Virus record (IMG/VR): IMGVR_UViG_3300012988_000001
Span: 124,001-188,000 of that record
Strand: one strand, 5' to 3'
DNA length: 64,000 bases
The position numbers and the translations under genes were made by a program. Under the pieces are notes generated by a model. It did no database searches, was not told the DNA's origin, and saw only the letters and a list, made by a program, of their open reading frames with translations. This document shows positions 1 to 64,000 of the stretch, piece after piece; position 1 is the stretch's first letter; each line of letters begins with the position of its first letter.

Positions 1-2
1 TC

Positions 3-233
3 CACAACAACGGTGGTGAGGAATTCTTGTACAAAGTACTTGAGTACTTCAACATTCAGCGTGATACGGATGGTGAGCTAGAAGACCTAATTGTGAAAGT
101 GTACGATAAATTTGAAGGCACTGTGATTGGTGATATTGACCAGATGTTGAAAGACGGAACTTTAGAGCCTAAAGAAATCCGTGCATATGTGTCGAATCTT
201 CGCACAACTGAAGTTGCGAAAATGTTCTCATAA
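3..233 (+). CDS. 3' end of a hypothetical protein (truncated by window start)
   Basis: Frame is open from position 3 (HNNGGEEFLYKV...) to TAA at 231-233; the TTG at 27 is probably internal. Confidence 0.75.
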   Translation, partial: HNNGGEEFLYKVLEYFNIQRDTDGELEDLIVKVYDKFEGTVIGDIDQMLKDGTLEPKEIRAYVSNLRTTEVAKMFS

Positions 234-235
234 AT

Positions 236-266
236 TTGGGACAAAAAAGTAAAAATGTGATATACT
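236..266 (+). promoter_or_regulatory. Phage pre-replicative promoter (GGGACA-N17-TATACT, extended -10)
   Basis: TTGGGACAAA 236-245, TGTGA, TATACT 261-266; one of six copies of this motif. Confidence 0.8.
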
Positions 267-297
267 ATAGGTATCTGATGATTATTGAGATGAAATT

Positions 298-741
298 ATG
301 CGATATACTTGCGGAATAATATTTTATCGTGATGGTCAGATACTTATAGGACATACAACCGGACAAGATCATTGGGACTTACCTAAAGGTAAAACTGAAG
401 GTGAAGAAACATATAAAGAAGCGGCTGTTCGGGAGTGTTATGAAGAAACTGGTTTTGAGATATCCGAGAAGGATTTACTTTTTATTGGTGATGTATCATA
501 CCGAAAAGGAAAAAGACTTATATTGTTTTTCTATACCGCTAGATATAAGCCTGAACCTAGTGAATTGAAATGTATCAGTACTTACACTAATAAGTACGGA
601 CAGACTAAACCAGAATTGGATAAGTTTAGATACATTGATGTTGAGGACTGTGAATTGTATTTGACTAAACGAATGTGTAGCAGTATTGTCAAAGCTGTTA
701 AACAATTCCAGAAAAATAAAGGAAAAGAGAATGGAAGTTAA
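298..741 (+). CDS. NUDIX hydrolase (NudE-like)
   Basis: Nudix box GKTEGEETYKEAAVRECYEETG, preceded by WDLPK. Confidence 0.92.
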   Translation: MRYTCGIIFYRDGQILIGHTTGQDHWDLPKGKTEGEETYKEAAVRECYEETGFEISEKDLLFIGDVSYRKGKRLILFFYTARYKPEPSELKCISTYTNKYGQTKPELDKFRYIDVEDCELYLTKRMCSSIVKAVKQFQKNKGKENGS

Positions 742-1003
742 AATCTACGGACGCCTAACTGGTTGCCCTTATTGCACAAATGCGAAAGCAGTTTGTGAAC
801 AAAATAAATTCGATATGGAATTCATTGATATGGTTTCCACTGGTATGACTAAAGATGATCTATGTGAAATCGTAGGTAAGCCAGTAAGCACTGTTCCACA
901 AATCTTTGTTGATGGTGAATATGTTGGTGGTTACACTGAATTCGTTGCTCACCTCCGCTCTCTAAACGAGAAGAAAAAAGAAGATGACACAGACGATCAA
1001 TGA
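731..1003 (+). CDS. Glutaredoxin
   Basis: CPYC active site, TVPQIF and GGY motifs; start moved to ATG 731 (AAGGA upstream). Confidence 0.93.
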   Translation: MEVKIYGRLTGCPYCTNAKAVCEQNKFDMEFIDMVSTGMTKDDLCEIVGKPVSTVPQIFVDGEYVGGYTEFVAHLRSLNEKKKEDDTDDQ

Positions 1004-1232
1004 TTTTCATGCACAGTGTAAAGCACGTGCTGAAGAGTTAGCCAAACGATTGGGGGTAGATTTTCAACCTCTAGATGTAAACTCTATTGAAACTGCTGCA
1101 CGGAAACGTATGGCAGCACTCATGAAATATCGTGAGCGAAAAGAAGAGTATGATTCTCTTCTTGAAACAGTTTTCAAAGTACTAAGTCCAACGGAAGTGG
1201 TTGAAATTCTACGAAATACCCGTAATAAATAA
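984..1232 (+). CDS. Hypothetical protein
   Basis: 82-aa ORF with phage-like codon usage, overlapping the end of glutaredoxin. Confidence 0.7.
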   Translation: MTQTINDFHAQCKARAEELAKRLGVDFQPLDVNSIETAARKRMAALMKYRERKEEYDSLLETVFKVLSPTEVVEILRNTRNK

Positions 1233-1279
1233 TTATGAAGGAACAATCCTTCATGTTATAAAATTTTGGGAGAAATACT

Positions 1280-1522
1280 ATGATTAGTTTTCGTGATAAA
1301 TTAGCTCAAGGCATTTTCGAATGCAAACCAACAGTTGCTGACATTCCAAAGAAATCAGCATTTTTAGGAACAATTACAGAAGATGGTTTCTGTGATTATG
1401 ATGTACCTGAAGATACTTGGTATCTAAGTAAATCAACTGAACGTAGCAATCGCCTCCACAAAAGTACAATAGCCAGAAAACACCGCAAGGAAATGAAACG
1501 AATTCGTTTTGGTTCCGAATAA
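1280..1522 (+). CDS. Hypothetical protein, basic C-terminus
   Basis: GGGAG SD, 80-aa ORF followed by a terminator. Confidence 0.75.
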   Translation: MISFRDKLAQGIFECKPTVADIPKKSAFLGTITEDGFCDYDVPEDTWYLSKSTERSNRLHKSTIARKHRKEMKRIRFGSE

Positions 1523-1528
1523 TAATTT

Positions 1529-1556
1529 AAAGGACTCTATATAAGAGTCCTTTTTT
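1529..1556 (+). terminator. Rho-independent terminator
   Basis: AAAGGACTCT/AGAGTCCTTT stem followed by a T run. Confidence 0.85.
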
Positions 1557-1570
1557 CATCCGAGGTAACA

Positions 1571-2047
1571 ATGGGCGTAATAGAACATATTGGTAATCTT
1601 TTTGAAAGATACAGTGATGGTTTTTCTCCTGACCATCTTCATATCATTGTACATGGGTGCAATGCACAAGGTCGTATGGGTTCAGGGTTTGCGAAAGAAT
1701 TACGCGAACGTTACCCGGATGCATACACAACTTACAACGATGCCTACAAGTTCGCCGGACTTAAGCTAGGCTCTACGATTTACCACATAGTCGATGATAA
1801 TTTAGTGATTGCAAACGCTATCACACAGGAGTATTATGGCTATGACGGTGAGAAATATGTTAGCTATGATGCTATCGATACCGTCTTTAAAGACATGAAT
1901 GAGTTTATAGCTCAAACTGGACGGATGACGCACCTCCACTTCCCCCGCCTTGGGGCAGATCTTGGTGGTGGTAATTGGACAGTGATAAAGAATATCATTG
2001 ACCACCGCATCACCAATGCGTCGAAACATTTATATATTTTGAAGTAA
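1571..2047 (+). CDS. Macrodomain protein (Appr-1''-p processing / ADP-ribose binding, T4 Tk.4-like)
   Basis: IVHGCNAQGRMGSGFA and FPRLGADLGGGNW macrodomain motifs; GAGG SD. Confidence 0.88.
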   Translation: MGVIEHIGNLFERYSDGFSPDHLHIIVHGCNAQGRMGSGFAKELRERYPDAYTTYNDAYKFAGLKLGSTIYHIVDDNLVIANAITQEYYGYDGEKYVSYDAIDTVFKDMNEFIAQTGRMTHLHFPRLGADLGGGNWTVIKNIIDHRITNASKHLYILK

Positions 2048-2070
2048 AAACAAACAAAGGATTGACAAAA

Positions 2071-2394
2071 ATGACAGCGAACGTTAAACTACTAAACATC
2101 AACGGTATGGGTCCAATTCTTGCAGTTATGCAAGCACACAGTGATGATCAAATCATCGTAACCAACCCTGCTGTACTAGGCACTGACCCTGAAACTGGTG
2201 ATCTAGAAATCAACGATTATCTAGGTGGAATCAGTAACCTAGATAAAGAAGTAGTATTCATGAAATTCTGTGTAATTTCCATTAGTGAACCAGAAGCTGG
2301 CCTAGCCGCTGCTTACGTAGGTGCACTAAAAGCTCAAGAAGATGCTAAGTCCAAAATCTTCGTTCCTGACAATAAGATTGTCATCGCAAAATAA
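2071..2394 (+). CDS. Hypothetical protein, possible Sm-like fold
   Basis: AAGGA SD before ATG 2071; beta-rich pattern (IIVTNPAVL) and SKIFVP tail resemble T4-like phage Sm-like proteins (by eye only). Confidence 0.6.
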   Translation: MTANVKLLNINGMGPILAVMQAHSDDQIIVTNPAVLGTDPETGDLEINDYLGGISNLDKEVVFMKFCVISISEPEAGLAAAYVGALKAQEDAKSKIFVPDNKIVIAK

Positions 2395-2402
2395 GAGGTA
2401 AT

Positions 2403-2777
2403 ATGATCCAGACTAACGAGCGTTTTTATCAAGCAGTTGTAATTCTAAAAGGTACTCCTGAAGCAGTAATTGCTAAAGAACTAGTGTTAGGTACTCAAGT
2501 ACTCAACAACCAATACACTCCCGGTAAAAAATCTTATCTTGGAAAGTTCGAAGCACAACAATTCAAAGAAACCTATGATAAGTGGGTAGAAGGTGGTGCT
2601 GAGGTTCGTGTATTTTATGCTGATGATCGCCTAGAAATGGACGACATTGATTACAAAGCCGTAAGTCTAGAAACTGTTCCAGCTTCTACTTGGGGTAATG
2701 AAGAGAGCGTGTTAGTACTTGGTCCATTTGCAGCAGATCGCCTAGACTTCCATCTAGAGAACTGCACCGAAGCGTAA
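2403..2777 (+). CDS. PTH2 (peptidyl-tRNA hydrolase II)-fold protein, catalytic residues degenerate
   Basis: YQAVVI..., KWVEGGAEVRV, VLVLGPFAADRLD align by eye with archaeal PTH2; GK and DAG/TQ motifs missing. Confidence 0.6.
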   Translation: MIQTNERFYQAVVILKGTPEAVIAKELVLGTQVLNNQYTPGKKSYLGKFEAQQFKETYDKWVEGGAEVRVFYADDRLEMDDIDYKAVSLETVPASTWGNEESVLVLGPFAADRLDFHLENCTEA

Positions 2778-2784
2778 TAATATC

Positions 2785-2826
2785 GTACCCCTATAAATAT
2801 TGTAGATAATACAACTATAGGGGTAC
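2785..2826 (+). promoter_or_regulatory. Late promoter TATAAATA inside an SD-sequestering hairpin
   Basis: GTACCCCTATA (2785-2795) / TATAGGGGTAC (2816-2826) perfect inverted repeat; TATAAATA at 2792-2799. Confidence 0.8.
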
Positions 2827-2830
2827 TTTT

Positions 2831-3619
2831 ATGTCTTATGATTATCAAGGCGGTGATCCTGATTCACCACAATATGACCACAGAGAGAAGTTGAAAGACA
2901 AAATCACTCAAATGCTTGGTGCTGGTGCAGTCAACGTAGAAATTACAGACGGTCAGCTTGAGATTGCGATTGATAATGCCGTTGAAAACTATCGTGCATG
3001 GTCAAGTGCTTCTAAAGAAGAAGCATTCCTACATATGAAACTTTACCCTTCTGAGTCAGTTTATGTCCTCCCAACTGAAGTTGAAATCGTTCGTCGTATA
3101 TATCGCCGTGGTAATGGTGTTGTATCAGGTGAAGGTTCAACAGTTGATCCATTCTCACTAGCTTATAGTAACACCTACTTATTAAGTGCAGTACGTGGAG
3201 CCACTGGTGGTGGACTACTAACATACGATTTATATCACCAGTTTGACGAAACTGTAGCAAGACTATTTGGGCGTGAAATTATATTCCAATGGAACCCAGT
3301 CAATAAGAAACTAATTATTGACCGAGATATTCGTGGTACTGAAGAAGTACTATTACATGTATTCCAAAATGTTCCTGAAGAAATGTTATTCCGTCAACAA
3401 ATGTCATATCCTTGGCTTCGTGATTGGGTTTTAGCTGAAGCTAAAATTATGTTAGGTACTAACCGTAGTAAATTCGCAACACTTCCGGGTCCACAAGGTA
3501 CATTCTCAATGGATGGGGATACTTTACGCCAAGAAGGTTTTGCATTACAGGAAAAGTTAGAACAACAACTTAGAAACTACAAAGATGGCAGTACGCCTCT
3601 TGGTTTCATCATTGGATAA
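2831..3619 (+). CDS. gp13: Neck protein, T4 gp13-like
   Basis: LGAGAVNVEITDGQLEIAIDNA N-terminal motif; PWLRDWVLAEAK...LPGP...G C-terminus. Confidence 0.88.
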   Translation: MSYDYQGGDPDSPQYDHREKLKDKITQMLGAGAVNVEITDGQLEIAIDNAVENYRAWSSASKEEAFLHMKLYPSESVYVLPTEVEIVRRIYRRGNGVVSGEGSTVDPFSLAYSNTYLLSAVRGATGGGLLTYDLYHQFDETVARLFGREIIFQWNPVNKKLIIDRDIRGTEEVLLHVFQNVPEEMLFRQQMSYPWLRDWVLAEAKIMLGTNRSKFATLPGPQGTFSMDGDTLRQEGFALQEKLEQQLRNYKDGSTPLGFIIG

Positions 3620-3630
3620 AAGAAACAACA

Positions 3631-3659
3631 GGGAAGTGCATCTTGCACTTCCTTTTTTT
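3631..3659 (+). terminator. Rho-independent terminator
   Basis: GGAAGTGCA-TCT-TGCACTTCC followed by T7. Confidence 0.85.
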
Positions 3660-3671
3660 ATAGGTACAAAC

Positions 3672-4316
3672 ATGGAAAGAATTATTGTAGCAATCAATGG
3701 AACTATTGGATCTGGAAAGGATACATTTAGTGAAGCATTCATAGATGCTGGTTACACACGCATGTCATTCGCAACAACACTAAAAGATGCAGTTTCTGTT
3801 ATCTTCGGTTGGGATCGTGAAATGTTAGAAGGTAATACCGAAGAATCACGTAAGATTCGTGAAACACGTGATGAGTACTGGTCTAATAAACTTGGTGGTG
3901 ATATTACGCCTCGTTGGGTACTTCAACATTTTGGTACTGATTGTGTTCGTCGCCATTTTAATGATAATATGTGGGTTTATGCACTAGAGAACCATATGCG
4001 TCATATTGATGGTAATATTATCATAACGGATTGTCGTTTTCCAAATGAGTTGAAAATGTTACGAGAGAATAATGCACATCTAATTGAAGTGCAGCGAAAC
4101 CTACCATCTTGGTATAATAAAGCTAAAGCGTACAACATGCTTATTTCTCAAGGTAAAGATGTATCTAAACCAACAGAACTAGAAGATGTACATCCATCTG
4201 AATGGGCGTGGATTGGGCTAAACACTGGTGCAAACGTTGTACAAAATAATAGTTCTATTGAAGAACTACGTAAAAAAGCCGATTGGATTCGTCAAGGTAT
4301 AGAAGACTCAAAGTAA
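3672..4316 (+). CDS. Deoxynucleoside monophosphate kinase (T4 gp1-like)
   Basis: P-loop GTIGSGKDT, SFATTLKD, TPRWVLQHFGTD, ITDCRFPNE, HPSE; start moved to ATG 3672. Confidence 0.9.
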   Translation: MERIIVAINGTIGSGKDTFSEAFIDAGYTRMSFATTLKDAVSVIFGWDREMLEGNTEESRKIRETRDEYWSNKLGGDITPRWVLQHFGTDCVRRHFNDNMWVYALENHMRHIDGNIIITDCRFPNELKMLRENNAHLIEVQRNLPSWYNKAKAYNMLISQGKDVSKPTELEDVHPSEWAWIGLNTGANVVQNNSSIEELRKKADWIRQGIEDSK

Positions 4317-4340
4317 TCGCTTTCAGTACATAAGATTAAT

Positions 4341-4393
4341 TCCTCCAATAAATAATGGTATATGAAAATGCTAATACCAATAATTTTGGAGGA
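4341..4393 (+). promoter_or_regulatory. Late promoter TAAATA flanked by an anti-SD/SD inverted repeat
   Basis: TCCTCCAA (4341-4348) pairs with TTGGAGGA (4386-4393); TAAATA at 4349-4354. Confidence 0.78.
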
Positions 4394-4398
4394 TTTTA

Positions 4399-7062
4399 AT
4401 GGCTGAATTATTATCACCCGGTGTAAGTGTAACCGTCACAGACGAAAGTATTTCTGCACAGGCCGCACCCGGTACTGTGCCACTTTTTGTCATTGCAACC
4501 GCTCAGGACAAACTAGTTCCCGGTAGTTCTTCTATCGCTTCTGGTACACTAAAAGCGAATGCTGGTAAGTTACAACTTATTACCTCACAGAAAAACGCAC
4601 TAGACGTTTATGGTTCCCCAGTGTTCCAGCAACATCTAGGCTCCGTAGTACAAGGTGACGAGCTAAACGAGTATGGCCTCCACGGTCTATACAGTTATAT
4701 GGGGATTGCTAACCGTGCATATGTTGTACGTGCTGATCTTGATCTAGCTCAACTAGCACCAAGTGCTAGTGAGCCAACTGGTGATGTACCTAACGGTACT
4801 CTATGGTTCGATACTTTCGCTACACAAGTGGAAGCGTATGTCTCTAATAAAGACAACCCACAAAGTTTTTATGACTGGACTTTAAAACCAGTTCGCATCG
4901 TTAGTGCTGAGAACATTAGTGATGTAAGTACAGTTGGTCTAAATGTTGATGACCTAGTTATTCGCCACGTTCCAAGTAACGGTCAAATGCTAGTTTACAA
5001 ATTTGATTCATCTGGTCTAGTACAGGTAGAAACCTACCTATCTCCAATTAATAAAGTACCAAACGGTTCTGCTATTCACGCAGGTGATATCTGGATTCGT
5101 GATGGATATGTTAAAAATGGTTCTAATTACTTCGGTACTCGTTTTGTTGTTAAACGTTTTGCATCTCTAACCAAGACATGGGTTGCTATTGATACCTTTA
5201 CTGGTCAAAGTATCTATGAAGTAGAAGCGAAAACTGGAATTTCAAGCAATACTTATATTGCTGCACTATTCGATTGGGATAGTTATAGTTTCTCTCTATA
5301 TACCAAAGTAAGTAGTATTGCTGCTGCATCTGCACCTGCTCAACCATTAGGTCAAGTATCATTGGCACAGGCAACAGCAGATTGTTACCTAACTGTTAAG
5401 TATCTTAACAAATCAGTTCGTGTTCTAGCTGTACCACAAAACGCTATCATCAACTCTGCAACCGTAATTGCGGGAATGAATACTTCTGCACAACTAATCA
5501 ATGATGGTTTCACCTTCACTGCTTCTGGTAATGGTGTCGTATTCACAAACAAACTAGGTTATAGTTTTGTAGTTGAACAATCTACAGTAACAGCAGAACA
5601 AGTATTCTCTGCTTTAGAATTAGCAAAACTACAAGTTGATAGCTCTAACTATGCACTAGTTAATCCAGCAATTCTAAAAGTAACAGCAGACGCACCTCGC
5701 TCTACTGCTGCAAACGGGACTTACTGGTATGATTTCTCTAACTCTGATAACTTAACTGTCACACTATATACTGCAAACTTAAGTACTGAATCTTGGGATC
5801 TAATTGCTCAAAATAACATGTATGTTCAAGTTGATGAGCCAGCTACAGATCGTGATTTCTGGGTAGTTCCACTATCTCAGGGCATTGATGGTTATGAGTT
5901 CTATCGTGCAGTAAACGGTGAATGGCGTAAACTTGATCAAACAGATCAAAGTACTCTAAACGGTATGATCTTTGAAGATTTCAATGATTCTGTTCCAAGT
6001 GCAAATCTATACCAAAACGGCATGTTAGCAGTTGACCTAGGCAATACTGAAGGTGTTGTTAAACAAATGGTTAATGGTTCATGGAAAGTGGTTAGTGGTG
6101 TTAGTCTAGATGGTGCTGCTAATTTCGGTCGCAACGCACAACGTCAAATCATCGTTGAAGCACTAGCTGCTGTCATCGTTGGAAACGAAGCTATTCGTTC
6201 AGAGTTCATCGACTTTAACCTAATGTGTTCACCGGGTTATGTAGAACTTCTAGATGAGTTCGTAACACTAAACACTGATCGTAAAGAAACCGCATTTATT
6301 GTTACCGATGTTCCTGCACGTCTAACTCCAAGCAGTCAGGCAATTCAAGAATGGGCTACTAATGCTAACAACGCTCCAAGTAATGGTGACGTAGGTCGTA
6401 CCACTGCGTATGCTTATGCTGCACAATACATGGGCTGGTGCTTAAGTACTAACGTTGATGGTTCAGAAGTTGCTGTACCGGGAAGTACTATTGCTATGCG
6501 TACCTACGCTTATAGTGATTCTGTTTCTTATGTATGGTTCCCACCTGCTGGTACTCAACGTGGTGTTGTAAGTAACGCTGCTTCTGTAGGTTACATTAAC
6601 ACTGAAGGTGAATATACTCCAGTAGTATATAACAACGGTCAACGTGATACCATGTACGTGAATAAGATTAACCCGATTGCGATGCGTCCAAACCGTGGCT
6701 TACTAGTATTTGGAGACAAAACTCTAGCCGCTGATGATGGTAGTGCTCTAAGCCGTGTAAACGTAGCTCGTCTAGTTGTTTACATTCGTCGTCAACTTGA
6801 GATTCTAGCTGATCCGTTCCTATTCCGTCTAAACACTGCAAGTACTCGTCAAGAGTTTACTGGTGTAGTAAACAGCTTCCTAGCTGAAATTCTACAACTA
6901 AACGGTCTATATGACTTCTTAGTAGTGTGTGATGAATCCAACAACACCCCAACTCGTATCGACAGAAACGAACTATGGATGGACATTGCGATTCAACCAG
7001 TACGTAGTATTAACTTTATCTACATTCCAATCCGTATTGAGAAAACTGCTTCGGCATCTTAA
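4399..7062 (+). CDS. gp18: Contractile tail sheath protein
   Basis: LLSPGVSVTVTDES N-terminus; WFPPAGTQRG, INPI, GDKTL, RVNVARL, CDESNNTP...IQPVRSINFIYI sheath C-terminus. Confidence 0.97.
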   Translation: MAELLSPGVSVTVTDESISAQAAPGTVPLFVIATAQDKLVPGSSSIASGTLKANAGKLQLITSQKNALDVYGSPVFQQHLGSVVQGDELNEYGLHGLYSYMGIANRAYVVRADLDLAQLAPSASEPTGDVPNGTLWFDTFATQVEAYVSNKDNPQSFYDWTLKPVRIVSAENISDVSTVGLNVDDLVIRHVPSNGQMLVYKFDSSGLVQVETYLSPINKVPNGSAIHAGDIWIRDGYVKNGSNYFGTRFVVKRFASLTKTWVAIDTFTGQSIYEVEAKTGISSNTYIAALFDWDSYSFSLYTKVSSIAAASAPAQPLGQVSLAQATADCYLTVKYLNKSVRVLAVPQNAIINSATVIAGMNTSAQLINDGFTFTASGNGVVFTNKLGYSFVVEQSTVTAEQVFSALELAKLQVDSSNYALVNPAILKVTADAPRSTAANGTYWYDFSNSDNLTVTLYTANLSTESWDLIAQNNMYVQVDEPATDRDFWVVPLSQGIDGYEFYRAVNGEWRKLDQTDQSTLNGMIFEDFNDSVPSANLYQNGMLAVDLGNTEGVVKQMVNGSWKVVSGVSLDGAANFGRNAQRQIIVEALAAVIVGNEAIRSEFIDFNLMCSPGYVELLDEFVTLNTDRKETAFIVTDVPARLTPSSQAIQEWATNANNAPSNGDVGRTTAYAYAAQYMGWCLSTNVDGSEVAVPGSTIAMRTYAYSDSVSYVWFPPAGTQRGVVSNAASVGYINTEGEYTPVVYNNGQRDTMYVNKINPIAMRPNRGLLVFGDKTLAADDGSALSRVNVARLVVYIRRQLEILADPFLFRLNTASTRQEFTGVVNSFLAEILQLNGLYDFLVVCDESNNTPTRIDRNELWMDIAIQPVRSINFIYIPIRIEKTASAS

Positions 7063-7070
7063 TACCACTA

Positions 7071-7100
7071 TAAAGGGGCTTAATTGCCCCTTTATTATTT
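7071..7100 (+). terminator. Rho-independent terminator
   Basis: TAAAGGGGC/GCCCCTTTA stem, T-rich tail. Confidence 0.8.
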
Positions 7101-7130
7101 TGGTAAGAACAATCTTGGATAGTAATCTAA

Positions 7131-7136
7131 TAAATA
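7131..7136 (+). promoter_or_regulatory. Late promoter TAAATA
   Basis: 35 nt upstream of the tube gene start; same spacing class as the other late genes. Confidence 0.7.
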
Positions 7137-7171
7137 TATTAAAGATCTAATTCCAATTTTGGGAGAACAAT

Positions 7172-7858
7172 ATGGCAAATATGTTAGATAAATATGGTGT
7201 CCCACTAGCTGGTGGTGGTCGTATTGCAATGAAACAGCCAAAAGCGAAATATAAGTTTCGCGTAATCTTCTTCGGCTTCGGTGCTGCTGAAGATGGTGAA
7301 TTCATTACTATCGATACCAACACAGTAGGTTCACCACACGTTTCACACGAAAACGTAACTGTTCACAGTTATAACAGTAGTGCTCACTATAAGGGTAAGT
7401 ACTCTTGGGCTGAAATCGAGCTAAACTTCCGTGATTCAGTAGGGAACTCTTCTCTAAAAGCATTGTACAACCAAATGCGTAAAGAATTTAACTACTATTC
7501 ACAAGAATCTCGTATTGCAGATTCGCAATTCAAATTTGAAATGTGGATTCAAACCCTTGACGGTTCAAACAGTGAAGTAACTACCAACCTATTCCAAGGT
7601 ACTGTAGCTACATGGGTATGCCAAGGCTGCTTCCTAGTTGATACTAACTTCGGTGATTGGGACTATTCTAGTTCAGACCCACAAGTTATTACTGCTAGTA
7701 TTCAACCAGACGCATGTGCATTGCTTGGTCCTACTGGTCTACCTCTTGGTGACGAAGTTTCCGGTAACGGTACTCCTGCTAACGCAAGTACTATTAGTGG
7801 TGCTCAAACCGCAATTTCAAGCACAACTCTTAAAGATTCAAACTTCTTTAACCAGTAA
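7172..7858 (+). CDS. gp19: Tail tube protein (T4 gp19-like)
   Basis: Directly after the sheath; PKAKYKFRV, GKYSWAEIELNFRD, GCF..FGDWDYSSSD tube-fold motifs. Confidence 0.85.
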   Translation: MANMLDKYGVPLAGGGRIAMKQPKAKYKFRVIFFGFGAAEDGEFITIDTNTVGSPHVSHENVTVHSYNSSAHYKGKYSWAEIELNFRDSVGNSSLKALYNQMRKEFNYYSQESRIADSQFKFEMWIQTLDGSNSEVTTNLFQGTVATWVCQGCFLVDTNFGDWDYSSSDPQVITASIQPDACALLGPTGLPLGDEVSGNGTPANASTISGAQTAISSTTLKDSNFFNQ

Positions 7859-7873
7859 TAGCTCGAAAACCAT

Positions 7874-7901
7874 AGCCCTAGACTTGTCTGGGGCTTTTTT
7901 T
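7874..7901 (+). terminator. Rho-independent terminator
   Basis: AGCCCTAGAC/GTCTGGGGCT stem followed by a T run. Confidence 0.8.
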
Positions 7902-7905
7902 ATGC

Positions 7906-7911
7906 TAAATA
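7906..7911 (+). promoter_or_regulatory. Late promoter TAAATA
   Basis: Immediately after the terminator, 38 nt before ATG 7950. Confidence 0.65.
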
Positions 7912-7949
7912 ATGTATGATCCAAAATATTAAATAGGGGTTACTTTATT

Positions 7950-8723
7950 ATGGCAAACATGCTAAACAAATATGGCGTTCCGCTACCAAGTGGCAGAAAT
8001 AAAACCATGCTTCAACCGAAAGCAAAATACAAATTCAGAGTAATTGTGTATAACTTCGGTACTGATATTGACGAACGTGACCACATAGCTTTAGATGTGG
8101 ATCAAGTAGATCGTCCAACTGTTACGTTCGGAACACAAAAACTAAACATGTTCACAACTAACACAACTTATGTTACTACCCAAGATTGGAATTCTATTAC
8201 ATTAACAATTCGAGATTCGGTAGGTAATGAATCAGCAAAAGCTCTTTCTAGACAATTACAAAAACAATTAGATTTTCAGCGAAGAATATCGGCTCGTTCA
8301 GAACAAGAATATTCCGGTTATAAATTTGGGCTAATTATACAAATGCTTAATGGTCGTAATTCTGATGACAGTCTATCTAATCTAGCACACGATACTATTG
8401 TGGACGCAGCAGGTGCTATTACAAATAACCAAGGATTGACTAATGCAATTGACCAATTTATTGGTGGTTCAAAATATAACACTGCTGGTATCATGGAGTA
8501 CTTTGTATGTGTTGGATGTGTTATAGAAAATGTGAGTTATGACTCTCTTGATTATAGCTCATCTTCACCAGTAACAATGAAAATTTCAATCAAACCGGAT
8601 AACGTAGTACAATACGATACTATTGAAGAAATGTATGGCTCTAGAATTAATTCACTACTACCAGATAACGTTAATCAGGGATTAGATATTATTGACCGAG
8701 TTTTCGGCAACATTGGCTTGTAA
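7950..8723 (+). CDS. Tail tube paralogue
   Basis: N-terminus nearly identical to 7172 (MANMLNKYGVPL...QPKAKYKFRVI); RDSVGN and LDYSSS conserved. Confidence 0.85.
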   Translation: MANMLNKYGVPLPSGRNKTMLQPKAKYKFRVIVYNFGTDIDERDHIALDVDQVDRPTVTFGTQKLNMFTTNTTYVTTQDWNSITLTIRDSVGNESAKALSRQLQKQLDFQRRISARSEQEYSGYKFGLIIQMLNGRNSDDSLSNLAHDTIVDAAGAITNNQGLTNAIDQFIGGSKYNTAGIMEYFVCVGCVIENVSYDSLDYSSSSPVTMKISIKPDNVVQYDTIEEMYGSRINSLLPDNVNQGLDIIDRVFGNIGL

Positions 8724-8732
8724 GGAGGCGTT

Positions 8733-10824
<2,092 letters not shown>

Positions 10825-10851
10825 ATTAAACTACTGTGACACGGAGTTAAC

Positions 10852-11400
10852 ATGAATAAACTACAAAAAATCTTAACATCTCTCACACCGGAATTCGAAT
10901 ACCGTGTGAAATTTGCAATGGAACCAACAACTGAAGACCTAGCGAAAATTACCGCTCGTCTAACTGATCGATATGATGCAGTTGAAGTTGGTCCTCTAAC
11001 TAAATTAATCTTCCAAGATCGCCCACTAGACTTTTATGAGTTAGATTGTGGTGAAGTTTGGATGTTTGATTTTACCTGTAATCGTGGTGTACAAACTGAA
11101 GTACTCCGTTTTGAAATTGGTAACCTATTAAAATGGACTGAGGCTTATATCAAAGTTCGTGGTAAAGATGAGCCAATTGAAATTGAACGCGAAGAAGAAC
11201 ATGAAGATATCGACTTTGACGAATATGAAACTGCACTTGGACAACCATTTGGTCAACCTGAACCGGATGCTGCGGAATTAGCTGGACAAGAACGTGCAGA
11301 TAAAGCAGTTGAAGATGGATTGGAAAATCTTCGTAAAGTAAAAACCAATGATAAATTTGCCAAGTACTTAGCTGCTGGCTTTAACGATAAAAAGGATTAA
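10852..11400 (+). CDS. Hypothetical late protein (putative head/virion)
   Basis: GGAG SD, late promoter, acidic C-terminal half. Confidence 0.75.
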   Translation: MNKLQKILTSLTPEFEYRVKFAMEPTTEDLAKITARLTDRYDAVEVGPLTKLIFQDRPLDFYELDCGEVWMFDFTCNRGVQTEVLRFEIGNLLKWTEAYIKVRGKDEPIEIEREEEHEDIDFDEYETALGQPFGQPEPDAAELAGQERADKAVEDGLENLRKVKTNDKFAKYLAAGFNDKKD

Positions 11401-11403
11401 TTG

Positions 11404-11955
11404 ATGAGTATGTTAGAAGAAATGTTTGATGGTAGCAACCGTCAAACTATTAACGAACGTCCATATTCAAGAACACAATCTGCAATTGACTCCGCAAAGG
11501 GTAAAGTTAAAGGTGCATTCGGTTCTGGACAAATTGAACAAGGTGCGGCTGAAGTCGGTGCGGAAGCTAATAAGCTATGGATGGATTTCAAGCGTTACAT
11601 CGGGCGTAAATATGGTAAAGCACAAGCAACTGTTCCTTATGCAGACGTTGCTGAGTTTTTCAAAGGAAACAAATTAGACCCAAAATTCTTGGGTAATAAT
11701 ACTCGTAGAGGGTTCGCTCCTAAAGATGTTGGTCAAGCTCTATTAGCTGCCGTTCGTGAATATATGAACGAATACGGTAATAAAGAAGAACAACCAGAAC
11801 AACAACCACAGCCACAGGGACAACCACAAGGCCAGCCGCAAGGTCAACCACAAGGTCAACCTCAACCAGCACCACAACCACAAGGTGGTTTAGCTGGAAT
11901 TCTATCTGGTTTGAGTTCAGCAGAGCGTGAACAGCTTCTACGTCTATTAAGTTAA
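11404..11955 (+). CDS. Putative internal head protein with a QPQG repeat linker
   Basis: AAGGA SD; TINE|R putative protease site; (QPQG)n repeat; start could be 11401, 11404 or 11410. Confidence 0.7.
   Translation: MSMLEEMFDGSNRQTINERPYSRTQSAIDSAKGKVKGAFGSGQIEQGAAEVGAEANKLWMDFKRYIGRKYGKAQATVPYADVAEFFKGNKLDPKFLGNNTRRGFAPKDVGQALLAAVREYMNEYGNKEEQPEQQPQPQGQPQGQPQGQPQGQPQPAPQPQGGLAGILSGLSSAEREQLLRLLS
11791..11886 (+). repeat. Degenerate 12-bp coding tandem repeat (QPQG)
   Basis: CAACCACAAGGT-like units. Confidence 0.85.
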
Positions 11956-11968
11956 TAGGAGAATCAAA

Positions 11969-13432
11969 ATGCTAAATTACTTCGGTAACAACAATCTAGT
12001 TCCGAACGGCTATGTTTACACTTCACATACTGGCTCTAAGTACGTTTTTTTAGAAGGGTTATGGTTTAATAACTCTTCTAATAAAATGGTAGATCCACGT
12101 AAGTTTGCTAATATGTATCAATGTGCACAGAAACAAATATTTGAACACAATTCAAAATATAAATTAAAAATTGGTAGTACTTATCTTAAAGAAAATGTTG
12201 AATATGTCTATATTGGAAATAAACAATATTATTCAAAAAATGGAATTATATCAGAAAGTACATTGAAAAATGATGATTCTGCTGATGAAATGTACCAACA
12301 ACTAAAAGTCATTATTAATGATTATGAAGCTACCAACATCCCAACTGGATATCGTTATAAAAACTTAACTAAAACCGTTCATGGATGGGTAAATGAAAAT
12401 GGCGAAAAGGTTGATCTTCCAATTCAAGAAGAACGAGCTATTAAATCTGATATCGATAAACGTAATGCTGGAGATTCCCATAATTCTATATTAAAAATTG
12501 GTAGAAGTATTTTAAATTACAACGGTAATAAGTATATTTGGAATGGTGATGTTTTTGCACCATTTGGACAAAATGCACCAGAAATACCAGTTGATTTGCA
12601 ACAAAAGATTAAAAACGGATATAAAAAGTTTGTTTCCGAAAATCCATCATTGTTTAATGATGCCCCTGAATCTAAAAACTCCGATGAACAATCTAATGGA
12701 GAAACTACTAAACCAGCCGACCAACCAAGTTCATCACCTGATACACTGAGTTCTTCTCAAGGTTCTAGTAGTGGTAGTGCACCAAATGGTTTTGTTTATA
12801 CTTCGGGGAAAGGTAAACAGTACTATAAAAAAGGTGGAGAATGGTATATTGGCGGTACTAAAAATAAAGTAAACGCAAGTGCTGCTCGTCCATTGGAACA
12901 AGCTGCTATTAAAAAAATAGCTGAACTAAATTCATCTAGTGATTTAAAAATCGGTGAAAGCACTTGGACTTCAGGAAAAGGCGTTGAATATACCTATGTT
13001 GGTGATGATCGTTTTATTAGTTCTGATGGTAAATTGCTACCAAAGAGTATGGCAGAAAAGGTTCGTAACGAATTAACTGCTAAGAAAGATGATCATAAAG
13101 AAGAAAACAGCGAGATAAAGGATAAAGTAGATGCTGATATTGATAATACTAGTACTGCGACACCTGAAGATCGCCACGAAGAAGAAAAAGCCAAGCAAGA
13201 GCAAGAAATAGATAATAATGATGCTAAAGAAGATAATCAAGACAGTGGTGTTGATAAAATTAAAGCATTAGCAGAAAAAATTAAAGCTCTACCTGCACGT
13301 GAGGCAAGAAAAGTTACAGTACTACTAACACGTGCTGACAAACTCTCTCTTATGGCTGCTGATATTATACTATCTGGTGATACAGATAAAGTTAAGCAGA
13401 TTCTACAAACATTAAATAATAGAGATGAATAA
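11969..13432 (+). CDS. Putative virion protein with three ~85-aa repeated domains
   Basis: PNGYVYTS..G..Y...G.W...LKIG...Y.Y.G unit occurs three times; GGAG SD. Confidence 0.75.
   Translation: MLNYFGNNNLVPNGYVYTSHTGSKYVFLEGLWFNNSSNKMVDPRKFANMYQCAQKQIFEHNSKYKLKIGSTYLKENVEYVYIGNKQYYSKNGIISESTLKNDDSADEMYQQLKVIINDYEATNIPTGYRYKNLTKTVHGWVNENGEKVDLPIQEERAIKSDIDKRNAGDSHNSILKIGRSILNYNGNKYIWNGDVFAPFGQNAPEIPVDLQQKIKNGYKKFVSENPSLFNDAPESKNSDEQSNGETTKPADQPSSSPDTLSSSQGSSSGSAPNGFVYTSGKGKQYYKKGGEWYIGGTKNKVNASAARPLEQAAIKKIAELNSSSDLKIGESTWTSGKGVEYTYVGDDRFISSDGKLLPKSMAEKVRNELTAKKDDHKEENSEIKDKVDADIDNTSTATPEDRHEEEKAKQEQEIDNNDAKEDNQDSGVDKIKALAEKIKALPAREARKVTVLLTRADKLSLMAADIILSGDTDKVKQILQTLNNRDE
13413..13418 (+). 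promoter_or_regulatory. Late promoter TAAATA
   Basis: 30 nt upstream of ATG 13449. Confidence 0.6.
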
Positions 13433-13448
13433 TCACAAGGATTGAATT

Positions 13449-14783
13449 ATGACTAAAAAAATTAATGAAGCATCAATCAAGGTTGATGTTAACGGCTTAG
13501 AATCAGCAGATTTTGAAACTCTATCCCGTATGCTTGCTCTAGCGGGTCAAGCTGAAAGTAATACTGGTTCCGTATCCGGTCCTAGTACTGGTGGTGGTCT
13601 TCCACCACTAAAACCAATGGACTTTGATAGTATTGGGGGTTCAGAAGAAACTCAACCTATTATGGACCCTGCTGATGCTATGGCAGCAGATAGTCCTGCT
13701 GATGGTGCTGGTGATCTAGGTGCAGCTATTGATGATTTAGCAGGTACAGTATCTGATTTTGGTGCTGATACAGAAGAAGCTGAAATGGGTCTTGACATGG
13801 ACGGTGGTCCTAGTGTAGAATCTGAATCTGATTTCGAAGATGAAGGGCTAGCTGATGAAGTTGGGGCTGATGATATCAGCATGGAACTTGATGATGATGG
13901 TGAAGATTTCGATATGAACAGTATGTCTGGTCTTGCAAATATGGTAGAATCACTATTCTTTGAGGATGATTCCGCAGCAGAAGATGTTGTAGATACCGAT
14001 GAAGAAGAAGACACCGATTTGGATGATGCTGAAGAAGAAGCTGCTGCTTCCGAATTAGATGAAGGACAAATCCTCCCAGACCTATCACTTGATGAGGATT
14101 CATCACAAGATGAACTTGACAACGCACATGGCCCGTACCGTTCTGAAGCTGGTGCTCGCGATGACGCAGAAGCATCAGTTGGGGGTGATTTCATTATTAT
14201 TCCATCTAGAGATGGGTATTACTGGAAACAAAAAGAAGCTGATGGTAGTCAAATGGTTGGACCTTATCAATCAGAAGCTGGTGCACGTGATGATGCGGAA
14301 GCCAAGTTAGGTACTCTAGATTTCTTCATTCACCGTCGCCCTGATGGATATTACTATTCTAAAAATCAGAGTGGTCAAGGTATGTTTGAAAGTGCTGATG
14401 GTAAACTAAATGGTCCTTTCCAAACAGAACGTCAAGCAGTTGAAGATGGACAATCCAGTACTAATGGTATTGAGGGCGATCATTTCATTGTTGTACCACA
14501 AGGTAATGCATATTACTGGAAACGTGTTATGCAAGAAGAACTTCAGAATGAACCTGAACCACACTTTGCAGATACTGATGGTATTGAAAATTCCCGTCAC
14601 AACTATCGCCATAAGCGTACTGCTCTAGGTGACAATCCACTTCTACATAATGTTCGTGAATCAGAAGAAGTAGATGCTGACAACGACAAAGAAGATGATA
14701 ATGACGATGAAGATGTTGAAGATATCTGCGAAAGTCTAAATGCAGCATATGCTAAGTTCATCGGAGGTCTAAATGGCAAATAA
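13449..14783 (+). CDS. Highly acidic putative prohead core/internal protein with three ~40-aa repeats
   Basis: D/E-rich; GP(Y/F)xSExxAxxD...F.I....GYY(W/Y) x3; multiple hydrophobic-x-E|S/A sites. Confidence 0.75.
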   Translation: MTKKINEASIKVDVNGLESADFETLSRMLALAGQAESNTGSVSGPSTGGGLPPLKPMDFDSIGGSEETQPIMDPADAMAADSPADGAGDLGAAIDDLAGTVSDFGADTEEAEMGLDMDGGPSVESESDFEDEGLADEVGADDISMELDDDGEDFDMNSMSGLANMVESLFFEDDSAAEDVVDTDEEEDTDLDDAEEEAAASELDEGQILPDLSLDEDSSQDELDNAHGPYRSEAGARDDAEASVGGDFIIIPSRDGYYWKQKEADGSQMVGPYQSEAGARDDAEAKLGTLDFFIHRRPDGYYYSKNQSGQGMFESADGKLNGPFQTERQAVEDGQSSTNGIEGDHFIVVPQGNAYYWKRVMQEELQNEPEPHFADTDGIENSRHNYRHKRTALGDNPLLHNVRESEEVDADNDKEDDNDDEDVEDICESLNAAYAKFIGGLNGK

Positions 14784-15222
14784 TTACCGTGAACTTTATG
14801 AAAGCATTGATGCTATTCTAGACGAAGAAGAAAAAGATGACGTTGAAGTTGAAATAAATGTTGACAGCGGCGACGATGATGAAGTAGAATATGACTCATC
14901 GGAAGAACACGAGGAAGCGGAGGAATCTGCTTCCCCTCAAGAACTTCTAAAAGAAATTGTTGGATGTTTAGCTCACTGCACCGAGAAACTAGCAGCGAAC
15001 GAAATGGAAGACATTGGTGAATTTGTAGAAAAATTGAAAAAAGTACGTGACATTCTAGCAGAACCAGAGCATACTGAAGAAGTTGTCGAAGAAGACGCTT
15101 TTACTGATGATTCTTACGGTGCTGGTGGTATGGGTCCACGTATTGGTAAAGATGGTGTACAAGATTATTCCAATCCAAATGGACAATCTTATGCAGCAAG
15201 AAAAGGTTTTACAGGATTGTAA
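14773..15222 (+). CDS. Acidic putative prohead core protein
   Basis: GGAGG SD, overlaps previous stop, LYE|S site. Confidence 0.75.
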   Translation: MANNYRELYESIDAILDEEEKDDVEVEINVDSGDDDEVEYDSSEEHEEAEESASPQELLKEIVGCLAHCTEKLAANEMEDIGEFVEKLKKVRDILAEPEHTEEVVEEDAFTDDSYGAGGMGPRIGKDGVQDYSNPNGQSYAARKGFTGL

Positions 15223-15223
15223 A

Positions 15224-15598
15224 ATGATCCCAAAGACCAACAGCACTGAATATCAAAATGAAGTACTGGGGAAAATAAGAGATGTATATGAAAGCGAAGC
15301 TGAAATTACAGACCGAATGCTCCTTATGTCCATTTTCGAGAACTTCAGGACTGGTGGCGGCCTAAGACTTAGCAAATTCGGATTTGATTTGTGTAACGAA
15401 CACGACTTGTACGAATTTGTTAAGATTCCCATGAAACGGGAAGATAGAAACTCGGTAGTCTATACATCAATGGATCGCATCAGCACTAGTCCGTATTATA
15501 TCAGTGGTCCTGATATATACATCTCGGACATGATGGTAGTTACGCAGTTGACATTTTGCAACGATAACTTCCAGCAACTCTTTGCGACTTATATGTAA
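15224..15598 (+). CDS. Hypothetical protein
   Basis: Start moved to ATG 15224 (AGGA SD, abuts previous stop); GGLRLSKFG motif. Confidence 0.7.
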   Translation: MIPKTNSTEYQNEVLGKIRDVYESEAEITDRMLLMSIFENFRTGGGLRLSKFGFDLCNEHDLYEFVKIPMKREDRNSVVYTSMDRISTSPYYISGPDIYISDMMVVTQLTFCNDNFQQLFATYM

Positions 15599-15614
15599 AA
15601 GATTTTGAAAAATC

Positions 15615-15645
15615 TTGGGACAAAACGACAACCTTGTGATATAAT
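15615..15645 (+). promoter_or_regulatory. Phage pre-replicative promoter (GGGACA-N17-TATAAT)
   Basis: GGGACA 15617-15622, TGTGA, TATAAT 15640-15645. Confidence 0.85.
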
Positions 15646-15680
15646 AAACGCATGTTAAGAAACACAGTATGGAACACGAC

Positions 15681-15721
15681 AAGACACTGGCAGTTAGAAG
15701 TAACACAGTGTCTTTTCTTTT
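15681..15721 (+). terminator. Terminator/attenuator-like hairpin in the 5' leader of the MoxR gene
   Basis: AAGACACTG...GTTA-GAAG-TAAC...CAGTGTCTT followed by TTCTTTT. Confidence 0.6.
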
Positions 15722-15781
15722 GCTCAAGGATTGAGTGACAAACCAAACTATTTTTTATAACCCAAATGAGGAAATATATCA

Positions 15782-17110
15782 ATGAGCAAATCTAACGACC
15801 TACTAAACATGACTCTATCTCCTAAACAAACTCTAGTTGCAATGGCAGTTGCAGACCGTGTTCAGGATAGTCTAATGCTTTGGGGTGCACCCGGCATTGG
15901 TAAGTCAGCGGTAGCACTACAGTATGCTAATAAGATGTATCCACTACGTAAAGACAACCTAGATAAGCTAGAGTTCATGCGTAACCAAATCGAAGAAGAA
16001 GAAGATGCAGCACAGAAAGCACAGCTACAGCGTGAGTACAAAGCATTCGATGCTAAACTACTAGACCAAGATAGCAACTTCATCGACTTCCGTCTATCAC
16101 AAATCGACCCAACCGACCTACGTGGTATTCCAGTACCAGAGAAAGTGTACATCGGTATGGATGGTAAGTCTCTAATCGAGTCTGACCTAAAAGAAGTCAA
16201 AGAATATATCGCTGAAACTGCCGTAGTTTGGGCTGCACCAAAAGTACTAAAACTACCAGCGGATTGGAAAGGCGTTATCATGTTTGACGAAATCAACTCT
16301 GCAATGCCAATCGTTCAGGCAGCTTCTTATCAGCTAATCCTAGACCGTTGCGTTGGTGAGATGAAACTACCTAAGACTGCACTAATCCTAGCAGCAGGTA
16401 ACCGTGAAAATGATGGTGGTGTAACCTTCACCCTAGCAACTCCACTACGTGACCGTATGACTCACATTGAAATGGAGCCAAACCATCAGGATTGGATTGA
16501 TGATTACGCAATCGGCAAGCGTCTAAACGCAGCAACCGTAGCATTCATCAACAACACCGGGTCTAAGTACTTCAACACACTAAGCCCTAACGATCCTTCT
16601 CACTCTGGCGGTACTTCCCCACGCTCTTGGGAACGTGTATCTCAGTATGAAGATCTAAACGATGGTTCTATCGATAAAGCTGTTTATCGTGCACTAATCG
16701 CAGGTCGTATCGGTGAAGGTGCAGCAACTGTGTACATTGAGTACGTAGAAAACGTATCTAAACTACCAGATACTATGAAGATTCTAAGTGGTGAAATCAA
16801 AAAGCTAGACGAAAATCTAGATATCTCTGCAAACTACTTCGTGTCTCTAAACCTAGTGTATAAGATTATCGATCTATACCAACAAAAGACCGAGAAGAAA
16901 ATCGAAGTTGAAGAATGGAGCCGCCTAGCGAACAACTTCATCATCTTCCTAGAGAACAACTTCTCTGAATACTACGCAGAACTAGCTGTACTATCCATTC
17001 GTACACTAACTCAAGCACGTGTTCAACTATCTTACAAAGAAGTCCCAGCGTTCCAAGACTTCGTTAAACGTTATCAAGACCTAGTGCGTCGTGCACGTTC
17101 CCTAGGCTAA
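15782..17110 (+). CDS. MoxR-like AAA+ ATPase (AAA_5 type)
   Basis: Walker A GAPGIGKS, DFRLSQIDPTDLRGIP, Walker B IMFDE, AAGN sensor, PLRDR, SPRSW. Confidence 0.92.
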   Translation: MSKSNDLLNMTLSPKQTLVAMAVADRVQDSLMLWGAPGIGKSAVALQYANKMYPLRKDNLDKLEFMRNQIEEEEDAAQKAQLQREYKAFDAKLLDQDSNFIDFRLSQIDPTDLRGIPVPEKVYIGMDGKSLIESDLKEVKEYIAETAVVWAAPKVLKLPADWKGVIMFDEINSAMPIVQAASYQLILDRCVGEMKLPKTALILAAGNRENDGGVTFTLATPLRDRMTHIEMEPNHQDWIDDYAIGKRLNAATVAFINNTGSKYFNTLSPNDPSHSGGTSPRSWERVSQYEDLNDGSIDKAVYRALIAGRIGEGAATVYIEYVENVSKLPDTMKILSGEIKKLDENLDISANYFVSLNLVYKIIDLYQQKTEKKIEVEEWSRLANNFIIFLENNFSEYYAELAVLSIRTLTQARVQLSYKEVPAFQDFVKRYQDLVRRARSLG

Positions 17111-17120
17111 GATAGCAACT

Positions 17121-17149
17121 GAGGATGGCAAATGCCGTCCTCTCTTTTT
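17121..17149 (+). terminator. Intra-operon terminator between AAA and VWA genes
   Basis: GAGGATGGCA/TGCCGTCCTC stem followed by TCTTTTT. Confidence 0.7.
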
Positions 17150-17174
17150 AATCCACACACGATGAGGAAATAAC

Positions 17175-18605
17175 ATGACTGCTCCAGAGCGTAATAACGA
17201 AGTATCTCCAGAAGTAGCTAAGGAATGTATCAACCGTATGATCCTAGCCCGTACTTCTCTAATGCTAGGCCATCCATTCTTTGGTGTACTAGCGTCACGT
17301 CTACGTCCAACACCTAACAACACTTGGTGTCGTACTATGGCAGTAGATGGTAAACACCTATTCTATAACGTAGAATTCGTAATGGGTATCCAAGATGAAT
17401 CCAAACGTGAAGAGTACGAAGAAAAGCTACGTGCAGCAATTCCTGACATTACTGATGCTCAGATTGCAGAAGCCACGAATGGTCTAACCGACCAGAACCT
17501 AATTGCTGTTATCTGCCACGAGATCCTACACTGTGCGTATGATCACTTCCTACGCCGTGGTAATCGCGACCCTAAAGCATGGAACGTTGCAGCAGACTAC
17601 GCTATCAACCAAATGCTCGTTCGTGATAAGATTGGTCAGATTTGTGATAACTGGCTATATGACAAGAAGTTTGACGGCATGACTGCCGAAGAAATCTATG
17701 CTAAACTACTCGAAGAAGCTCAACAGCAGCAGGGCGAAGGAGAGGGCGATGGTGACGGTGAAGGTGACGACGAGGGTCAAGGCCAAGGTGGTGGCGGTCA
17801 AGGCAAAGGCGAGTTCCGTGGGACGTTTGGTGGTGGTACAGTAGACCAGCATGATATTCCAGAAGAAGGCCAGCCGAAAGATGCTGACGGTAACCCTATT
17901 GACGGTGATAAACGCCGTGAATATATGGAAGACTTCAAAACTGCAATGATGAACGCTGCTCGTGCTGGTTCAGCACCTGCTGAGATTCAACGCATGATCA
18001 AAGACTTCCAAGAGCCTAAGATTGATTGGCGTTCTAAGCTAGCCCGTACACTACGTTCTTGGATGAAGAGTGATTCCTCATTCATGACTCCAAATCGTCG
18101 TTCTTGGTCTTCTGGCTTCGGCAGCACTGGCTCTTTCTATGGTTGTCCAATCTTCCCCGGCCTAAAACCGGATGAAGATATCGATATTGCAATTGCCCTA
18201 GATGCTTCCGGGTCTATTAGTACTGAAATGCTAAAAGACTTCATCGGTGAAGTAATTGGTATTACCAAGCAATTCAAACAGTATAAGATTCGTATCATGA
18301 CTTTCGATACTCAAGTTTATACTGTAAAAGACTACAAAACTGGTGACGAGAAGAAGATTCTAGAATATCCAGTACACGGTGGTGGTGGTACTGACTTTAA
18401 AGCAGTTTGGGACCACATGAAACAAGATGACTACAAGCCTAAGCAGCTAATCATGTTCACAGATGGTGAGCCTTGGGACTCTTGGGGTGATCCTGACTAC
18501 TGTAAGACCCTCTTTGTGATTCACTCGAATCCTAAGAAGGAATCACCGTTCGGTGAAACAGTTCACTACGAATGGGAAGCAAAAAACTCTCCTGCTCGTC
18601 GGTAA
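17175..18605 (+). CDS. HEXXH metallopeptidase + VWA domain protein (DUF2201-like), partner of the MoxR ATPase
   Basis: HEILH, WNVAADYAIN, Gly/acidic linker, MIDAS DASGS, GGGTDF, FTDG. Confidence 0.9.
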   Translation: MTAPERNNEVSPEVAKECINRMILARTSLMLGHPFFGVLASRLRPTPNNTWCRTMAVDGKHLFYNVEFVMGIQDESKREEYEEKLRAAIPDITDAQIAEATNGLTDQNLIAVICHEILHCAYDHFLRRGNRDPKAWNVAADYAINQMLVRDKIGQICDNWLYDKKFDGMTAEEIYAKLLEEAQQQQGEGEGDGDGEGDDEGQGQGGGGQGKGEFRGTFGGGTVDQHDIPEEGQPKDADGNPIDGDKRREYMEDFKTAMMNAARAGSAPAEIQRMIKDFQEPKIDWRSKLARTLRSWMKSDSSFMTPNRRSWSSGFGSTGSFYGCPIFPGLKPDEDIDIAIALDASGSISTEMLKDFIGEVIGITKQFKQYKIRIMTFDTQVYTVKDYKTGDEKKILEYPVHGGGGTDFKAVWDHMKQDDYKPKQLIMFTDGEPWDSWGDPDYCKTLFVIHSNPKKESPFGETVHYEWEAKNSPARR

Positions 18606-18611
18606 CTAAAT

Positions 18612-18637
18612 AAAAGGCACATTGATTGTGCCTTTTT
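18612..18637 (+). terminator. Rho-independent terminator
   Basis: AAAAGGCACA/TGTGCCTTTT stem. Confidence 0.85.
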
Positions 18638-18644
18638 CATTTTC

Positions 18645-18675
18645 TTGGGACAAACTCAAGAAAATGTGCTATAAT
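18645..18675 (+). promoter_or_regulatory. Phage pre-replicative promoter (GGGACA-N17-TATAAT)
   Basis: GGGACA 18647-18652, TGTGC, TATAAT 18670-18675. Confidence 0.85.
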
Positions 18676-18713
18676 ATGATGTAAGTAAAAATAATACATG
18701 GAGTGTATAAATT

Positions 18714-18959
18714 ATGAGTACTGAAAACCTAAAAGACATTTCGATTGATATCGTTGATATCATCAATGCTGCTAAAATCATGGAACAAGCTGTTAAAAAT
18801 AACGCTTTCTCCGTTGAAGATCTAGTTGAAGTGACCCCAGTTGTTGCTCGCTTTATTGCAGTAGCAAACCAACTAATTGAACGTCATAATGCAGAAGTTG
18901 AAGCACAAGAAGCAGCCGATGCCGAAGCAGGTCCAACACCTGAAGCAGATGGGGAGTAA
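18714..18959 (+). CDS. Hypothetical protein
   Basis: GGAG SD, first gene after the promoter. Confidence 0.8.
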   Translation: MSTENLKDISIDIVDIINAAKIMEQAVKNNAFSVEDLVEVTPVVARFIAVANQLIERHNAEVEAQEAADAEAGPTPEADGE

Positions 18960-18964
18960 TCAAT

Positions 18965-19609
18965 ATGGCTATTACTCGTCACTGTGGTGTTGTTCGTGCA
19001 ACTGGCTCTCGTGTTTTCATCGTGTGGAGACAACTTCCTGACCAACCGGGCCACTGCCTAGCAATCTACCAAGACTCACTACCAGAACAGTACGCATATG
19101 CTGTGCAAGAACTCGTTCTAGGTCGTGGTCAATCATCCCTTGATCTATGGGATGTGATGGACAAGGTTGGTGTACTAGATGGTCGCAAGATGCTTGATGT
19201 ACTTCACCAATTGAGTTACCTACGTAAACTATCAACTACTGATGTTGATATGCACGTTGGTAATGGTGCTAAGATTGCACTAAACCTACTAAATGACCAG
19301 CTAGACGAACAAAAAGTTCATACTGATGGTAAAGTAAAAGAATACAATCCTTTTGACAATCAGCCACAAACTGATTTCCAAGAAAGTGGTGGTATCGTTG
19401 CTAAACTACTTTCCGATGCTGCTCAATACGAGCAACTAGCGAAAGAAACTTATGAACGTGCTTATGCTCTAGACCCTTCAATGCGTCCACAAGCAGCAGC
19501 AATTATCGAAGCTGATCCTAATCAACCATTTACTATTAGTATTCCTCAAGGTACAACTCAAGCGAAAGCAATTGAGATCCTAAAGAAAGCACTAAAAGAG
19601 CAAAAATAA
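18965..19609 (+). CDS. Hypothetical protein
   Basis: GGGGAG SD, 214-aa ORF with strong phage codon bias. Confidence 0.85.
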   Translation: MAITRHCGVVRATGSRVFIVWRQLPDQPGHCLAIYQDSLPEQYAYAVQELVLGRGQSSLDLWDVMDKVGVLDGRKMLDVLHQLSYLRKLSTTDVDMHVGNGAKIALNLLNDQLDEQKVHTDGKVKEYNPFDNQPQTDFQESGGIVAKLLSDAAQYEQLAKETYERAYALDPSMRPQAAAIIEADPNQPFTISIPQGTTQAKAIEILKKALKEQK

Positions 19610-20197
19610 ATGACAATAGATGATTTGGCAAGTGTTCTTGCCGAATTCCAAAATGTCTGTTATAGTGGCGGGGCAGCAGGTGCTGACCGCCTTTTTGGTT
19701 TGTGGGCTTCCGCAAATGGTCAAGATGAAATTCATCTTTCATTCAAGAAGCACAAACACCATGTAAATGACGAGACAGTACTGGAATTACCACAAAGTAT
19801 CCTATCTGACGAGTCAGTACAGGACAAACTTAACAAAGCAAATTTATCACTACAACGTAAAGTCCCAGAAGTTGGTTCCTACGTTTATAACTTACTTGCA
19901 CGTAATGCATTTCAAGTTATAGTAACTGAACGTGTGTATGCATTAGCAAAAATTGTAGCTCCAGACCAGATTGATGGTGGAACTGCTTGGGCTACACAAA
20001 TGTTCATAGATGCTCGTGTTGCTCCAGAGATTTATGTTTATAACCTATTGGATAATAAACCATACATCTATGATTACATCACGGGTACTTATAAAGAGGT
20101 CAGTACTGTGCCAACTCCACACGGTAAATGGACGGGGATTGGTTCACGTTCTGCTACTAAAATTGATATGGATAGTTTTACTACATATTTCAAGTGA
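19610..20197 (+). CDS. SLOG/DprA-like nucleotide-binding protein
   Basis: SGGAAGAD, LLARN, GGTAWA, GIGSR motifs. Confidence 0.7.
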   Translation: MTIDDLASVLAEFQNVCYSGGAAGADRLFGLWASANGQDEIHLSFKKHKHHVNDETVLELPQSILSDESVQDKLNKANLSLQRKVPEVGSYVYNLLARNAFQVIVTERVYALAKIVAPDQIDGGTAWATQMFIDARVAPEIYVYNLLDNKPYIYDYITGTYKEVSTVPTPHGKWTGIGSRSATKIDMDSFTTYFK

Positions 20198-20204
20198 GGT
20201 TGTT

Positions 20205-20555
20205 ATGTCCGGGAACACCGAAGACTACGACAGTGGTTATGAAGAAGGGTATGATGCTGGAAGAGAAGCAACATACGACGAAGCCTATAAAGATGGCGAA
20301 CAATATGGCTACAAGGATGGTCATGAAGCTGGTATGATTACTGGCAAAGAAGAAGGTTATGAATCAGGCAAAGAAGAAGGTGACAAAGCAGCAAGGGAAG
20401 AACTTGGAAATGTTATTGATAACTTACAACAAGAACTCTACAACTACCGTGCAATGATTCGAACCATGAAAGAACAAATAAAAGATCTAAGGATAGAGAA
20501 TGCAACAATTACACGAACTATATCAAAAAGTACTAGAGAAAGGAACTTACAGTGA
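20205..20555 (+). CDS. GxxxG-repeat (FliH/Yae1-like) coiled-coil protein
   Basis: GYEEGYDAG...GKEEGYESGKEEG; start moved to ATG 20205 (GAGG SD). Confidence 0.7.
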   Translation: MSGNTEDYDSGYEEGYDAGREATYDEAYKDGEQYGYKDGHEAGMITGKEEGYESGKEEGDKAAREELGNVIDNLQQELYNYRAMIRTMKEQIKDLRIENATITRTISKSTRERNLQ

Positions 20556-21432
20556 TGATCGCACTGGTACTGGAACAATTAAACTAATTGGTCAGCAGAT
20601 GCGTTTTGATCTTAAAGAAGGTTTTCCTGCTACCACAACCAAACGTCTAGCTTGGAAAGCTATGTCTTCTGAACTACTATGGTTCCTCGAAGGTTCACAA
20701 GACGAGCGTCGTTTGTGTGAAATACTTTACGGTACTCGTGATGAAGCTAAACGTACGATTTGGACTGATAACTACGAAAACCAAGGAAAAGCACTAGGCT
20801 ATACTTGTGGTAAATTAGGACCAGTATACGGAAAGCAATGGCGGGAATGGGACGATGTGGTAATTCTTCCGGGGATTTATTCTGAAGTTGTCAAACACAC
20901 CGAACTAGGGTACAATCTAGTTGAACGTACTGAAAGTGGTATGTATATCATGAAACGTCAAATTGACCAAATAGCGTGTCTAATTGATGGGTTGAAAAAT
21001 AACCCAAATGATCGCCGCCATATTCTATCTGCATGGAACGTGGGTGATCTAGATAAGATGGCTCTACCACCTTGTCATAGTTTCTCTCAGTTCTTCGTAG
21101 TGGACGGCAAACTTTCCTGTACTCTATATCAACGTAGTGCAGATTTATTCCTAGGTGTTCCATTTAACATTGCTAGTTACTCTCTACTAACTCATATGTT
21201 AGCACAGGTTTGTGGACTAGATGTAGGTGAATTTATTTGGATTGGTGGTGATTGTCACATCTACCAAAACCACGTAGAACAAGTTAAAGAGCAACTAGCT
21301 CGCACCCCAAAAGAGTTACCAACTCTTTACATTGACAAATCAATTACTGACATTGATTGCTTTACTATGGATTCGTTCAAACTAGAGAACTATAATCCAG
21401 ATGCAACTATTAAAGCACCAATGGCAATCTAA
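20500..21432 (+). CDS. thyA: Thymidylate synthase
   Basis: DRTGTGT, ELLWFL, LGPVYGKQWR, MALPPCH, YQRSADLFLGVPFNIASY, GDCHIY. Confidence 0.98.
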   Translation: MQQLHELYQKVLEKGTYSDDRTGTGTIKLIGQQMRFDLKEGFPATTTKRLAWKAMSSELLWFLEGSQDERRLCEILYGTRDEAKRTIWTDNYENQGKALGYTCGKLGPVYGKQWREWDDVVILPGIYSEVVKHTELGYNLVERTESGMYIMKRQIDQIACLIDGLKNNPNDRRHILSAWNVGDLDKMALPPCHSFSQFFVVDGKLSCTLYQRSADLFLGVPFNIASYSLLTHMLAQVCGLDVGEFIWIGGDCHIYQNHVEQVKEQLARTPKELPTLYIDKSITDIDCFTMDSFKLENYNPDATIKAPMAI

Positions 21433-21439
21433 AAAAAAG

Positions 21440-21465
21440 AAAAGGAGCCTTTGGCTCCTTTTTTT
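21440..21465. terminator. Bidirectional terminator
   Basis: AAAAGGAGCC-TTT-GGCTCCTTTT between convergent genes. Confidence 0.9.
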
Positions 21466-21466
21466 G

Positions 21467-23389
21467 TTATCTATATGTGATAATTAGACGACCAGCGAAA
21501 CGCCAATCTGGACTAGCTGGAATAGAAACTACTGCGTTAGTCGCAGACATAATAATACTGTCAACTTCAACTTTTGAGTAGTTTGAACCAATCAATTCCT
21601 GTACTTCAATACTTTGTATGTTTGCACTCGAAACAGTGATTGAATAATTTGAACCACTAAGTACCCATGAACTAACGGTAAATGCTTGTTCAACTCCACC
21701 ACCACTTACGGTAGTCCATTGACCATTTGCTTTTTGCATAACAGTATTACGTTGAGTACTGTAAGCAATCATACCATCTTCACCAACTGCGTTGTCAATT
21801 GGATTTAGAATAGGCAATTTAACACCATAACGGTTAAATTTGGTTCGAACAGTAGCACCATCATTAATTGTCATATCACCGAAAGCACCCATATTAAACT
21901 GTAGGTTTCCAGTATTTTGAACAATTGATGTTGGGGTTGTTGCATGTTCTAACGTTACAATCCCTGCTGGCATAAGATTCAAGTTTTTGAATCTATTTGA
22001 TGTACCATTAAATGTGGTATTAGCCTGTAAAGTACTAGTAGCATTCACGGTTAATGTATCAGTTGATGCATTACCAATAATTGTGTTTCCATCAATATTA
22101 GTATTTCCAGCAACACTTAGGTTTTGAGAAATACTCAATGAACCAGTGAGTGCAGATACACCATCTTTTAATTCAAAAATAACTTTACCTTTTAAAGCAA
22201 AGGTCATCACATCATTAATTGCTGATATCCCCGGATTTGCAACCGTGTTACCTGCTCCTTGGAATTGTATTGCCGAGTTATTTAAAAGGTTAATATTACC
22301 AGCTTGTATTACTAACAAACCAATTGGTGTAATTCTAATCTTTTCAACACCAGCAGAGCTAAAGCCAATATTACCATTAGATGGGTGATATATCCCGGTT
22401 TGCGGGTCAGTCCATTGAGATGGAACCATCCCACTGTTTAGATCAGGGTCACTAGAACCGTCATTAAACGCAAGGGAAGGGGCTGTAGCCGTTCCGTATG
22501 TTATGGCTAACCTACCTGCACCTGCGGTCCCATCGTTCGTCATGGAGTCGCCTGTGCGTCGTAGGCCGTATATCGAGAGGTTATCAATAGCCCCTTGTGC
22601 AGTACTGTTGTTCGTTACAAACTGACGCTTGACACTTTGTATGACCGAAGTATCATACATAACCGAAGAGGCTAAAATACTAACTCGACTTTGGCGAACA
22701 CGCTGAATAGCCGTAGCAGTCATGATTACCCAATCTGAATCAGATAAACCAACTTCTATACTAGGGTTATTTGTGTTTGTAAAAGCAGCCGTTAAATCCG
22801 TGTTTCCCGATGCTAGTTGTGTTAATCCCGGATGACCAGATGGAATTGTATTAAATCGTGCAAATGCATTAATTACAATGGTATTAGTTCCAGTACTTGG
22901 ATCTTTACCAATATAATATTTTATTTGTGACCATGAACTTCCAGACGGGTTGAAGATTACGAATGGGTTTGAAGTTGGGTTCGCGGCTAAGTGTGTTGCT
23001 GCTGCATCCTGAATGCCCCTAACAAGATAGTACTGACCAGCATTAGCTGAAGATGCTGCTGGTAATACAACAGCAGTAAATGGTGGGTCGATATCATCTT
23101 TAATTGGGTCGAATGTTCCAACATATTTCAAACCACTAGTTATCGAATCTGGTAACTGTGATGTGAGTAATCGTCCATTGGAGTCTAACTGTGCAAAGCG
23201 GCGATATGCTACGGAACCATCATCGAAGTCGATAACACCCTCAAATGCTTTCCATGCCGTGTTATAACGAAACATACCATTACGGACCGCATCAGTTGTT
23301 GTTTTTGAAGGAGCTTTAGGCATTTCAAGATAGGCATTACTATCAATGATTACACCATTTTCTCCCTTAATTCTTTGTATACTTGTCAT
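21467..23389 (-). CDS. Tail fibre / fibre-associated virion protein
   Basis: GMFRYNT...FEG, APSLAF..D..TGIY...G.IGFS fibre motifs, beta-repeat segment; late promoter upstream. Confidence 0.75.
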   Translation of the reverse strand: MTSIQRIKGENGVIIDSNAYLEMPKAPSKTTTDAVRNGMFRYNTAWKAFEGVIDFDDGSVAYRRFAQLDSNGRLLTSQLPDSITSGLKYVGTFDPIKDDIDPPFTAVVLPAASSANAGQYYLVRGIQDAAATHLAANPTSNPFVIFNPSGSSWSQIKYYIGKDPSTGTNTIVINAFARFNTIPSGHPGLTQLASGNTDLTAAFTNTNNPSIEVGLSDSDWVIMTATAIQRVRQSRVSILASSVMYDTSVIQSVKRQFVTNNSTAQGAIDNLSIYGLRRTGDSMTNDGTAGAGRLAITYGTATAPSLAFNDGSSDPDLNSGMVPSQWTDPQTGIYHPSNGNIGFSSAGVEKIRITPIGLLVIQAGNINLLNNSAIQFQGAGNTVANPGISAINDVMTFALKGKVIFELKDGVSALTGSLSISQNLSVAGNTNIDGNTIIGNASTDTLTVNATSTLQANTTFNGTSNRFKNLNLMPAGIVTLEHATTPTSIVQNTGNLQFNMGAFGDMTINDGATVRTKFNRYGVKLPILNPIDNAVGEDGMIAYSTQRNTVMQKANGQWTTVSGGGVEQAFTVSSWVLSGSNYSITVSSANIQSIEVQELIGSNYSKVEVDSIIMSATNAVVSIPASPDWRFAGRLIITYR

Positions 23390-23421
23390 TAAAAATTCCT
23401 CAGAATATGCTCATATATCAT

Positions 23422-23427
23422 TATTTA
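23422..23427 (-). promoter_or_regulatory. Late promoter TAAATA
   Basis: 32 nt upstream of ATG 23389. Confidence 0.65.
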
Positions 23428-23441
23428 CTTAAAATGGCAAT

Positions 23442-23468
23442 AAAAAAGGCTGCGTAGTGCAGCCTTTT
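23442..23468 (-). terminator. Rho-independent terminator
   Basis: AAAAGGCTGC/GCAGCCTTTT stem with A/T runs. Confidence 0.85.
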
Positions 23469-23472
23469 GTTT

Positions 23473-24105
23473 TTATAGTTCTTGATCGCCCCATTTAGAA
23501 GCCAAACGAATATCTTCGTAAGTTTCAGCAGCATCAATTGCTGTAATGATTTGAGCTTCAGTGTCAAATAGACCATCACGGTATAATGCGATTTCTAGAT
23601 AAAGTGCTTTAACTTCAGCAGCCGATAGTTGAATATCTTCACCACTCGGAATACGAATAGAAACACTTTGAATAGATGAGTCTAGCAACACTTCTAGTAC
23701 TAAACCTTGTAGTTCAAGGCGACCTTCAGAAGATAAATCATAATCTTTACCATCTTTAGTATAAGAACTCTGTGCTAGCTGTGAACGATAACCGCGTACA
23801 CGGTTTTTCATTTCTTCACGTATAATAGCAAGATCCATACGTTTATATGTGTAAGTATTGGTTACAACACAATTAACAGCATCCATTACGGTTGTTTTAT
23901 TGTCGAATTCCATGAATTCACCAGTACCCACGTAGATATCATTCAATTCCCAGAAACCGTGTTCTAGACGCCCTGCGGCGTCTAGATAGATTAGGTTCCC
24001 GATAGTCCACCCAGTGAGTGGACTAACTTGATTGATATTAGATGTTAGATATTTGAATACTTCCCATTCATCTTGATCGTTTTTCTTTACTGATACAAAA
24101 GCCAT
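23473..24105 (-). CDS. Tail fibre-associated protein / assembly chaperone (DUF4376-like)
   Basis: Directly downstream of the long fibre; C-terminal ...LSAAEVKAL...IDAAETYEDI..W pattern. Confidence 0.6.
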   Translation of the reverse strand: MAFVSVKKNDQDEWEVFKYLTSNINQVSPLTGWTIGNLIYLDAAGRLEHGFWELNDIYVGTGEFMEFDNKTTVMDAVNCVVTNTYTYKRMDLAIIREEMKNRVRGYRSQLAQSSYTKDGKDYDLSSEGRLELQGLVLEVLLDSSIQSVSIRIPSGEDIQLSAAEVKALYLEIALYRDGLFDTEAQIITAIDAAETYEDIRLASKWGDQEL

Positions 24106-24125
24106 TTGCTTTTCTCCTTAGTTAA

Positions 24126-27100
24126 TTATAGGTTACGTTGTGCAATGAATACGTCAACGATGCTTCCAACACCACAGTATACTACTTGGCAGATTGAAAC
24201 AGAGTTTGCAGCAGTGTTAACAATGCTATCACCAATTTGTGACATGCTGGTATCCCAGTTAACAGTTTTACCACCAGTTGAGTCCTGTGTAATATAAATG
24301 AACCATGAAGCGGCTTTACCAGCTACAATTGGTAGTGGAGCAATGTTAACTGCACCAGCAGCACCAGTTAAGGTTAGATTGTAAACGTTAGAAGAACCAT
24401 CAGAAGTCCATGTAGTACCACTTGCAACTGAAGCAGAAGTAGCAGGAATAACTTCATATTTCTGAGTAGAAATAGAGGTAGTAGTTAAACTTGCAATATC
24501 AGCACTGAATGTACCAGTAACTGTTAGATCGTTAGCAGTAATTAGACCAGTACTTGTTAAGTTGGCAGTAGTAACTAAACCAGTGAATCCTGAAGTACCA
24601 GTAACAGATAGACTAGAAACGGTAGTACCAGCAAGAGTTGTTGCACCAGTTACACCTAGGGTTCCACCTAGTGTTGTATTACCAGATACACCTAGGGTAG
24701 TAGTTACTGAAGCACTGTTTAGTGTTGCTAAACCTGAAGTACTTAGAGTACCAGTAATTGCATGGTTACCAGAGTTAACTACACCAAGAGTTGTAGTACC
24801 AGTTACACCTAGAGTTCCACCAACAGTCGCGTTAGTACCGATAGATGCACCAGCAGTCGTAGTTACAGACTTAAATGTTACATCAGAGGTTGTTTGATCA
24901 AGTGTACCAATGATTAGACCTTGAACTGTGAAGTCACCAGTACAAACAGTGTTACCATTGATTTGTAGGTTATTGTTAGTTGAACCGTTTGCACCAATGA
25001 TCGCAGATGCCATTGTCGATTGACCTGTTACACCTAGTGTTGTACCTACAGTGATACTTTGTGATGTAGTAATAGAACGTGGAGCAATATCACGACCAGT
25101 TAGGTTGATTGCTGCGTTAATAGTACCATCAACATCTAGATCACCAGAAATATGAGTGCTTCCACCAATTTCAGCGATATAGGTTGCTTCATCCCAAGAT
25201 AGAGAACCAACATGTAGTTGAGTTGCACTTGTTTTCTTGAAGGATGCAGTAGTAGTTGCAGCACCGTTTTGTTCAATGTTACCAGCAGTTACTGTTAGGT
25301 TACCAGCAGTTACGGTTGCACCGTTATCAGCAGTTACAGAACCAAATTTACCAACACCAGAGCCAGTTACGTTTGTTGCATTTACACCAGCAAGAGTACT
25401 TAAACCAGTTACGTTTAAAGTAGTTCCTACAGTTAGAGCAGTTCCTACATCAACACCAGCAGCAGTAGTTACACTATTTGCTTCGATATCTGCACCAGAT
25501 AGGTCTAGACCACCAGAAGGAGTGAATGTACCAGTTACGGTTACATTGTTAGCAAATGTAGTATTACCAGTGATATTAGGTACAGTTAGAGTAGTCGCAG
25601 TTAGGCCAGCAACAGTAGTCGCACCAGTTACACCTAAAGTTCCACCAATAGTGGTATTACCAGAAATTTGTGGAGCACCAGTGATTACACCAGTAGTTAG
25701 AACTAGATTTGCACCGACAGTTGTATTACCAGTACTTGATAAAGATGCAGCACTTACGTTGGTTGCACTTAGATCAAATGTTCCAGCAACTGTTAAATCA
25801 CCACCAACATCAACATTACCTGTAGTAGATAGTGAAGCAGCGTTAATTGCAGTTCCAGTTAAGTCAATGCCACCAGCAGTTAATGTACCAGATACTGATA
25901 GGTCACCAGTAATCGCAGTACTTTTCGCAATTGCTACAGTAGCATTGGTAGAAGTAATGTTACCATCAAAGGTAGATATTCCAGAAACATTTAGAGTGCC
26001 AGCGAGATCGAGATCAGATGCACTAATATCAGTTGCAGTAACAGTACTTAATGTACTTGCACCAGTAACACCTAATGTCCCACTTGCAGTAATACTTGCA
26101 GCTTTTAATGTACCAGTTACGTTACCAGTTACTGCTAAGTTTCCACCTACAGTTACATTATCTGTAGTAGTTAGTGATTTTGCACTTACATCAACAGTAG
26201 ATAAATCTAGACCACCAGCAGGAGTAAATGTACCATTAACGGTCATATCTCCAGTTACGGTTGCAGTTCCACCAACAGTCAAGTTAGTTCCTACAGCAGT
26301 TGTACCAGTACTTGCTAATGTAGCACCTTGTACTGAAGTTACAGCAGCAACAGAGTTTGGAGCAATATCAAGACCATCTACGTTTGCTTCAGCAGTTACG
26401 CCAGTTGTAGTACCAGTTACTACTAGATCATGGATAGTTGTGGTTCCAGTACTTCCACCAAATGAGGTATTACCATCAACAGTTAGAGTTCCACCAATGT
26501 GAGCATTGTTAGTAACATCTAATGCAGTACCAGTTTTAGTAGTTGTAATTGCACCCGCAGTACTAATACCACTTACAATCAATGCATTACCACCTAAACC
26601 ACCAGCTACACCATTTACAGTTAAACCACCAGTAGTAGTTTCACCAGTTACGGTTAGGTCAGTGCCTACAGATACGGTAGTGGTAGATGCTACAGAATTT
26701 GGAGCAATATCTAAACCATCAACGTTTGCTTCAGCGGTTACACCAGTTGTAGTACCAGTTACAACCAAATCTTTAACAGTTGTAGTTTGTCCTTCTACGG
26801 TTACCGGACCATTGAATGTTGCACCACCAGTTACGTCTAGTCCATTACCAGCAGTCATTGTACCAGTTGTTGTGGTAACAGATGCACCAGTAATACCAGC
26901 AGCAGCCACAACCGAATTTGGAGTAATGTCTTGACCGGAAATATCAACGGTTAGACCAGTTACAACACCAGTGAAATCAACATCACCTAGGATAGATTTA
27001 CCAGTTACTTCTAATTGTGGTGTTGCAGTACCAATAGTACTGTTACCAGCAATTTTTAGGTAATCAATTGTTGCTTTACCAAGTGCATGTAGGCCGTCAG

Positions 27101-28403
27101 TTCCACCAACATCACCAATATCTGCACCTTTTGCAGTGAGACTATCAGCAATTAGTTCGCTAGTACTAACTTTATATGGTTCAATACTTGATTTAGTATC
27201 AGTTGGACGTGCACTATCACTATAATCGAATTGGATAATACCATGATTACCAGAAGTTCCATCAGCAACAGTGAAAGTACTAAATTTAGAAATTGATGAT
27301 GCTGCACCCGTAATATTACCACCTACAGAAACTGATTGTAGTGAACTTGCACCGCTTACAGTTAATGAGTTTACAGATAGATCATCAAAGGTCAATCCAG
27401 ATACTGCACCAGTGATTTCTAGATCACCAACAGTGGTTTTACCAGTGAATACTGAACGACCAGCAACTTGTAGTTGTGGTTGGTCACCAATAGTACTGTT
27501 ACCCGTAATGTTTAAGTAATCGATTGTTGCTCTACCGATTGCATGTAGACCTGAAGTTCCACCAACAACACCGATATTTGCTGAATCAGATTCAACGATT
27601 TTTGAATTGACAGTATTTGTACTTACTTGATATGGCTCAATACTTGATTTAATATCAGTTGGGCGAGCAGGATCGTTATATGCAAATTCTACAATTGCGT
27701 CAGAACCTAGCATGTTCATGCGATTTACGGCGACAGTACTTGAAGAACCAGTTACGTTTCCTAGTAGGGTAGTATTACCACTAATACTTACGTTATTAAG
27801 AGTACTTAATTGAGAAACGGTAAGATTTGTGAAGTTACCAGAGGCAATTGTATATGAACCTGATAATGTACCATTAATTTCAACATCACCAAATGTTGAT
27901 TTACCAGTTACATTTAGTGTGCCACCTAGAATAGATGCACCATTTACTTTAAGAGTATCAGTTTCTAAGTCTTTTAGTGTAGCTTTTGTACCAGCAGCCA
28001 TGTTTAGGTTGCCATTTAGTTGTGAAACACCCGCTACGGTTAGTGAATCAGCAGAAGTTGCTTTAAATGATGCTGTGCCAGCAGATTGTGTGATTGCACC
28101 ATTTAGTGTTACAGGAGCAGCAAATGTGCTCGTACCGTTTACTGTAACAGTATCAGTACTTGCATTACCTAGAGTCGTGTTCCCAGTTACTGCTACATCG
28201 TTTAATGATGCAGTTCCAGTAGAACTAATATTTGCTAGGTTAGCAGTTCCAGATACGGTAATCTGTGTAAACGTTGCATCAGCGAAAACAACAGTCCCGT
28301 CAACTTGAAGATTACCATTAACAACTGCGTTGCCTTTAACTAGTAAATCCTTGTTGATAGTCCCATTGCCTGAAACGCCTAGGTCAGTTTTAATAGAGTA
28401 CAT
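24126..28403 (-). CDS. Long tail fibre with Gly/Thr/Val beta-repeats
   Basis: Numerous GxLxVxG repeats, internal duplications, C-terminal ITQDSTGGKTVNW domain; GGAGGG SD. Confidence 0.85.
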   Translation of the reverse strand: MYSIKTDLGVSGNGTINKDLLVKGNAVVNGNLQVDGTVVFADATFTQITVSGTANLANISSTGTASLNDVAVTGNTTLGNASTDTVTVNGTSTFAAPVTLNGAITQSAGTASFKATSADSLTVAGVSQLNGNLNMAAGTKATLKDLETDTLKVNGASILGGTLNVTGKSTFGDVEINGTLSGSYTIASGNFTNLTVSQLSTLNNVSISGNTTLLGNVTGSSSTVAVNRMNMLGSDAIVEFAYNDPARPTDIKSSIEPYQVSTNTVNSKIVESDSANIGVVGGTSGLHAIGRATIDYLNITGNSTIGDQPQLQVAGRSVFTGKTTVGDLEITGAVSGLTFDDLSVNSLTVSGASSLQSVSVGGNITGAASSISKFSTFTVADGTSGNHGIIQFDYSDSARPTDTKSSIEPYKVSTSELIADSLTAKGADIGDVGGTDGLHALGKATIDYLKIAGNSTIGTATPQLEVTGKSILGDVDFTGVVTGLTVDISGQDITPNSVVAAAGITGASVTTTTGTMTAGNGLDVTGGATFNGPVTVEGQTTTVKDLVVTGTTTGVTAEANVDGLDIAPNSVASTTTVSVGTDLTVTGETTTGGLTVNGVAGGLGGNALIVSGISTAGAITTTKTGTALDVTNNAHIGGTLTVDGNTSFGGSTGTTTIHDLVVTGTTTGVTAEANVDGLDIAPNSVAAVTSVQGATLASTGTTAVGTNLTVGGTATVTGDMTVNGTFTPAGGLDLSTVDVSAKSLTTTDNVTVGGNLAVTGNVTGTLKAASITASGTLGVTGASTLSTVTATDISASDLDLAGTLNVSGISTFDGNITSTNATVAIAKSTAITGDLSVSGTLTAGGIDLTGTAINAASLSTTGNVDVGGDLTVAGTFDLSATNVSAASLSSTGNTTVGANLVLTTGVITGAPQISGNTTIGGTLGVTGATTVAGLTATTLTVPNITGNTTFANNVTVTGTFTPSGGLDLSGADIEANSVTTAAGVDVGTALTVGTTLNVTGLSTLAGVNATNVTGSGVGKFGSVTADNGATVTAGNLTVTAGNIEQNGAATTTASFKKTSATQLHVGSLSWDEATYIAEIGGSTHISGDLDVDGTINAAINLTGRDIAPRSITTSQSITVGTTLGVTGQSTMASAIIGANGSTNNNLQINGNTVCTGDFTVQGLIIGTLDQTTSDVTFKSVTTTAGASIGTNATVGGTLGVTGTTTLGVVNSGNHAITGTLSTSGLATLNSASVTTTLGVSGNTTLGGTLGVTGATTLAGTTVSSLSVTGTSGFTGLVTTANLTSTGLITANDLTVTGTFSADIASLTTTSISTQKYEVIPATSASVASGTTWTSDGSSNVYNLTLTGAAGAVNIAPLPIVAGKAASWFIYITQDSTGGKTVNWDTSMSQIGDSIVNTAANSVSICQVVYCGVGSIVDVFIAQRNL
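26356..26762. repeat. 65-bp near-identical direct repeat in the fibre gene (26356-26420 / 26698-26762)
   Basis: Encodes VTGTTTGVTAEANVDGLDIAP twice, offset 342 bp. Confidence 0.85.
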
Positions 28404-28445
28404 GAAATCCCTCCGTTGGAATTGTTGAACTATTATTGTTATGTG

Positions 28446-28451
28446 TATTTA
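28446..28451 (-). promoter_or_regulatory. Late promoter TAAATA
   Basis: 42 nt upstream of ATG 28403. Confidence 0.65.
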
Positions 28452-28467
28452 TTACATGAAAGATAAA

Positions 28468-28500
28468 ATAATCCAGAACACACTACATGTTCTGGATTAT
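28468..28500 (-). terminator. Hairpin / probable terminator
   Basis: ATAATCCAGAACA/TGTTCTGGATTAT 13-bp stem between fibre genes. Confidence 0.75.
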
Positions 28501-28502
28501 TA

Positions 28503-29381
28503 TTATTTGCCACTTATTACAATTTTACCGCTGAGAGGGGCATAAGTTCTAAATGTCACGTTACCGGAACCATCAATAATACTATCAGTGGAGATTAGTG
28601 TATAAGGAGCAACACTAGTTGCACCATCTACTACGTTCTCATAAATTGCAATATATAATGGACCAGCAGCTTGGTTGTGCGTTGTTGCAGGAATAGTAAG
28701 TACATACATATCTCCGCTTAGTACCCATTGAGCTTTATTAACAGGTGCACTGTAAGGTGTTGTCATGGTTGTTTCCCCTATAAGTTTAATGATATAGTAT
28801 TCAGATGGTTGGTCTAATACTCTTAGTGTAATATTACCGATATTATCTAGTAATACTTCAGGCTGTACACTATTGCCAGTTGCGTCCTGAACTTGCACTA
28901 GTACTCCAGCACCACGATTATGAATACTCTCCTGTAAAGTATATACATACATTCCACTAGCACTAACAAAATCGTTTGGCTGAACAATAAATGATGTTAC
29001 ATAATCTGAATCTGTAGGTGGTACTGGATTATTGAAAGGTTTCCACACTCCAGCATCTTTGATGAAAATATCAACGATGTTGGTGTCATCTACTTGGAAA
29101 TAAACGTTTCCATCTTCCCCAGTGCTTTGGTCTGGAACTGTAGTTCCTTTAAGAATGGTTCCACCACCACTTCCACCACCACCGTGAGTATTGAAGTATG
29201 CTAAAGTTACTACATGCGATTGTTCTACTGGGTCAGCAGCACTAATCGGAATTAGTTTTGTTCCTTTGTAATCCTGAGCAGCGATTGCTTCTTCACCCGG
29301 AAGGTAAGAAATTCGACCTCCATTTTTACCAAGGACGAAGGTAGGTTTCATTGTACCTTCAAAATTTGAAAATATAGCCAT
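28503..29381 (-). CDS. Virion/fibre protein with two C-terminal beta-sandwich-like repeats
   Basis: AGGAG SD; GEDGNVYFQ knob motif; W/F-V-x-x-G-x-Y-x-x-T...HN repeat twice. Confidence 0.75.
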   Translation of the reverse strand: MAIFSNFEGTMKPTFVLGKNGGRISYLPGEEAIAAQDYKGTKLIPISAADPVEQSHVVTLAYFNTHGGGGSGGGTILKGTTVPDQSTGEDGNVYFQVDDTNIVDIFIKDAGVWKPFNNPVPPTDSDYVTSFIVQPNDFVSASGMYVYTLQESIHNRGAGVLVQVQDATGNSVQPEVLLDNIGNITLRVLDQPSEYYIIKLIGETTMTTPYSAPVNKAQWVLSGDMYVLTIPATTHNQAAGPLYIAIYENVVDGATSVAPYTLISTDSIIDGSGNVTFRTYAPLSGKIVISGK

Positions 29382-29391
29382 AATAGTCTCC

Positions 29392-30504
29392 TTAGATGTG
29401 ATCGCTAATTGGTTCTATTGGTGACTGCCATGCTAGTGTTACAATAATGTGCAAACTACCAGTACTTGAATTATTAACGGATTCGTTAAAAATACAAGAT
29501 AGAATTTCATCTTGATCACTTGGTTCATGGTTAATTTCATCAACAATGAAACGATATGTACTGCGAATATCAAAGTACTCGCTAGGTGCAATAACAATAC
29601 CATCAGTTTCTGATTGTACTGTGCCACCAAAGCGTACAAACATTTCTAGCACATCATTATTATATGCTTCTTCCATATTCACTTGAATATTAGAAACTAC
29701 ATATCCAGCAGGAACAGTACCGATTACAAGTAATGCGTTATTATAGCTGTGGTCAATGTTGTTGACGATAACTTTAATATCCTTACCGGGTTCACCTTGA
29801 TCGCCTTTGATTGAATCCCCTTGGTTACCTTTTGGACCACGGAATTGCATACCATCAGACCATTGTGTACCTACTTCTGGTGCAGGTTTGGCTTCTACGT
29901 AATAGATTTCACCATCTTCTGTGTTATAGAATGTGTAACCAATTGGTAGGCCAGTTAATGGAGGGAATACTGAATCTTGTAAGTCGATAATAAAGCGACC
30001 ACGTAGACCTTGTTCACCACGCCATTGATACGAAGTCCATGAAGTAGTGTCTAAGTCGTAAATGTAAATCTTACCATCATCGGTATTATAAAAAACGAAT
30101 TCGTCAAATAGACCAGTTGTTGGAAGTTCTGTGCCTTGTGCGTCAATTTGGAATGGGCGACCTTGTTCACCTTGTTCACCACGACCAAATGGGGTTCTTA
30201 CCCAAGTTACCGGAATTACACCGGGTTCAGATGTTTTGAAATATAGATAGAGTGGAGTACTCGCAAGGCTCAAGTAAGACCAGTTTAAAGGTTGTTCCGG
30301 CTGATAGTTCTCATCCGGTACATCCATACCGATTTGATCAGGTAGAAAACTTAGACCATTTTCCCCATCACGTCCTACAACAAGACCTAGATCTTCTTTC
30401 GTATTATCTGCATAAGTTACAATAAGGTGTCCTGCTTCGTTAATGTTGAAGGTTTCACCAGCACAATTACAAGAAGACGACCCATTGTTAAATGAAATTG
30501 TCAT
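29392..30504 (-). CDS. Virion protein with short collagen-like GXY segments
   Basis: GRDGENG, GEQGEQG, GPKGNQG..GDQGEPG; start moved to ATG 30504 (AAGGA SD). Confidence 0.75.
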   Translation of the reverse strand: MTISFNNGSSSCNCAGETFNINEAGHLIVTYADNTKEDLGLVVGRDGENGLSFLPDQIGMDVPDENYQPEQPLNWSYLSLASTPLYLYFKTSEPGVIPVTWVRTPFGRGEQGEQGRPFQIDAQGTELPTTGLFDEFVFYNTDDGKIYIYDLDTTSWTSYQWRGEQGLRGRFIIDLQDSVFPPLTGLPIGYTFYNTEDGEIYYVEAKPAPEVGTQWSDGMQFRGPKGNQGDSIKGDQGEPGKDIKVIVNNIDHSYNNALLVIGTVPAGYVVSNIQVNMEEAYNNDVLEMFVRFGGTVQSETDGIVIAPSEYFDIRSTYRFIVDEINHEPSDQDEILSCIFNESVNNSSTGSLHIIVTLAWQSPIEPISDHI

Positions 30505-30539
30505 ATTTATTTCCTTATGAGTTGTTGTCATATTACAGA

Positions 30540-30578
30540 TATTTATCAGGTAAAATTACATTTGACTTCCAATAAATA
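30540..30578. promoter_or_regulatory. Divergent pair of late promoters
   Basis: TATTTA 30540-30545 (minus-strand TAAATA) and TAAATA 30573-30578 (plus). Confidence 0.7.
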
Positions 30579-30608
30579 ATTAAAAGTTTATTTACGAGGG
30601 CTAATACA

Positions 30609-31106
30609 ATGGCTTTAAGATCAAAGAATTTTCTTTTCAGAAGAAAGGACAAAAGCGGAGTTTGGCAAGATTACCAAGACTCTGATACATGGTATCCTAC
30701 CAATGAAGACTTTTATTGGAACGAAGTTTCATTAAGCCTTCCTGCTGGTGGATATTGGGGTAGTACTACAGGATTGCATACAATTGCATTCACATTGCGT
30801 GAATTCATAGGACGTATATATGTTCAAGCAACATTAGCTAGTGACCCACAAGAAGAAGATTGGTTCCCAATAAAATTTAATGAAAACTGTAAATATTATA
30901 TGGAATTCACTGATACACGAATCTATAACTCAAACACTGGCGTTCTTATGACCGATCCGGGTGCGACAGGTACATTCGCTGAATCATTAACTGGAAACTT
31001 CACTTACCTACGAGTTGGTATCGACCGCAACTATATTAGTCACGACCCAACAATTCTACAAAAACGTATGAGCGGGAAGCTAGAAGAAATTCAAATTAAC
31101 TACTAA
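30609..31106 (+). CDS. Hypothetical late virion protein
   Basis: GAGG SD, late promoter; F.GRIYVQATL..P...DWF..GNFTYLR beta-rich pattern. Confidence 0.75.
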   Translation: MALRSKNFLFRRKDKSGVWQDYQDSDTWYPTNEDFYWNEVSLSLPAGGYWGSTTGLHTIAFTLREFIGRIYVQATLASDPQEEDWFPIKFNENCKYYMEFTDTRIYNSNTGVLMTDPGATGTFAESLTGNFTYLRVGIDRNYISHDPTILQKRMSGKLEEIQINY

Positions 31107-31115
31107 GGAAATGAA

Positions 31116-31724
31116 ATGGAAACCAAAATTGAACAACCGTTCTTGTTCGTTAAAGGTCATGTACTTATTACAGACGTAACCGACCCAGAAAACGAGAAAG
31201 TACTTCTCGATAAAGCAAACGCAATTCACCCAGAGAATATGAGCCGTGCAATAGCTGATGCGTTAGCTAATAACGTAGACAGTCTTGGTGTTAGTATTGG
31301 TGCTATTTCTGAAATGCGTTTCGGTAATGGCGGGACTGTAGTATTAAGTACTGGTCGCGTAACTTACAAGACTCCACGCGTAACATCATTCGGTGGACTT
31401 TATTCCGAAACCTACGCTAAAAAAATTAACCCACGCGTTACTGCTGGTGTTGATTCTCAATATAACAATATCACAACTATGCACATTCCCGGTCAAGTAT
31501 ATACCGATATCATTTGTGTATGTACTCTAGGACTAGGCGAGCCAAGTGGTCAGAACACAAGTTCAAGTACAAACATGGATGGAACATACGTATTCGATGA
31601 GCTTGGCCTTTATACTGATGGTGCTAATGGATTACCACTAACTCATATTATCTTCCATCCAGTAGAGAAAAGTGCTAACCGTGTATTACAAGTAAAATAC
31701 ACAGTTCGAGTACAACTACAATAA
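31116..31724 (+). CDS. Baseplate/fibre-collar-like virion protein
   Basis: FGNGG, FDELGLY, HPVEKSANRVLQVKY motifs typical of collar-type domains. Confidence 0.6.
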   Translation: METKIEQPFLFVKGHVLITDVTDPENEKVLLDKANAIHPENMSRAIADALANNVDSLGVSIGAISEMRFGNGGTVVLSTGRVTYKTPRVTSFGGLYSETYAKKINPRVTAGVDSQYNNITTMHIPGQVYTDIICVCTLGLGEPSGQNTSSSTNMDGTYVFDELGLYTDGANGLPLTHIIFHPVEKSANRVLQVKYTVRVQLQ

Positions 31725-31734
31725 GGATGTTTAA

Positions 31735-32838
31735 ATGATTAACTATGTAATTAAACGAAGTAATGGAAAGATTTATGCATCTATTCCAAGTAACTCAATA
31801 TTAGGCCCGAATCAACCAAATACTAACCCAGCACCAATTAACCTAGTTGGTCGAAATAAAGTTGGTTATGGTCAAGCATGGGATGAAAACGCATTATGGC
31901 AAGCTGAAAACTTTGCAGGACAATTGGCTCCAAAGGGTTCAGTAATCGGTCAAATCTGGTACAGATATACTTCCGGTACTGGTGAACTATTAATTTCATT
32001 AGTGGACAATGCTCGTCAACCAGACGCCAGCCAACCGGACACTGAATTAGATTGGGCTGCAATCCCAATGATTACAGTATTCAATACTGTTCCAGATGGT
32101 TCAAACTCAATCATGGGTAGAATGGTGTTGACAAATAATGGCGATTCACTTAAAGTACTAATGAAGGATAAAGAGTGGCGTGAAATTCAAACAACTCGTC
32201 CACAAAACAAACAATTTGAATCTTTGCTTGATATCGAATATGATGCCGGAACAAAATATATTTCGTTCACACAAACTTCATCATTACGTCCAATTTCGTA
32301 TTTTAACGTTGGGGCAGCGAGTGAAGTTGATGATGCAGGATATACAGTGTTCCAAAATGGTGATGGTGTTTTCCAATTTGGATCAAACTATTTCTACGAA
32401 CTAAAAATTATCGGGCGTGAAGTAACAACACAGAATGGTAATATCGTTTCAGTTCCACAAAACTATAAAACTTGGCTAATTAAGGGTTCTTGGTATGTGA
32501 ATAATGAAGGTACGTATGTTCCGGGAACTACGGTGGCTTCAGCATTACCAGATCCACGTCGTGTTGCCAACCTAACTCAAAATATAGACATTATTGATAG
32601 TACTCAAGACACTTGGAACGTATCAGTCAATATAAATGGTATTGATGTATCACTACCGGGAGCTAATGGCACAACGCAAGCGGATTATGAAAACTATGTT
32701 CTTTCTTCTCTTAATAGTAATAAGAACTTGGGTATTCGAATTGATGGAAACATTACAGGTTTAGCCGCAGGGCAAACAAAATTAACACAATGGTCAGTAT
32801 TCATTAAAATTACTGGCGTACCACCAATCGGTGTATAA
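31735..32838 (+). CDS. Fibre-attachment-like virion protein
   Basis: LVGRNKVGYGQ...ENFA...P...GQIWY N-terminal module typical of fibre/baseplate proteins. Confidence 0.6.
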   Translation: MINYVIKRSNGKIYASIPSNSILGPNQPNTNPAPINLVGRNKVGYGQAWDENALWQAENFAGQLAPKGSVIGQIWYRYTSGTGELLISLVDNARQPDASQPDTELDWAAIPMITVFNTVPDGSNSIMGRMVLTNNGDSLKVLMKDKEWREIQTTRPQNKQFESLLDIEYDAGTKYISFTQTSSLRPISYFNVGAASEVDDAGYTVFQNGDGVFQFGSNYFYELKIIGREVTTQNGNIVSVPQNYKTWLIKGSWYVNNEGTYVPGTTVASALPDPRRVANLTQNIDIIDSTQDTWNVSVNINGIDVSLPGANGTTQADYENYVLSSLNSNKNLGIRIDGNITGLAAGQTKLTQWSVFIKITGVPPIGV

Positions 32839-32839
32839 T

Positions 32840-32867
32840 AAAAAAGGAGGCAATTGCCTCCTTTTTT
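32840..32867. terminator. Bidirectional terminator
   Basis: AAAAAGGAGGC-AATT-GCCTCCTTTTT between convergent genes. Confidence 0.9.
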
Positions 32868-33328
32868 TATTTTGATAAACTATTCAAGAATGGTGTATCG
32901 TTTTTGATGGATTCCCATAGAGAAGTAAAGTCGTGGACAATGTTGGGATTGTATAAAGTACTCTTAGCCCCCGGATGGAGTGGCTTAGGCCAATTACCAA
33001 TTTTAACCCATGCATATCCTGCACTTTCATCATTCAAAATAGGAATAAACTCATCTTTGACAACTACAATAAAAGAATAGTACTTGAACTTACCATTCTT
33101 AGTACAGAATACATCAAATGGTATAATATCTTCTATAATAGGAACAGAGTTCCCAAGTTCTTCTAGTATCTCTCGGTGTAGTGCTTCAAGTGGTATTTCG
33201 TGATTCTCAATCTTACCACCTACGAAGCCCCAGTTGTTAGAGTACGTTACAGTGTCCGAGCGTAGATTTAACATCATACGCCCTGTACTCTTAGCTAGGA
33301 ATATAGCACCGACAGCTTCGTTTGTCAT
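32867..33328 (-). CDS. NUDIX hydrolase
   Basis: WGFVGGKIENHEIPLEALHREILEELG; LNDES; PLHPG. Confidence 0.9.
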   Translation of the reverse strand: MTNEAVGAIFLAKSTGRMMLNLRSDTVTYSNNWGFVGGKIENHEIPLEALHREILEELGNSVPIIEDIIPFDVFCTKNGKFKYYSFIVVVKDEFIPILNDESAGYAWVKIGNWPKPLHPGAKSTLYNPNIVHDFTSLWESIKNDTPFLNSLSK

Positions 33329-33337
33329 AAGTTCTCC

Positions 33338-34675
33338 TTAGTCTTTAAACCCAATTCTCCAGTAACCAGCCCGATACTTATTCATTACTCCACGATGCCA
33401 GCCGAATTCACTATTATAACGATAGTAACATTCATCGGAACTGTTGTAAACGTACCCACTGATCGTGGATGGTTCGATTATTTCTGCCCCGTCATTAGTA
33501 ATCTTAGCGAGGTAGTTAGGTGGTATAGTACTTTTCTTGTAATCTATATTCCGTTCTGATATATTAATGTATAATTGTTCAGGTAACGCATTAGTAAGCG
33601 GGTCTGCATCAACTATAAATTCTTTTATACCAGTAATGTTTTGGTAGATTGAAGAATCCACTTGCACAAGCAACTTATTTGCGTTATCATCTGTACCAAC
33701 GCTGATGACTTCACCCTTAATTGGGCTAGTGTCCTCAATCCCTTGCAAGAATCTAATTGATTTTTGCTTATTCTTGAAATCAGGCTCTAAGTACTTGAAA
33801 TATACATCCCATGAGAAGATTTTACCATTCCTAGATAATGTATTTAATCCTTCTCCAACTAAGGTAAGTTCATAAATCTCATTACTTTTGGTTGCACTGT
33901 CAATTTTCTCTACTTTTACTGCCATATTTTTAGGAGTAAACACATCAACGATAACATCATCAAAATCACTTAGTATAAAATCACTTTCAGTATTGGCTAA
34001 ATGCATATTAGTTACAATTTGTTGAATTAATTTTGGTTTAGTTACTTTTGCAGGTAGACTCATCCACACTTGGCACTTAAATTGCATAGTTGCAATGTCC
34101 AAATCGGTGTCAGTACCTTGTGGCATAGCTCTTGAACTGAATGTTGTCCCAATTAATTCAACATCAGTAAGAGAACACCAATCAAGTGGGTTCTCTGAGG
34201 TCTGTAATGTTACCGCCGGGGCAAATAATGTTGCTATTTGCTCCATTATTTCCATTTTAGAAGTAAGTAACGTTGTCCAAATGTTAACACTAAAGGTTAA
34301 ATCCCACGGAACTGGGTTAAAACGTTCGATAAAGTACTGTTTATCTAGTTCTGGTGTGTATTCATTTTGTGCTGGTGATACATTTGTACCCAAAACAATT
34401 TTTTGTGACCAATGCGAACGCACATCCTTACGTGCCATTGTGAATTCATCAACACTAACTGTCATCATTGGTGCAGATTTAGCTACGTTTTCACTACCAC
34501 CACTAATAATGTACTGTGCCATACGAGAAAAATCAGCATATCTGCACGGTACTTTTCGATATTTTGGATTTCCTTCATCATCAGTACCAAATTGTACTTG
34601 AAATTCACTAAAAAGCCAGATTAAGTGCATTAGTGTTCGACGGAATTGACCATCATAGAAATATTCAACTTTCAT
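33338..34675 (-). CDS. gp15: Tail completion / sheath stabiliser (T4 gp15-like) with C-terminal extension
   Basis: YFYDGQFRR, KVP, PVPWDLTFSVNIWT, EQIATLFAP motifs. Confidence 0.8.
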   Translation of the reverse strand: MKVEYFYDGQFRRTLMHLIWLFSEFQVQFGTDDEGNPKYRKVPCRYADFSRMAQYIISGGSENVAKSAPMMTVSVDEFTMARKDVRSHWSQKIVLGTNVSPAQNEYTPELDKQYFIERFNPVPWDLTFSVNIWTTLLTSKMEIMEQIATLFAPAVTLQTSENPLDWCSLTDVELIGTTFSSRAMPQGTDTDLDIATMQFKCQVWMSLPAKVTKPKLIQQIVTNMHLANTESDFILSDFDDVIVDVFTPKNMAVKVEKIDSATKSNEIYELTLVGEGLNTLSRNGKIFSWDVYFKYLEPDFKNKQKSIRFLQGIEDTSPIKGEVISVGTDDNANKLLVQVDSSIYQNITGIKEFIVDADPLTNALPEQLYINISERNIDYKKSTIPPNYLAKITNDGAEIIEPSTISGYVYNSSDECYYRYNSEFGWHRGVMNKYRAGYWRIGFKD

Positions 34676-36174
34676 TATTTGTTATCCTTATGTACTCTGT
34701 ACACAATATTTGGTTTTACTACATCTGGTAGTGCTACTCGGTCTTTACTATTCACAAAACCTGTCATATACTGATCTGCACCTGTTCTTGGTAGACGACC
34801 ACCGTAATTGAACTGTTTCCAAGACTTAGTTTCATCACTATACCTCCAAAGTGTTACTGGTGTATAGTCAGTACGATAGTAGTACTCGCCATCACTAGGA
34901 TCAGATGGGAATTGTGTACCTTCATCAACCACTCCACGTGCTGGTGGGATTTCAGGACGAATATCTTCTGGATTATAAATGTTTTCTATAACACTATTGC
35001 TCACAAAATGGTCTTGATGTTCAAGTGGGGCTGGAATCCACGTTTTATCGTCATCTAGCACTTGATATAAAGCTGGATTGGAGTATAATACATAGAAACC
35101 ATCAACATTGGACGGTACAGACTCTTCGGTTGTGTATGGTAGGTCACAAATTAGCCAACGCTTTTCATCTTTGTAGTACTGGTAAAGTGAATAACCACAA
35201 ACCGATGCAGAATCAGACATAAAGTAGAAGTCGCCATCTTTTGGACGTTTGGGGAAGTCACTACCAATCTTAGATTTAGCGTCTACCCATTCACCGTTAA
35301 CTTCTTCCTTAAGTACTGGTAACGTTTCTTTCCAGAAGAACATGTTTTTTGATGGTTTTTTAGGGAATGTTGTGCCACTAAAGATTTCACGTGCTTCACT
35401 GTATAAATCCTCACGATCATTATACAAATGTTCATTTGTGAAGTGAATATATGGTACTTCATCATCAGCTTGTGCTACAATAGCGTTCATGATAGCCATC
35501 TCGTTGTCATAATCGCTTTGTTCACTTCCATCACCGGAACTGTTACCATTACCATTGTTCGGATCATCTGGATTATCAGGGAAGTTGTTACTACCACCAC
35601 CGATGATATCAGCGTATTCTGGACTATCAGTAAGTGGTTTAACACGTAGTTTGAAAATGTGATGTTGCCATGTTACAGAATAACCTTCTGAAGTGCGAAA
35701 GGCATCTTGAACAACATAAAAACGGTTCAACCCACTATCTTTACCTAGAACATCAAAATCACGAAGGTTAGGTAGTTCTATAACATCACCGGGTAAGATT
35801 TTTCTTCCCACACGCTGCATCATAGTGTTATAATGAACCGTAATATCCATTGTGTTGAAGTTGAAGAATAAACCCGGTATCTTTAAGTCTGGTGTTGCTT
35901 CTTGAACTTGGTATACTGCTGGAATTGTAATTGCTTGTAGGTCGTATGCACGGTCTGGTGTTTCACCAAAAATTAAGTCACCGATGCTTGACACATCGAT
36001 TGAGTTACCTGTATAATCAGGCATAGTTAGGTCGGTGTTTCCTGTGTTTTGTTTAGGTCCGATATAACAGTACAAAAACATGTCAACACCACCCATGTTG
36101 TACTGATCGGCAATTGCACCGTCGATGAACTTATAGTCATCATGACGGCCTTTTTTCCACATTTGATATGCCAT
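34675..36174 (-). CDS. gp14: Neck/head-closure protein (T4 gp14-like) with C-terminal repeat extension
   Basis: DLIFGE, PGDVIELP, FYVV core; next to gp15; late promoter upstream. Confidence 0.7.
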   Translation of the reverse strand: MAYQMWKKGRHDDYKFIDGAIADQYNMGGVDMFLYCYIGPKQNTGNTDLTMPDYTGNSIDVSSIGDLIFGETPDRAYDLQAITIPAVYQVQEATPDLKIPGLFFNFNTMDITVHYNTMMQRVGRKILPGDVIELPNLRDFDVLGKDSGLNRFYVVQDAFRTSEGYSVTWQHHIFKLRVKPLTDSPEYADIIGGGSNNFPDNPDDPNNGNGNSSGDGSEQSDYDNEMAIMNAIVAQADDEVPYIHFTNEHLYNDREDLYSEAREIFSGTTFPKKPSKNMFFWKETLPVLKEEVNGEWVDAKSKIGSDFPKRPKDGDFYFMSDSASVCGYSLYQYYKDEKRWLICDLPYTTEESVPSNVDGFYVLYSNPALYQVLDDDKTWIPAPLEHQDHFVSNSVIENIYNPEDIRPEIPPARGVVDEGTQFPSDPSDGEYYYRTDYTPVTLWRYSDETKSWKQFNYGGRLPRTGADQYMTGFVNSKDRVALPDVVKPNIVYRVHKDNK

Positions 36175-36204
36175 TTTAAGTCTCCAAAATGTTTATATGT
36201 AACG

Positions 36205-36246
36205 TATTTATTTTTTTGGGACAAACGAACATTTATGTGATATAAT
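36205..36246. promoter_or_regulatory. Composite divergent promoter: late TAAATA (minus) + GGGACA-N17-TATAAT (plus)
   Basis: TATTTA 36205-36210, N7, GGGACA 36218-36223, TATAAT 36241-36246. Confidence 0.85.
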
Positions 36247-36286
36247 CATTTTATATCGTGCTAAATTAACAAAGGAGAATGCACTT

Positions 36287-38557
36287 ATGAGTTCCAGTTT
36301 CCAAGATTTGTTCAATGATAGTAAAGCACTAGCCCAACAGCTAGGCCATCAATTCATGACCGTAGACCACCTAAGTGCAACTGTGTTAAAGGTTCAAAGT
36401 GTTAAAGACGCACTAGAATCTTTCTCAATTGACACTAATATCCTAGGTCAACGTATCGAAGATTATCTTCGTGAAGTACCACCTCCTGAGCTACCTGTGT
36501 CCGTCCAAGAACAAATTGGAAGCGACCAAGTACCGGTATCAGTCCTTGTTACTCGTGTGATGAACGAGCTACAAAAACAAGCTGTAATTGAACAGCTAAA
36601 AAATGATGATTTCGTAGTAGAAGGTTTCTTTGTACTATTCGAATGTCTATCATTCTCAAACACTGCACTAGAAGCAGCATTGAAAGAACAATCTCTAACA
36701 CGTGCAGAAGTGGCCCGTTCACTACAAACATATGTTAGTAATGTTCGTTCAGATCTTGATTTAACAAAGACTGTAAAAAACGAACCGAAAGGAGGTCGTG
36801 TGTCTCAACAACAACCATCATCTGGTAAGAAATCTATTGAAGATTACACTACCAACCTAACCGACCTTGCACGTGAGGGTAAACTAGACCCAATGATTGG
36901 TCGTGAGAAAGAGCTACTAGCACTAATTGAGACTCTATCTCGTCGTACTAAGAAAAACCCATGCCTTGCAGGTGAAGCAGGTGTTGGTAAAACCCAAATC
37001 ATCGACGGTCTAGCACAAGCAATCGTTGATGGTAATGTCCCAGAACACATGAAAGAACTAACTATTCTTTCCCTAGATATGGGTTCATTCACTGCTGGTA
37101 CTAAGTATCGTGGTGAATTCGAAGAACGCGTTGACAACTTCCTAAAAGAACTAAAGAAACGTGAAAATACCATCATCTTCATCGATGAAATCCATACTAT
37201 CATGGGTGCTGGTTCTTCATCTTCTGGTACTATGGATATGAGCAACCTAATCAAACCTGCTCTATCTCGTGGTGAGATTAGCGTTATCGGTGCAACCACA
37301 TATGACGAATATCGTCAACACATCGAAAAAGATGGTGCACTATCTCGTCGTTTCATGAAAATTGACGTAGTTGAACCAACTTATGATGAAACTGCTCAAA
37401 TCGTAAAAGGTATCCAATCCAAATACGAAGAGTTCCACGGTGTTACCTACACTGAAGATGCAATTGCAGCAGTAATGGAACTATCCAAGAAGCACCTACA
37501 GTCTCGTCGTTATCCTGATAAGGCAATCGATCTACTTGATGCTTCAGCAGCCAAGAACCGCACTAAGGTTGGTACTGATTTAGTAGTTAAACGTTCTGAT
37601 ATCGAAGAAGTAGTTGCAAGTATTGCTAACCTAGACCTTTCTGTGGTAGCATGTACTGAAAGTACTCGTATGAATGAACTACCAGACCTACTACGCAAAC
37701 GTGTATTCGGTCAAGAAGAAGCAGTACAGAAACTTGTTGATAACGTAATGGTTGCACGTGCTGGCCTACGTTCTGACGCAAGCGTACAAGGTGCATTCAT
37801 GTTTGTCGGACCATCTGGTACTGGTAAAACTGAGATCTCCAAAGCATTAGCTGATTCAATGGGTTCTAAGCTAATTCGTTTCGACATGTCAGAGTTCTCA
37901 CAGGAACATACTGTAGCTAAACTAATCGGCTCACCACCGGGTTATGTTGGTCACGACACTGGTAACGGTCTACTACTAGATCAAATCGAATCGCATCCTA
38001 ATGCAGTTCTATTGCTAGATGAGATCGAGAAAGCACACCCTAAAGTACTACTAACCTTCCTTCAAGTACTAGATGAAGGTCGTCTAACTGGTTCTAAAGG
38101 TAAAACTGTGTTCTTCAATAACGTAACTGTTATTATGACTACTAACCTAGGGGCTAAAGACTCTGAGAAACGTAGCATGAGTATGGGTAGTTCTGAAACT
38201 GGTCAGGATAAGGCTATTAAAGCATTCCTACCACCAGAATTCCTAAACCGTATTGATTCAATCGTGAAGTTCAAAGAACTAAGCACTGAAGCAATCGACA
38301 GCGTTATTGACAAGTTCATGAAAGAAGTACAAGATTCCGTAGCTGGTCGTAAAGTTGCAATCGTCCTACAAGATGATGCTCGTGCTTGGTTGGCAGCGAA
38401 CGGTGTACAGAAAGGCATGGGTGCACGTCCAATGAAACGCACCATTGAACAAAACATCAAGCTACCACTAGCACGTGAAATCCTTTGTGGTTCACTACAA
38501 AATGGCGGCGTTGCTGAGTTCACAATCGAAGACGGCAAGATTGTTCTTCAAAAATAA
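36287..38557 (+). CDS. clpA: ClpA-like Hsp100 AAA+ unfoldase
   Basis: Clp N-domain; GEAGVGKT/IFIDE and GPSGTGKT/LLLDE; AGTKYRGEFEER; PPGYVG; GARP; no ClpB M-domain. Confidence 0.92.
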   Translation: MSSSFQDLFNDSKALAQQLGHQFMTVDHLSATVLKVQSVKDALESFSIDTNILGQRIEDYLREVPPPELPVSVQEQIGSDQVPVSVLVTRVMNELQKQAVIEQLKNDDFVVEGFFVLFECLSFSNTALEAALKEQSLTRAEVARSLQTYVSNVRSDLDLTKTVKNEPKGGRVSQQQPSSGKKSIEDYTTNLTDLAREGKLDPMIGREKELLALIETLSRRTKKNPCLAGEAGVGKTQIIDGLAQAIVDGNVPEHMKELTILSLDMGSFTAGTKYRGEFEERVDNFLKELKKRENTIIFIDEIHTIMGAGSSSSGTMDMSNLIKPALSRGEISVIGATTYDEYRQHIEKDGALSRRFMKIDVVEPTYDETAQIVKGIQSKYEEFHGVTYTEDAIAAVMELSKKHLQSRRYPDKAIDLLDASAAKNRTKVGTDLVVKRSDIEEVVASIANLDLSVVACTESTRMNELPDLLRKRVFGQEEAVQKLVDNVMVARAGLRSDASVQGAFMFVGPSGTGKTEISKALADSMGSKLIRFDMSEFSQEHTVAKLIGSPPGYVGHDTGNGLLLDQIESHPNAVLLLDEIEKAHPKVLLTFLQVLDEGRLTGSKGKTVFFNNVTVIMTTNLGAKDSEKRSMSMGSSETGQDKAIKAFLPPEFLNRIDSIVKFKELSTEAIDSVIDKFMKEVQDSVAGRKVAIVLQDDARAWLAANGVQKGMGARPMKRTIEQNIKLPLAREILCGSLQNGGVAEFTIEDGKIVLQK

Positions 38558-38562
38558 GAAAT

Positions 38563-38589
38563 AAAAAAGGAGCCAATTGGCTCCTTTTT
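38563..38589. terminator. Bidirectional terminator
   Basis: AAAAAAGGAGCC-AATT-GGCTCCTTTTT. Confidence 0.9.
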
Positions 38590-38591
38590 GT

Positions 38592-41500
38592 TTATCCTTT
38601 AATTAGCGTAGGTAGGATAGTACCCGGAATTTGTAGTGATGAACTATAAGTACTTAAAGGTATTACTGGATAATTATTTGCATAATCAACCATCTTATCT
38701 TCTTTCCCTAGGTTCAATCCTGTTCCCAAATATCCATCAGGATAGTAATTCTCAACTGTTCCATTAATAGCACGTAAAGCGTTACCGTTTTTACGTAGAA
38801 GCATCTGCTCTCCATTTAAGGAAATAACATCACCTTCTGTACTATTCGCACCACTTACCACATTACCATCAACTGACACTGATCCAACATTTGTTGGTTG
38901 TGAAACCACGGTAATGTTTTCAACGCTGTCATTGGTAATTACTGTAACTCTACTAGGAGAGGTAACATAAACATCGTCAACTAGTGGTAATGCATATGTC
39001 CAATAAGCGTCTGTAGTGTCTGTAGCTGGTACAAGTACTGGCTGGATTGTTGAAGTGTTGAATTCATAAACGAATATTTGTAGTGAATCGGTCATTTTAG
39101 TACGAACAAGTTCGCCTAGAACACCTTCACCATAAATCGGCTGGTAATAGCCGTGGTCAACACCATCAATAATTTCATTAGAAATATACCACACATCATA
39201 ATCATCATCGCTGAATCCATCAGTGTATTCTCCACCATCCAACATAACATCATAGAACACGTCATAATCCATCGCATCGACCGCGTAGGAGCGATTTGCG
39301 GCATATTTGACATAACTACCAGCATTGAATTCGGCATCGTTAAAACTCGTTACACGAAGCACAGTGATGCTTGTGTGATCTGAAACAGCCGACCATTCTG
39401 AACCATTAGTTGAATATGTTTGTGAGAATACTAATCCACCGATTGTAACGTTACGTCCACTTACCGCAGTAACTTTAAACATAGTAGGTCTGTTTCCAGT
39501 TCTAATATTGTTTTCAGTTAGGATAGTATGGAAAGTACCGTCAGCCGCAACAGCATCATAATCTTTACCTTCTGGGGTAAACACCATAACATTATCACCA
39601 ACTTTCAATCCATGATTGCTTCCTAGTCTAACAACACCATTTACGTTAATTACATCATACACATGGTTGACGTACTTAATTTCATCATGATACATGTTAG
39701 TTCTATCCATCAATGCAATTGCTTCTGCATAGCGAGGAATACTCACAACTGCTTCTGCTTTGTTATATGGGTTGAGGGTAATGAAACCTTCAACTTGGAA
39801 GTTACCTTGATCTTTAAGTTGTGGCATATTTGCCGCATCGTATGAATACCCATCAACCGTAAATCTAAGTTGAGACATATTTTGCTTGTTCGGGTTTAAC
39901 TCTGAAATGTCAATGAAGACTGAATCTTGAGTTGTGTTTACCGTATCAATAGCAGATAGCTCAATTCTCTTAGTTTGTGATTCTAGTGCTAAATTATCAA
40001 ATGAGTTCATGTCATCATAATAAACATTGGAGTTAAATGAAGTCATGATTTGTTGATAATCAGAGTACAATGGATTGTTTTTATCCATTGGTAGATCATC
40101 TAGATTTGGTTCACCAACAAATACGTTATCACCTTGAGTGATGAATTGGTCTTGCATGAAGTCTTCTAGACTTTGATTGAATGGTACAGTGAAATAATCC
40201 CCTGCATCATTACGAATCGATACCAACTTACGTGGAACCATTACCATACAGAATGCATCAAAATCGCGATTATCAAGAATTGCTTCTGCAAACGCATAGT
40301 GATCTGAATTATCCTTATAGTAACTATTACGCATAGCTGTTAGTACTAAAAGAGTGTCGTTGTAGTGATCAGTATTAATTGTCACTCCACCAATGCCATC
40401 ATCTTCTGTTGTTTCAATCATCCAGCAATATAAACCGTACTCATGTGCCAAATAGAAGTAAATGTCATTATCTGAATAGGTTGGGTTCTGAGCTTTCGCC
40501 ATAGAAACAAACTTATCAAATAATTCTCTGGTATGCATTACATAACCAAAGTTTTCACCGTTACTTGGTGCGAAACCAAATGGTAGTCTAGTATTTGGGT
40601 TATCATCAATAGATATACCTTTAAACGGACAATCAACTTGATCTTCAATTGCATCAATATCATAAGAAGTATAAAGTCTCAATCTATTAGAAAGAGTATT
40701 AAACATTCTATATTTTTGCATAATATCAATAGAGTCATCGCTTGATAGAACTTCATTGGTTGCACTAATTACATCTTTTGTGAATTGTTCAGTAGCTGGA
40801 ACATCCTGTTCTAATGTTTCGTACATAGCTTGTATACCTGCGGCAACACTAGTAGACATATTAAAATCTGGATATTTTTGAGTTAGAATCGAACCAATTG
40901 CATTATTGATTTGACTTTCATTTGCCACTGGGAACGTATATTCATAACGTTGTAATTTATAATGGCTTCCTTTTGTTAAGAAATCTTGCTCATTACTCTG
41001 GAATTGCTTATTAACATCATCTAGAATTGCTGCTGCTGGCATATCTTCATCAGGTACACACTGAACATTATCATAATGCATAATAACATCAATTTCTTGG
41101 AATCTTCTATTCGGTAATTCGAAATCACTCGGTAGAGAACCATGAATTTCCCATTTATTGGTTACGGTGTTAAATTGTGCATATTCATAATCCCAGATAT
41201 CAGATTGTGTTTTAACCCACTTACCATTAACGAAAATATATCCAGTTGGATCTAAATCATTTAGTAAGCCATTAATTTCATCACTATCAGAAGTTTTCTG
41301 TTCAATCTGAGAACGAATCTTAGTACGATATGGTTTTACTTCTTCGAAATAAGATACGATTTGTCCAATTAGGTCTTCACTATTAGAATAGTTCTGTTTT
41401 AGAGATTGGTCTAAACCAACAATAAAGATATATGAAGTTTTAAACACCCAATCAACCACTTGTTGTTCAGTATGAACATACTTAACCATATCAAACACAA

Positions 41501-44500
41501 CGTCACTCTGATGCATGTCGAATGAATTTTTAAGTAAAGCTAGGGCTTTACGAACGTTTATTTCAACGTTGGTTAATTCACCATCTTCATTGTATTGAGT
41601 GTAGTTATTGTATAGTTGGTTGTTCAACTGTAAAGTACTATTCTGACGACCGATTGCAGTCCATAGAGAAACGTTACGTGAATAATCTTTACGGTACAAT
41701 GTCCAAACACCATCTGCATCTACAATACGAATGATATCACCAACCTGATAGTTTTTAGTATCAGCAATGTCTAGTGAAATTTCTGATGTATATTCGGTAT
41801 ATTCATCATATCCAACATCATACCAATCAGCTAATGACCAATACTGAGTCATATCTAGAGAAGTTCCTAGAGTTGCAATATAATCAGATTGCTTAATCAT
41901 TGAATGCTGACCTTCACCTTTATTCTCTAGTGTGATTGTAATCGCAGTTCCTGATGAACTAGGGTTATTCATTAGATGAATATAACCATCGTCATCGTAG
42001 TGTACGAAATACACACTGGTTGAATTTAGTGGTGATGGTAAAGTACCATTGGTGCTTACAAGAACTGCATCGTTTTCCAAGAATTTTTGTTCATTGGTAG
42101 CAATAACAAGTTGGTTGTTATAAGTTAGTACTTTAAATCCAACTTCATTTGGGTTAGTTTGTAATGTTTTAACATTGAATACATCATTCATTACAACGGT
42201 ATTAGTAGTCATGTTAATATGGCGATAAATGTCATTAGCTGAGTCCACGAATGTTCTACGAGCTTCAATGATATCTTTAAACCATACTTTAGATGAACCT
42301 AATCCCAATTCAGTTTGTGGATAATGCAATTCCTGTACTTGACCATTCAATAATGTTTCTTGACCCATTAATGAGTTCCATAGGGAATTCCAAATTTCAG
42401 GGTTGAAATTATAACTGTCACCTTCCTTACAAAGTTGATACTGTTCGTGTTTTACAACGTCATCTTGATCTTCTTTATAAGATATTGTTAAAATACTCTT
42501 ATCATCAGTAACTTCATATTGCATATCTGACATGATGAATGAAGTTTCAGAGATTGGTGCATACCAAGGCGTATTCAAAGCGAGTGGATCACGAATAATA
42601 CGAGAAATTTCTTGACAAGACTTATCGCGGTTCTTCACTTGCGGTACATATATACCATTTTTAACCCAGAAATAGTACTTACGTACATAAGATTGGGTAT
42701 GAGTATCATATATAATGAATTCACTATAGTTTTCTTCCAATGCAGTTCCACTAGGAACATATTCATTTTCAGTTTTGTTTAGTTTAGCCTGTTCATCACA
42801 GTATCTATCCCAATCATATGGTTCAACTGGAGATTCTACCCATTCATAGATATTAATATCACCATGTGGTAAGATTTTACCCCAATTCACTCGTTTGTAC
42901 TCAAGAGTTGCTTCATTATCAACATTACCATTCGAATCATAGATTGGACGGGTATAGTCAACAAAGTATGCTTCTCTCGTATCCCACCATACTGTACCTA
43001 CTTTATCAGAAGCCCATGCCATTTCCTCTTCACCATTGCTATTATACAATGCTGGGTCATGTGCACCAGTATATGTGACGTTAGTCATCGCTGGACCCGG
43101 TAAAATACCGTTAATTGGGTCATAAAGGTTAATATACAACTCAGTTACGTTAGTTAATGAATTATATGTAGTCGCTTTCTCGAATAAAGTACTTTCAGGT
43201 GCTGCAAAGCTATATTTCTTATTAATATAAGAATCTTTATCAGCAGATGTTGCGAATCTTGATTCATAACGATACAATACAGGCTGTGGAGCACTGAATG
43301 TCATATCAATTGCAATGTTAACTGGAACAATTAGTTCATTAGCTGCTGAACCTGAATTATAATATTGCATTTCTGCTTTAAGTAGGTCAGGCATATAGTT
43401 AGTTTGGTCAACGAAGTAGAAATAATCACCATCAACCATTCCGTGTGCTGCACTTAACGTTAGTTTACAGAATTGTGTAGGCATATTATCTTCACTAGGA
43501 ATTGCCGTAATTGCAGTTAGCTTGATATTGGTATTAATTAACTCAAAGATGTTCCATGTATCAGACATATCCTGTAGCATCCAAACAGAGTTCGGTACTT
43601 CACCAGATTTAGCCATATACGATAGACGGTCAGTGTAAGCAGTTGTAAAATCTTTAGTACTGTAATCAATTTCATCTAGTGTTACTGGTCCAATATCAGG
43701 TAGATTGATGTTATCGCTTCTTCCTGAACGCATTGGGAATGCAAAATTACCTTTAGGACGAGTAATCCAACGACTATCCTCACCTTGTTCACCAAAGTAT
43801 ACAATATTATTTCCATTTCCATTACTAGTTGCATTTTTATCAAATGTAATTAGTTGTGGTTGCTGTTTAAATTCATTGTTTATCAATTGGAACTGTAGTG
43901 ATTTTTTGCCATAGATATTACCATACGTACCAACTTTAAACGCCCACTCTTGTAGTGCTTTATATTCATCAGTATTATATGATTTAGATACACGTAATAC
44001 ACGTTCTAGTACTTGATTTGAACCTTTATCTTTAATAAACCCTTTATAGAAGTTGACACGAGCAGGTTCACTGGTAATCATTCGAGTTAAGTAATCTCTC
44101 GACTGATATCCAATTAGGTGACGACCTAAATCACGTAGTGAAACATCCGATACCGGTTCTTCCACATCATAATAATGTTGGAAGTCAGTGACAAGAGTCT
44201 CAAAGTCTGGTAAAGTACCAGCTTCCAACACAATAAAGCCCGGAGCTTCTAAACGACCATTCCATGAACCAGTTACATAACCATACATACGAATTAATTC
44301 TTGTACTGAACCGTATACTGGAATATATATGGAATCACCAAATATGGTAACATCATCGAATACTACTGCATGTTCATATGCAACTAGGCTCACGCGAATT
44401 AACGCCATACGCTTATCAACATCATCAGCTAGACGTACTGTGAATACGTTACCCAAACGAGTTGTTTGAATTTCGTATGGACGAATACCAGTATTCTCAT

Positions 44501-47500
44501 CATCTAGTAGTGACCATACACCACCATTAAATTGAGTTACAGATTGAACTGAACCGAATTCAGATCCAAACTTAGCACTTGCAGTACTAGGAGATACAGA
44601 AATATATTCACCACGTACTGGAGATGTTAAACTCCAACTAACAAAATCTTTACCGATTTGTGTCCAATCCTGAATTACACCGTCTGTGTTTTGGTCTTCA
44701 AAAATCCAACCTTGTGCTTCTAGGAATTTACCATAAGAACAAAGGAAAGTGTAAACATCTTGATAAGAATTGAATACAGTTCCGTATGCATATTCTTGGA
44801 CTTTAGTAGTGTAATCTGAATAGGTAACAACAACACGATTTCCATCCGTGTATGTAGTTTTCTTTCCATTTTTATTAGGAACTAGAGTTTTAAATGTTGC
44901 CCCAACAAGGTCATAGCCATCAAGTTGATAAGCTGAACCATTCCAAGTGATTTTTACAGCACTTAGAGTTTCAGTACGTATAGCAGAACTCTTAACTAGA
45001 CCAATATTTTGACTTTCGCTGGAAATTAGACCAAATGATTCAGAATAGAAACTAAGTTGATCTTTCTTGGTGAATGCACCAAGTTTGTGACCAATATTAA
45101 TATAAGATGAGCGTAGCACATCACCATATTTTTTAGTTACATCCATATTCTGATACAATAGATGATCAGTAATAGCCATTTGGTAACCTAGTACTCTGTT
45201 ATTTTGTTCACCGTTGACTAATGTATTACTATTGAAGTTTAAACGAATATTTGATTCACCATATAGGAATTGAACATCATCTGTATAAACTTTCTTTAAA
45301 GTACTACCACGTGTATCATAGAAGTAGTTTGCAAATTGTGCAGGTTTAGCACGATATAGTAACATTGCTTGGTCATATGCAAACATAGCAGTGTTCATGT
45401 ATGTGAATTCCATATCACCCATATCACCATAAGCCCAAGGCTCTGCACGGTGATTTAGAGCACCTGAAACTAATCCAAGAACCTCTGGTGCAATCAATTC
45501 ATAAGTATAAAGAGTATCACCATTAGACGCAGTTCCGTTAGGAGTTAGGGTGAATGGTTGTTTACCAAAACGCTTATATTTGTCATACTGTCCAGCACGA
45601 GAGCCGAATAGGATTTTACCTAGACTTGCATCACCTTTGAATGTTCCAACATCCCATAGTCCACTAGGAACTAGATCGCCATTTTCATCAACTACTTCAG
45701 CCGTATAAACCGTAATAGATTCAGTTTCAGATAAACGAACAATAGTAGGTTCGTATTCTTGGTTCCACCAATCTGGACGTTGAGCAAAACCAAACATTTC
45801 CCACGGATGAGTTGATGGGCGGTAAGTACCGAACATGTCAGTATAAATTCCACGCCAAGAACCACGTGCTGGAATTGTAGTAGGAATCCCGTCTACAACA
45901 TAAGTAGTTCCAGTATAGTTCCAAGTTAGCCAATTAGATTGGTCATAGTTGTTTGTACTGTTATTAATTCCGTTAGTTGCAATAAAATTAATGTAACCAC
46001 GTAGTAAAAGAGTGTTGTACTCTGTTGCACTATAATCTGTATCTTGGAAGAATGGTGTAGGGAATAGATCACTAGCATCCATTGGTGGCTGATAATCTAC
46101 AACTTTAAATGCATTATCAATACTATTGAAAATACGATTTTCAAGTTCATAGATAACATCATCCATTTTGTCAATGCCGTTAATTACTTTATAGGATTTT
46201 GAAATAACACCAGTATGGCTTACGTTGTAACAACCTAATTCTTTACCAGCATACATATACGTAGCTTTCTGTGGTGAGAATGCTTTTAGAATACCCATAA
46301 ATTGCGGAGTCGGTGGAATGAAGGTACGACTCGTACCTACAGTACTACCAACGCTATCAAGATAGAATGGGAATGTATTGTTTTTACCAACATTGATAAT
46401 GTCAAATACTGCATCTACAATATTAGATGCACTGTTTGATAAGAAACCAGATTTATCATCTTCATATAGATTAATCATTTGGGTATTAAATTTGTTTAAG
46501 AAACGGAAATACTCATTTTGTAAGAACATGAATGCTTCGAAAAGATCAATATTTTCGTTAGCAGTGTTTAGCATTAGTGGAAGCATAGATGCTTCATTCT
46601 GAATAATAAACGTACCAACTGAGTTATCAACCAAGCCAGCTTCTAAACGTTCTTCATAGTTATTGAAATCGTTAACACTACCAGTAGTAATGTTTTTACC
46701 TACAACATCACGAAAATGAAGAGAATAATCACCCTGATGAATGTATTTGATAGATTCATTATATGGGTTATTTTTCAAGTTCGTTGGGATTTCATATGCA
46801 CCTAGATTAAAATCAGGAACAATATCTTTACTATAAGTACGGATTGTTAGTACTGAATCTTCATCTAGATTGATTGAAGAATCGATTACGATTTCATTCA
46901 AATAACCGTTACTATCAATTGTTTTAGTGAATTTATCAGTTTCTTCACCATTAATAATAACTTCTAAAATATCATTAGGGTTATTGGTATCAATTTTTTG
47001 TGCCAATTCGAAATTATGGTTATACACATCATATGCAACAGCATTATCATTGGTTCTGTGCCAATCTAGGAAAGTACTGTTTGGTGCTTTATAATATTTG
47101 TATGTAGAATCTATATCACGAACATATGCATACATATTTTCTAGTGGATATTCGAAGTTTTCCATATCATTTACAGTGTCAAATACACGGTACATGGATG
47201 TTTTGGTCATTTCTGGAACTTGGAATACATACTGTTTAGACACGTCTTGAGAACGAACCCAATCAGTTTTTAGGTTCTGTGTAAATTCTCCATTTTCTTC
47301 GCCAATAACATTATAATAGTACAAACCCGGAATTTCAGTGATTACACCTAGTTTATCAAATTCATAACGAACACTTTGAAGGAAGTTTTCAAATACATAG
47401 TAATTGTAAGAACTTAGTTCAACATTAGCACCATAAATTGAGCTAAAATTGTAATCGAAGTTAATTTTAAGCCCAAATAGTGATGAACCACTGAAAGTTG

Positions 47501-48611
47501 AACTTGGATAAATTTGACTATCACTTAATTTGTTACCATTGCGGTCATACAATTGGAATAGAGGGAAGGTATTAACACTATCTTTATTCTGTGCACGTGT
47601 CCACATAGTCCCTGTCCAGTACATTGAAGTATTGCCATAGGTATTACCTGATTTTACCAATACTACGTCACCAACTTGTGGCTCACCACTTGGACGGGTT
47701 GGGGTTTCTTCATCTTCATCTAATGCTAGACCGTATACGCGTGAACCATCATCCATAGACTTAATATAAACCTTATAGATACGGTTGTTTTCGCCGGGGT
47801 TACCAATACTTGTGAATAACACACGATCACCAGCTTTTAATACGAATCCATCAACACGGATATTATTGGATTGATTTTTGTTAACGATATCTTCTGGTTT
47901 CACTGAATCAGAGAGATAGTCAACTACACCACGGAACTTCGTACCGTAGTTTAATAGTTCAATATTTTTATTGTACTCAATAATTGGAGCCTGTGCACGA
48001 GCAAAACGCGTGTCTTGGGCCAATTCGTCAGTTAGTACTGTACCATCAGGTAGAGTTTGGCCTACAGTGTACCAGAAGTTTTGTAATGACCATTTGTTGC
48101 CATTTAAAGCACCACGTTCCATTACAACATAATCAGGAGCAACACCATATTCGTTATTAGTGTCCCATAGATATGTACTATAGTTAATTAGTTTGTTAGG
48201 GTTAATTGGTGGAGTCCAAGAATAAAATTTACCATTGAATAGGCGGTCTTGGTTTTCCGCTAGGCAGCCGTAATGCTCTAGATAACCAACTAGATCTTCA
48301 TAAAATTGTAGGCTGCGAATGCTTAGGTCTTCATTTTTTGATACGTAAGCAGGACTAAGCTGATATGCTTGTCTTTGTTCTGTTAATTCTTTGATAAAAA
48401 TCTTACCGGAGGCAGCAGGGGAGCTACTATCACCGATATATCCATCGACAATCTCTTGTTCAGCAGGGTTGAACCACTGTTGAATAATATCATCACAAAA
48501 AGTTTGGATCTGCTCTAAGCCTTGCATCCATTCTGGTAGTCTTTTTATGAATAATTTTTTATTAACAGCTTCAGCTACTTCTGAGGGCTGGAATTTAAAT
48601 TCGTTAGCCAT
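38592..48611 (-). CDS. Giant (3339 aa) virion structural protein, probable baseplate wedge component
   Basis: Own late promoter, follows gp6, aromatic/beta-rich, EEVKPYRTKIR motif; function inferred from position. Confidence 0.75.
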   Translation of the reverse strand: MANEFKFQPSEVAEAVNKKLFIKRLPEWMQGLEQIQTFCDDIIQQWFNPAEQEIVDGYIGDSSSPAASGKIFIKELTEQRQAYQLSPAYVSKNEDLSIRSLQFYEDLVGYLEHYGCLAENQDRLFNGKFYSWTPPINPNKLINYSTYLWDTNNEYGVAPDYVVMERGALNGNKWSLQNFWYTVGQTLPDGTVLTDELAQDTRFARAQAPIIEYNKNIELLNYGTKFRGVVDYLSDSVKPEDIVNKNQSNNIRVDGFVLKAGDRVLFTSIGNPGENNRIYKVYIKSMDDGSRVYGLALDEDEETPTRPSGEPQVGDVVLVKSGNTYGNTSMYWTGTMWTRAQNKDSVNTFPLFQLYDRNGNKLSDSQIYPSSTFSGSSLFGLKINFDYNFSSIYGANVELSSYNYYVFENFLQSVRYEFDKLGVITEIPGLYYYNVIGEENGEFTQNLKTDWVRSQDVSKQYVFQVPEMTKTSMYRVFDTVNDMENFEYPLENMYAYVRDIDSTYKYYKAPNSTFLDWHRTNDNAVAYDVYNHNFELAQKIDTNNPNDILEVIINGEETDKFTKTIDSNGYLNEIVIDSSINLDEDSVLTIRTYSKDIVPDFNLGAYEIPTNLKNNPYNESIKYIHQGDYSLHFRDVVGKNITTGSVNDFNNYEERLEAGLVDNSVGTFIIQNEASMLPLMLNTANENIDLFEAFMFLQNEYFRFLNKFNTQMINLYEDDKSGFLSNSASNIVDAVFDIINVGKNNTFPFYLDSVGSTVGTSRTFIPPTPQFMGILKAFSPQKATYMYAGKELGCYNVSHTGVISKSYKVINGIDKMDDVIYELENRIFNSIDNAFKVVDYQPPMDASDLFPTPFFQDTDYSATEYNTLLLRGYINFIATNGINNSTNNYDQSNWLTWNYTGTTYVVDGIPTTIPARGSWRGIYTDMFGTYRPSTHPWEMFGFAQRPDWWNQEYEPTIVRLSETESITVYTAEVVDENGDLVPSGLWDVGTFKGDASLGKILFGSRAGQYDKYKRFGKQPFTLTPNGTASNGDTLYTYELIAPEVLGLVSGALNHRAEPWAYGDMGDMEFTYMNTAMFAYDQAMLLYRAKPAQFANYFYDTRGSTLKKVYTDDVQFLYGESNIRLNFNSNTLVNGEQNNRVLGYQMAITDHLLYQNMDVTKKYGDVLRSSYINIGHKLGAFTKKDQLSFYSESFGLISSESQNIGLVKSSAIRTETLSAVKITWNGSAYQLDGYDLVGATFKTLVPNKNGKKTTYTDGNRVVVTYSDYTTKVQEYAYGTVFNSYQDVYTFLCSYGKFLEAQGWIFEDQNTDGVIQDWTQIGKDFVSWSLTSPVRGEYISVSPSTASAKFGSEFGSVQSVTQFNGGVWSLLDDENTGIRPYEIQTTRLGNVFTVRLADDVDKRMALIRVSLVAYEHAVVFDDVTIFGDSIYIPVYGSVQELIRMYGYVTGSWNGRLEAPGFIVLEAGTLPDFETLVTDFQHYYDVEEPVSDVSLRDLGRHLIGYQSRDYLTRMITSEPARVNFYKGFIKDKGSNQVLERVLRVSKSYNTDEYKALQEWAFKVGTYGNIYGKKSLQFQLINNEFKQQPQLITFDKNATSNGNGNNIVYFGEQGEDSRWITRPKGNFAFPMRSGRSDNINLPDIGPVTLDEIDYSTKDFTTAYTDRLSYMAKSGEVPNSVWMLQDMSDTWNIFELINTNIKLTAITAIPSEDNMPTQFCKLTLSAAHGMVDGDYFYFVDQTNYMPDLLKAEMQYYNSGSAANELIVPVNIAIDMTFSAPQPVLYRYESRFATSADKDSYINKKYSFAAPESTLFEKATTYNSLTNVTELYINLYDPINGILPGPAMTNVTYTGAHDPALYNSNGEEEMAWASDKVGTVWWDTREAYFVDYTRPIYDSNGNVDNEATLEYKRVNWGKILPHGDINIYEWVESPVEPYDWDRYCDEQAKLNKTENEYVPSGTALEENYSEFIIYDTHTQSYVRKYYFWVKNGIYVPQVKNRDKSCQEISRIIRDPLALNTPWYAPISETSFIMSDMQYEVTDDKSILTISYKEDQDDVVKHEQYQLCKEGDSYNFNPEIWNSLWNSLMGQETLLNGQVQELHYPQTELGLGSSKVWFKDIIEARRTFVDSANDIYRHINMTTNTVVMNDVFNVKTLQTNPNEVGFKVLTYNNQLVIATNEQKFLENDAVLVSTNGTLPSPLNSTSVYFVHYDDDGYIHLMNNPSSSGTAITITLENKGEGQHSMIKQSDYIATLGTSLDMTQYWSLADWYDVGYDEYTEYTSEISLDIADTKNYQVGDIIRIVDADGVWTLYRKDYSRNVSLWTAIGRQNSTLQLNNQLYNNYTQYNEDGELTNVEINVRKALALLKNSFDMHQSDVVFDMVKYVHTEQQVVDWVFKTSYIFIVGLDQSLKQNYSNSEDLIGQIVSYFEEVKPYRTKIRSQIEQKTSDSDEINGLLNDLDPTGYIFVNGKWVKTQSDIWDYEYAQFNTVTNKWEIHGSLPSDFELPNRRFQEIDVIMHYDNVQCVPDEDMPAAAILDDVNKQFQSNEQDFLTKGSHYKLQRYEYTFPVANESQINNAIGSILTQKYPDFNMSTSVAAGIQAMYETLEQDVPATEQFTKDVISATNEVLSSDDSIDIMQKYRMFNTLSNRLRLYTSYDIDAIEDQVDCPFKGISIDDNPNTRLPFGFAPSNGENFGYVMHTRELFDKFVSMAKAQNPTYSDNDIYFYLAHEYGLYCWMIETTEDDGIGGVTINTDHYNDTLLVLTAMRNSYYKDNSDHYAFAEAILDNRDFDAFCMVMVPRKLVSIRNDAGDYFTVPFNQSLEDFMQDQFITQGDNVFVGEPNLDDLPMDKNNPLYSDYQQIMTSFNSNVYYDDMNSFDNLALESQTKRIELSAIDTVNTTQDSVFIDISELNPNKQNMSQLRFTVDGYSYDAANMPQLKDQGNFQVEGFITLNPYNKAEAVVSIPRYAEAIALMDRTNMYHDEIKYVNHVYDVINVNGVVRLGSNHGLKVGDNVMVFTPEGKDYDAVAADGTFHTILTENNIRTGNRPTMFKVTAVSGRNVTIGGLVFSQTYSTNGSEWSAVSDHTSITVLRVTSFNDAEFNAGSYVKYAANRSYAVDAMDYDVFYDVMLDGGEYTDGFSDDDYDVWYISNEIIDGVDHGYYQPIYGEGVLGELVRTKMTDSLQIFVYEFNTSTIQPVLVPATDTTDAYWTYALPLVDDVYVTSPSRVTVITNDSVENITVVSQPTNVGSVSVDGNVVSGANSTEGDVISLNGEQMLLRKNGNALRAINGTVENYYPDGYLGTGLNLGKEDKMVDYANNYPVIPLSTYSSSLQIPGTILPTLIKG

Positions 48612-48646
48612 TTATTTCTCCGTAAAATTCATTTCAGTATTTGTTT

Positions 48647-48654
48647 TATTTATA
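48647..48654 (-). promoter_or_regulatory. Late promoter TATAAATA
   Basis: 35 nt upstream of ATG 48611. Confidence 0.75.
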
Positions 48655-48655
48655 G

Positions 48656-48683
48656 AAAAAGAAAGGCACTCATTGAGTGCCTT
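48656..48683 (-). terminator. Rho-independent terminator
   Basis: AAGGCACTC/GAGTGCCTT stem, T run on the minus strand. Confidence 0.8.
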
Positions 48684-48687
48684 AAAA

Positions 48688-51600
48688 TTAATTACCAACG
48701 TTGATGTTACTCTTAGCTAGTGAGCTAATTATGGAAACATTATCAACTGTTGCAGTGCTTACGAAGAGTTGGTCCGGTTCACAAGGAATCTCGAACAATT
48801 CACCGAATTTACTGTTAGGGTTGTTAGGAACCAATACTACTGTACTGATTTCAGTACTCAATTGCAAGTGAATATATGCACATAACTCAGTAAAGAAGAA
48901 TGTTTCACCAAAGTTCCAGTTATCAACTTGGAAGAATGTGTTTGTAATCTCAATTACACGTTGACGTATCTCATCATCACTCAATGTACTATTTGGAATT
49001 TTAACAACTTTGATATCTGCTTGATAAGATGGTGATGCACTGTTACCAAATAGAGGAACATAGTTTGCACTGTGCCAAATAATACTATCACTAATTACAA
49101 TCTTCTGTTCAACGTCCTTAAACATGTCTTGTAGTTCAACACTGGTTGGTGGTTTAGGGAAAATACCTTGTGCACCATTCTTAATCCACAAATCAATGTT
49201 AGTTTTATAAGAATTTGTTAGTACATACATGTCGATTAGGTTAGTTTTACTTGGGTCAATACGATTATCATCAGGTGCATAATGTTTCCAATGATACATA
49301 ATACCAGTTCTAGCATTATACACAAATGAATATTCAGAACTTACATCTTTGTATCCATAGTATTCTAATTTCTTGTTTTCTGCTAGAGATGAATTACCAC
49401 TATTGATAATAGCACGATAAAACGCTAATTCTGGTGTCATTGTAACTGTATCATCAGGTAATGTCATGTTTGCCATTAGTGTATTCAAACGATCATTATT
49501 ATTACCTACAGTTTGTTCAATAAAATATGATTTTCCATCATATACAAACCCAATTGTAAATCCAGTCCCTTTTCCGAACAAATCACTCATAGATGTACTA
49601 CGTAATTGAACGTTGCGTAAAAATTCTTGACGTTTATATACATTAGTCTCAGCCTGTGCATCGGATTCAGTATATGTCCATGAACTATCTAGTACTGTGA
49701 AATCTGAACTTGGTAAATCAAGAATATCGATTGTAAAATCACTATTCTCGCGGAATACTAATATCCCACCATATTTCAATGCATCTTCACCTGTATATTT
49801 CGGTACTAATGATGCAAATTGATTAGGTTCCAATGGAATACCATTACTATCAACATCCTTGCTCGTGATTATAACACGTGAACCATCCAAATAGCCGTTT
49901 TCCTGCTGAATTGTGTCAAGAATTTGGAAATCAACATTTTCACCCATTCCCAAGTTACTAGTAGGGCTAGCATTACATGCTAAAATGTCAATTTTATCAG
50001 CTTGAACCGTACCGGTACTAATATCAGATATCTTTTTAGTACTAACAAAGTAGAATTTAACTTTATCACCACCGACAAAGATATAATTAACACCATACCC
50101 ATCAAATTCCCATGCTTCTGCTGTATATTGTACACGAACTAAAATAGGATAGACAGTGCCATTATAAGTAATTGTTTCATCAGCGGTGCTTACTTGAATA
50201 GGAACCCAAGTTAAGCTGTTGGTGTCGTATATAATAACAAAATCAGTCTTTTTATTCATCATGACGGAAATATTTTGTATTTCAACTGAATTAAACTGAA
50301 CACGATACGGTTTAATATACGAATAAATTGTCATTCCATTTTCTATCGGTTGTGAAAGAACATAAAAACCATCATCTGCTTTTCCAATAATACTAGCCCA
50401 ATATCCGTTAGTGGTATTCGTCTTAAAGTTAATAAGAGTACCTACTTCGAAGCCTTCTTGAACTTCTCCAGACACTTTAATTTGACCATATGTATTTTTT
50501 GAGTACTGTGAATTATAAACAGGGTTCCAAATTTGGTTATTTGTTGGATATACACTGTTTGCATCCCATTCTTGGTAAGTTTGTATTACCGAAGTCTGTC
50601 CAATTAGTGGTTGAATATTATCAACGATAATTGTTTCATTTGATTTCACGGTTGGAAGTAAAACACTATTGCGTGAGGTTGATTTCTCTTTATACATCGC
50701 ACCATCATCTGCAAAAACATCAGTATTTTGATATTTTCCAGTTGGATCAGTGATATCGATAAATCTTGATTGTCCAGAATATAAACGGTTCAATGCTTTA
50801 GCTTTTAGTACTGTATTACCCAACATTAGAGGTGCAATATTATAATCTTCACCGTTTACAAAACGGTTTTGTGTATAATACATCTGTGGAGCACGGTCTT
50901 TAATCTGATCAATAGTTTCAGCACTTTGTGCAAGGCCAGTTTCATATTGAAGTGAGAATTTAATATCTAAAGTACTATTCTCAAATTCAGTTTGTGATTT
51001 AGTACGGTAAACATATTTGATACTTTTATTTTGGATATCTGACGTTTTAATTGTATATGTTTCACCATTACTAACGCGATACCAAGTACGGAATGTTCCA
51101 CGTGGAACTACACCACTTCGCTGATCAGGATATTTGATACTAATCTGATCATTATCACGAGTAATTACTGAAAAGATTGTTTTCTTCTGTCGGTCAACTG
51201 AGTTATATGCAATACTTTCCATTGATGGAACTTTAGTCCATTTAGTACGGACAATACCATCTTCATTAATTTCTTGTACCCAAACATCAGTTTCATTAAT
51301 GTTGTTTGTGTTAACTGCCTGAATTCGGTTTTCTATACGAACATCATATTGATAATCAGTATAAGAAAGTGTCCCTTGTTTGAAATAAACAAAGAAACCA
51401 GTATTAGGTGAAGCAAAACCATTACCATCATTACGATAAATGATGTACTTCTGATCTTGTGGTTCAGGATGGCGTTCATCAGCACCAATACTGTTGATAT
51501 CCGGGTTAACAACTTCAAATGTGGTACTCGTGCCATTAATGTTTGCAGTAAATGGAATACTTGGAGCACTCATTGGAATAGTATTCATTCGATAAAGCTG

Positions 51601-52152
51601 GTTAGATACACCATTTATTGAGTTTTTCTTAACTGGATTACCAAATTGGTTAGAACTGATAAAGGAACTGTTCATTACTAGAATAAAGTTTTCATACCAG
51701 TTATTATCTGCTGGATCATTCCAACGGATAGTTTTATTTTTTAGAGATTCGTTAAAGCTGTTACGAATATCTTGGTTCGTTTTGATTTCTGTTAATTTTG
51801 CAAGACCACGACCCGGATATGCACGTTTTGGTGCATACGAAATCATCTTGGCAAGTTTTAGTACTGAAGCACGGCGTTCAGCAGTGTCGAGGAAGTTTTC
51901 TCGACTGTTTAAATCCATACGGAAAGCTAAGTTCTGTCCTAGCATACTAATAGTATCTAAGATGAAGATAAATTCTGAGTTTTCAATCCAGTCATTAAAT
52001 GAATCTGGATAAGTTAAACTTAAGTAATGAATCATACTTTCACGGATTGTGTCAAAATCGTATGCAGTTAAGTTAATCTTAAAGAAACTTTCATATACTT
52101 GTTTCCAGTTCTCAGCAGCGTAGAGATTGGATTGTCGTTTTTGTTGTGTCAT
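48688..52152 (-). CDS. gp6: Baseplate wedge subunit (T4 gp6-like)
   Basis: DFDTIRESM, ENFLDTAERRASVLKLAKMISYAPKR, AETIDQIKDRAP...QNRFVNGEDY. Confidence 0.9.
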   Translation of the reverse strand: MTQQKRQSNLYAAENWKQVYESFFKINLTAYDFDTIRESMIHYLSLTYPDSFNDWIENSEFIFILDTISMLGQNLAFRMDLNSRENFLDTAERRASVLKLAKMISYAPKRAYPGRGLAKLTEIKTNQDIRNSFNESLKNKTIRWNDPADNNWYENFILVMNSSFISSNQFGNPVKKNSINGVSNQLYRMNTIPMSAPSIPFTANINGTSTTFEVVNPDINSIGADERHPEPQDQKYIIYRNDGNGFASPNTGFFVYFKQGTLSYTDYQYDVRIENRIQAVNTNNINETDVWVQEINEDGIVRTKWTKVPSMESIAYNSVDRQKKTIFSVITRDNDQISIKYPDQRSGVVPRGTFRTWYRVSNGETYTIKTSDIQNKSIKYVYRTKSQTEFENSTLDIKFSLQYETGLAQSAETIDQIKDRAPQMYYTQNRFVNGEDYNIAPLMLGNTVLKAKALNRLYSGQSRFIDITDPTGKYQNTDVFADDGAMYKEKSTSRNSVLLPTVKSNETIIVDNIQPLIGQTSVIQTYQEWDANSVYPTNNQIWNPVYNSQYSKNTYGQIKVSGEVQEGFEVGTLINFKTNTTNGYWASIIGKADDGFYVLSQPIENGMTIYSYIKPYRVQFNSVEIQNISVMMNKKTDFVIIYDTNSLTWVPIQVSTADETITYNGTVYPILVRVQYTAEAWEFDGYGVNYIFVGGDKVKFYFVSTKKISDISTGTVQADKIDILACNASPTSNLGMGENVDFQILDTIQQENGYLDGSRVIITSKDVDSNGIPLEPNQFASLVPKYTGEDALKYGGILVFRENSDFTIDILDLPSSDFTVLDSSWTYTESDAQAETNVYKRQEFLRNVQLRSTSMSDLFGKGTGFTIGFVYDGKSYFIEQTVGNNNDRLNTLMANMTLPDDTVTMTPELAFYRAIINSGNSSLAENKKLEYYGYKDVSSEYSFVYNARTGIMYHWKHYAPDDNRIDPSKTNLIDMYVLTNSYKTNIDLWIKNGAQGIFPKPPTSVELQDMFKDVEQKIVISDSIIWHSANYVPLFGNSASPSYQADIKVVKIPNSTLSDDEIRQRVIEITNTFFQVDNWNFGETFFFTELCAYIHLQLSTEISTVVLVPNNPNSKFGELFEIPCEPDQLFVSTATVDNVSIISSLAKSNINVGN

Positions 52153-52179
52153 TTTATACCTCGTATATTAGTATAGAAA

Positions 52180-52185
52180 TATTTA
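52180..52185 (-). promoter_or_regulatory. Late promoter TAAATA
   Basis: 27 nt upstream of ATG 52152. Confidence 0.7.
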
Positions 52186-52187
52186 TC

Positions 52188-52216
52188 AAAAAGAAAGGCT
52201 CCCCGAAGGAAGCCTA
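52188..52216 (-). terminator. Terminator with C(UUCG)G tetraloop
   Basis: Minus strand AGGCTTCC-TTCG-GGGAGCCT-TTCTTTT. Confidence 0.85.
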
Positions 52217-52219
52217 TTA

Positions 52220-52612
52220 TTAAAAGTTTGATGCTATTGCTACCATCTTTTCATTTGTTCGTCTATCAAATACAATTCTTAGTTCTTCTACCGTTTCAAG
52301 TTGTACATAGTACAAGCTGATATTGATAATATAACCATATTCTGTATTTTGAACTTGTAAGTACTGAAGTTCCACACGCGGATCTTGTGACACAATACGT
52401 CTAGCGTCATCATCCAGTGCTTGTTTCACTGACGGTTGATCTAATTCGAAAACTAAATCCCAACCAATAAAACCATATTCAGCATCAAATGCTCGTTCAC
52501 CCTTTCTTGTATTAAAATGATTTAGTAAGTCTTGTTTTACCAATTCTTCATCATATAATACACGCGTTAGGCCAACAACTGGGGAAGAGAATCCCTTAAA
52601 CGTAACTGCCAT
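52220..52612 (-). CDS. gp25: Baseplate wedge subunit (gp25/gpW family)
   Basis: LVKQDLLNHFNTRKGER...YG...DPRV motif. Confidence 0.92.
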   Translation of the reverse strand: MAVTFKGFSSPVVGLTRVLYDEELVKQDLLNHFNTRKGERAFDAEYGFIGWDLVFELDQPSVKQALDDDARRIVSQDPRVELQYLQVQNTEYGYIINISLYYVQLETVEELRIVFDRRTNEKMVAIASNF

Positions 52613-52621
52613 TAATTATCC

Positions 52622-53110
52622 TTACTGTAATGCCTCAACGATACGTGCCATTTTTTCTGCACGTGAGGTAGTTTGTCTGTACCATTTTGAATCACGCATT
52701 TCTTTACCAGCAGTTTTGTAATCTTTTCTTCCCATTGCTTCTAGAGCCTTACGGAAGTTAAGTACTGAAGATTTACCCATCTGGAAAACCATCTGCCATA
52801 AAACTTGCTGTAGTGATTCAGGGCCACTCATGCCGTATTGTTCATAAATTGATTTTGCATCATTATATGCATTACGAGCATCTTTTACTAACAAAGCGTC
52901 TGCTTCAGCTTCGGTTAAACCAGCACTGAAATTTTCACCTGAACGTACTAAATGACCATATCCAATTGTTGGAAGCCCTAGACTATCTTTATAGACCCAG
53001 AACTTACCATTTTTGAAATATCCTTTGGAGGCTTGAAACTCCTTTGTACCTTCATGAATTTTTACATCCTTGAAAAAAGTAGCATCAGTAGCGGTTAAAG
53101 TCCAACTCAT
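52622..53110 (-). CDS. T4-type (GH24) lysozyme, probable endolysin
   Basis: HEG...YKDSLGLPTIGYGHL; MVFQMG; DSKWYRQT..RA. Confidence 0.92.
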   Translation of the reverse strand: MSWTLTATDATFFKDVKIHEGTKEFQASKGYFKNGKFWVYKDSLGLPTIGYGHLVRSGENFSAGLTEAEADALLVKDARNAYNDAKSIYEQYGMSGPESLQQVLWQMVFQMGKSSVLNFRKALEAMGRKDYKTAGKEMRDSKWYRQTTSRAEKMARIVEALQ

Positions 53111-53141
53111 ATTTTATTCTCCTTTATTTAGTCGCCTAAAA

Positions 53142-53147
53142 TATTTA
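53142..53147 (-). promoter_or_regulatory. Late promoter TAAATA
   Basis: 31 nt upstream of ATG 53110. Confidence 0.6.
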
Positions 53148-55814
53148 TTGGCAAGCCTCCATATATCGAGCCATTATCTCCGCACGGTTTGTAGTTTGTC
53201 TGTACCATAATGAATCACGAATACTATGTGCGGCTAATCGATAGTTACCAGCTTGAAGTGCTTTGAACATATTTTTAAACTTAGCTAATGCACCCGGACC
53301 CATTTGATATGCCATTTCTACAAGTACTAATTGACACAAATAAGGTGTATGTAACCCATATTGTGCATATAAACGTTTAGCACCGTCTACACTCCTTTGT
53401 AAATCTTTAATAAGAATTTGTTTAGCTTCATCAGGTGTAATACCATTATTGAATACCCCACTAGAACGTTCAGCCGGGGTTACCAAGTGTCCATAGCCGA
53501 TATCTTGACCTTTCACTGGGTCCGGGAATACCCAGAATTTACCATCACGGAAATGACCACGCTTAGTTTGATATGCAATCGTACCTTCAAAATTAATAGT
53601 ATCGTTAACAAGTTTTTCATCTGTTGCCGCAACTTTCCAACCTACAGCAGTTTTATCAACAGGTCCAATAGTTACTGGAGTACTATCATCAACCACACCC
53701 TGACGTTTCGCACTAGTTTTACGTCTAGGAACATGACGAGAACCACGTTGAGAATATCCAGTACCGATACTCTTAACTCTAGTCATAACAACAAGCTCAT
53801 CACTATTTTCTGAATAATTAGTTGCATCCAATGCCGGGGCATTTTCATTACTAGGCTTACCTTCGATTAATTGTTTATTGGCTGCATCAGCACCTTCACC
53901 AGTAACGGCTGCATAAAACATACCGGGATCAACCGTACCACTAAAGCCAAATAGATTTGCAGAAATCTTACGAATCTCAAATTCAATAACACCTTTACCA
54001 GTACCTACTACGTCACCTTTCTGTACGCGTTGACCATTATTAACACTTACGTTAATATTATAGAAAATAGATTTATATCCACTCATATGAGCAACAATAA
54101 CAGAATCTTTACCATTCACAGTAACTGTACCAAAATCGGGTGCTACAATGTTACCCTTAGTTTGAATTGACCAACCATAACGGTCAGCAGTACTTCCATC
54201 TTGTGTCGGAACACCTTTACCCCAGTAACCAAACTCTCGTATAGTACCAGTACATGGCATTAGCATGTATAGTCCTTCAAGGGTTTGAGTGTAAGTCATG
54301 CTATCTTCAGAGAAAAGCATATCCTGTGTTGTGATTTGAGATACTTCTTGAGTAGTGTTAGTATATTGAACTGCCTCATATTCAGTTTCTTCTGGTAGAA
54401 CCGGAGAAACATCGTTTGCAGGTTGTGCAGGTTGTGCAGGACTAACAGAAGAGTTACCTCCACCATTAACTGGTGCAGCCATAGCATTACTGTGGTTTGA
54501 TGCATCAGAGAACGATTGGTGGAAGTGAATGTGATTAACAAGACCAACAGATGGTGTCTGGAAGTCTGGTGCACCTACTACCGCAGAACTTGCAGTACTT
54601 CCACCTTTAACGTTAAAGCTATTTCCACCACCAGTTAAGTTTACTGAGGTTCCCGAAATATCAACAGAACTACCAGCAGTAATTGCAGTATTTGATCCTG
54701 AAGTCATGTCTATACTTGAACCAGCTTGAGCACGAAGTGACGCACCAGTTACAAGACGCAAATCTGCACCTGCATTAATTACAACCTGACCGCCAATTTT
54801 ACTATCTAATGCACCGACTAAATTCAATTTGGTATTTCCAGCAACACTCCACTGCATATCAGCCCCTGCTTGGAAATTAATATTTCGACCTGCAACAAAG
54901 CTAATATCTTCTCCCATACGGATGTTCATACTTTTGTCACCATGAATCATAATATCACCTTCGGGTGTCATTTCAACACGTGCTGTACCATCTCGGTTGA
55001 TTAAAAACACTGAACCAGTTGCTTCTGATAAAAGTAGTTGTGCACCGCTACGAGTACGTAGTACAATACCTTCGTTCTTACGAGTCCCAACAGACGTGTC
55101 GTTTACCGGGTTATTAACTTGGGTATCCTGATAGCCGTCTGGGTCTTGGTTCCAGTTTCGTTTGTTCATGTCAGCATCAGTATAACCGTCATCAAGAACG
55201 AAGCTATTACCCCGTGGAGTACTCATTCCATATACAGTTGCGGCTACAGTACGAGTACTACTACGGTTTGCTGCACCTTTTTCTTCATCGTATAGAAGGT
55301 TTTGTTTCTTTAGACCTTCAATTGTTGGGACATTAGGGTATTTCTCTTGTAAAGTACTTTGAATAGTGTTACGGTCATAGTCAGTAATCGGTACTGGCAT
55401 ATCATAACCACTATTTGGTAAATTCTCGGTTGCCATACCCGGAACCATTGTATTCATACGTTCATCGTACACACATCCAATCCAAAATGCTTGGAATTGG
55501 TGTCCTTGTGCGAACACTACGATTACTGTCACCCCAACATCTGGTGGAACAGCCCAAAAGCCGTAGCCTTTAGGGAATTGTTGGTATGAATTCGCACCCG
55601 GAACCCCCGGTGTGCGTCCAGCGAATGGTGCTGCATATGAGCACTCAATCCACGAATCTTTTGCATCACGATCACTTTGAGAACCTTGAATCCAAACCTT
55701 TAGCTTTCCACTATCTGTTGGATCTCGGTTATCCATTACCGTTGCTAACTGTGGTAATCTAGGGTCAAATCTAGAAAGTTGGTCTTGTGCATATTGTTTA
55801 CTTGTATCAGCCAC
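53145..55814 (-). CDS. gp5: Central baseplate spike (gp5-like): OB fold, beta-helix, His tip, M23-like domain, lysozyme
   Basis: DPTDSGKLKVWI, GFWAVPPDVG, HIHFH, GQRVQKGDVVG...FEIR...VDP, IGYGHL; likely GTG start at 55814 after AAGGAG/AAGGA. Confidence 0.85.
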   Translation of the reverse strand: MADTSKQYAQDQLSRFDPRLPQLATVMDNRDPTDSGKLKVWIQGSQSDRDAKDSWIECSYAAPFAGRTPGVPGANSYQQFPKGYGFWAVPPDVGVTVIVVFAQGHQFQAFWIGCVYDERMNTMVPGMATENLPNSGYDMPVPITDYDRNTIQSTLQEKYPNVPTIEGLKKQNLLYDEEKGAANRSSTRTVAATVYGMSTPRGNSFVLDDGYTDADMNKRNWNQDPDGYQDTQVNNPVNDTSVGTRKNEGIVLRTRSGAQLLLSEATGSVFLINRDGTARVEMTPEGDIMIHGDKSMNIRMGEDISFVAGRNINFQAGADMQWSVAGNTKLNLVGALDSKIGGQVVINAGADLRLVTGASLRAQAGSSIDMTSGSNTAITAGSSVDISGTSVNLTGGGNSFNVKGGSTASSAVVGAPDFQTPSVGLVNHIHFHQSFSDASNHSNAMAAPVNGGGNSSVSPAQPAQPANDVSPVLPEETEYEAVQYTNTTQEVSQITTQDMLFSEDSMTYTQTLEGLYMLMPCTGTIREFGYWGKGVPTQDGSTADRYGWSIQTKGNIVAPDFGTVTVNGKDSVIVAHMSGYKSIFYNINVSVNNGQRVQKGDVVGTGKGVIEFEIRKISANLFGFSGTVDPGMFYAAVTGEGADAANKQLIEGKPSNENAPALDATNYSENSDELVVMTRVKSIGTGYSQRGSRHVPRRKTSAKRQGVVDDSTPVTIGPVDKTAVGWKVAATDEKLVNDTINFEGTIAYQTKRGHFRDGKFWVFPDPVKGQDIGYGHLVTPAERSSGVFNNGITPDEAKQILIKDLQRSVDGAKRLYAQYGLHTPYLCQLVLVEMAYQMGPGALAKFKNMFKALQAGNYRLAAHSIRDSLWYRQTTNRAEIMARYMEACQ

Positions 55815-58071
55815 GGCTTCCTTCTCCTTCGTCATCATCAGTTAATTGGTCACGTCTACGTAGAGAACGCATTACAATACCACCTGATAATTGTTGTGTA
55901 AATGATCCATTTGGACCAAAGTCACTTACTACTTTATTAACACGATAAATTGTTTGTGAGAATATCGTTGGAGTATCGTAATCCAAGATACCTGTTGTAT
56001 CACTAATCGCAACTACTGGTTTAATATTCAATAATAGATATGCTTCGCTATTAATCCAGTTTGCAACGTGGATATCGGTAATATCTACATCCATATCTTC
56101 ACCAGCTACTGCTTTTTGTAGATAGTTCATGTAAGAAATGTCACTCCACCCCAACCAGAATGGGTCACCTACTACTTTCATGTCTAATTTACTCAAGAAC
56201 GAACGGTTATAGTAGTTGTCACGCATTAAACGACGGTCCATTTCATAGCTACTGCTATTATCATTGACAGAACCGGATTTTGCTGTTTTAATGTTCTGTG
56301 GTTCTGTGGGAATTGCATCAACTGTGCCATTTTTTCCGCCAATCCCTTCAGTGCCAGCATAGGTCATATCATATTCGTTGCGATAATCTTCGATATATGA
56401 TGGATCTGATACCTGATATGTCAATGTGTCCTGTTGTTCGTCTTCTTGACCAACTTTCATCTGTGCTGCGGCTTGGGCGTCACGAATAAAACGTTGTTCT
56501 TCGTCGGTTAAAACGCGACCATTGGCTTGCTCGTCTTGTAAATCCTTCGATTTGCTCCACATGTCTTGCACGTTGGTACGAATTGAGGTATCATATGTCG
56601 TATCTCCAAGCTGAATGTACTCAGCAGCGTGTGTACCTTCGCGGTTTTCAATATCACGTTGTGTATCTGGGTTACGAGTAACCGCAACGTTGAATCCTTG
56701 GTCAAATTTAAGCTCTAAATTAAGAATTTCTTGGTTTAGACCAGTAAATTGATAATCATATCTCTTAATATTAAGTTTAGGTTCTTCATTCCCTTCTACT
56801 TCGTATTTTTCAGCATTTTCGAAGAAATATTCAAAGTTGAACTTTTCATGTTTTAAGTCCTCTTCACTAACAACATCACCAATATTGTACTTAATAATGT
56901 AATAATGGTTTTTGTATGCTAAGGTTGCACGAATTGGGTCATATCCAACATATTTTTGAATAGGGATGATGTTTACAAACTGGCGACGACGATCAGTACT
57001 GGATTGTATTGGAATACAGCAGTCTAAAACGTCATCAAATGCACGTGAAATAGGAACATCTGCACCCCAAGAGAAGTCTTTTGCACCATCAGAACCATTT
57101 ACAGTGTTGCCGACTTCTTTTGATTGTTTCATGTCATAGTTAATAGACATACCACGAAGTTCATCTGGAACATGAATCTCATAATACATACCATTAGCAA
57201 ATTCAGAGTACTTATGCTGCAAATAACCATATTGTTTATCAGCCATTTTATTCAATTTATCTTGAATCTGATCAACAAAATCACCAAAGGTAGTAGAAGT
57301 ACAAGTATATGGTTCTTTAAGCATCCAATCCTTGTTATCAACTAAACCTGCACGAGCACGAGTCATTTGTAAGTCATATGTAATAGTACCGCCACTTTCA
57401 GTTGCACGAGCTTTGATAGTATTGATACGAACCGCCCATTGGCGTTTTAATCCCGGAATACGATTTGGTTTACCAGTTACTGGATGGAAACCGATAAAAT
57501 CCATTTCCATAATTAATGGTAAGTCCATGAACTTGTTATATCCTAGATCATTTGCAAGTACTACAAGATCATTGAATAATGACATACCATTATTTTCAGA
57601 AATAGCCATCACGCAGTTATTAAACGAGAAGTTTGATGTTAAACCCGGTGATGCTGGAGCAGCAGAAGTAATTTGAACACTATCAATACTAAAGCGACCA
57701 GTTACACCACTCTCTGCAATTATATGTCGAGCAACTTCTGTATCTGGATTATCCCAAAATAGATGATATTGTGCAGAACTCAATGCAAATAGGGTAAAGT
57801 GGTAAGTGTAGTTGTCATATTTCAACAACACATTATCATATGGAACTACGAAATCATTTAAGTTAACATCTGAATATACCCCTTCAGCACTGTTCCAGTT
57901 TTTAGGGCGTTCTGCTGTAATTTTAGCTTTATATGGATTGGATGAATTCGGATTCATCCCTGAAATTTTACCATTTGCATCAGCAGTAGTTTCTGCTGGT
58001 TGATTAGTTACCGTTACGGGAATAGAAGTTGTTTGTGTACTCCCAACATCCGTATAATTTAAGTCTGCCAT
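55807..58071 (-). CDS. Baseplate hub protein (gp27-like by position)
   Basis: Lies between gp53-like and gp5-like genes; C-terminal VVGDPFW...YRVNKVVSDF..GSFTQQL hub motif. Confidence 0.65.
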   Translation of the reverse strand: MADLNYTDVGSTQTTSIPVTVTNQPAETTADANGKISGMNPNSSNPYKAKITAERPKNWNSAEGVYSDVNLNDFVVPYDNVLLKYDNYTYHFTLFALSSAQYHLFWDNPDTEVARHIIAESGVTGRFSIDSVQITSAAPASPGLTSNFSFNNCVMAISENNGMSLFNDLVVLANDLGYNKFMDLPLIMEMDFIGFHPVTGKPNRIPGLKRQWAVRINTIKARATESGGTITYDLQMTRARAGLVDNKDWMLKEPYTCTSTTFGDFVDQIQDKLNKMADKQYGYLQHKYSEFANGMYYEIHVPDELRGMSINYDMKQSKEVGNTVNGSDGAKDFSWGADVPISRAFDDVLDCCIPIQSSTDRRRQFVNIIPIQKYVGYDPIRATLAYKNHYYIIKYNIGDVVSEEDLKHEKFNFEYFFENAEKYEVEGNEEPKLNIKRYDYQFTGLNQEILNLELKFDQGFNVAVTRNPDTQRDIENREGTHAAEYIQLGDTTYDTSIRTNVQDMWSKSKDLQDEQANGRVLTDEEQRFIRDAQAAAQMKVGQEDEQQDTLTYQVSDPSYIEDYRNEYDMTYAGTEGIGGKNGTVDAIPTEPQNIKTAKSGSVNDNSSSYEMDRRLMRDNYYNRSFLSKLDMKVVGDPFWLGWSDISYMNYLQKAVAGEDMDVDITDIHVANWINSEAYLLLNIKPVVAISDTTGILDYDTPTIFSQTIYRVNKVVSDFGPNGSFTQQLSGGIVMRSLRRRDQLTDDDEGEGSRG

Positions 58072-58082
58072 AAGTTACTCCA

Positions 58083-58397
58083 TTATTTTATGCGACGTGG
58101 ACTATTTAGATAAGTTTGGACACGCTGCAAAGATGGGATACGAATTACAGTACCCGCTGTGAAATCATAAATTGGATCTACTAAAATATTAGGATTTAGT
58201 AGAGCAAAAATGTAATATAAACGTTCATTACCATACAATTCGTATGATAAACGCCACGGTTGCTCGTTATATTCAGTTGGAATCGTATAATTAACATCTG
58301 AATCGGCTGGAGCAATACCAATTGGCTGGTTGTACGCTAAGTACCATGTTTGACGTACTTTCGCATATGGAGAGTACTGACTGTATGTAGAAGCCAT
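58083..58397 (-). CDS. gp53: Baseplate wedge protein, LysM-like (gp53-like)
   Basis: PWRLSYELYGNERLYYIFALLNP...GTVIRIP. Confidence 0.8.
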   Translation of the reverse strand: MASTYSQYSPYAKVRQTWYLAYNQPIGIAPADSDVNYTIPTEYNEQPWRLSYELYGNERLYYIFALLNPNILVDPIYDFTAGTVIRIPSLQRVQTYLNSPRRIK

Positions 58398-59128
58398 TAA
58401 ATGAATCCTCCTTTTCTCATTAGTGCACCGCGTTTAAACGCATTTAAGTTGAACTCCTTGGTCATATAATCCGAGGTAGGCTGTTCTTCTAATTGAATTG
58501 TGATAGGTAGTTTTTGTGGAATCCACACTTCGTTTTCTGGATTCATAAAACCTGCTGCACGTAAATTATTAAAGAACTCACGTGTATCTTTATCTGTAAT
58601 ATTAAACTTTGTTGTGATAGAATCCACTGGAACTTGAATTAGTGGAGTGTCATTGTTGAAGTTAAAATTATATGATTTAATTATAACAGGAACATCATTG
58701 TACATATATCTCCCATAACCACTGAAAAGCAAAATTGGAGGTGGTGCACCAACAACAGCTTTATTTGGGTTATTGGCAACTGCTGCCTGACGACCGAAAT
58801 CCATTAGTGAACACGAACGAATGAAGTTCATACATGCTAAAGTGTATATTGCTTCGGTTGCAGTACTAGAATGAAAATCACCCTGTATTGAAATAACTGC
58901 GTTTGTTGTATTTTTATAGTTGTTGTAGTTACTATTACTATGCATTGTTTGTTGCGTTTCGTAGTTTACAGTACGTTGTTCAGAGATAGTTGGTGTGTAG
59001 TTCCATACCATACCATTAGTAGAACGTAGTATTGATAGTAATGTTGGGTTACGCATATTACCATCATCACCGTACACATAGTTTTGTGCAGCGGGGCGAG
59101 GGCGTAATCTAATTCTGCGATCTATCAT
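58397..59128 (-). CDS. Baseplate tube-initiator-like protein
   Basis: YTPTIS, GAPPPILLFSGYG, VPVIIKS, WIP motifs; start moved to ATG 59128 (AAGGAG SD). Confidence 0.65.
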   Translation of the reverse strand: MIDRRIRLRPRPAAQNYVYGDDGNMRNPTLLSILRSTNGMVWNYTPTISEQRTVNYETQQTMHSNSNYNNYKNTTNAVISIQGDFHSSTATEAIYTLACMNFIRSCSLMDFGRQAAVANNPNKAVVGAPPPILLFSGYGRYMYNDVPVIIKSYNFNFNNDTPLIQVPVDSITTKFNITDKDTREFFNNLRAAGFMNPENEVWIPQKLPITIQLEEQPTSDYMTKEFNLNAFKRGALMRKGGFI

Positions 59129-59156
59129 AAAATTCTCCTTAAAAAGACTTATATTA

Positions 59157-59197
59157 TATTTATAATCTTGGGACAAAATGAAAAAATGTGATATAAT
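59157..59197. promoter_or_regulatory. Composite divergent promoter: late TATAAATA (minus) + GGGACA-N16-TATAAT (plus)
   Basis: TATTTA 59157-59162, N7, GGGACA 59170-59175, TATAAT 59192-59197. Confidence 0.85.
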
Positions 59198-59247
59198 AGT
59201 GAGGTGGGACACGGATCGTCCTATGAATTTACATGGAGTGTTACAAT

Positions 59248-60093
59248 ATGATAACCAAACCGAAGCGTAAGAAATATTTGAATAACGCTGATTTACTAAG
59301 AGAAATTCATCTCAGTAAAATGTCATACTGCTGGCTCATTGATGAGTCGTATAGCATGTATGATTACATAGTCTTTGATGTTAGTGAGATTGATGAAGAA
59401 TTGCTTGAGAAAGCAAGTGCTGCACGTATCAAACGTCTTAACAATGAAACAATTGAAAATATTCGTTCAACACAGGGTCTTTCTGCTAAAAAAGCTAAAG
59501 AATACGCTGATGCACACGGATTAGTACTAACCACTGTACCTATTGATGAAGTTGTTATTCGCGTAATTACCGATGAACATATTCCCGATGAGGGTACTGG
59601 TAAGATTCGTGTTAACTTCGAACCATTCAAACATTACATCGTAGATGATAATGCCGTTTTTTATGAAGTTGCTCGTTCACACTGGCTAGGTGATACCGAT
59701 ACCGGGGAGTTTTGTTTAACTCACGGAAGAATGACCAATGAATTAGGAAAAATGTTCATTAAACTTGCAGAAGAAATTTCCCATAAAACTAATTACCGAA
59801 ATTATACGTACTTAGATGAAATGATGGGTGATGCAAGAATACAATTAGTCAAAAACGCATTGCTTTTTAAAGAAAGCATTTTGTATAAAAAAGACAAACC
59901 TGCTGTTCAATTAAATCCTTTCTCTTACTATACATCTTTCGTCAATAATGCATTCCGTTCTGTTTTGAATACAGAAAAGAATGTACGCAATATTCGTGAT
60001 GACTTACTTGAATTAAATGGCTTTACGCCAAGTCACACACGACAAATTGAAATTGAAATGAAAATGATGGAAGGTAAGAATGGCTCTATTTGA
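59248..60093 (+). CDS. gp55: Late-transcription sigma factor (T4 gp55-like) with a large insertion
   Basis: YLNNADLL, LGKMFIKLAE...NYRNYTYLDEM.GDA, NPFSYYTSFVNNAF; ATG 59248 has a GGAG SD. Confidence 0.9.
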   Translation: MITKPKRKKYLNNADLLREIHLSKMSYCWLIDESYSMYDYIVFDVSEIDEELLEKASAARIKRLNNETIENIRSTQGLSAKKAKEYADAHGLVLTTVPIDEVVIRVITDEHIPDEGTGKIRVNFEPFKHYIVDDNAVFYEVARSHWLGDTDTGEFCLTHGRMTNELGKMFIKLAEEISHKTNYRNYTYLDEMMGDARIQLVKNALLFKESILYKKDKPAVQLNPFSYYTSFVNNAFRSVLNTEKNVRNIRDDLLELNGFTPSHTRQIEIEMKMMEGKNGSI

Positions 60094-61111
60094 TAAAGCA
60101 GTAACGTTCACTGATATTCATCTAGGATTGAAGAATAACAGTAAAGAACATAACACAGATTGCGTTAACTTCGTAAAATTCATGATTAATGAAGCCAAAG
60201 AACGTGATATAAAAATTTGTATCTTTATGGGAGATTTTTTCCATAACAGAAGTAACGTTAATATCAGTACTCTAAACTACGGTCTAGAAGTAATGAACCT
60301 ACTTAACGATAACTTTGAAAAAACATACTTCCTTGTCGGAAACCATGATATGTACCATAAGAACAAACGTGACATTACTAGTATTAACATGGCACAGGCG
60401 TTCACCAACATCGAATTCATTAATAAGATGCAAACAATCGATGACTGTACTTTCATTCCTTTTATGATTGATGATGAGTACAAACAATTGCCATCACTAA
60501 CCAGCAAATATGTTTTCGGTCACCTTGAATTACCCGGTTACCTTCTAAACAAAATGGTTGAGATGCCAAATCATGGTAAAGAAACACAAGAGTCTTTCAA
60601 CGGCTGTGAATATGTCTTTAGTGGTCACTTCCACAAACGACAATCTAAAATCACACCAAGCGGTACTCGCGTAATTTATACTGGCAACTGCTTCCCTCAC
60701 AACTTCTCAGATACTTGGGATGATGCACGTGGTATTATGTTCCTAGAACATGGAAAAGAACCACAATTTAAAGCATGGGAAGATGCACCTAAATATAGGA
60801 CTTTCACTCTTTCGGAATTACTTAATGAGCCTTCTTATTACGTTCAAGACAACGTAGTTGCTAAAGTTCAGATTGATATTCCAGTAAACATGAATGAAAT
60901 CTCTTATATTCGAGAGGTATTCACTAAGCTATACAATGTTCGTGAATTCAACATTGTAAACAGCAGGAAAGCACTACAAGAGAGTTTAGAATACGGTGAA
61001 GTGGAAACAAGTACTGAATCAGTAGATGAAATCGTACTTAAACAAATCCAAGAAATCGATTCTCCTATGTTTGATAAGAATCTTCTAACACAAATTTATA
61101 CATCACTTTAA
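60080..61111 (+). CDS. gp47: Recombination nuclease subunit (gp47/SbcD/Mre11)
   Basis: DIH, GDFF, GNHD, GH, SGHFH metallophosphoesterase motifs. Confidence 0.95.
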   Translation: MALFDKAVTFTDIHLGLKNNSKEHNTDCVNFVKFMINEAKERDIKICIFMGDFFHNRSNVNISTLNYGLEVMNLLNDNFEKTYFLVGNHDMYHKNKRDITSINMAQAFTNIEFINKMQTIDDCTFIPFMIDDEYKQLPSLTSKYVFGHLELPGYLLNKMVEMPNHGKETQESFNGCEYVFSGHFHKRQSKITPSGTRVIYTGNCFPHNFSDTWDDARGIMFLEHGKEPQFKAWEDAPKYRTFTLSELLNEPSYYVQDNVVAKVQIDIPVNMNEISYIREVFTKLYNVREFNIVNSRKALQESLEYGEVETSTESVDEIVLKQIQEIDSPMFDKNLLTQIYTSL

Positions 61112-61122
61112 TGGAGTAAAGA

Positions 61123-63279
61123 ATGTTAACCATAAAACGAATTACAATGAGAAACTTCTTCTCATTCGGTAATGCACCACAAGAACTTGAATTTCAAGGT
61201 AGAGATATCTCTCTAGTACTAGGCCAGAACAACGATGTGGTTGTTGAAGGTGGTGATAGTGCTGGTCGTCGGAATGGCGTGGGAAAATCTGCTATAATTC
61301 AGGGACTAGTATTCGGGTTATATGGTAAAAGTGTTGGTAATGATATTAAAATCCCTAACCTAGTTAATAAAACTAACACGAAACAGTGTGAAGTAATTGT
61401 CGAATTCGAAAAAGACGGTCAAGAATACCGTATAGAGCGTGGGCGTAGTCCCACGTATTTTAATTTCCTAACTATCAAGGATGGAAATGTAATAGATGAT
61501 GATTCTAGAGGTGAAAAGAAGGATACCCAAGAAGAACTCAATGAGATTCTAGGTATTTCCCAGACACTTTTCGAACACATTGTTGTACTAAACGCCAACG
61601 TAGACCCATTTCTATCACTATCTGCACAAAAGCAGCGTGATATGATTGAAGAACTACTTGGTATTACCCAACTTACTGAAAAAGCAGAGCTACTTAAGGA
61701 TATGCAAAAGGATTCTAAGAAGACTGCTGAACAAGAGAAGTTTAAAATCGATACATTGATTGCGTCCAATGAACGTATTCAGAAAAGTATTGAGAATCTT
61801 CAAACACAAGCCAATACTTTCGAGTCAAATAAACTCAATAAGATTGAATCTCTTAAAACACAGTTGACAGAGTTTGATTTTGCTGATAAATTTGGTTTTG
61901 AATCATTATATGATAGTGCTAAAGAGATGGAAGAAGCAATTGAGCATAATAATAAGCGTTCAGTACTTGAGAATCGTTTGAATTCTTTGATGCAGAAGCG
62001 TGAACAATATGACCAACAGCTTCAAACCAACAAAGTGTTAGTGCTAAACAAGATTAATGAGCTAAAAGCTATTGATATTAGTGCGGAATTAGCATTACAT
62101 GAAGAATTAGATGTGTGGTATCAATTAGAAGGTATTCTAAAACAAAATACCAGTACTAAAGTGTTCAAAACACAGACTATCAAACAAACTGAGTCTGAAT
62201 TAGTACGCTTGAATGATTCCCTCACTAAAGAATACAACAAATTGAAAACAATTGAAGATAGCAAATGTCCAATGTGTGATGGTGAATTGAAAAATGACCA
62301 TAATCATTCAGAAATGATTGTTAAAATAAAAGATACAATTGAGGATTTATCTTCTCAGATATTACAAGCGGAATATAACATTTCTGTTATCACTGAAGAG
62401 ATTGATGACCTTGAAATTTTTGAAATGCCACCCAAACCAGTGACTAAGTACAGTACTCTAGCAGAAGCTAAACTTCATGAGCACATGTTAGCTGAGAATA
62501 CAGCGAAATATGAAGCAGAAGAAGTGAATATCTATGACGAGGAACTAATCAGTACTTATACTGAGTTGGAAGGAACTGAATTGAAGGAATATGACGTAGT
62601 ATTCAGTACTCATGAAGTACAGCAGCTTGAAATGAAGTATAAGTCCCTAAAGGAACAATTACAGCGTGAAGAAAGTAATGCTAACCCATATTTCGACCAA
62701 ATTGAGACATTGAAGACTGATTCATTGCAGGTTGTAGACTATAGTCTATATAATGAGATGGAAAAGCTAGCTACACACCAAGATTTCTTGGTTAAGCTAT
62801 TACTCAATAAAGATTCTTATGTTCGTAAGCGTATTATCGAGCAAAACATCACATTCTTGAATAGTAGATTACAATTCTACATCGAGCAATGTGACTCTGA
62901 ACACTTTGTGAAGTTCATGAACGACCTAAGTGTTGAGATTACCCTAAATGATCAGTCCTATGACTACAAGCAATTGTCTCGTGGGGAGCGTACACGTGTA
63001 AACGTGGCCTTGTCATTGGCATTTAGAGACACTTATGAGTCATTATACCAAGGAATCAACCTTATCATGATTGATGAGATGATTGATGTGGGTCTAGATC
63101 CGTCTGGTATCACTCGTATGTGGACAATCTTTGCTGATTTAGCAGTAATTCAGCGTAAAAACGTCTTTGTTATCTCTCATAAAGAGGAATTACTAAGTAA
63201 GACGGACAATATCTTGAAGATTGTCAAAGAAGATGGTTTTAGTACTATCGAATATTCATCACTTGATGACATGTTTTAA
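61123..63279 (+). CDS. gp46: Recombination ATPase subunit (gp46/SbcC/Rad50)
   Basis: NGVGKS Walker A, coiled coil, CPMC zinc hook, LSRGE signature, IMIDE, ISH. Confidence 0.95.
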   Translation: MLTIKRITMRNFFSFGNAPQELEFQGRDISLVLGQNNDVVVEGGDSAGRRNGVGKSAIIQGLVFGLYGKSVGNDIKIPNLVNKTNTKQCEVIVEFEKDGQEYRIERGRSPTYFNFLTIKDGNVIDDDSRGEKKDTQEELNEILGISQTLFEHIVVLNANVDPFLSLSAQKQRDMIEELLGITQLTEKAELLKDMQKDSKKTAEQEKFKIDTLIASNERIQKSIENLQTQANTFESNKLNKIESLKTQLTEFDFADKFGFESLYDSAKEMEEAIEHNNKRSVLENRLNSLMQKREQYDQQLQTNKVLVLNKINELKAIDISAELALHEELDVWYQLEGILKQNTSTKVFKTQTIKQTESELVRLNDSLTKEYNKLKTIEDSKCPMCDGELKNDHNHSEMIVKIKDTIEDLSSQILQAEYNISVITEEIDDLEIFEMPPKPVTKYSTLAEAKLHEHMLAENTAKYEAEEVNIYDEELISTYTELEGTELKEYDVVFSTHEVQQLEMKYKSLKEQLQREESNANPYFDQIETLKTDSLQVVDYSLYNEMEKLATHQDFLVKLLLNKDSYVRKRIIEQNITFLNSRLQFYIEQCDSEHFVKFMNDLSVEITLNDQSYDYKQLSRGERTRVNVALSLAFRDTYESLYQGINLIMIDEMIDVGLDPSGITRMWTIFADLAVIQRKNVFVISHKEELLSKTDNILKIVKEDGFSTIEYSSLDDMF

Positions 63280-63285
63280 AAACTA

Positions 63286-63310
63286 AAGGGAGCATTAGCT
63301 CCCTTTTTTT
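63286..63310. terminator. Bidirectional terminator
   Basis: AAAGGGAGC-ATTA-GCTCCCTTTTTTT; the EndoVII stop lies within it. Confidence 0.85.
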
Positions 63311-63789
63311 ATATTAAGCATATCCAGCTTACCTTCTTTTATTAATTTACGAGCTTGATTGGCTCTTTTCTTAACATTACTCTCTGGAACAACGCCAAAT
63401 GACTCTAAAATGTCGCATTGTTGTTTAGCAGGTAGTGCTTTATACTTTTTAACATCAACTGATAGTGCTGTATGATGAATTACCATCTCTTCTTCAGGGA
63501 TAGATCCGTTTCTCTCTAAGTAATCTGCTAAATTTCTTAGTACTTCATAAAGTGGCTTATCAGTTAAGTGTTTCATGTACCTATTAAAGCTGTTAGTTAC
63601 TTTCCCTTCCCATGCGTTGCATTCATTTTGTAATACTTCACGACAATGCTGGTGGCCTTGGTGATAGTGATCAAGTACTGGTTTGGTAATTACTTCTTTT
63701 GTGATTGGATCTATGCCATTCTGCTTTTTCAGCAAATCGTTACGGTACTTTGCCGCATCCTTTGCATCCTTTAATCGTTTTTTACTCAT
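63295..63789 (-). CDS. gp49: Endonuclease VII-like Holliday junction resolvase
   Basis: QNG....PVLDHYH...REVL..ECNAWEGK...LRNLADYLE; C-terminal ..LESFG.....N...R. Confidence 0.85.
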   Translation of the reverse strand: MSKKRLKDAKDAAKYRNDLLKKQNGIDPITKEVITKPVLDHYHQGHQHCREVLQNECNAWEGKVTNSFNRYMKHLTDKPLYEVLRNLADYLERNGSIPEEEMVIHHTALSVDVKKYKALPAKQQCDILESFGVVPESNVKKRANQARKLIKEGKLDMLNIKKGS

Positions 63790-63821
63790 AATAGTACTTC
63801 CTTAAAATAATTATTATGTAG

Positions 63822-63863
63822 TATTTACATTTTTGGGACAAAACCAGTTTTATGTCCTATAAT
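63822..63863. promoter_or_regulatory. Composite divergent promoter: late TAAATA (minus) + GGGACA-N17-TATAAT (plus)
   Basis: TATTTA 63822-63827, N7, GGGACA 63835-63840, TATAAT 63858-63863. Confidence 0.85.
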
Positions 63864-63869
63864 ATAGTT

Positions 63870-64000
63870 AACCCAGTGTGGAGGCGTCAGCCTACGAATG
63901 AATCCTGATCCTATCGAAAATGTAGATGGCAGATGAGCAGACCACACGTGCGAAGTGCAGAAGAAACCCGTTAGGAGTTGGCATAGTTAATACCACCCAC
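63870..64000 (+). ncRNA. Candidate structured non-coding RNA or long leader (runs off window)
   Basis: Starts at the predicted TSS; about 50% GC; GTGTGG/CCACAC closing stem with nested hairpins; no ORF longer than 13 codons. Confidence 0.4.

What the first reader, a model, noticed from the sequence alone, without database searches (positions are those of the whole stretch)
36205..63863. Back-to-back early/late promoter cassette with invariant spacing TATTTA-N7-GGGACA
Seen: the window has three places where a late unit diverges from a GGGACA-promoter unit: gp14/clpA (36205-36246), baseplate/gp55 (59157-59197) and EndoVII/non-coding segment (63822-63863). In all three, the minus-strand late box TAAATA lies exactly 7 nt from the plus-strand GGGACA box, although the spacers differ. 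The three non-divergent GGGACA promoters have no TATTTA at that position. Inference: the two polymerase footprints must overlap. The module may be a hard-wired switch (mutual exclusion), or a GGGACA-bound factor may act on both promoters. At 59157 it would give gp55 negative feedback on its own promoter.
Basis: partly seen in the sequence, partly recalled or inferred. Interest (0 to 1): 0.75.

Follow-up and report, generated by a model that had tools for sequence, protein, structure and literature searches.

The report
Back-to-back late and middle phage promoters
Three compact divergent control regions of a 366-kb Rak2-like jumbo phage place a T4-type late promoter box 7 bp from the -35 box of an oppositely oriented middle-class promoter; the tight packing is old and conserved, but the exact 7-bp spacing is a lineage quirk, not a rule.

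Summary
TATTTA-N7-GGGACA occurs three times in the window (36205, 59157, 63822), nowhere else in the 366-kb genome, and never in shuffles.

Both boxes look like real promoters:
- TAAATA is a T4-type late box. It is depleted 3-fold, follows the strand of the local genes, and usually lies 25-35 nt upstream of a start codon.
- GGGACA-N16/17-TATAAT (TGn in most) is one of 29 promoters, all on the + strand.

The GGGACA class is middle-type, not early. It drives nrdD, ssb, an exonuclease, clpA and gp55, and corresponds to the published CBB/GAP32 'TGAAACG' class. Canonical TTGACA promoters form a separate class. The phage encodes its own sigma70-family factor and has no detectable MotA or AsiA.

The spacing is not invariant:
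- Other divergent late/GGGACA junctions in this genome have 9, 20, 23 and about 100 nt.
- Orthologous junctions in 12 relatives have 5, 6, 7, 8, 12, 18 and about 55 nt.
- In the nearest clade, a homing-endonuclease gene has split the third cassette by about 0.95 kb.

What is conserved is tight apposition. The late box lies 27-30 bp from the -10 at the gp55 and clpA junctions in nearly every relative. This implies start sites about 54 bp apart and overlapping polymerase complexes. A regulatory switch is possible but unshown; genome compaction plus inheritance explains the data.

The parts
36205..36210 (-). Late promoter box (aa)TAAATA of junction 1. It serves the leftward virion-structural operon and lies 30 nt upstream of the start codon at 36174.
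   Evidence: The box is conserved in all 12 relatives at the orthologous junction.
36218..36246 (+). Middle-class promoter of the clpA-like gene: GGGACA (36218-36223), a 17-nt spacer with TGn, and TATAAT (36241-36246).
   Evidence: It is orthologous to CBB promoter Porf_235.
34675..36174 (-). Virion structural protein gene (about 500 aa), the first gene of the leftward late unit.
   Evidence: ORF call. Its N-terminal 167 aa match phrog_11591 'virion structural protein' at E 1e-90. The fENko orthologue was found in virions by LC-MS/MS, per the record annotation.
36287..38557 (+). ClpA-like AAA+ ATPase gene
   Evidence: phrog_4871 'ATP-dependent protease', E 2.3e-292.
59157..59162 (-). Late promoter box of junction 2, a perfect TATAAATA. 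It lies 28 nt upstream of the start codon at 59128.
   Evidence: Conserved in all relatives examined.
59170..59197 (+). Middle-class promoter of the gp55 late-sigma gene: GGGACA (59170-59175), a 16-nt spacer with TGn, and TATAAT (59192-59197).
   Evidence: It is orthologous to CBB promoter Porf_244.
58397..59128 (-). Virion structural protein gene, the first gene of the leftward baseplate operon.
   Evidence: phrog_12050, E 1.9e-130. Synteny with annotated relatives.
59205..59223 (+). Conserved hairpin in the gp55 leader. The stem is TGGGAC/GTCCTA and the loop is A(C/A)GGAT(C/T).
   Evidence: RNAalifold on 11 genomes predicts 6 pairs, 4 of them with compensatory changes (alignment A1).
59248..60093 (+). 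gp55-like late sigma factor gene (281 aa)
   Evidence: phrog_12791 'sigma factor for late transcription', E 5.5e-148, and phrog_234, E 5.2e-18.
63295..63789 (-). Endonuclease VII gene (164 aa)
   Evidence: phrog_423, E 1.5e-32.
63822..63827 (-). Late promoter box (tg)TAAATA of junction 3, 32 nt upstream of the EndoVII start codon.
63835..63863 (+). Middle-class promoter: GGGACA (63835-63840), a 17-nt spacer without TGn, and TATAAT (63858-63863). It drives a non-coding RNA.
63871..64000 (+). 5' part of a large structured non-coding RNA. It runs on beyond the window to about G000 188,550.
   Evidence: The region has no ORF conserved among relatives and no Rfam match. Its sequence is conserved across the four named genera and Hallingskeid. 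45 of 106 predicted pairs show compensatory changes.

Best explanation
These are three compact divergent intergenic regions, about 110-120 bp where both sides are coding.

Each holds two promoters:
- A T4-type late promoter with core (a)TAAATA and no upstream element. It is presumably read by host core RNA polymerase with the phage's gp55-like sigma, and it points left into virion, baseplate or EndoVII genes.
- A rightward promoter of the phage's middle class, cTTGGGACAaa-N-(TGn)TATAAT. There are 29 copies in the genome, all on the + strand. It points into clpA, gp55 and a structured non-coding RNA.

The -35 box of the middle class differs from the canonical TTGACA of the phage's own early promoters, and it changes from genus to genus. 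It is therefore most likely read by the phage-encoded sigma70-family factor. That gene sits behind TTGAC-type promoters. This would give a three-step cascade: host sigma70, then phage sigma, then gp55. This step is inferred.

A late promoter needs nothing upstream of its box. Deletion pressure can therefore push it right up against the neighbour's -35 box, where the non-divergent members of the class carry an UP-like A/T element. The resulting gap is 5-9 nt. It is inherited with few indels, and it happens to be 7 nt at all three junctions in this lineage.

Geometry implies start sites about 54 bp apart. The two complexes would share roughly 25 bp or more of DNA, so they probably cannot sit there at the same time. 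That is a likely physical consequence of the layout. It has not been shown to be a selected switch. Shown here: the boxes, their classes, their conservation and the spread of spacings. Inferred: the start sites, the reading factors and the steric exclusion.
For: **The late box is real**
- TAAATA occurs 30 times in the window against 91.8 +/- 10.2 expected, and its strand follows the local gene strand.
- Genome-wide there are 137 copies, 70 of them 10-60 nt upstream of a start codon, with a mode near 30 nt.
- There is no information upstream of the box apart from a weak A at -1.
- A gp55 homologue is present.

**The GGGACA class**
- There are 29 sites, all on the + strand, with a consensus that includes an UP-like aaat..ttt..aaaaacTT element.
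- They lie in front of nrdD, ssb, an exonuclease, clpA, gp55 and ATPase genes.
- The class is distinct from about 45 canonical TTGACA promoters and from 16 immediate-early cassettes.
- It corresponds to the published CBB 'Promoter 1' class, which lists Porf_235 (clpA) and Porf_244 (gp55).

**Candidate reader of the -35 box**
- The phage sigma has regions 2 and 3 plus a divergent region-4-like C-terminus.
- No MotA or AsiA was found.

**Spread of spacings**
- In this genome: 7, 7, 7, 9, 20, 23 and about 100 nt.
- Late box to -10 distance in 13 genomes, junction 1: 30, 30, 30, 28, eight at 27, and 42 in RaK2.
- Junction 2: three at 29, five at 27, five at 28.
- Junction 3: 30-34, or 78-81, or split by an inserted gene.

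**Support for the compaction reading**
- The neighbouring segments (the two 5' leaders) are conserved in length about as well as the gap itself.
- Compaction is general. Late/late divergent pairs at G000 189594/189648 and 223893/223956 have crossing promoters in 54-62 bp.
Against: - At the gp55 junction the late box to -10 distance stays within 27-29 bp in all 13 genomes, while the sequence around it changes. This could reflect selection on the arrangement itself.
- Within a lineage, junctions 1 and 2 tend to share the same gap (7/7, 5/5, 5/6). This hints at a lineage-specific optimum.
- The gap never falls below 5 nt, which compaction alone does not explain.
- The three N7 promoters lack the UP-like A-tract that most class members have, so the late box has displaced something normally kept.
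- No transcript starts, timing or factor dependence have been measured for this phage or any close relative.
Confidence: 0.6

Rival explanations
1. Selected promoter-occlusion switch. The tight back-to-back layout is kept by selection because binding of the late holoenzyme blocks the middle promoter, and the reverse. This would give clean temporal hand-over and, at junction 2, negative feedback of gp55 on its own gene. The gap needs only to be short (5-9 nt), not exact.
For: - Tight apposition is conserved in all 13 genomes at junction 2 (27-29 bp) and in 12 of 13 at junction 1.
- A fourth junction (own genome 210087) is kept at 30-32 bp in several genera.
- The inferred start sites are about 54 bp apart.
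- In the T4 late complex, gp33 and the clamp occupy the upstream duplex, where the middle -35 and spacer would lie here (PMC7892883).
Against: - RaK2 junction 1 has an 18-nt gap with a canonical TTGACA box.
- Junction 3 ranges from 30 to about 80 bp, and is split by a 0.95-kb gene in a viable clade.
- The N20, N23 and roughly 100-nt junctions in the same genome work without the tight layout.
- Same-class late/late pairs overlap even more, and no temporal switch can be argued for those.
- The gp55 leader carries its own conserved hairpin, an alternative regulatory device.
- No gp45 homologue was detected.
Confidence: 0.2
2. The TATTTA at N7 is not a late promoter. It is simply the A/T-rich UP-like element of the GGGACA promoter, and the leftward genes are transcribed from elsewhere.
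For: - Non-divergent promoters at G000 305406 and 311751 carry TATTTA at N8 inside an UP-like tract.
- Offsets N7-N10 are the ones most compatible with the class's upstream composition.
Against: - 21 of 29 class members have no TATTTA within 30 nt.
- At the three sites the box lies 28-32 nt from a minus-strand start codon, the modal late-promoter distance.
- The hexamer is invariant at the orthologous junctions in all relatives while its flanks vary.
- TAAATA is otherwise strongly avoided in the genome.
- No other late box exists upstream of these leftward operons.
Confidence: 0.05
3. A single GGGACA-binding factor acts on both promoters, activating one and repressing or activating the other, so the 7-nt register matters.
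For: GGGACA is strictly conserved in all 29 promoters of the class, and the box varies by lineage. This suggests a dedicated phage reader.
Against: - 67 of 70 late boxes have no GGGACA nearby.
- The register differs among genera and among junctions.
- Cassette 3 is split in fENko-Kae01 and Munch.
Confidence: 0.03

Closest known systems
Promoter classes described for Pectobacterium phage CBB and Cronobacter phage GAP32 (Buttimer et al. 2017, PMC5259590; Abbasifar et al. 2014 as cited there)
   Same: The same three tiers are present:
- RpoD-like TTGACA promoters with an UP-like element.
- A second class with a normal -10 and an odd -35 (TGAAACG/TGGAACG), placed in front of DNA-metabolism genes and gp55.
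- A late ATAAATA motif in front of structural genes.

CBB Porf_235 (clpA) and Porf_244 (gp55) are the orthologues of cassettes 1 and 2.
   Different: The -35 box here is GGGACA. The -35 to -10 register differs by one base. The gap to the late box is 7 nt rather than 5-6 nt. The passages of the paper text and supplement that I searched do not describe the back-to-back pairing with late boxes.
T4 late promoters (TATAAATA, gp55/gp33/gp45; PMC2988020, PMC7892883)
   Same: There is a -10-like A/T box, no conserved upstream sequence and a gp55 homologue. The local synteny gp55-gp47-gp46-EndoVII is also present.
   Different: - The core is the 6-7-mer (a)TAAATA.
- gp55 has 281 aa, longer than T4 gp55 as I recall it (about 185 aa; not checked here).
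- No gp45-clamp Pfam match was found, and CBB's authors also found no gp33 or gp45.
- Activation may therefore work differently.
T4 middle promoters (MotA box plus sigma appropriation by AsiA)
   Same: This is a temporal class between early and late. It has a normal sigma70-type -10, often with TGn, and a phage-specific upstream box. It also drives gp55 and DNA-metabolism genes.
   Different: The box sits at the -35 position (16-17 nt spacer), not at -30. No MotA or AsiA homologue was found. A phage sigma70-family protein is present instead.
Back-to-back divergent promoters with overlapping upstream regions (for example lambda PR/PRM; recalled from general knowledge, not tested here)
   Same: Two oppositely oriented promoters sit so close that their complexes share DNA, so occupancy of one can influence the other.
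   Different: Here the two promoters belong to different temporal classes read by different sigma factors. No operator or repressor sites are evident, and no interference has been measured.
Phage-encoded sigma cascades (for example Bacillus phage SPO1; phiEco32 and 7-11, PMC8948821 listed)
   Same: A phage sigma70-family factor encoded in an early region, together with a promoter class whose -35 differs from the host consensus.
   Different: The link between this sigma and GGGACA promoters is only inferred. The inference rests on lineage-specific variation of the box and of the region-4-like helix.

Membership tests
T4-type late promoter (gp55-dependent) | A/T-rich -10-like box TATAAATA placed a short distance upstream of late (virion) genes | tested here: met
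   The core is (a)TAAATA. There are 70 boxes 10-60 nt upstream of start codons, the hexamer is depleted 3-fold, and its strand follows the genes. Site 2 is a perfect TATAAATA.
T4-type late promoter (gp55-dependent) | No conserved -35 or upstream element | tested here: met
   Information content is about zero from -20 to -2 of the box in 64 promoters.
T4-type late promoter (gp55-dependent) | Genome encodes a gp55 homologue | tested here: met
   window 59248-60093 matches phrog_12791 at E 5.5e-148 and phrog_234 at E 5.2e-18. It has no Pfam match.
T4-type late promoter (gp55-dependent) | Activation by the gp45 sliding clamp with gp33 | tested here: not met
   PF02916 and PF09116 give no match in the genome at E<=1. 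CBB's authors likewise report no gp33 or gp45. Remote homologues cannot be excluded.
T4-type late promoter (gp55-dependent) | Transcripts start about 6 nt downstream of the box, late in infection | not testable with these tools
   Only assembled contigs of doubtful RNA runs were available. They span the junctions like DNA would.
Sigma70-type promoter | -10 TATAAT with a 16-18 nt spacer to a -35 box; optional TGn and UP element | tested here: met
   28 of 29 sites have TATAAT. The spacer is 17 nt in 25 sites, 16 nt in 3 and 17 nt with TATACT in 1. TGn is present in most, and an UP-like consensus lies upstream.
Sigma70-type promoter | -35 box close to TTGACA (host sigma70 region 4 specificity) | tested here: not met
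   GGGACA is invariant. A separate set of about 45 TTGACA-type promoters exists in the same genome.
T4 middle promoter (MotA/AsiA sigma appropriation) | MotA box centred at -30, and MotA and AsiA genes | tested here: not met
   The box sits in the -35 register. PF09114 and PF09010 give no match.
CBB/GAP32 'Promoter 1' (divergent RpoD-like) class | Orthologous position and same architecture: odd -35, 16-17 nt spacer, TGnTATAAT; in front of clpA, gp55 and DNA-metabolism genes | tested here: met
   CBB Table S6 lists Porf_235 and Porf_244. The junctions align across relatives. The downstream genes were annotated.
Overlapping back-to-back divergent promoters (mutual occlusion) | Start sites closer than one RNA polymerase footprint | tested here: inconclusive
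   About 54 bp follows from the box positions, assuming a start 7 nt after TATAAT and 6 nt after TAAATA. The start sites have not been mapped.
Overlapping back-to-back divergent promoters (mutual occlusion) | Activity of one promoter measurably depends on occupancy of the other | not testable with these tools
   This needs in vitro transcription or reporter assays.
   In this genome the spacings are 7, 7, 7, 9, 20, 23 and about 100 nt. In relatives they are 5, 6, 7, 8, 12, 18 and about 55 nt, and one cassette is split by an inserted gene.

The most novel reading that the evidence does not exclude
The tight late/middle promoter pairing at the gp55 junction is a conserved autoregulatory device. 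The late box lies 27-29 bp from the -10 in all 13 genomes examined. Once gp55 holoenzyme accumulates, it occupies the leftward baseplate promoter and physically shuts the rightward promoter of its own gene. This would cap late-sigma levels and mark the middle-to-late hand-over. The same principle would apply at the clpA and exonuclease junctions.
Probability: 0.2. Interest if true: 0.55.

Novelty: new member of a known kind. Interest (0 to 1): 0.3.

Why it matters
**If the pairing is functional.** It would be a very economical way for a jumbo phage to switch between temporal programmes, and to limit its late sigma, without a dedicated repressor.

**If it is only compaction.** The analysis still gives a usable transcription map for the Rak2-like phages:
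- Four promoter classes.
- A probable host sigma70, then phage sigma, then gp55 cascade.
- The rule that late boxes can abut a neighbour's -35 box.

That map helps annotation and the engineering of these therapeutic-candidate phages.

**By-products that may be of more interest than the spacing.** A large structured non-coding RNA behind cassette 3, and a covarying hairpin in the gp55 leader.

Tried and rejected
1. **Public sequencing runs for transcript ends**. Only assembled contigs were available. Contigs in the 'RNA?' runs cross junctions 2 and 3, as DNA would. No starts or directions could be read, so these runs give no evidence either way.
2. **Rfam search of the region behind cassette 3**. 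The only match was a sub-threshold Trp-leader hit on the terminator. I rejected it.
3. **MotA, AsiA and gp45 Pfam searches of the genome**. No matches, so the T4 middle system and the T4 clamp activator could not be invoked.
4. **Sigma70 region 4 Pfam search**. No match. The phage sigma's C-terminus only resembles region 4 in an alignment.
5. **Recent duplication of one cassette.** I rejected the idea that the three cassettes are recent copies of one. Only the motif positions agree, and each cassette has its own orthologue across genera.
6. **Motif extensions as the whole explanation of the gap.** The late box extends by about 1 weak position and the -35 by 2-3 positions. That accounts for 3-4 of the 7 nt at most, so this is only a partial explanation for the lower bound of 5.
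7. **Escherichia phage CMSTMSU**. The record is an unverified, frameshift-ridden assembly, so I did not use it.
8. **Papers on fENko-Kae01 and fEgEco12**. Neither contains a promoter analysis.
Full report
**What the window is.** The window is bases 124,001-188,000 of a 366,160-bp phage genome with direct terminal repeats. Its DNA is 84% identical to Klebsiella phage fENko-Kae01 and Salmonella phages Munch and 7t3. It is about 73% identical to Escherichia phage 121Q, Cronobacter phage GAP32 and Pectobacterium phage CBB. It is therefore a Rak2-like jumbo myovirus. Gene order around the finding is the same in all relatives fetched. From left to right it runs:
- tail-sheath stabiliser and a virion protein (leftward)
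- clpA-like gene (rightward)
- a 10-kb virion gene and the baseplate genes (leftward)
- gp55, gp47 and gp46 (rightward)
- EndoVII (leftward)
- a non-coding stretch

**The observation.** TATTTA-N7-GGGACA occurs exactly three times, at 36205, 59157 and 63822, and in none of 100 shuffles. Each GGGACA is followed after 17, 16 and 17 nt by TATAAT. Each minus-strand TAAATA lies 30, 28 and 32 nt from a minus-strand start codon. The three other GGGACA promoters of the window lack the box.

**Are both boxes promoters?**

TAAATA behaves as a real late box:
- It is avoided in the window, with 30 copies against 91.8 +/- 10.2 expected. Every copy region follows the strand of the local genes.
- Genome-wide, 70 of 137 copies lie 10-60 nt upstream of a start codon, with a peak near 30 nt.
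- The sequence upstream of the box carries no information except a weak A at -1. This is expected for a T4-type late promoter and matches the ATAAATA motif reported for CBB and GAP32.
- A gp55 homologue is encoded at 59248-60093.

GGGACA-N16/17-TATAAT is also a real promoter class:
- It occurs 29 times in the genome, always on the + strand.
- Its consensus is cTTGGGACAaa...TGTGaTATAATa.
- Most members carry an UP-like aaat..ttt..aaaaa tract upstream.

**The GGGACA class is middle-type, not early.** The genome has several promoter classes:
- About 45 canonical TTGACA-N17-TATAAT promoters lie in blocks of small genes.
- Sixteen near-identical GTACTTGCA cassettes lie in the first 18 kb.
- GGGACA promoters instead precede nrdD, a cytidylyltransferase/NUDIX gene, a single-strand DNA-binding protein, an exonuclease, ATPases, clpA and gp55.

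CBB's authors described the same second class, with a normal -10 and the -35 box TGAAACG/TGGAACG. Their table lists the clpA promoter (Porf_235) and the gp55 promoter (Porf_244). These are the orthologues of cassettes 1 and 2.

The -35 box differs by genus:
- this lineage: GGGACA
- Erwinia phage Hallingskeid: GGGATG
- Asteriusvirus: TAGACA, GGAACA or GGGACA
- Mimasvirus and Serratia phage BF: TGGAACG

Host sigma70 does not vary like that, so a phage reader is likely. A candidate exists. It is a 322-aa sigma70-family protein at G000 325777-326745, and TTGACC- and TTGACG-type promoters lie about 1.5-2 kb upstream of it in the same + strand run. It has regions 2 and 3 (E 1e-18 to E. coli RpoD) and a divergent region-4-like C-terminus. 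The putative recognition helix of that C-terminus differs among lineages. MotA and AsiA are absent. I infer a cascade of host sigma70, then phage sigma, then gp55. This is not shown.

**Is the spacing invariant?** It is not.

In this genome the other divergent late/GGGACA junctions have gaps of:
- 9 nt (G000 210087)
- 20 nt (239587)
- 23 nt (362376)
- about 100 nt (69921)

The N20 and N23 cases keep the full UP-like tract between the boxes. Two non-divergent promoters have TATTTA at N8 inside their UP-like tract.

In 12 relatives (13 genomes with this one) I measured the distance from the late box to the -10 hexamer, which avoids guessing the -35 register:

| Junction | Late box to -10 distance (bp) |
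|---|---|
| 1 (clpA) | 30, 30, 30 (this lineage, fENko, Munch); 28 (Hallingskeid); 27 in eight genomes; 42 in RaK2, which has a canonical TTGACA there |
| 2 (gp55) | 29 in three genomes, 27 in five, 28 in five |
| 3 (EndoVII) | 30 here; 30 in Hallingskeid; 30-34 in Mimasvirus and BF; 33 in RaK2; 78-81 in Asteriusvirus |

In fENko-Kae01 and Munch a 318-aa HNH homing-endonuclease gene starts 2 nt after the late box of junction 3. The GGGACA promoter then lies about 0.95 kb further on, still in front of the non-coding RNA. That is a natural spacing experiment in a viable phage.

Whole-record pattern scans of five relatives show that four junctions per genome cluster at 27-32 bp, and the other junctions lie at 34-53 bp.

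The gap is no better conserved than the two flanking leaders. At junction 2 the gap is 5-7 nt, while the leaders measure 28-35 and 47-57 nt. If late boxes simply sit within a 5-9 nt window, three equal values have a probability of about 0.04-0.14.

**What is conserved, and why.** Tight apposition is conserved, especially at the gp55 junction.

The simplest reason is compaction. A late promoter needs no upstream DNA, so deletions can bring it up to the neighbour's -35 box. The generic upstream preferences of the class (conserved TT and an A-tract at -1 to -8) make offsets below about 6 nt unfavourable for a TATTTA. This partly explains why no gap is shorter than 5 nt.

Compaction is visible elsewhere in the genome. 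Late/late divergent pairs at G000 189594/189648 and 223893/223956 fit two crossing promoters into 54-62 bp. No temporal switch can be argued for those pairs.

**Geometry.** I assume a start 7 nt after TATAAT and 6 nt after TAAATA. Under that assumption:
- The two start sites at junction 1 are about 54 bp apart.
- GGGACA lies at -19 to -24 of the late promoter.
- The late box lies at -48 to -43 of the middle promoter.

In the T4 late complex the upstream duplex is held by gp33 on the flap tip and is encircled by the clamp at the upstream end (PMC7892883). A sigma70-type complex covers its own -35 box and, through alpha subunits, the UP region (general knowledge).

Whether this matters for regulation is unknown. 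No gp45 homologue was found here, so the late complex may differ from T4's.

**The gp55 feedback idea.** It is possible and is my 'novel case'. However, the gp55 leader also carries a conserved hairpin (59205-59223) in which 4 of 6 pairs show compensatory changes across genera. That is an independent candidate for gp55 control.

**Transcript data.** Public runs that hold this DNA were mostly DNA or total nucleic acid. Contigs from the best 'RNA?' run and from a metatranscriptome run straight across the junctions. They say nothing about start sites.

**Novelty and verdict.** The promoter classes are published for CBB and GAP32. I did not find the back-to-back pairing described in the papers I read.

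The pairing is a new example of a known kind of arrangement: divergent promoters sharing upstream DNA. The claim of a fixed 7-nt module fails. A looser claim survives as an untested hypothesis: that tight pairing is conserved and has steric consequences.

Interest is modest (0.3). The structured RNA behind cassette 3 shows compensatory changes at 45 of 106 predicted pairs and has no Rfam family. It may deserve more attention than the spacing.

Noticed in passing
window 63871-64000, continuing to about G000 188,550 (L007:871-1552): A conserved non-coding region of about 650-700 nt is transcribed from the cassette-3 GGGACA promoter and ends at a strong bidirectional terminator.
- It is present in this lineage, Hallingskeid, Asteriusvirus, Mimasvirus and Serratia phage BF, and absent from RaK2.
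- RNAalifold predicts 106 pairs, 45 of them with compensatory changes.
- It has no Rfam match at E<=1.

It looks like an undescribed large structured RNA of Rak2-like phages.
   Followed up: partly
window 59205-59223: Hairpin in the gp55 5' leader. The stem covaries across genera (GGGAC/GTCC, AGAAC/GTTCT, AAAAC/GTTTT, GGTAC/GTACC) and the loop A(C/A)GGAT(C/T) is conserved. It is a candidate post-transcriptional control site for the late sigma.
   Followed up: partly
L001:31912-32925 (fENko-Kae01) and L029:30996-32009 (Munch): A 318-aa HNH homing-endonuclease gene (phrog_559, E 1.4e-70) is inserted 2 nt after the EndoVII late box. It separates that box from the GGGACA promoter of the non-coding RNA by about 0.95 kb.
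   Followed up: yes
G000 325777-326745 (L008:1267-2235), outside the window: Phage-encoded sigma70-family protein (322 aa). It has regions 2 and 3 (E about 1e-18 to RpoD), no Pfam region 4, and a region-4-like C-terminal helix-turn-helix with an insertion. The residues of the putative recognition helix differ among lineages whose middle-promoter -35 boxes differ.
   Followed up: partly
G000 303-17612, outside the window: Sixteen near-identical promoter cassettes of the form aaaGTACTTGCAttact...TATAATgttttgcatagggga, all on the + strand, lie in the first 18 kb. They are probably immediate-early promoters of the terminal-repeat region.
   Followed up: no
G000 189594-189648 and 223893-223956; window 30504-30609: These are divergent late/late junctions. 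At the first two, the oppositely oriented TAAATA boxes cross, so the two leaders overlap as antisense within 54-62 bp. In the window the two boxes are back to back, 27 nt apart.
   Followed up: partly
whole genome: All 29 GGGACA promoters and nearly all TTGACA-type promoters are on the + strand. Minus-strand blocks are almost purely late (virion) genes.
   Followed up: no
G000 210007-210077 (junction 4): Two minus-strand late boxes lie upstream of one leftward gene pair. The distal box (N9 from GGGACA, 112 nt from the called start codon) is the conserved one: TATTTATCA(A/T)(A/T)T in fENko, 121Q and Hallingskeid. The proximal box is 47 nt from the start. The reason for the long leader, or a possible missed small gene, was not resolved.
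   Followed up: no
window 58400-60500: Near-identical DNA of this phage turns up in plant, soil, freshwater, wastewater, gut and beetle metagenomes, and in several runs labelled with single organisms.
   Followed up: no

What the first reader, a model, noticed from the sequence alone, without database searches (positions are those of the whole stretch)
53920..54263. Catalytically dead M23/LytM domain in the tail spike
Seen: after the HIHFH metal-tip motif (54519-54533) and a Pro/Gln linker comes MPCTGTI...YGWSI...IVAPDFGTV...VAH.SGYKSIFYN..VNNGQRVQKGDVVG...IEFEIR...VDP. This is the M23 scaffold with HxxxD replaced by RYGWS and HxH by VIE. Established: zinc-less LytM domains (EnvC, NlpD) act non-catalytically in amidase activation. 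Inference: the spike carries a peptidoglycan-binding or host-amidase-activating module ahead of a C-terminal lysozyme, unlike T4 gp5, where lysozyme precedes the beta-helix. The cargo may be cleaved off.
Basis: partly seen in the sequence, partly recalled or inferred. Interest (0 to 1): 0.6.

Follow-up and report, generated by a model that had tools for sequence, protein, structure and literature searches.

The report
Zinc-less LytM domain in jumbo-phage spike
The central tail spike of this Rak2-like jumbo phage carries, between its needle tip and its lysozyme, a well-conserved copy of a bacterial cell-wall peptidase domain that has lost every catalytic residue. It probably works as a binding or regulatory module; the domain had been noticed before, but nobody had called it inactive.

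Summary
Window 53145-55838 (- strand) encodes an 897-aa gp5/VgrG-like central baseplate spike of a 366-kb Rak2-like jumbo myophage. Its nearest named relative is Salmonella phage Munch (78% nt identity).

Residues ~524-660 fold as an M23/LytM domain: VIA Z 13.9, and all top Foldseek PDB hits are M23. All five canonical zinc or catalytic positions are substituted:
- HxxxD becomes R553...S557.
- The catalytic His becomes Y593/N594.
- HxH becomes V617-x-E619.

None of 50 orthologues, nor a 38%-identical Vibrio-phage orthologue, has a His or Asp at these positions. The domain is nevertheless under purifying selection (dN/dS about 0.12-0.15), so it is a maintained degenerate LytM domain.

The functional reading is untested. 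EnvC's specific amidase-activation residues are not conserved, and a complex prediction with AmiA gave no answer. I favour a non-catalytic binding or regulatory module that works with the adjacent muramidase.

Novelty is modest. The odd architecture was published in 2013 (RaK2) and a possible central M23 domain in 2017 (CBB). Only the "dead" status is new.

The parts
53145..55838 (-). Whole gene: 897-aa central baseplate spike (gp5/VgrG-like hub subunit and tail lysozyme). The start codon is uncertain by a few codons.
   Evidence: ORF list. phrog_13211 over residues 10-897, E = 0. 78% nt identity to the 'baseplate hub + tail lysozyme' gene of Salmonella phage Munch. Orthologues were found in virions by MS: CBB_240 and phAPEC6 gp241.
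55467..55751 (-). N-terminal OB-fold region (residues ~30-124).
   Evidence: Pfam PF04717 Phage_base_V at residues 90-124, 24.8 bits against a cut-off of 23.8. Strands appear in the AF2 model.
54579..55061 (-). Beta-helical shaft (residues ~260-420).
   Evidence: DUF2345 match at 351-393, 27.5 bits, below the 30.7 cut-off. This is the best-predicted N-terminal part of the monomer model, pLDDT 70-89. The CBB orthologue's best HHpred hit was a T6SS VgrG spike.
54474..54578 (-). Apex region (residues 421-455), containing HIHFH (residues 436-440, 54519-54533) and H449.
   Evidence: H436, H438, H440 and H449 are invariant in 50 orthologues. HxH is kept in the Vibrio-phage orthologue. The P2 gpV apex uses an HxH histidine cage around Fe (bioRxiv 10.1101/2023.02.25.529910).
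54270..54473 (-). Linker 1 (residues 456-523): Gly/Ser, then Pro/Gln/Ala-rich, with conserved islands. The NGGGNS motif is at residues 458-463 (54450-54467).
   Evidence: pLDDT below 50. Lower conservation, with indels at 501-520. The TP901-1 Tal processing motif begins with the same six residues (PMC11409707).
53859..54269 (-). Degenerate LytM/M23 domain (residues 524-660). Substituted catalytic positions are R553 (54180-54182), S557 (54168-54170), Y593/N594 (54057-54062), V617 (53988-53990) and E619 (53982-53984).
53640..53858 (-). Linker 2 (residues 661-733), with a conserved strand-like segment and a basic motif (about residues 681-707), then a variable Ser/Asn/Thr-rich stretch.
   Evidence: pLDDT below 50 for 666-723. 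Alignment.
53148..53639 (-). C-terminal GH24 (T4-type) lysozyme domain (residues 734-897). E751 and D773 are invariant. The Thr26-equivalent position 779 is Asp here.
   Evidence: PDB sequence hits to T4 lysozyme and gp5. PHROG endolysin families. VIA Z 14.6. Column counts.
52622..53110 (-). Adjacent stand-alone 162-aa GH24 lysozyme, a paralogue of the spike's C-terminal domain (42% identity). It is a possible partner of the dLytM domain.
   Evidence: Pfam PF00959 E 2.3e-9. BLASTP against the spike, 1e-43. The same gene order occurs in Munch and CBB.

Best explanation
Residues ~524-660 of the central spike are a degenerate, zinc-less LytM (M23-fold) domain that no longer cuts peptidoglycan but is kept by selection as a non-catalytic module.

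It sits on a flexible C-terminal 'cargo arm' that leaves the needle at its His-rich apex: linker, dLytM, linker, GH24 muramidase. When the tail contracts, three such arms enter the periplasm with the spike.

I propose that the dLytM groove, whose N-terminal hairpin wall is the best-conserved part, binds a ligand there. The ligand would be peptidoglycan stem peptides and/or a glycan-cleaving domain, either the spike's own GH24 lysozyme or the stand-alone paralogue encoded next door. Binding would position or stimulate local muramidase action. This resembles a cell-wall-binding domain, or Caulobacter DipM, whose dLytM groove stimulates lytic transglycosylases.

Shown: the fold, the loss of all canonical catalytic residues across the family, purifying selection, the domain order, and virion association of orthologues (from the literature).

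Inferred: absence of zinc and of activity, the ligand, the cooperation with the lysozyme, and where the arm sits in the virion.
For: - Fold: Foldseek top 50 are all M23/LytM. VIA Z is 13.9 (StM23), 13.2-12.8 (EnvC), 13.1 (DipM) and 12.2 (SpoIIQ), and an independent full-length model reproduces it.
- Dead site: R553, S557, Y593/N594, V617 and E619 occupy the zinc and catalytic positions. In 50 orthologues these columns hold no His or Asp ligand set, and the same is true of a 38%-identical Vibrio-phage orthologue.
- Maintained: dN/dS is 0.12-0.15, like the lysozyme and beta-helix. There are 34 invariant residues, and block 521-540 is the most conserved of the C-terminal half.
- Context: an intact GH24 domain with E751/D773 lies 75 residues downstream, and a paralogous lysozyme gene follows immediately.
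- Precedent: degenerate LytM grooves dock and stimulate autolysins, including glycan-cleaving SdpA (PMC10336132; review PMC9662197).
- M23 domains on phage hubs and tips are common, for example in A-1(L) gp15, phi29 gp13 and Tal.
Against: - No binding or activity data exist for any family member.
- I could not inspect model coordinates, so the statement that conserved residues line the groove rests on alignment to EnvC/MepM, not on a surface map.
- The position equivalent to EnvC Y401 (residue 619) is variable, so part of the groove is not constrained.
- R553 is invariant among the 50 but is Asn in the Vibrio-phage orthologue.
- The domain could equally serve inside the virion, in docking or stowage.
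- The stand-alone lysozyme was not detected in virions of related phages.
- dS is near saturation, so the dN/dS values are approximate.
Confidence: 0.45

Rival explanations
1. Virion-internal structural or stowage role. The dLytM domain is a protein-protein adaptor, as in SpoIIQ or Csd2. It docks the cargo arm back onto the beta-helix, hub or baseplate, keeps the needle tip free, and holds the lysozyme silent until firing. It has no role on peptidoglycan.
For: Degenerate LytM domains act as protein hubs: SpoIIQ-SpoIIIAH and Csd1-Csd2 are among the structural hits (review). Linker 1 is long enough to fold back (68 residues) and contains conserved islands rather than pure low complexity. In T4 gp5 the lysozyme also rides on the side of the shaft (established knowledge).
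Against: No structure of a Rak2-like baseplate resolves the spike; the phiKp24 paper does not describe it. Both linkers are predicted to be disordered in the monomer. Nothing identifies a partner.
Confidence: 0.25
2. One reading: the domain is a viral LytM factor that binds host amidases (AmiA/B/C) in the periplasm and relieves their auto-inhibition, as EnvC and NlpD do. Host enzymes then help open the sacculus.
For: The domain has the same fold and a similarly degenerate active site as EnvC; the EnvC LytM domain and the AmiB-EnvC complex are among the hits. In most orthologues the Asp position is hydrophobic (I/V), as is V324 of EnvC. The spike does deliver the domain to the periplasm.
Against: Of the EnvC residues required for activation, K321 maps to Y/N554, Y401 maps to a variable column, and Y350 lies in a loop that is deleted in the phage domain. 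Only R405 maps to a conserved residue (R623), and that residue is conserved in all M23 domains. AmiB and AmiC act at the septum, whereas a phage can land anywhere (established knowledge). The spike already carries its own muramidase.
Confidence: 0.1
3. The domain is still a peptidase that uses non-canonical residues, or another metal or ligand set.
For: Some residues near the site are conserved: H584 (49/50), E621 and D637 are invariant.
Against: These three residues are the generic structural residues of all M23 domains, including the inactive EnvC. No His/Asp triad remains at the metal site in any orthologue. No M23 enzyme that lacks all five residues is known to be active (review PMC9662197).
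Confidence: 0.05
4. It is not an M23 domain at all, but another barrel-sandwich or 'duplicated hybrid' fold such as EIIA-Glc or a biotinyl/lipoyl-like domain, or a chance match.
For: The Pfam score is marginally below the gathering cut-off. EIIA-Glc structures score Z 9.6-9.7. hhalign probability against three E. coli LytM domains is only 79%.
Against: All M23 structures rank above EIIA (Z up to 13.9). The sequence-level hits are specifically to M23. Characteristic M23 motifs are present: PxxG...FG at the N-terminus, the GxxVxKGxxIG strand, FEIR, and VDP at the C-terminus.
Confidence: 0.02

Closest known systems
Degenerate LytM factors of bacteria (E. coli EnvC and NlpD, Caulobacter DipM, B. 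subtilis SpoIIQ, H. pylori Csd2)
   Same: M23 fold with an incomplete or absent zinc-ligand set, retained under selection. Structural similarity is Z 12-13. The C-terminal FEIR and VDP/VNP motifs are kept.
   Different: This domain is encoded by a phage and embedded in a virion spike, not in a periplasmic or lipoprotein regulator. It has no coiled-coil or LysM partner domains. EnvC's specific activation residues are not conserved, and the 'gyG' loop is about 5 residues shorter. No target is known.
Orthologous spike proteins of Rak2-like jumbo phages (RaK2 gp078, CBB_240, GAP32, 121Q, phAPEC6 gp241, Munch gp266)
   Same: Same protein family (phrog_13211), the same six-part architecture, 51-99% identity, and the same neighbouring genes.
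   Different: Nothing structural differs. This is a new sequence, 78% nt identical to Munch. The literature noted the odd domain order (PMC3622015) and a possible central M23 domain (PMC5259590), but not that it lacks all catalytic residues.
T4 gp5 tail lysozyme / T6SS 'evolved' VgrG spikes
   Same: An N-terminal OB fold, a trimeric beta-helical needle, and a GH24 lysozyme carried into the periplasm. As in evolved VgrGs, the cargo is fused C-terminal to the needle.
   Different: In T4 the lysozyme lies between the OB fold and the beta-helix, and a separate PAAR protein caps the tip. Here the needle ends in a built-in HxHxH apex like P2 gpV, and the chain then continues for about 450 residues carrying two domains.
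Active virion-borne M23 peptidases (phi29 gp13, lactococcal Tal2009/TP901-1 Tal, cyanophage A-1(L) hub gp15)
   Same: An M23-fold domain on the tail tip or hub, combined with a glycosidase domain. Tal also places a Gly-rich processing motif before the catalytic domains.
   Different: Those domains keep HxxxD and HxH and have measured lytic activity. This one has lost all five residues.

Membership tests
Peptidase M23 / LytM fold (Pfam PF01551) | Sequence match to the family profile at the curated cut-off | tested here: inconclusive
   28.5 bits for the domain alone and 22.9 within the full protein, against a cut-off of 28.7. The six-frame scan gives 28.2, counted as reaching 28.7 with neighbouring matches. 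5 of 49 orthologues carry a precomputed PF01551 hit.
Peptidase M23 / LytM fold (Pfam PF01551) | M23 beta-sheet fold | tested here: met
   On a predicted structure only. VIA Z 13.9, rmsd 2.6 over 116 residues to StM23. The top 24 rows are all M23. Foldseek probability is 1.00. Reproduced in a second model.
Peptidase M23 / LytM fold (Pfam PF01551) | HxxxD zinc-binding motif | tested here: not met
   R553-Y-G-W-S557. Arg is invariant, and the Asp column is I/S/V/T/L in 50 orthologues.
Peptidase M23 / LytM fold (Pfam PF01551) | HxH motif and the third catalytic His | tested here: not met
   V617-I-E619 aligns to H-L-H of MepM. Y593/N594 aligns to the catalytic His of LasA, MepM and NlpD. These columns hold no His in any orthologue.
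Peptidase M23 / LytM fold (Pfam PF01551) | Zinc content and endopeptidase activity | not testable with these tools
   Needs purified protein.
Degenerate LytM domains / LytM factors | M23 fold with a defective metal site, retained under purifying selection | tested here: met
   Fold. Site. dN/dS 0.12-0.15 against Munch, L001 and L002.
Degenerate LytM domains / LytM factors | EnvC-type amidase-activation residues (K321, V324, Y350, V353, Y401, R405) | tested here: not met
   Only R405 maps to a conserved residue, R623, which is generic to M23. K321 maps to Y/N554, Y401 to the variable column 619, and Y350 to a deleted loop. The mapping is by sequence alignment.
Degenerate LytM domains / LytM factors | Binds and stimulates a peptidoglycan hydrolase through the groove | not testable with these tools
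   The one complex prediction allowed (with AmiA) gave no verdict. This needs biochemistry.
gp5 / VgrG / gpV-type central spike | N-terminal OB fold plus beta-helical needle | tested here: met
   PF04717 24.8 bits, above 23.8. [quoted passage not shown] The trimeric helix itself was not modelled.
gp5 / VgrG / gpV-type central spike | HxH histidine cage binding a metal at the apex | tested here: inconclusive
   The motif is present and invariant: H436, H438, H440 and H449. Metal binding and the apex fold were not tested, and the apex has low pLDDT in the monomer.
GH24 T4-type lysozyme | Fold and the catalytic Glu/Asp (T4L E11, D20) | tested here: met
   VIA Z 14.6. T4L and gp5 hits at 1e-8 to 1e-9. 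E751 and D773 are invariant and spaced as in T4L. The T26 equivalent is Asp in the window and in 16 of the 50 aligned sequences (the window included), and Thr in the other 34. Pfam PF00959 was not reported for the window protein itself.

The most novel reading that the evidence does not exclude
The spike injects a viral 'LytM factor'. Once in the periplasm, the zinc-less domain hijacks host autolysins (amidases or lytic transglycosylases), or switches on the phage's own muramidase, through its degenerate groove. It may do so after being released from the needle at the Gly-rich site. This would be the first phage-encoded activator of peptidoglycan hydrolases used for entry.
Probability: 0.12. 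Interest if true: 0.75.

Novelty: new member of a known kind. Interest (0 to 1): 0.35.

Why it matters
If the domain is a binding or activating module, it would extend the LytM-factor principle from bacterial cell division to phage entry. In that principle, dead peptidases act as regulators of cell-wall hydrolases. It would also explain why a whole clade of 350-kb phages (on Salmonella, E. coli, Klebsiella, Erwinia, Yersinia, Cronobacter, Xanthomonas and Vibrio) keeps this domain.

It also corrects annotation. These proteins should not be listed as virion-borne M23 peptidases when enzybiotic candidates are being sought.

As it stands, this is an incremental refinement of a published domain assignment.

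Tried and rejected
- **Complex prediction.** dLytM (alignment A2) with E. coli AmiA residues 35-289 gave 'no answer', score 0.00, and the controls were not run. It counts neither for nor against binding.
- **hhalign.** The phage-domain profile against MepM/NlpD/EnvC gave only 79% probability over 47 columns. It was useful for the HxH and catalytic-His columns. It did not cover the HxxxD region, where MAFFT offered two registers. I chose the one supported by the Pfam coordinates, the LasA alignment and the model's strands.
- **Full-length AF2 monomer.** pTM was 0.29. It was good for domain boundaries only and gave no information on how the arm packs.
- **Literature.** The phiKp24 cryo-EM paper does not resolve the spike. 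The phAPEC6 paper has no held supplements, and the CBB supplements give no peptide positions. So whether the C-terminal arm stays on the virion remains open.
- **Internal translation start at M525/M527.** A GAAGG(A/T) sequence precedes it and is conserved in 12 orthologues. However, it encodes the conserved Glu-Gly, lies 12 nt from the invariant ATG, and is absent from the Vibrio phage. I judged this unconvincing.
- **Large representative-protein search.** Not run. The claim does not rest on absence of relatives, and a length-agnostic tblastn of the domain against 50,697 phage records found it only in this architecture (73 records).
- Not used.
Full report
**What is there**

The finding lies in one long ORF on the minus strand, 53145-55838, encoding 897 aa. 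HIHFH is residues 436-440, exactly 54519-54533.

[quoted passage not shown] Its neighbours form a baseplate module:
- an upstream 754-aa virion protein;
- a downstream 162-aa GH24 lysozyme;
- a gp25-like wedge protein;
- an 1154-aa wedge protein.

The window is bases 124001-188000 of a 366,160-bp virus record with direct terminal repeats. The gene is 78% identical in DNA to Salmonella phages Munch, 7t3, SE_PL and PHA46. The domain alone is found by tblastn in 73 phage records, all about 320-380-kb Rak2-like jumbo myophages apart from one 24.6-kb Klebsiella phage record, and always under this gene.

**Is it an M23 domain?**

- Pfam Peptidase_M23 scores 28.5 bits (E 1.7e-6) on the domain alone, a hair below the 28.7 cut-off. 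A family profile finds the M23 proteases LasA and pseudoalterin in the PDB.
- An AlphaFold2 model of residues 500-665, built with 47 family sequences (pLDDT 78), matches only M23/LytM structures in the top 50 Foldseek hits.
- In an exhaustive VIA search the first 24 rows are all M23 family. Z is 13.9 to StM23, 13.2 and 12.8 to EnvC, 13.1 to DipM and 12.2 to SpoIIQ. EIIA-Glc, the nearest other fold, scores 9.6-9.7.
- An independent full-length model gives the same result (Z 14.0).

The fold assignment is therefore solid for a prediction.

**Is it catalytically dead?**

I aligned the domain to E. coli MepM (active), NlpD and EnvC (degenerate), taken from the K-12 genome.
- The C-terminal H-L-H of MepM aligns to V617-I-E619.
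- The catalytic His of the 'yaH' strand aligns to Y593 or N594, depending on a one-residue gap. The LasA alignment places it at 594.
- The HxGxD motif corresponds to R553-Y-G-W-S557. This register agrees with the Pfam coordinates, the LasA alignment and the model's strands.

In 50 family members at 51-99% identity, the column compositions are as follows:

| Position | Canonical residue | Residues seen in 50 orthologues |
|---|---|---|
| 553 | His of HxxxD | always Arg |
| 557 | Asp of HxxxD | I/S/V/T/L |
| 594 | catalytic His | D/G/N/E |
| 593 | (alternative register) | always Tyr |
| 617 | first His of HxH | not tabulated; Val in the window, no His in any aligned sequence |
| 619 | second His of HxH | variable (E/T/Q/V/S/N/I/D) |

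The 38%-identical orthologue of Vibrio phage 2.275.O also has none of the five residues. The loss is therefore old and general in this lineage. That the domain binds no zinc and has no activity is an inference from these substitutions. It was not measured.

**Is it decaying or maintained?**

It is maintained. The domain has 34 invariant residues, and block 521-540 is the most conserved of the C-terminal half. Nei-Gojobori dN/dS against three relatives is 0.12-0.15. This is comparable with the lysozyme (0.07-0.44) and the beta-helix (0.13-0.29), and lower than linker 2 (0.22-0.47). dS is close to saturation, so these values are approximate.

**Architecture**

| Residues | Part | Evidence |
|---|---|---|
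| ~30-124 | OB fold | PF04717 |
| 125-259 | poorly predicted region | |
| ~260-420 | beta-helical shaft | pLDDT 70-89 in the monomer model |
| 421-455 | apex | invariant H436, H438, H440, H449 |
| 456-523 | linker 1 | pLDDT <50 |
| 524-660 | dLytM | see above |
| 661-733 | linker 2 | pLDDT <50 |
| 734-897 | GH24 lysozyme | Z 14.6 |

The HxH motif is the signature of the iron-binding histidine cage at the tip of P2 gpV. In the lysozyme, E751 and D773 are invariant and spaced as E11 and D20 of T4 lysozyme.

It is also already published. The RaK2 paper called gp078 'very unusual' in domain composition (PMC3622015). [quoted passage not shown] Neither paper says the domain lacks its catalytic residues. 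Orthologues are virion proteins by mass spectrometry: CBB_240 and phAPEC6 gp241.

**How it may work**

Degenerate LytM domains are known as regulators and adaptors:
- EnvC and NlpD activate amidases.
- DipM docks and stimulates both an amidase and the lytic transglycosylase SdpA through the groove around the dead site.
- SpoIIQ and Csd2 are protein-protein adaptors (PMC9662197; PMC10336132).

Active M23 domains are common on phage tips and hubs, for example phi29 gp13, lactococcal Tal and the A-1(L) hub.

Only R405 maps to a conserved residue (R623), and that residue is generic to M23. K321, Y401 and Y350 fall on Y/N554, a variable column and a deleted loop. The single complex prediction allowed, with AmiA, returned no verdict.

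I therefore rank the explanations as follows:
- **A non-catalytic ligand-binding or regulatory module cooperating with the adjacent muramidase(s): 0.45.** The ligand would be peptidoglycan or a lysozyme domain.
- **A purely virion-internal docking or stowage role: 0.25.**
- **Host-amidase activation: 0.10.**
- **Residual non-canonical peptidase activity: 0.05.**
- **Not an M23 domain at all: 0.02.**

None of these is tested.

**Processing**

Right after the apex the window has NGGGNS (residues 458-463); the family consensus is GGG followed by Ser/Asn. The TP901-1 Tal protein is cleaved in the motif NGGGNSGGGD, just before its lytic domains, which produces two virion populations (PMC11409707). 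The resemblance is short and of low complexity.

**Verdict**

This is a new member of the degenerate-LytM kind, in a phage spike family whose architecture and M23-like domain were already described. Interest is moderate.

Noticed in passing
window 52622-53110 (-): A stand-alone 162-aa GH24 lysozyme lies directly downstream of the spike gene. It is 42% identical to the spike's C-terminal domain (a tandem paralogue) and has the canonical Glu/Asp/Thr triad. The literature says this paralogue has not been confirmed as a structural (virion) protein in Rak2-like phages.
   Followed up: partly
window 53502-53504 (-), residue D779 of the spike: The position equivalent to T4 lysozyme Thr26 is Asp in this phage. 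Of the 50 aligned sequences, 16 (this one included) have Asp and 34 have Thr. Pfam PF00959 also did not report the window's spike protein, although it hits the paralogue and most orthologues. The spike lysozyme of this clade may have altered chemistry.
   Followed up: partly
window 54450-54467 (-), residues 458-463: NGGGNS lies immediately after the His-rich apex. It is identical to the first six residues of the proteolytic processing motif of lactococcal phage TP901-1 Tal (NGGGNSGGGD). The Gly run is conserved across the family.
   Followed up: partly
window ~53718-53798 (-), residues ~681-707: There is a conserved island inside linker 2: a strand-like segment followed by a basic motif (QRGSRHVPRR-type). 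It is nearly invariant across genera and is followed by a variable Ser/Asn/Thr-rich stretch. Its role is unknown; it could be a docking strand or a processing site.
   Followed up: no
window 54258-54281 (-): A GAAGG(A/T) Shine-Dalgarno-like sequence is conserved upstream of the invariant Met527 at the start of the dLytM domain, in 12 orthologues. It also encodes the conserved Glu-Gly and is absent from the Vibrio-phage orthologue, so an internal start is not convincing.
   Followed up: yes
window 55807-55838 (-): The spike ORF's first ATG overlaps the end of the upstream 754-aa virion-protein gene by 32 nt. Munch annotates its start 8 codons further in. The true start codon is uncertain by a few codons.
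   Followed up: no
window 54294-54410 (-), residues 477-515: Linker 1 is not pure low complexity. It has conserved islands (PANDV, and a VQ-INST-EV-QV-TQDL-type segment with invariant D506). This suggests that part of the 'linker' packs against something in the assembled trimer.
   Followed up: no
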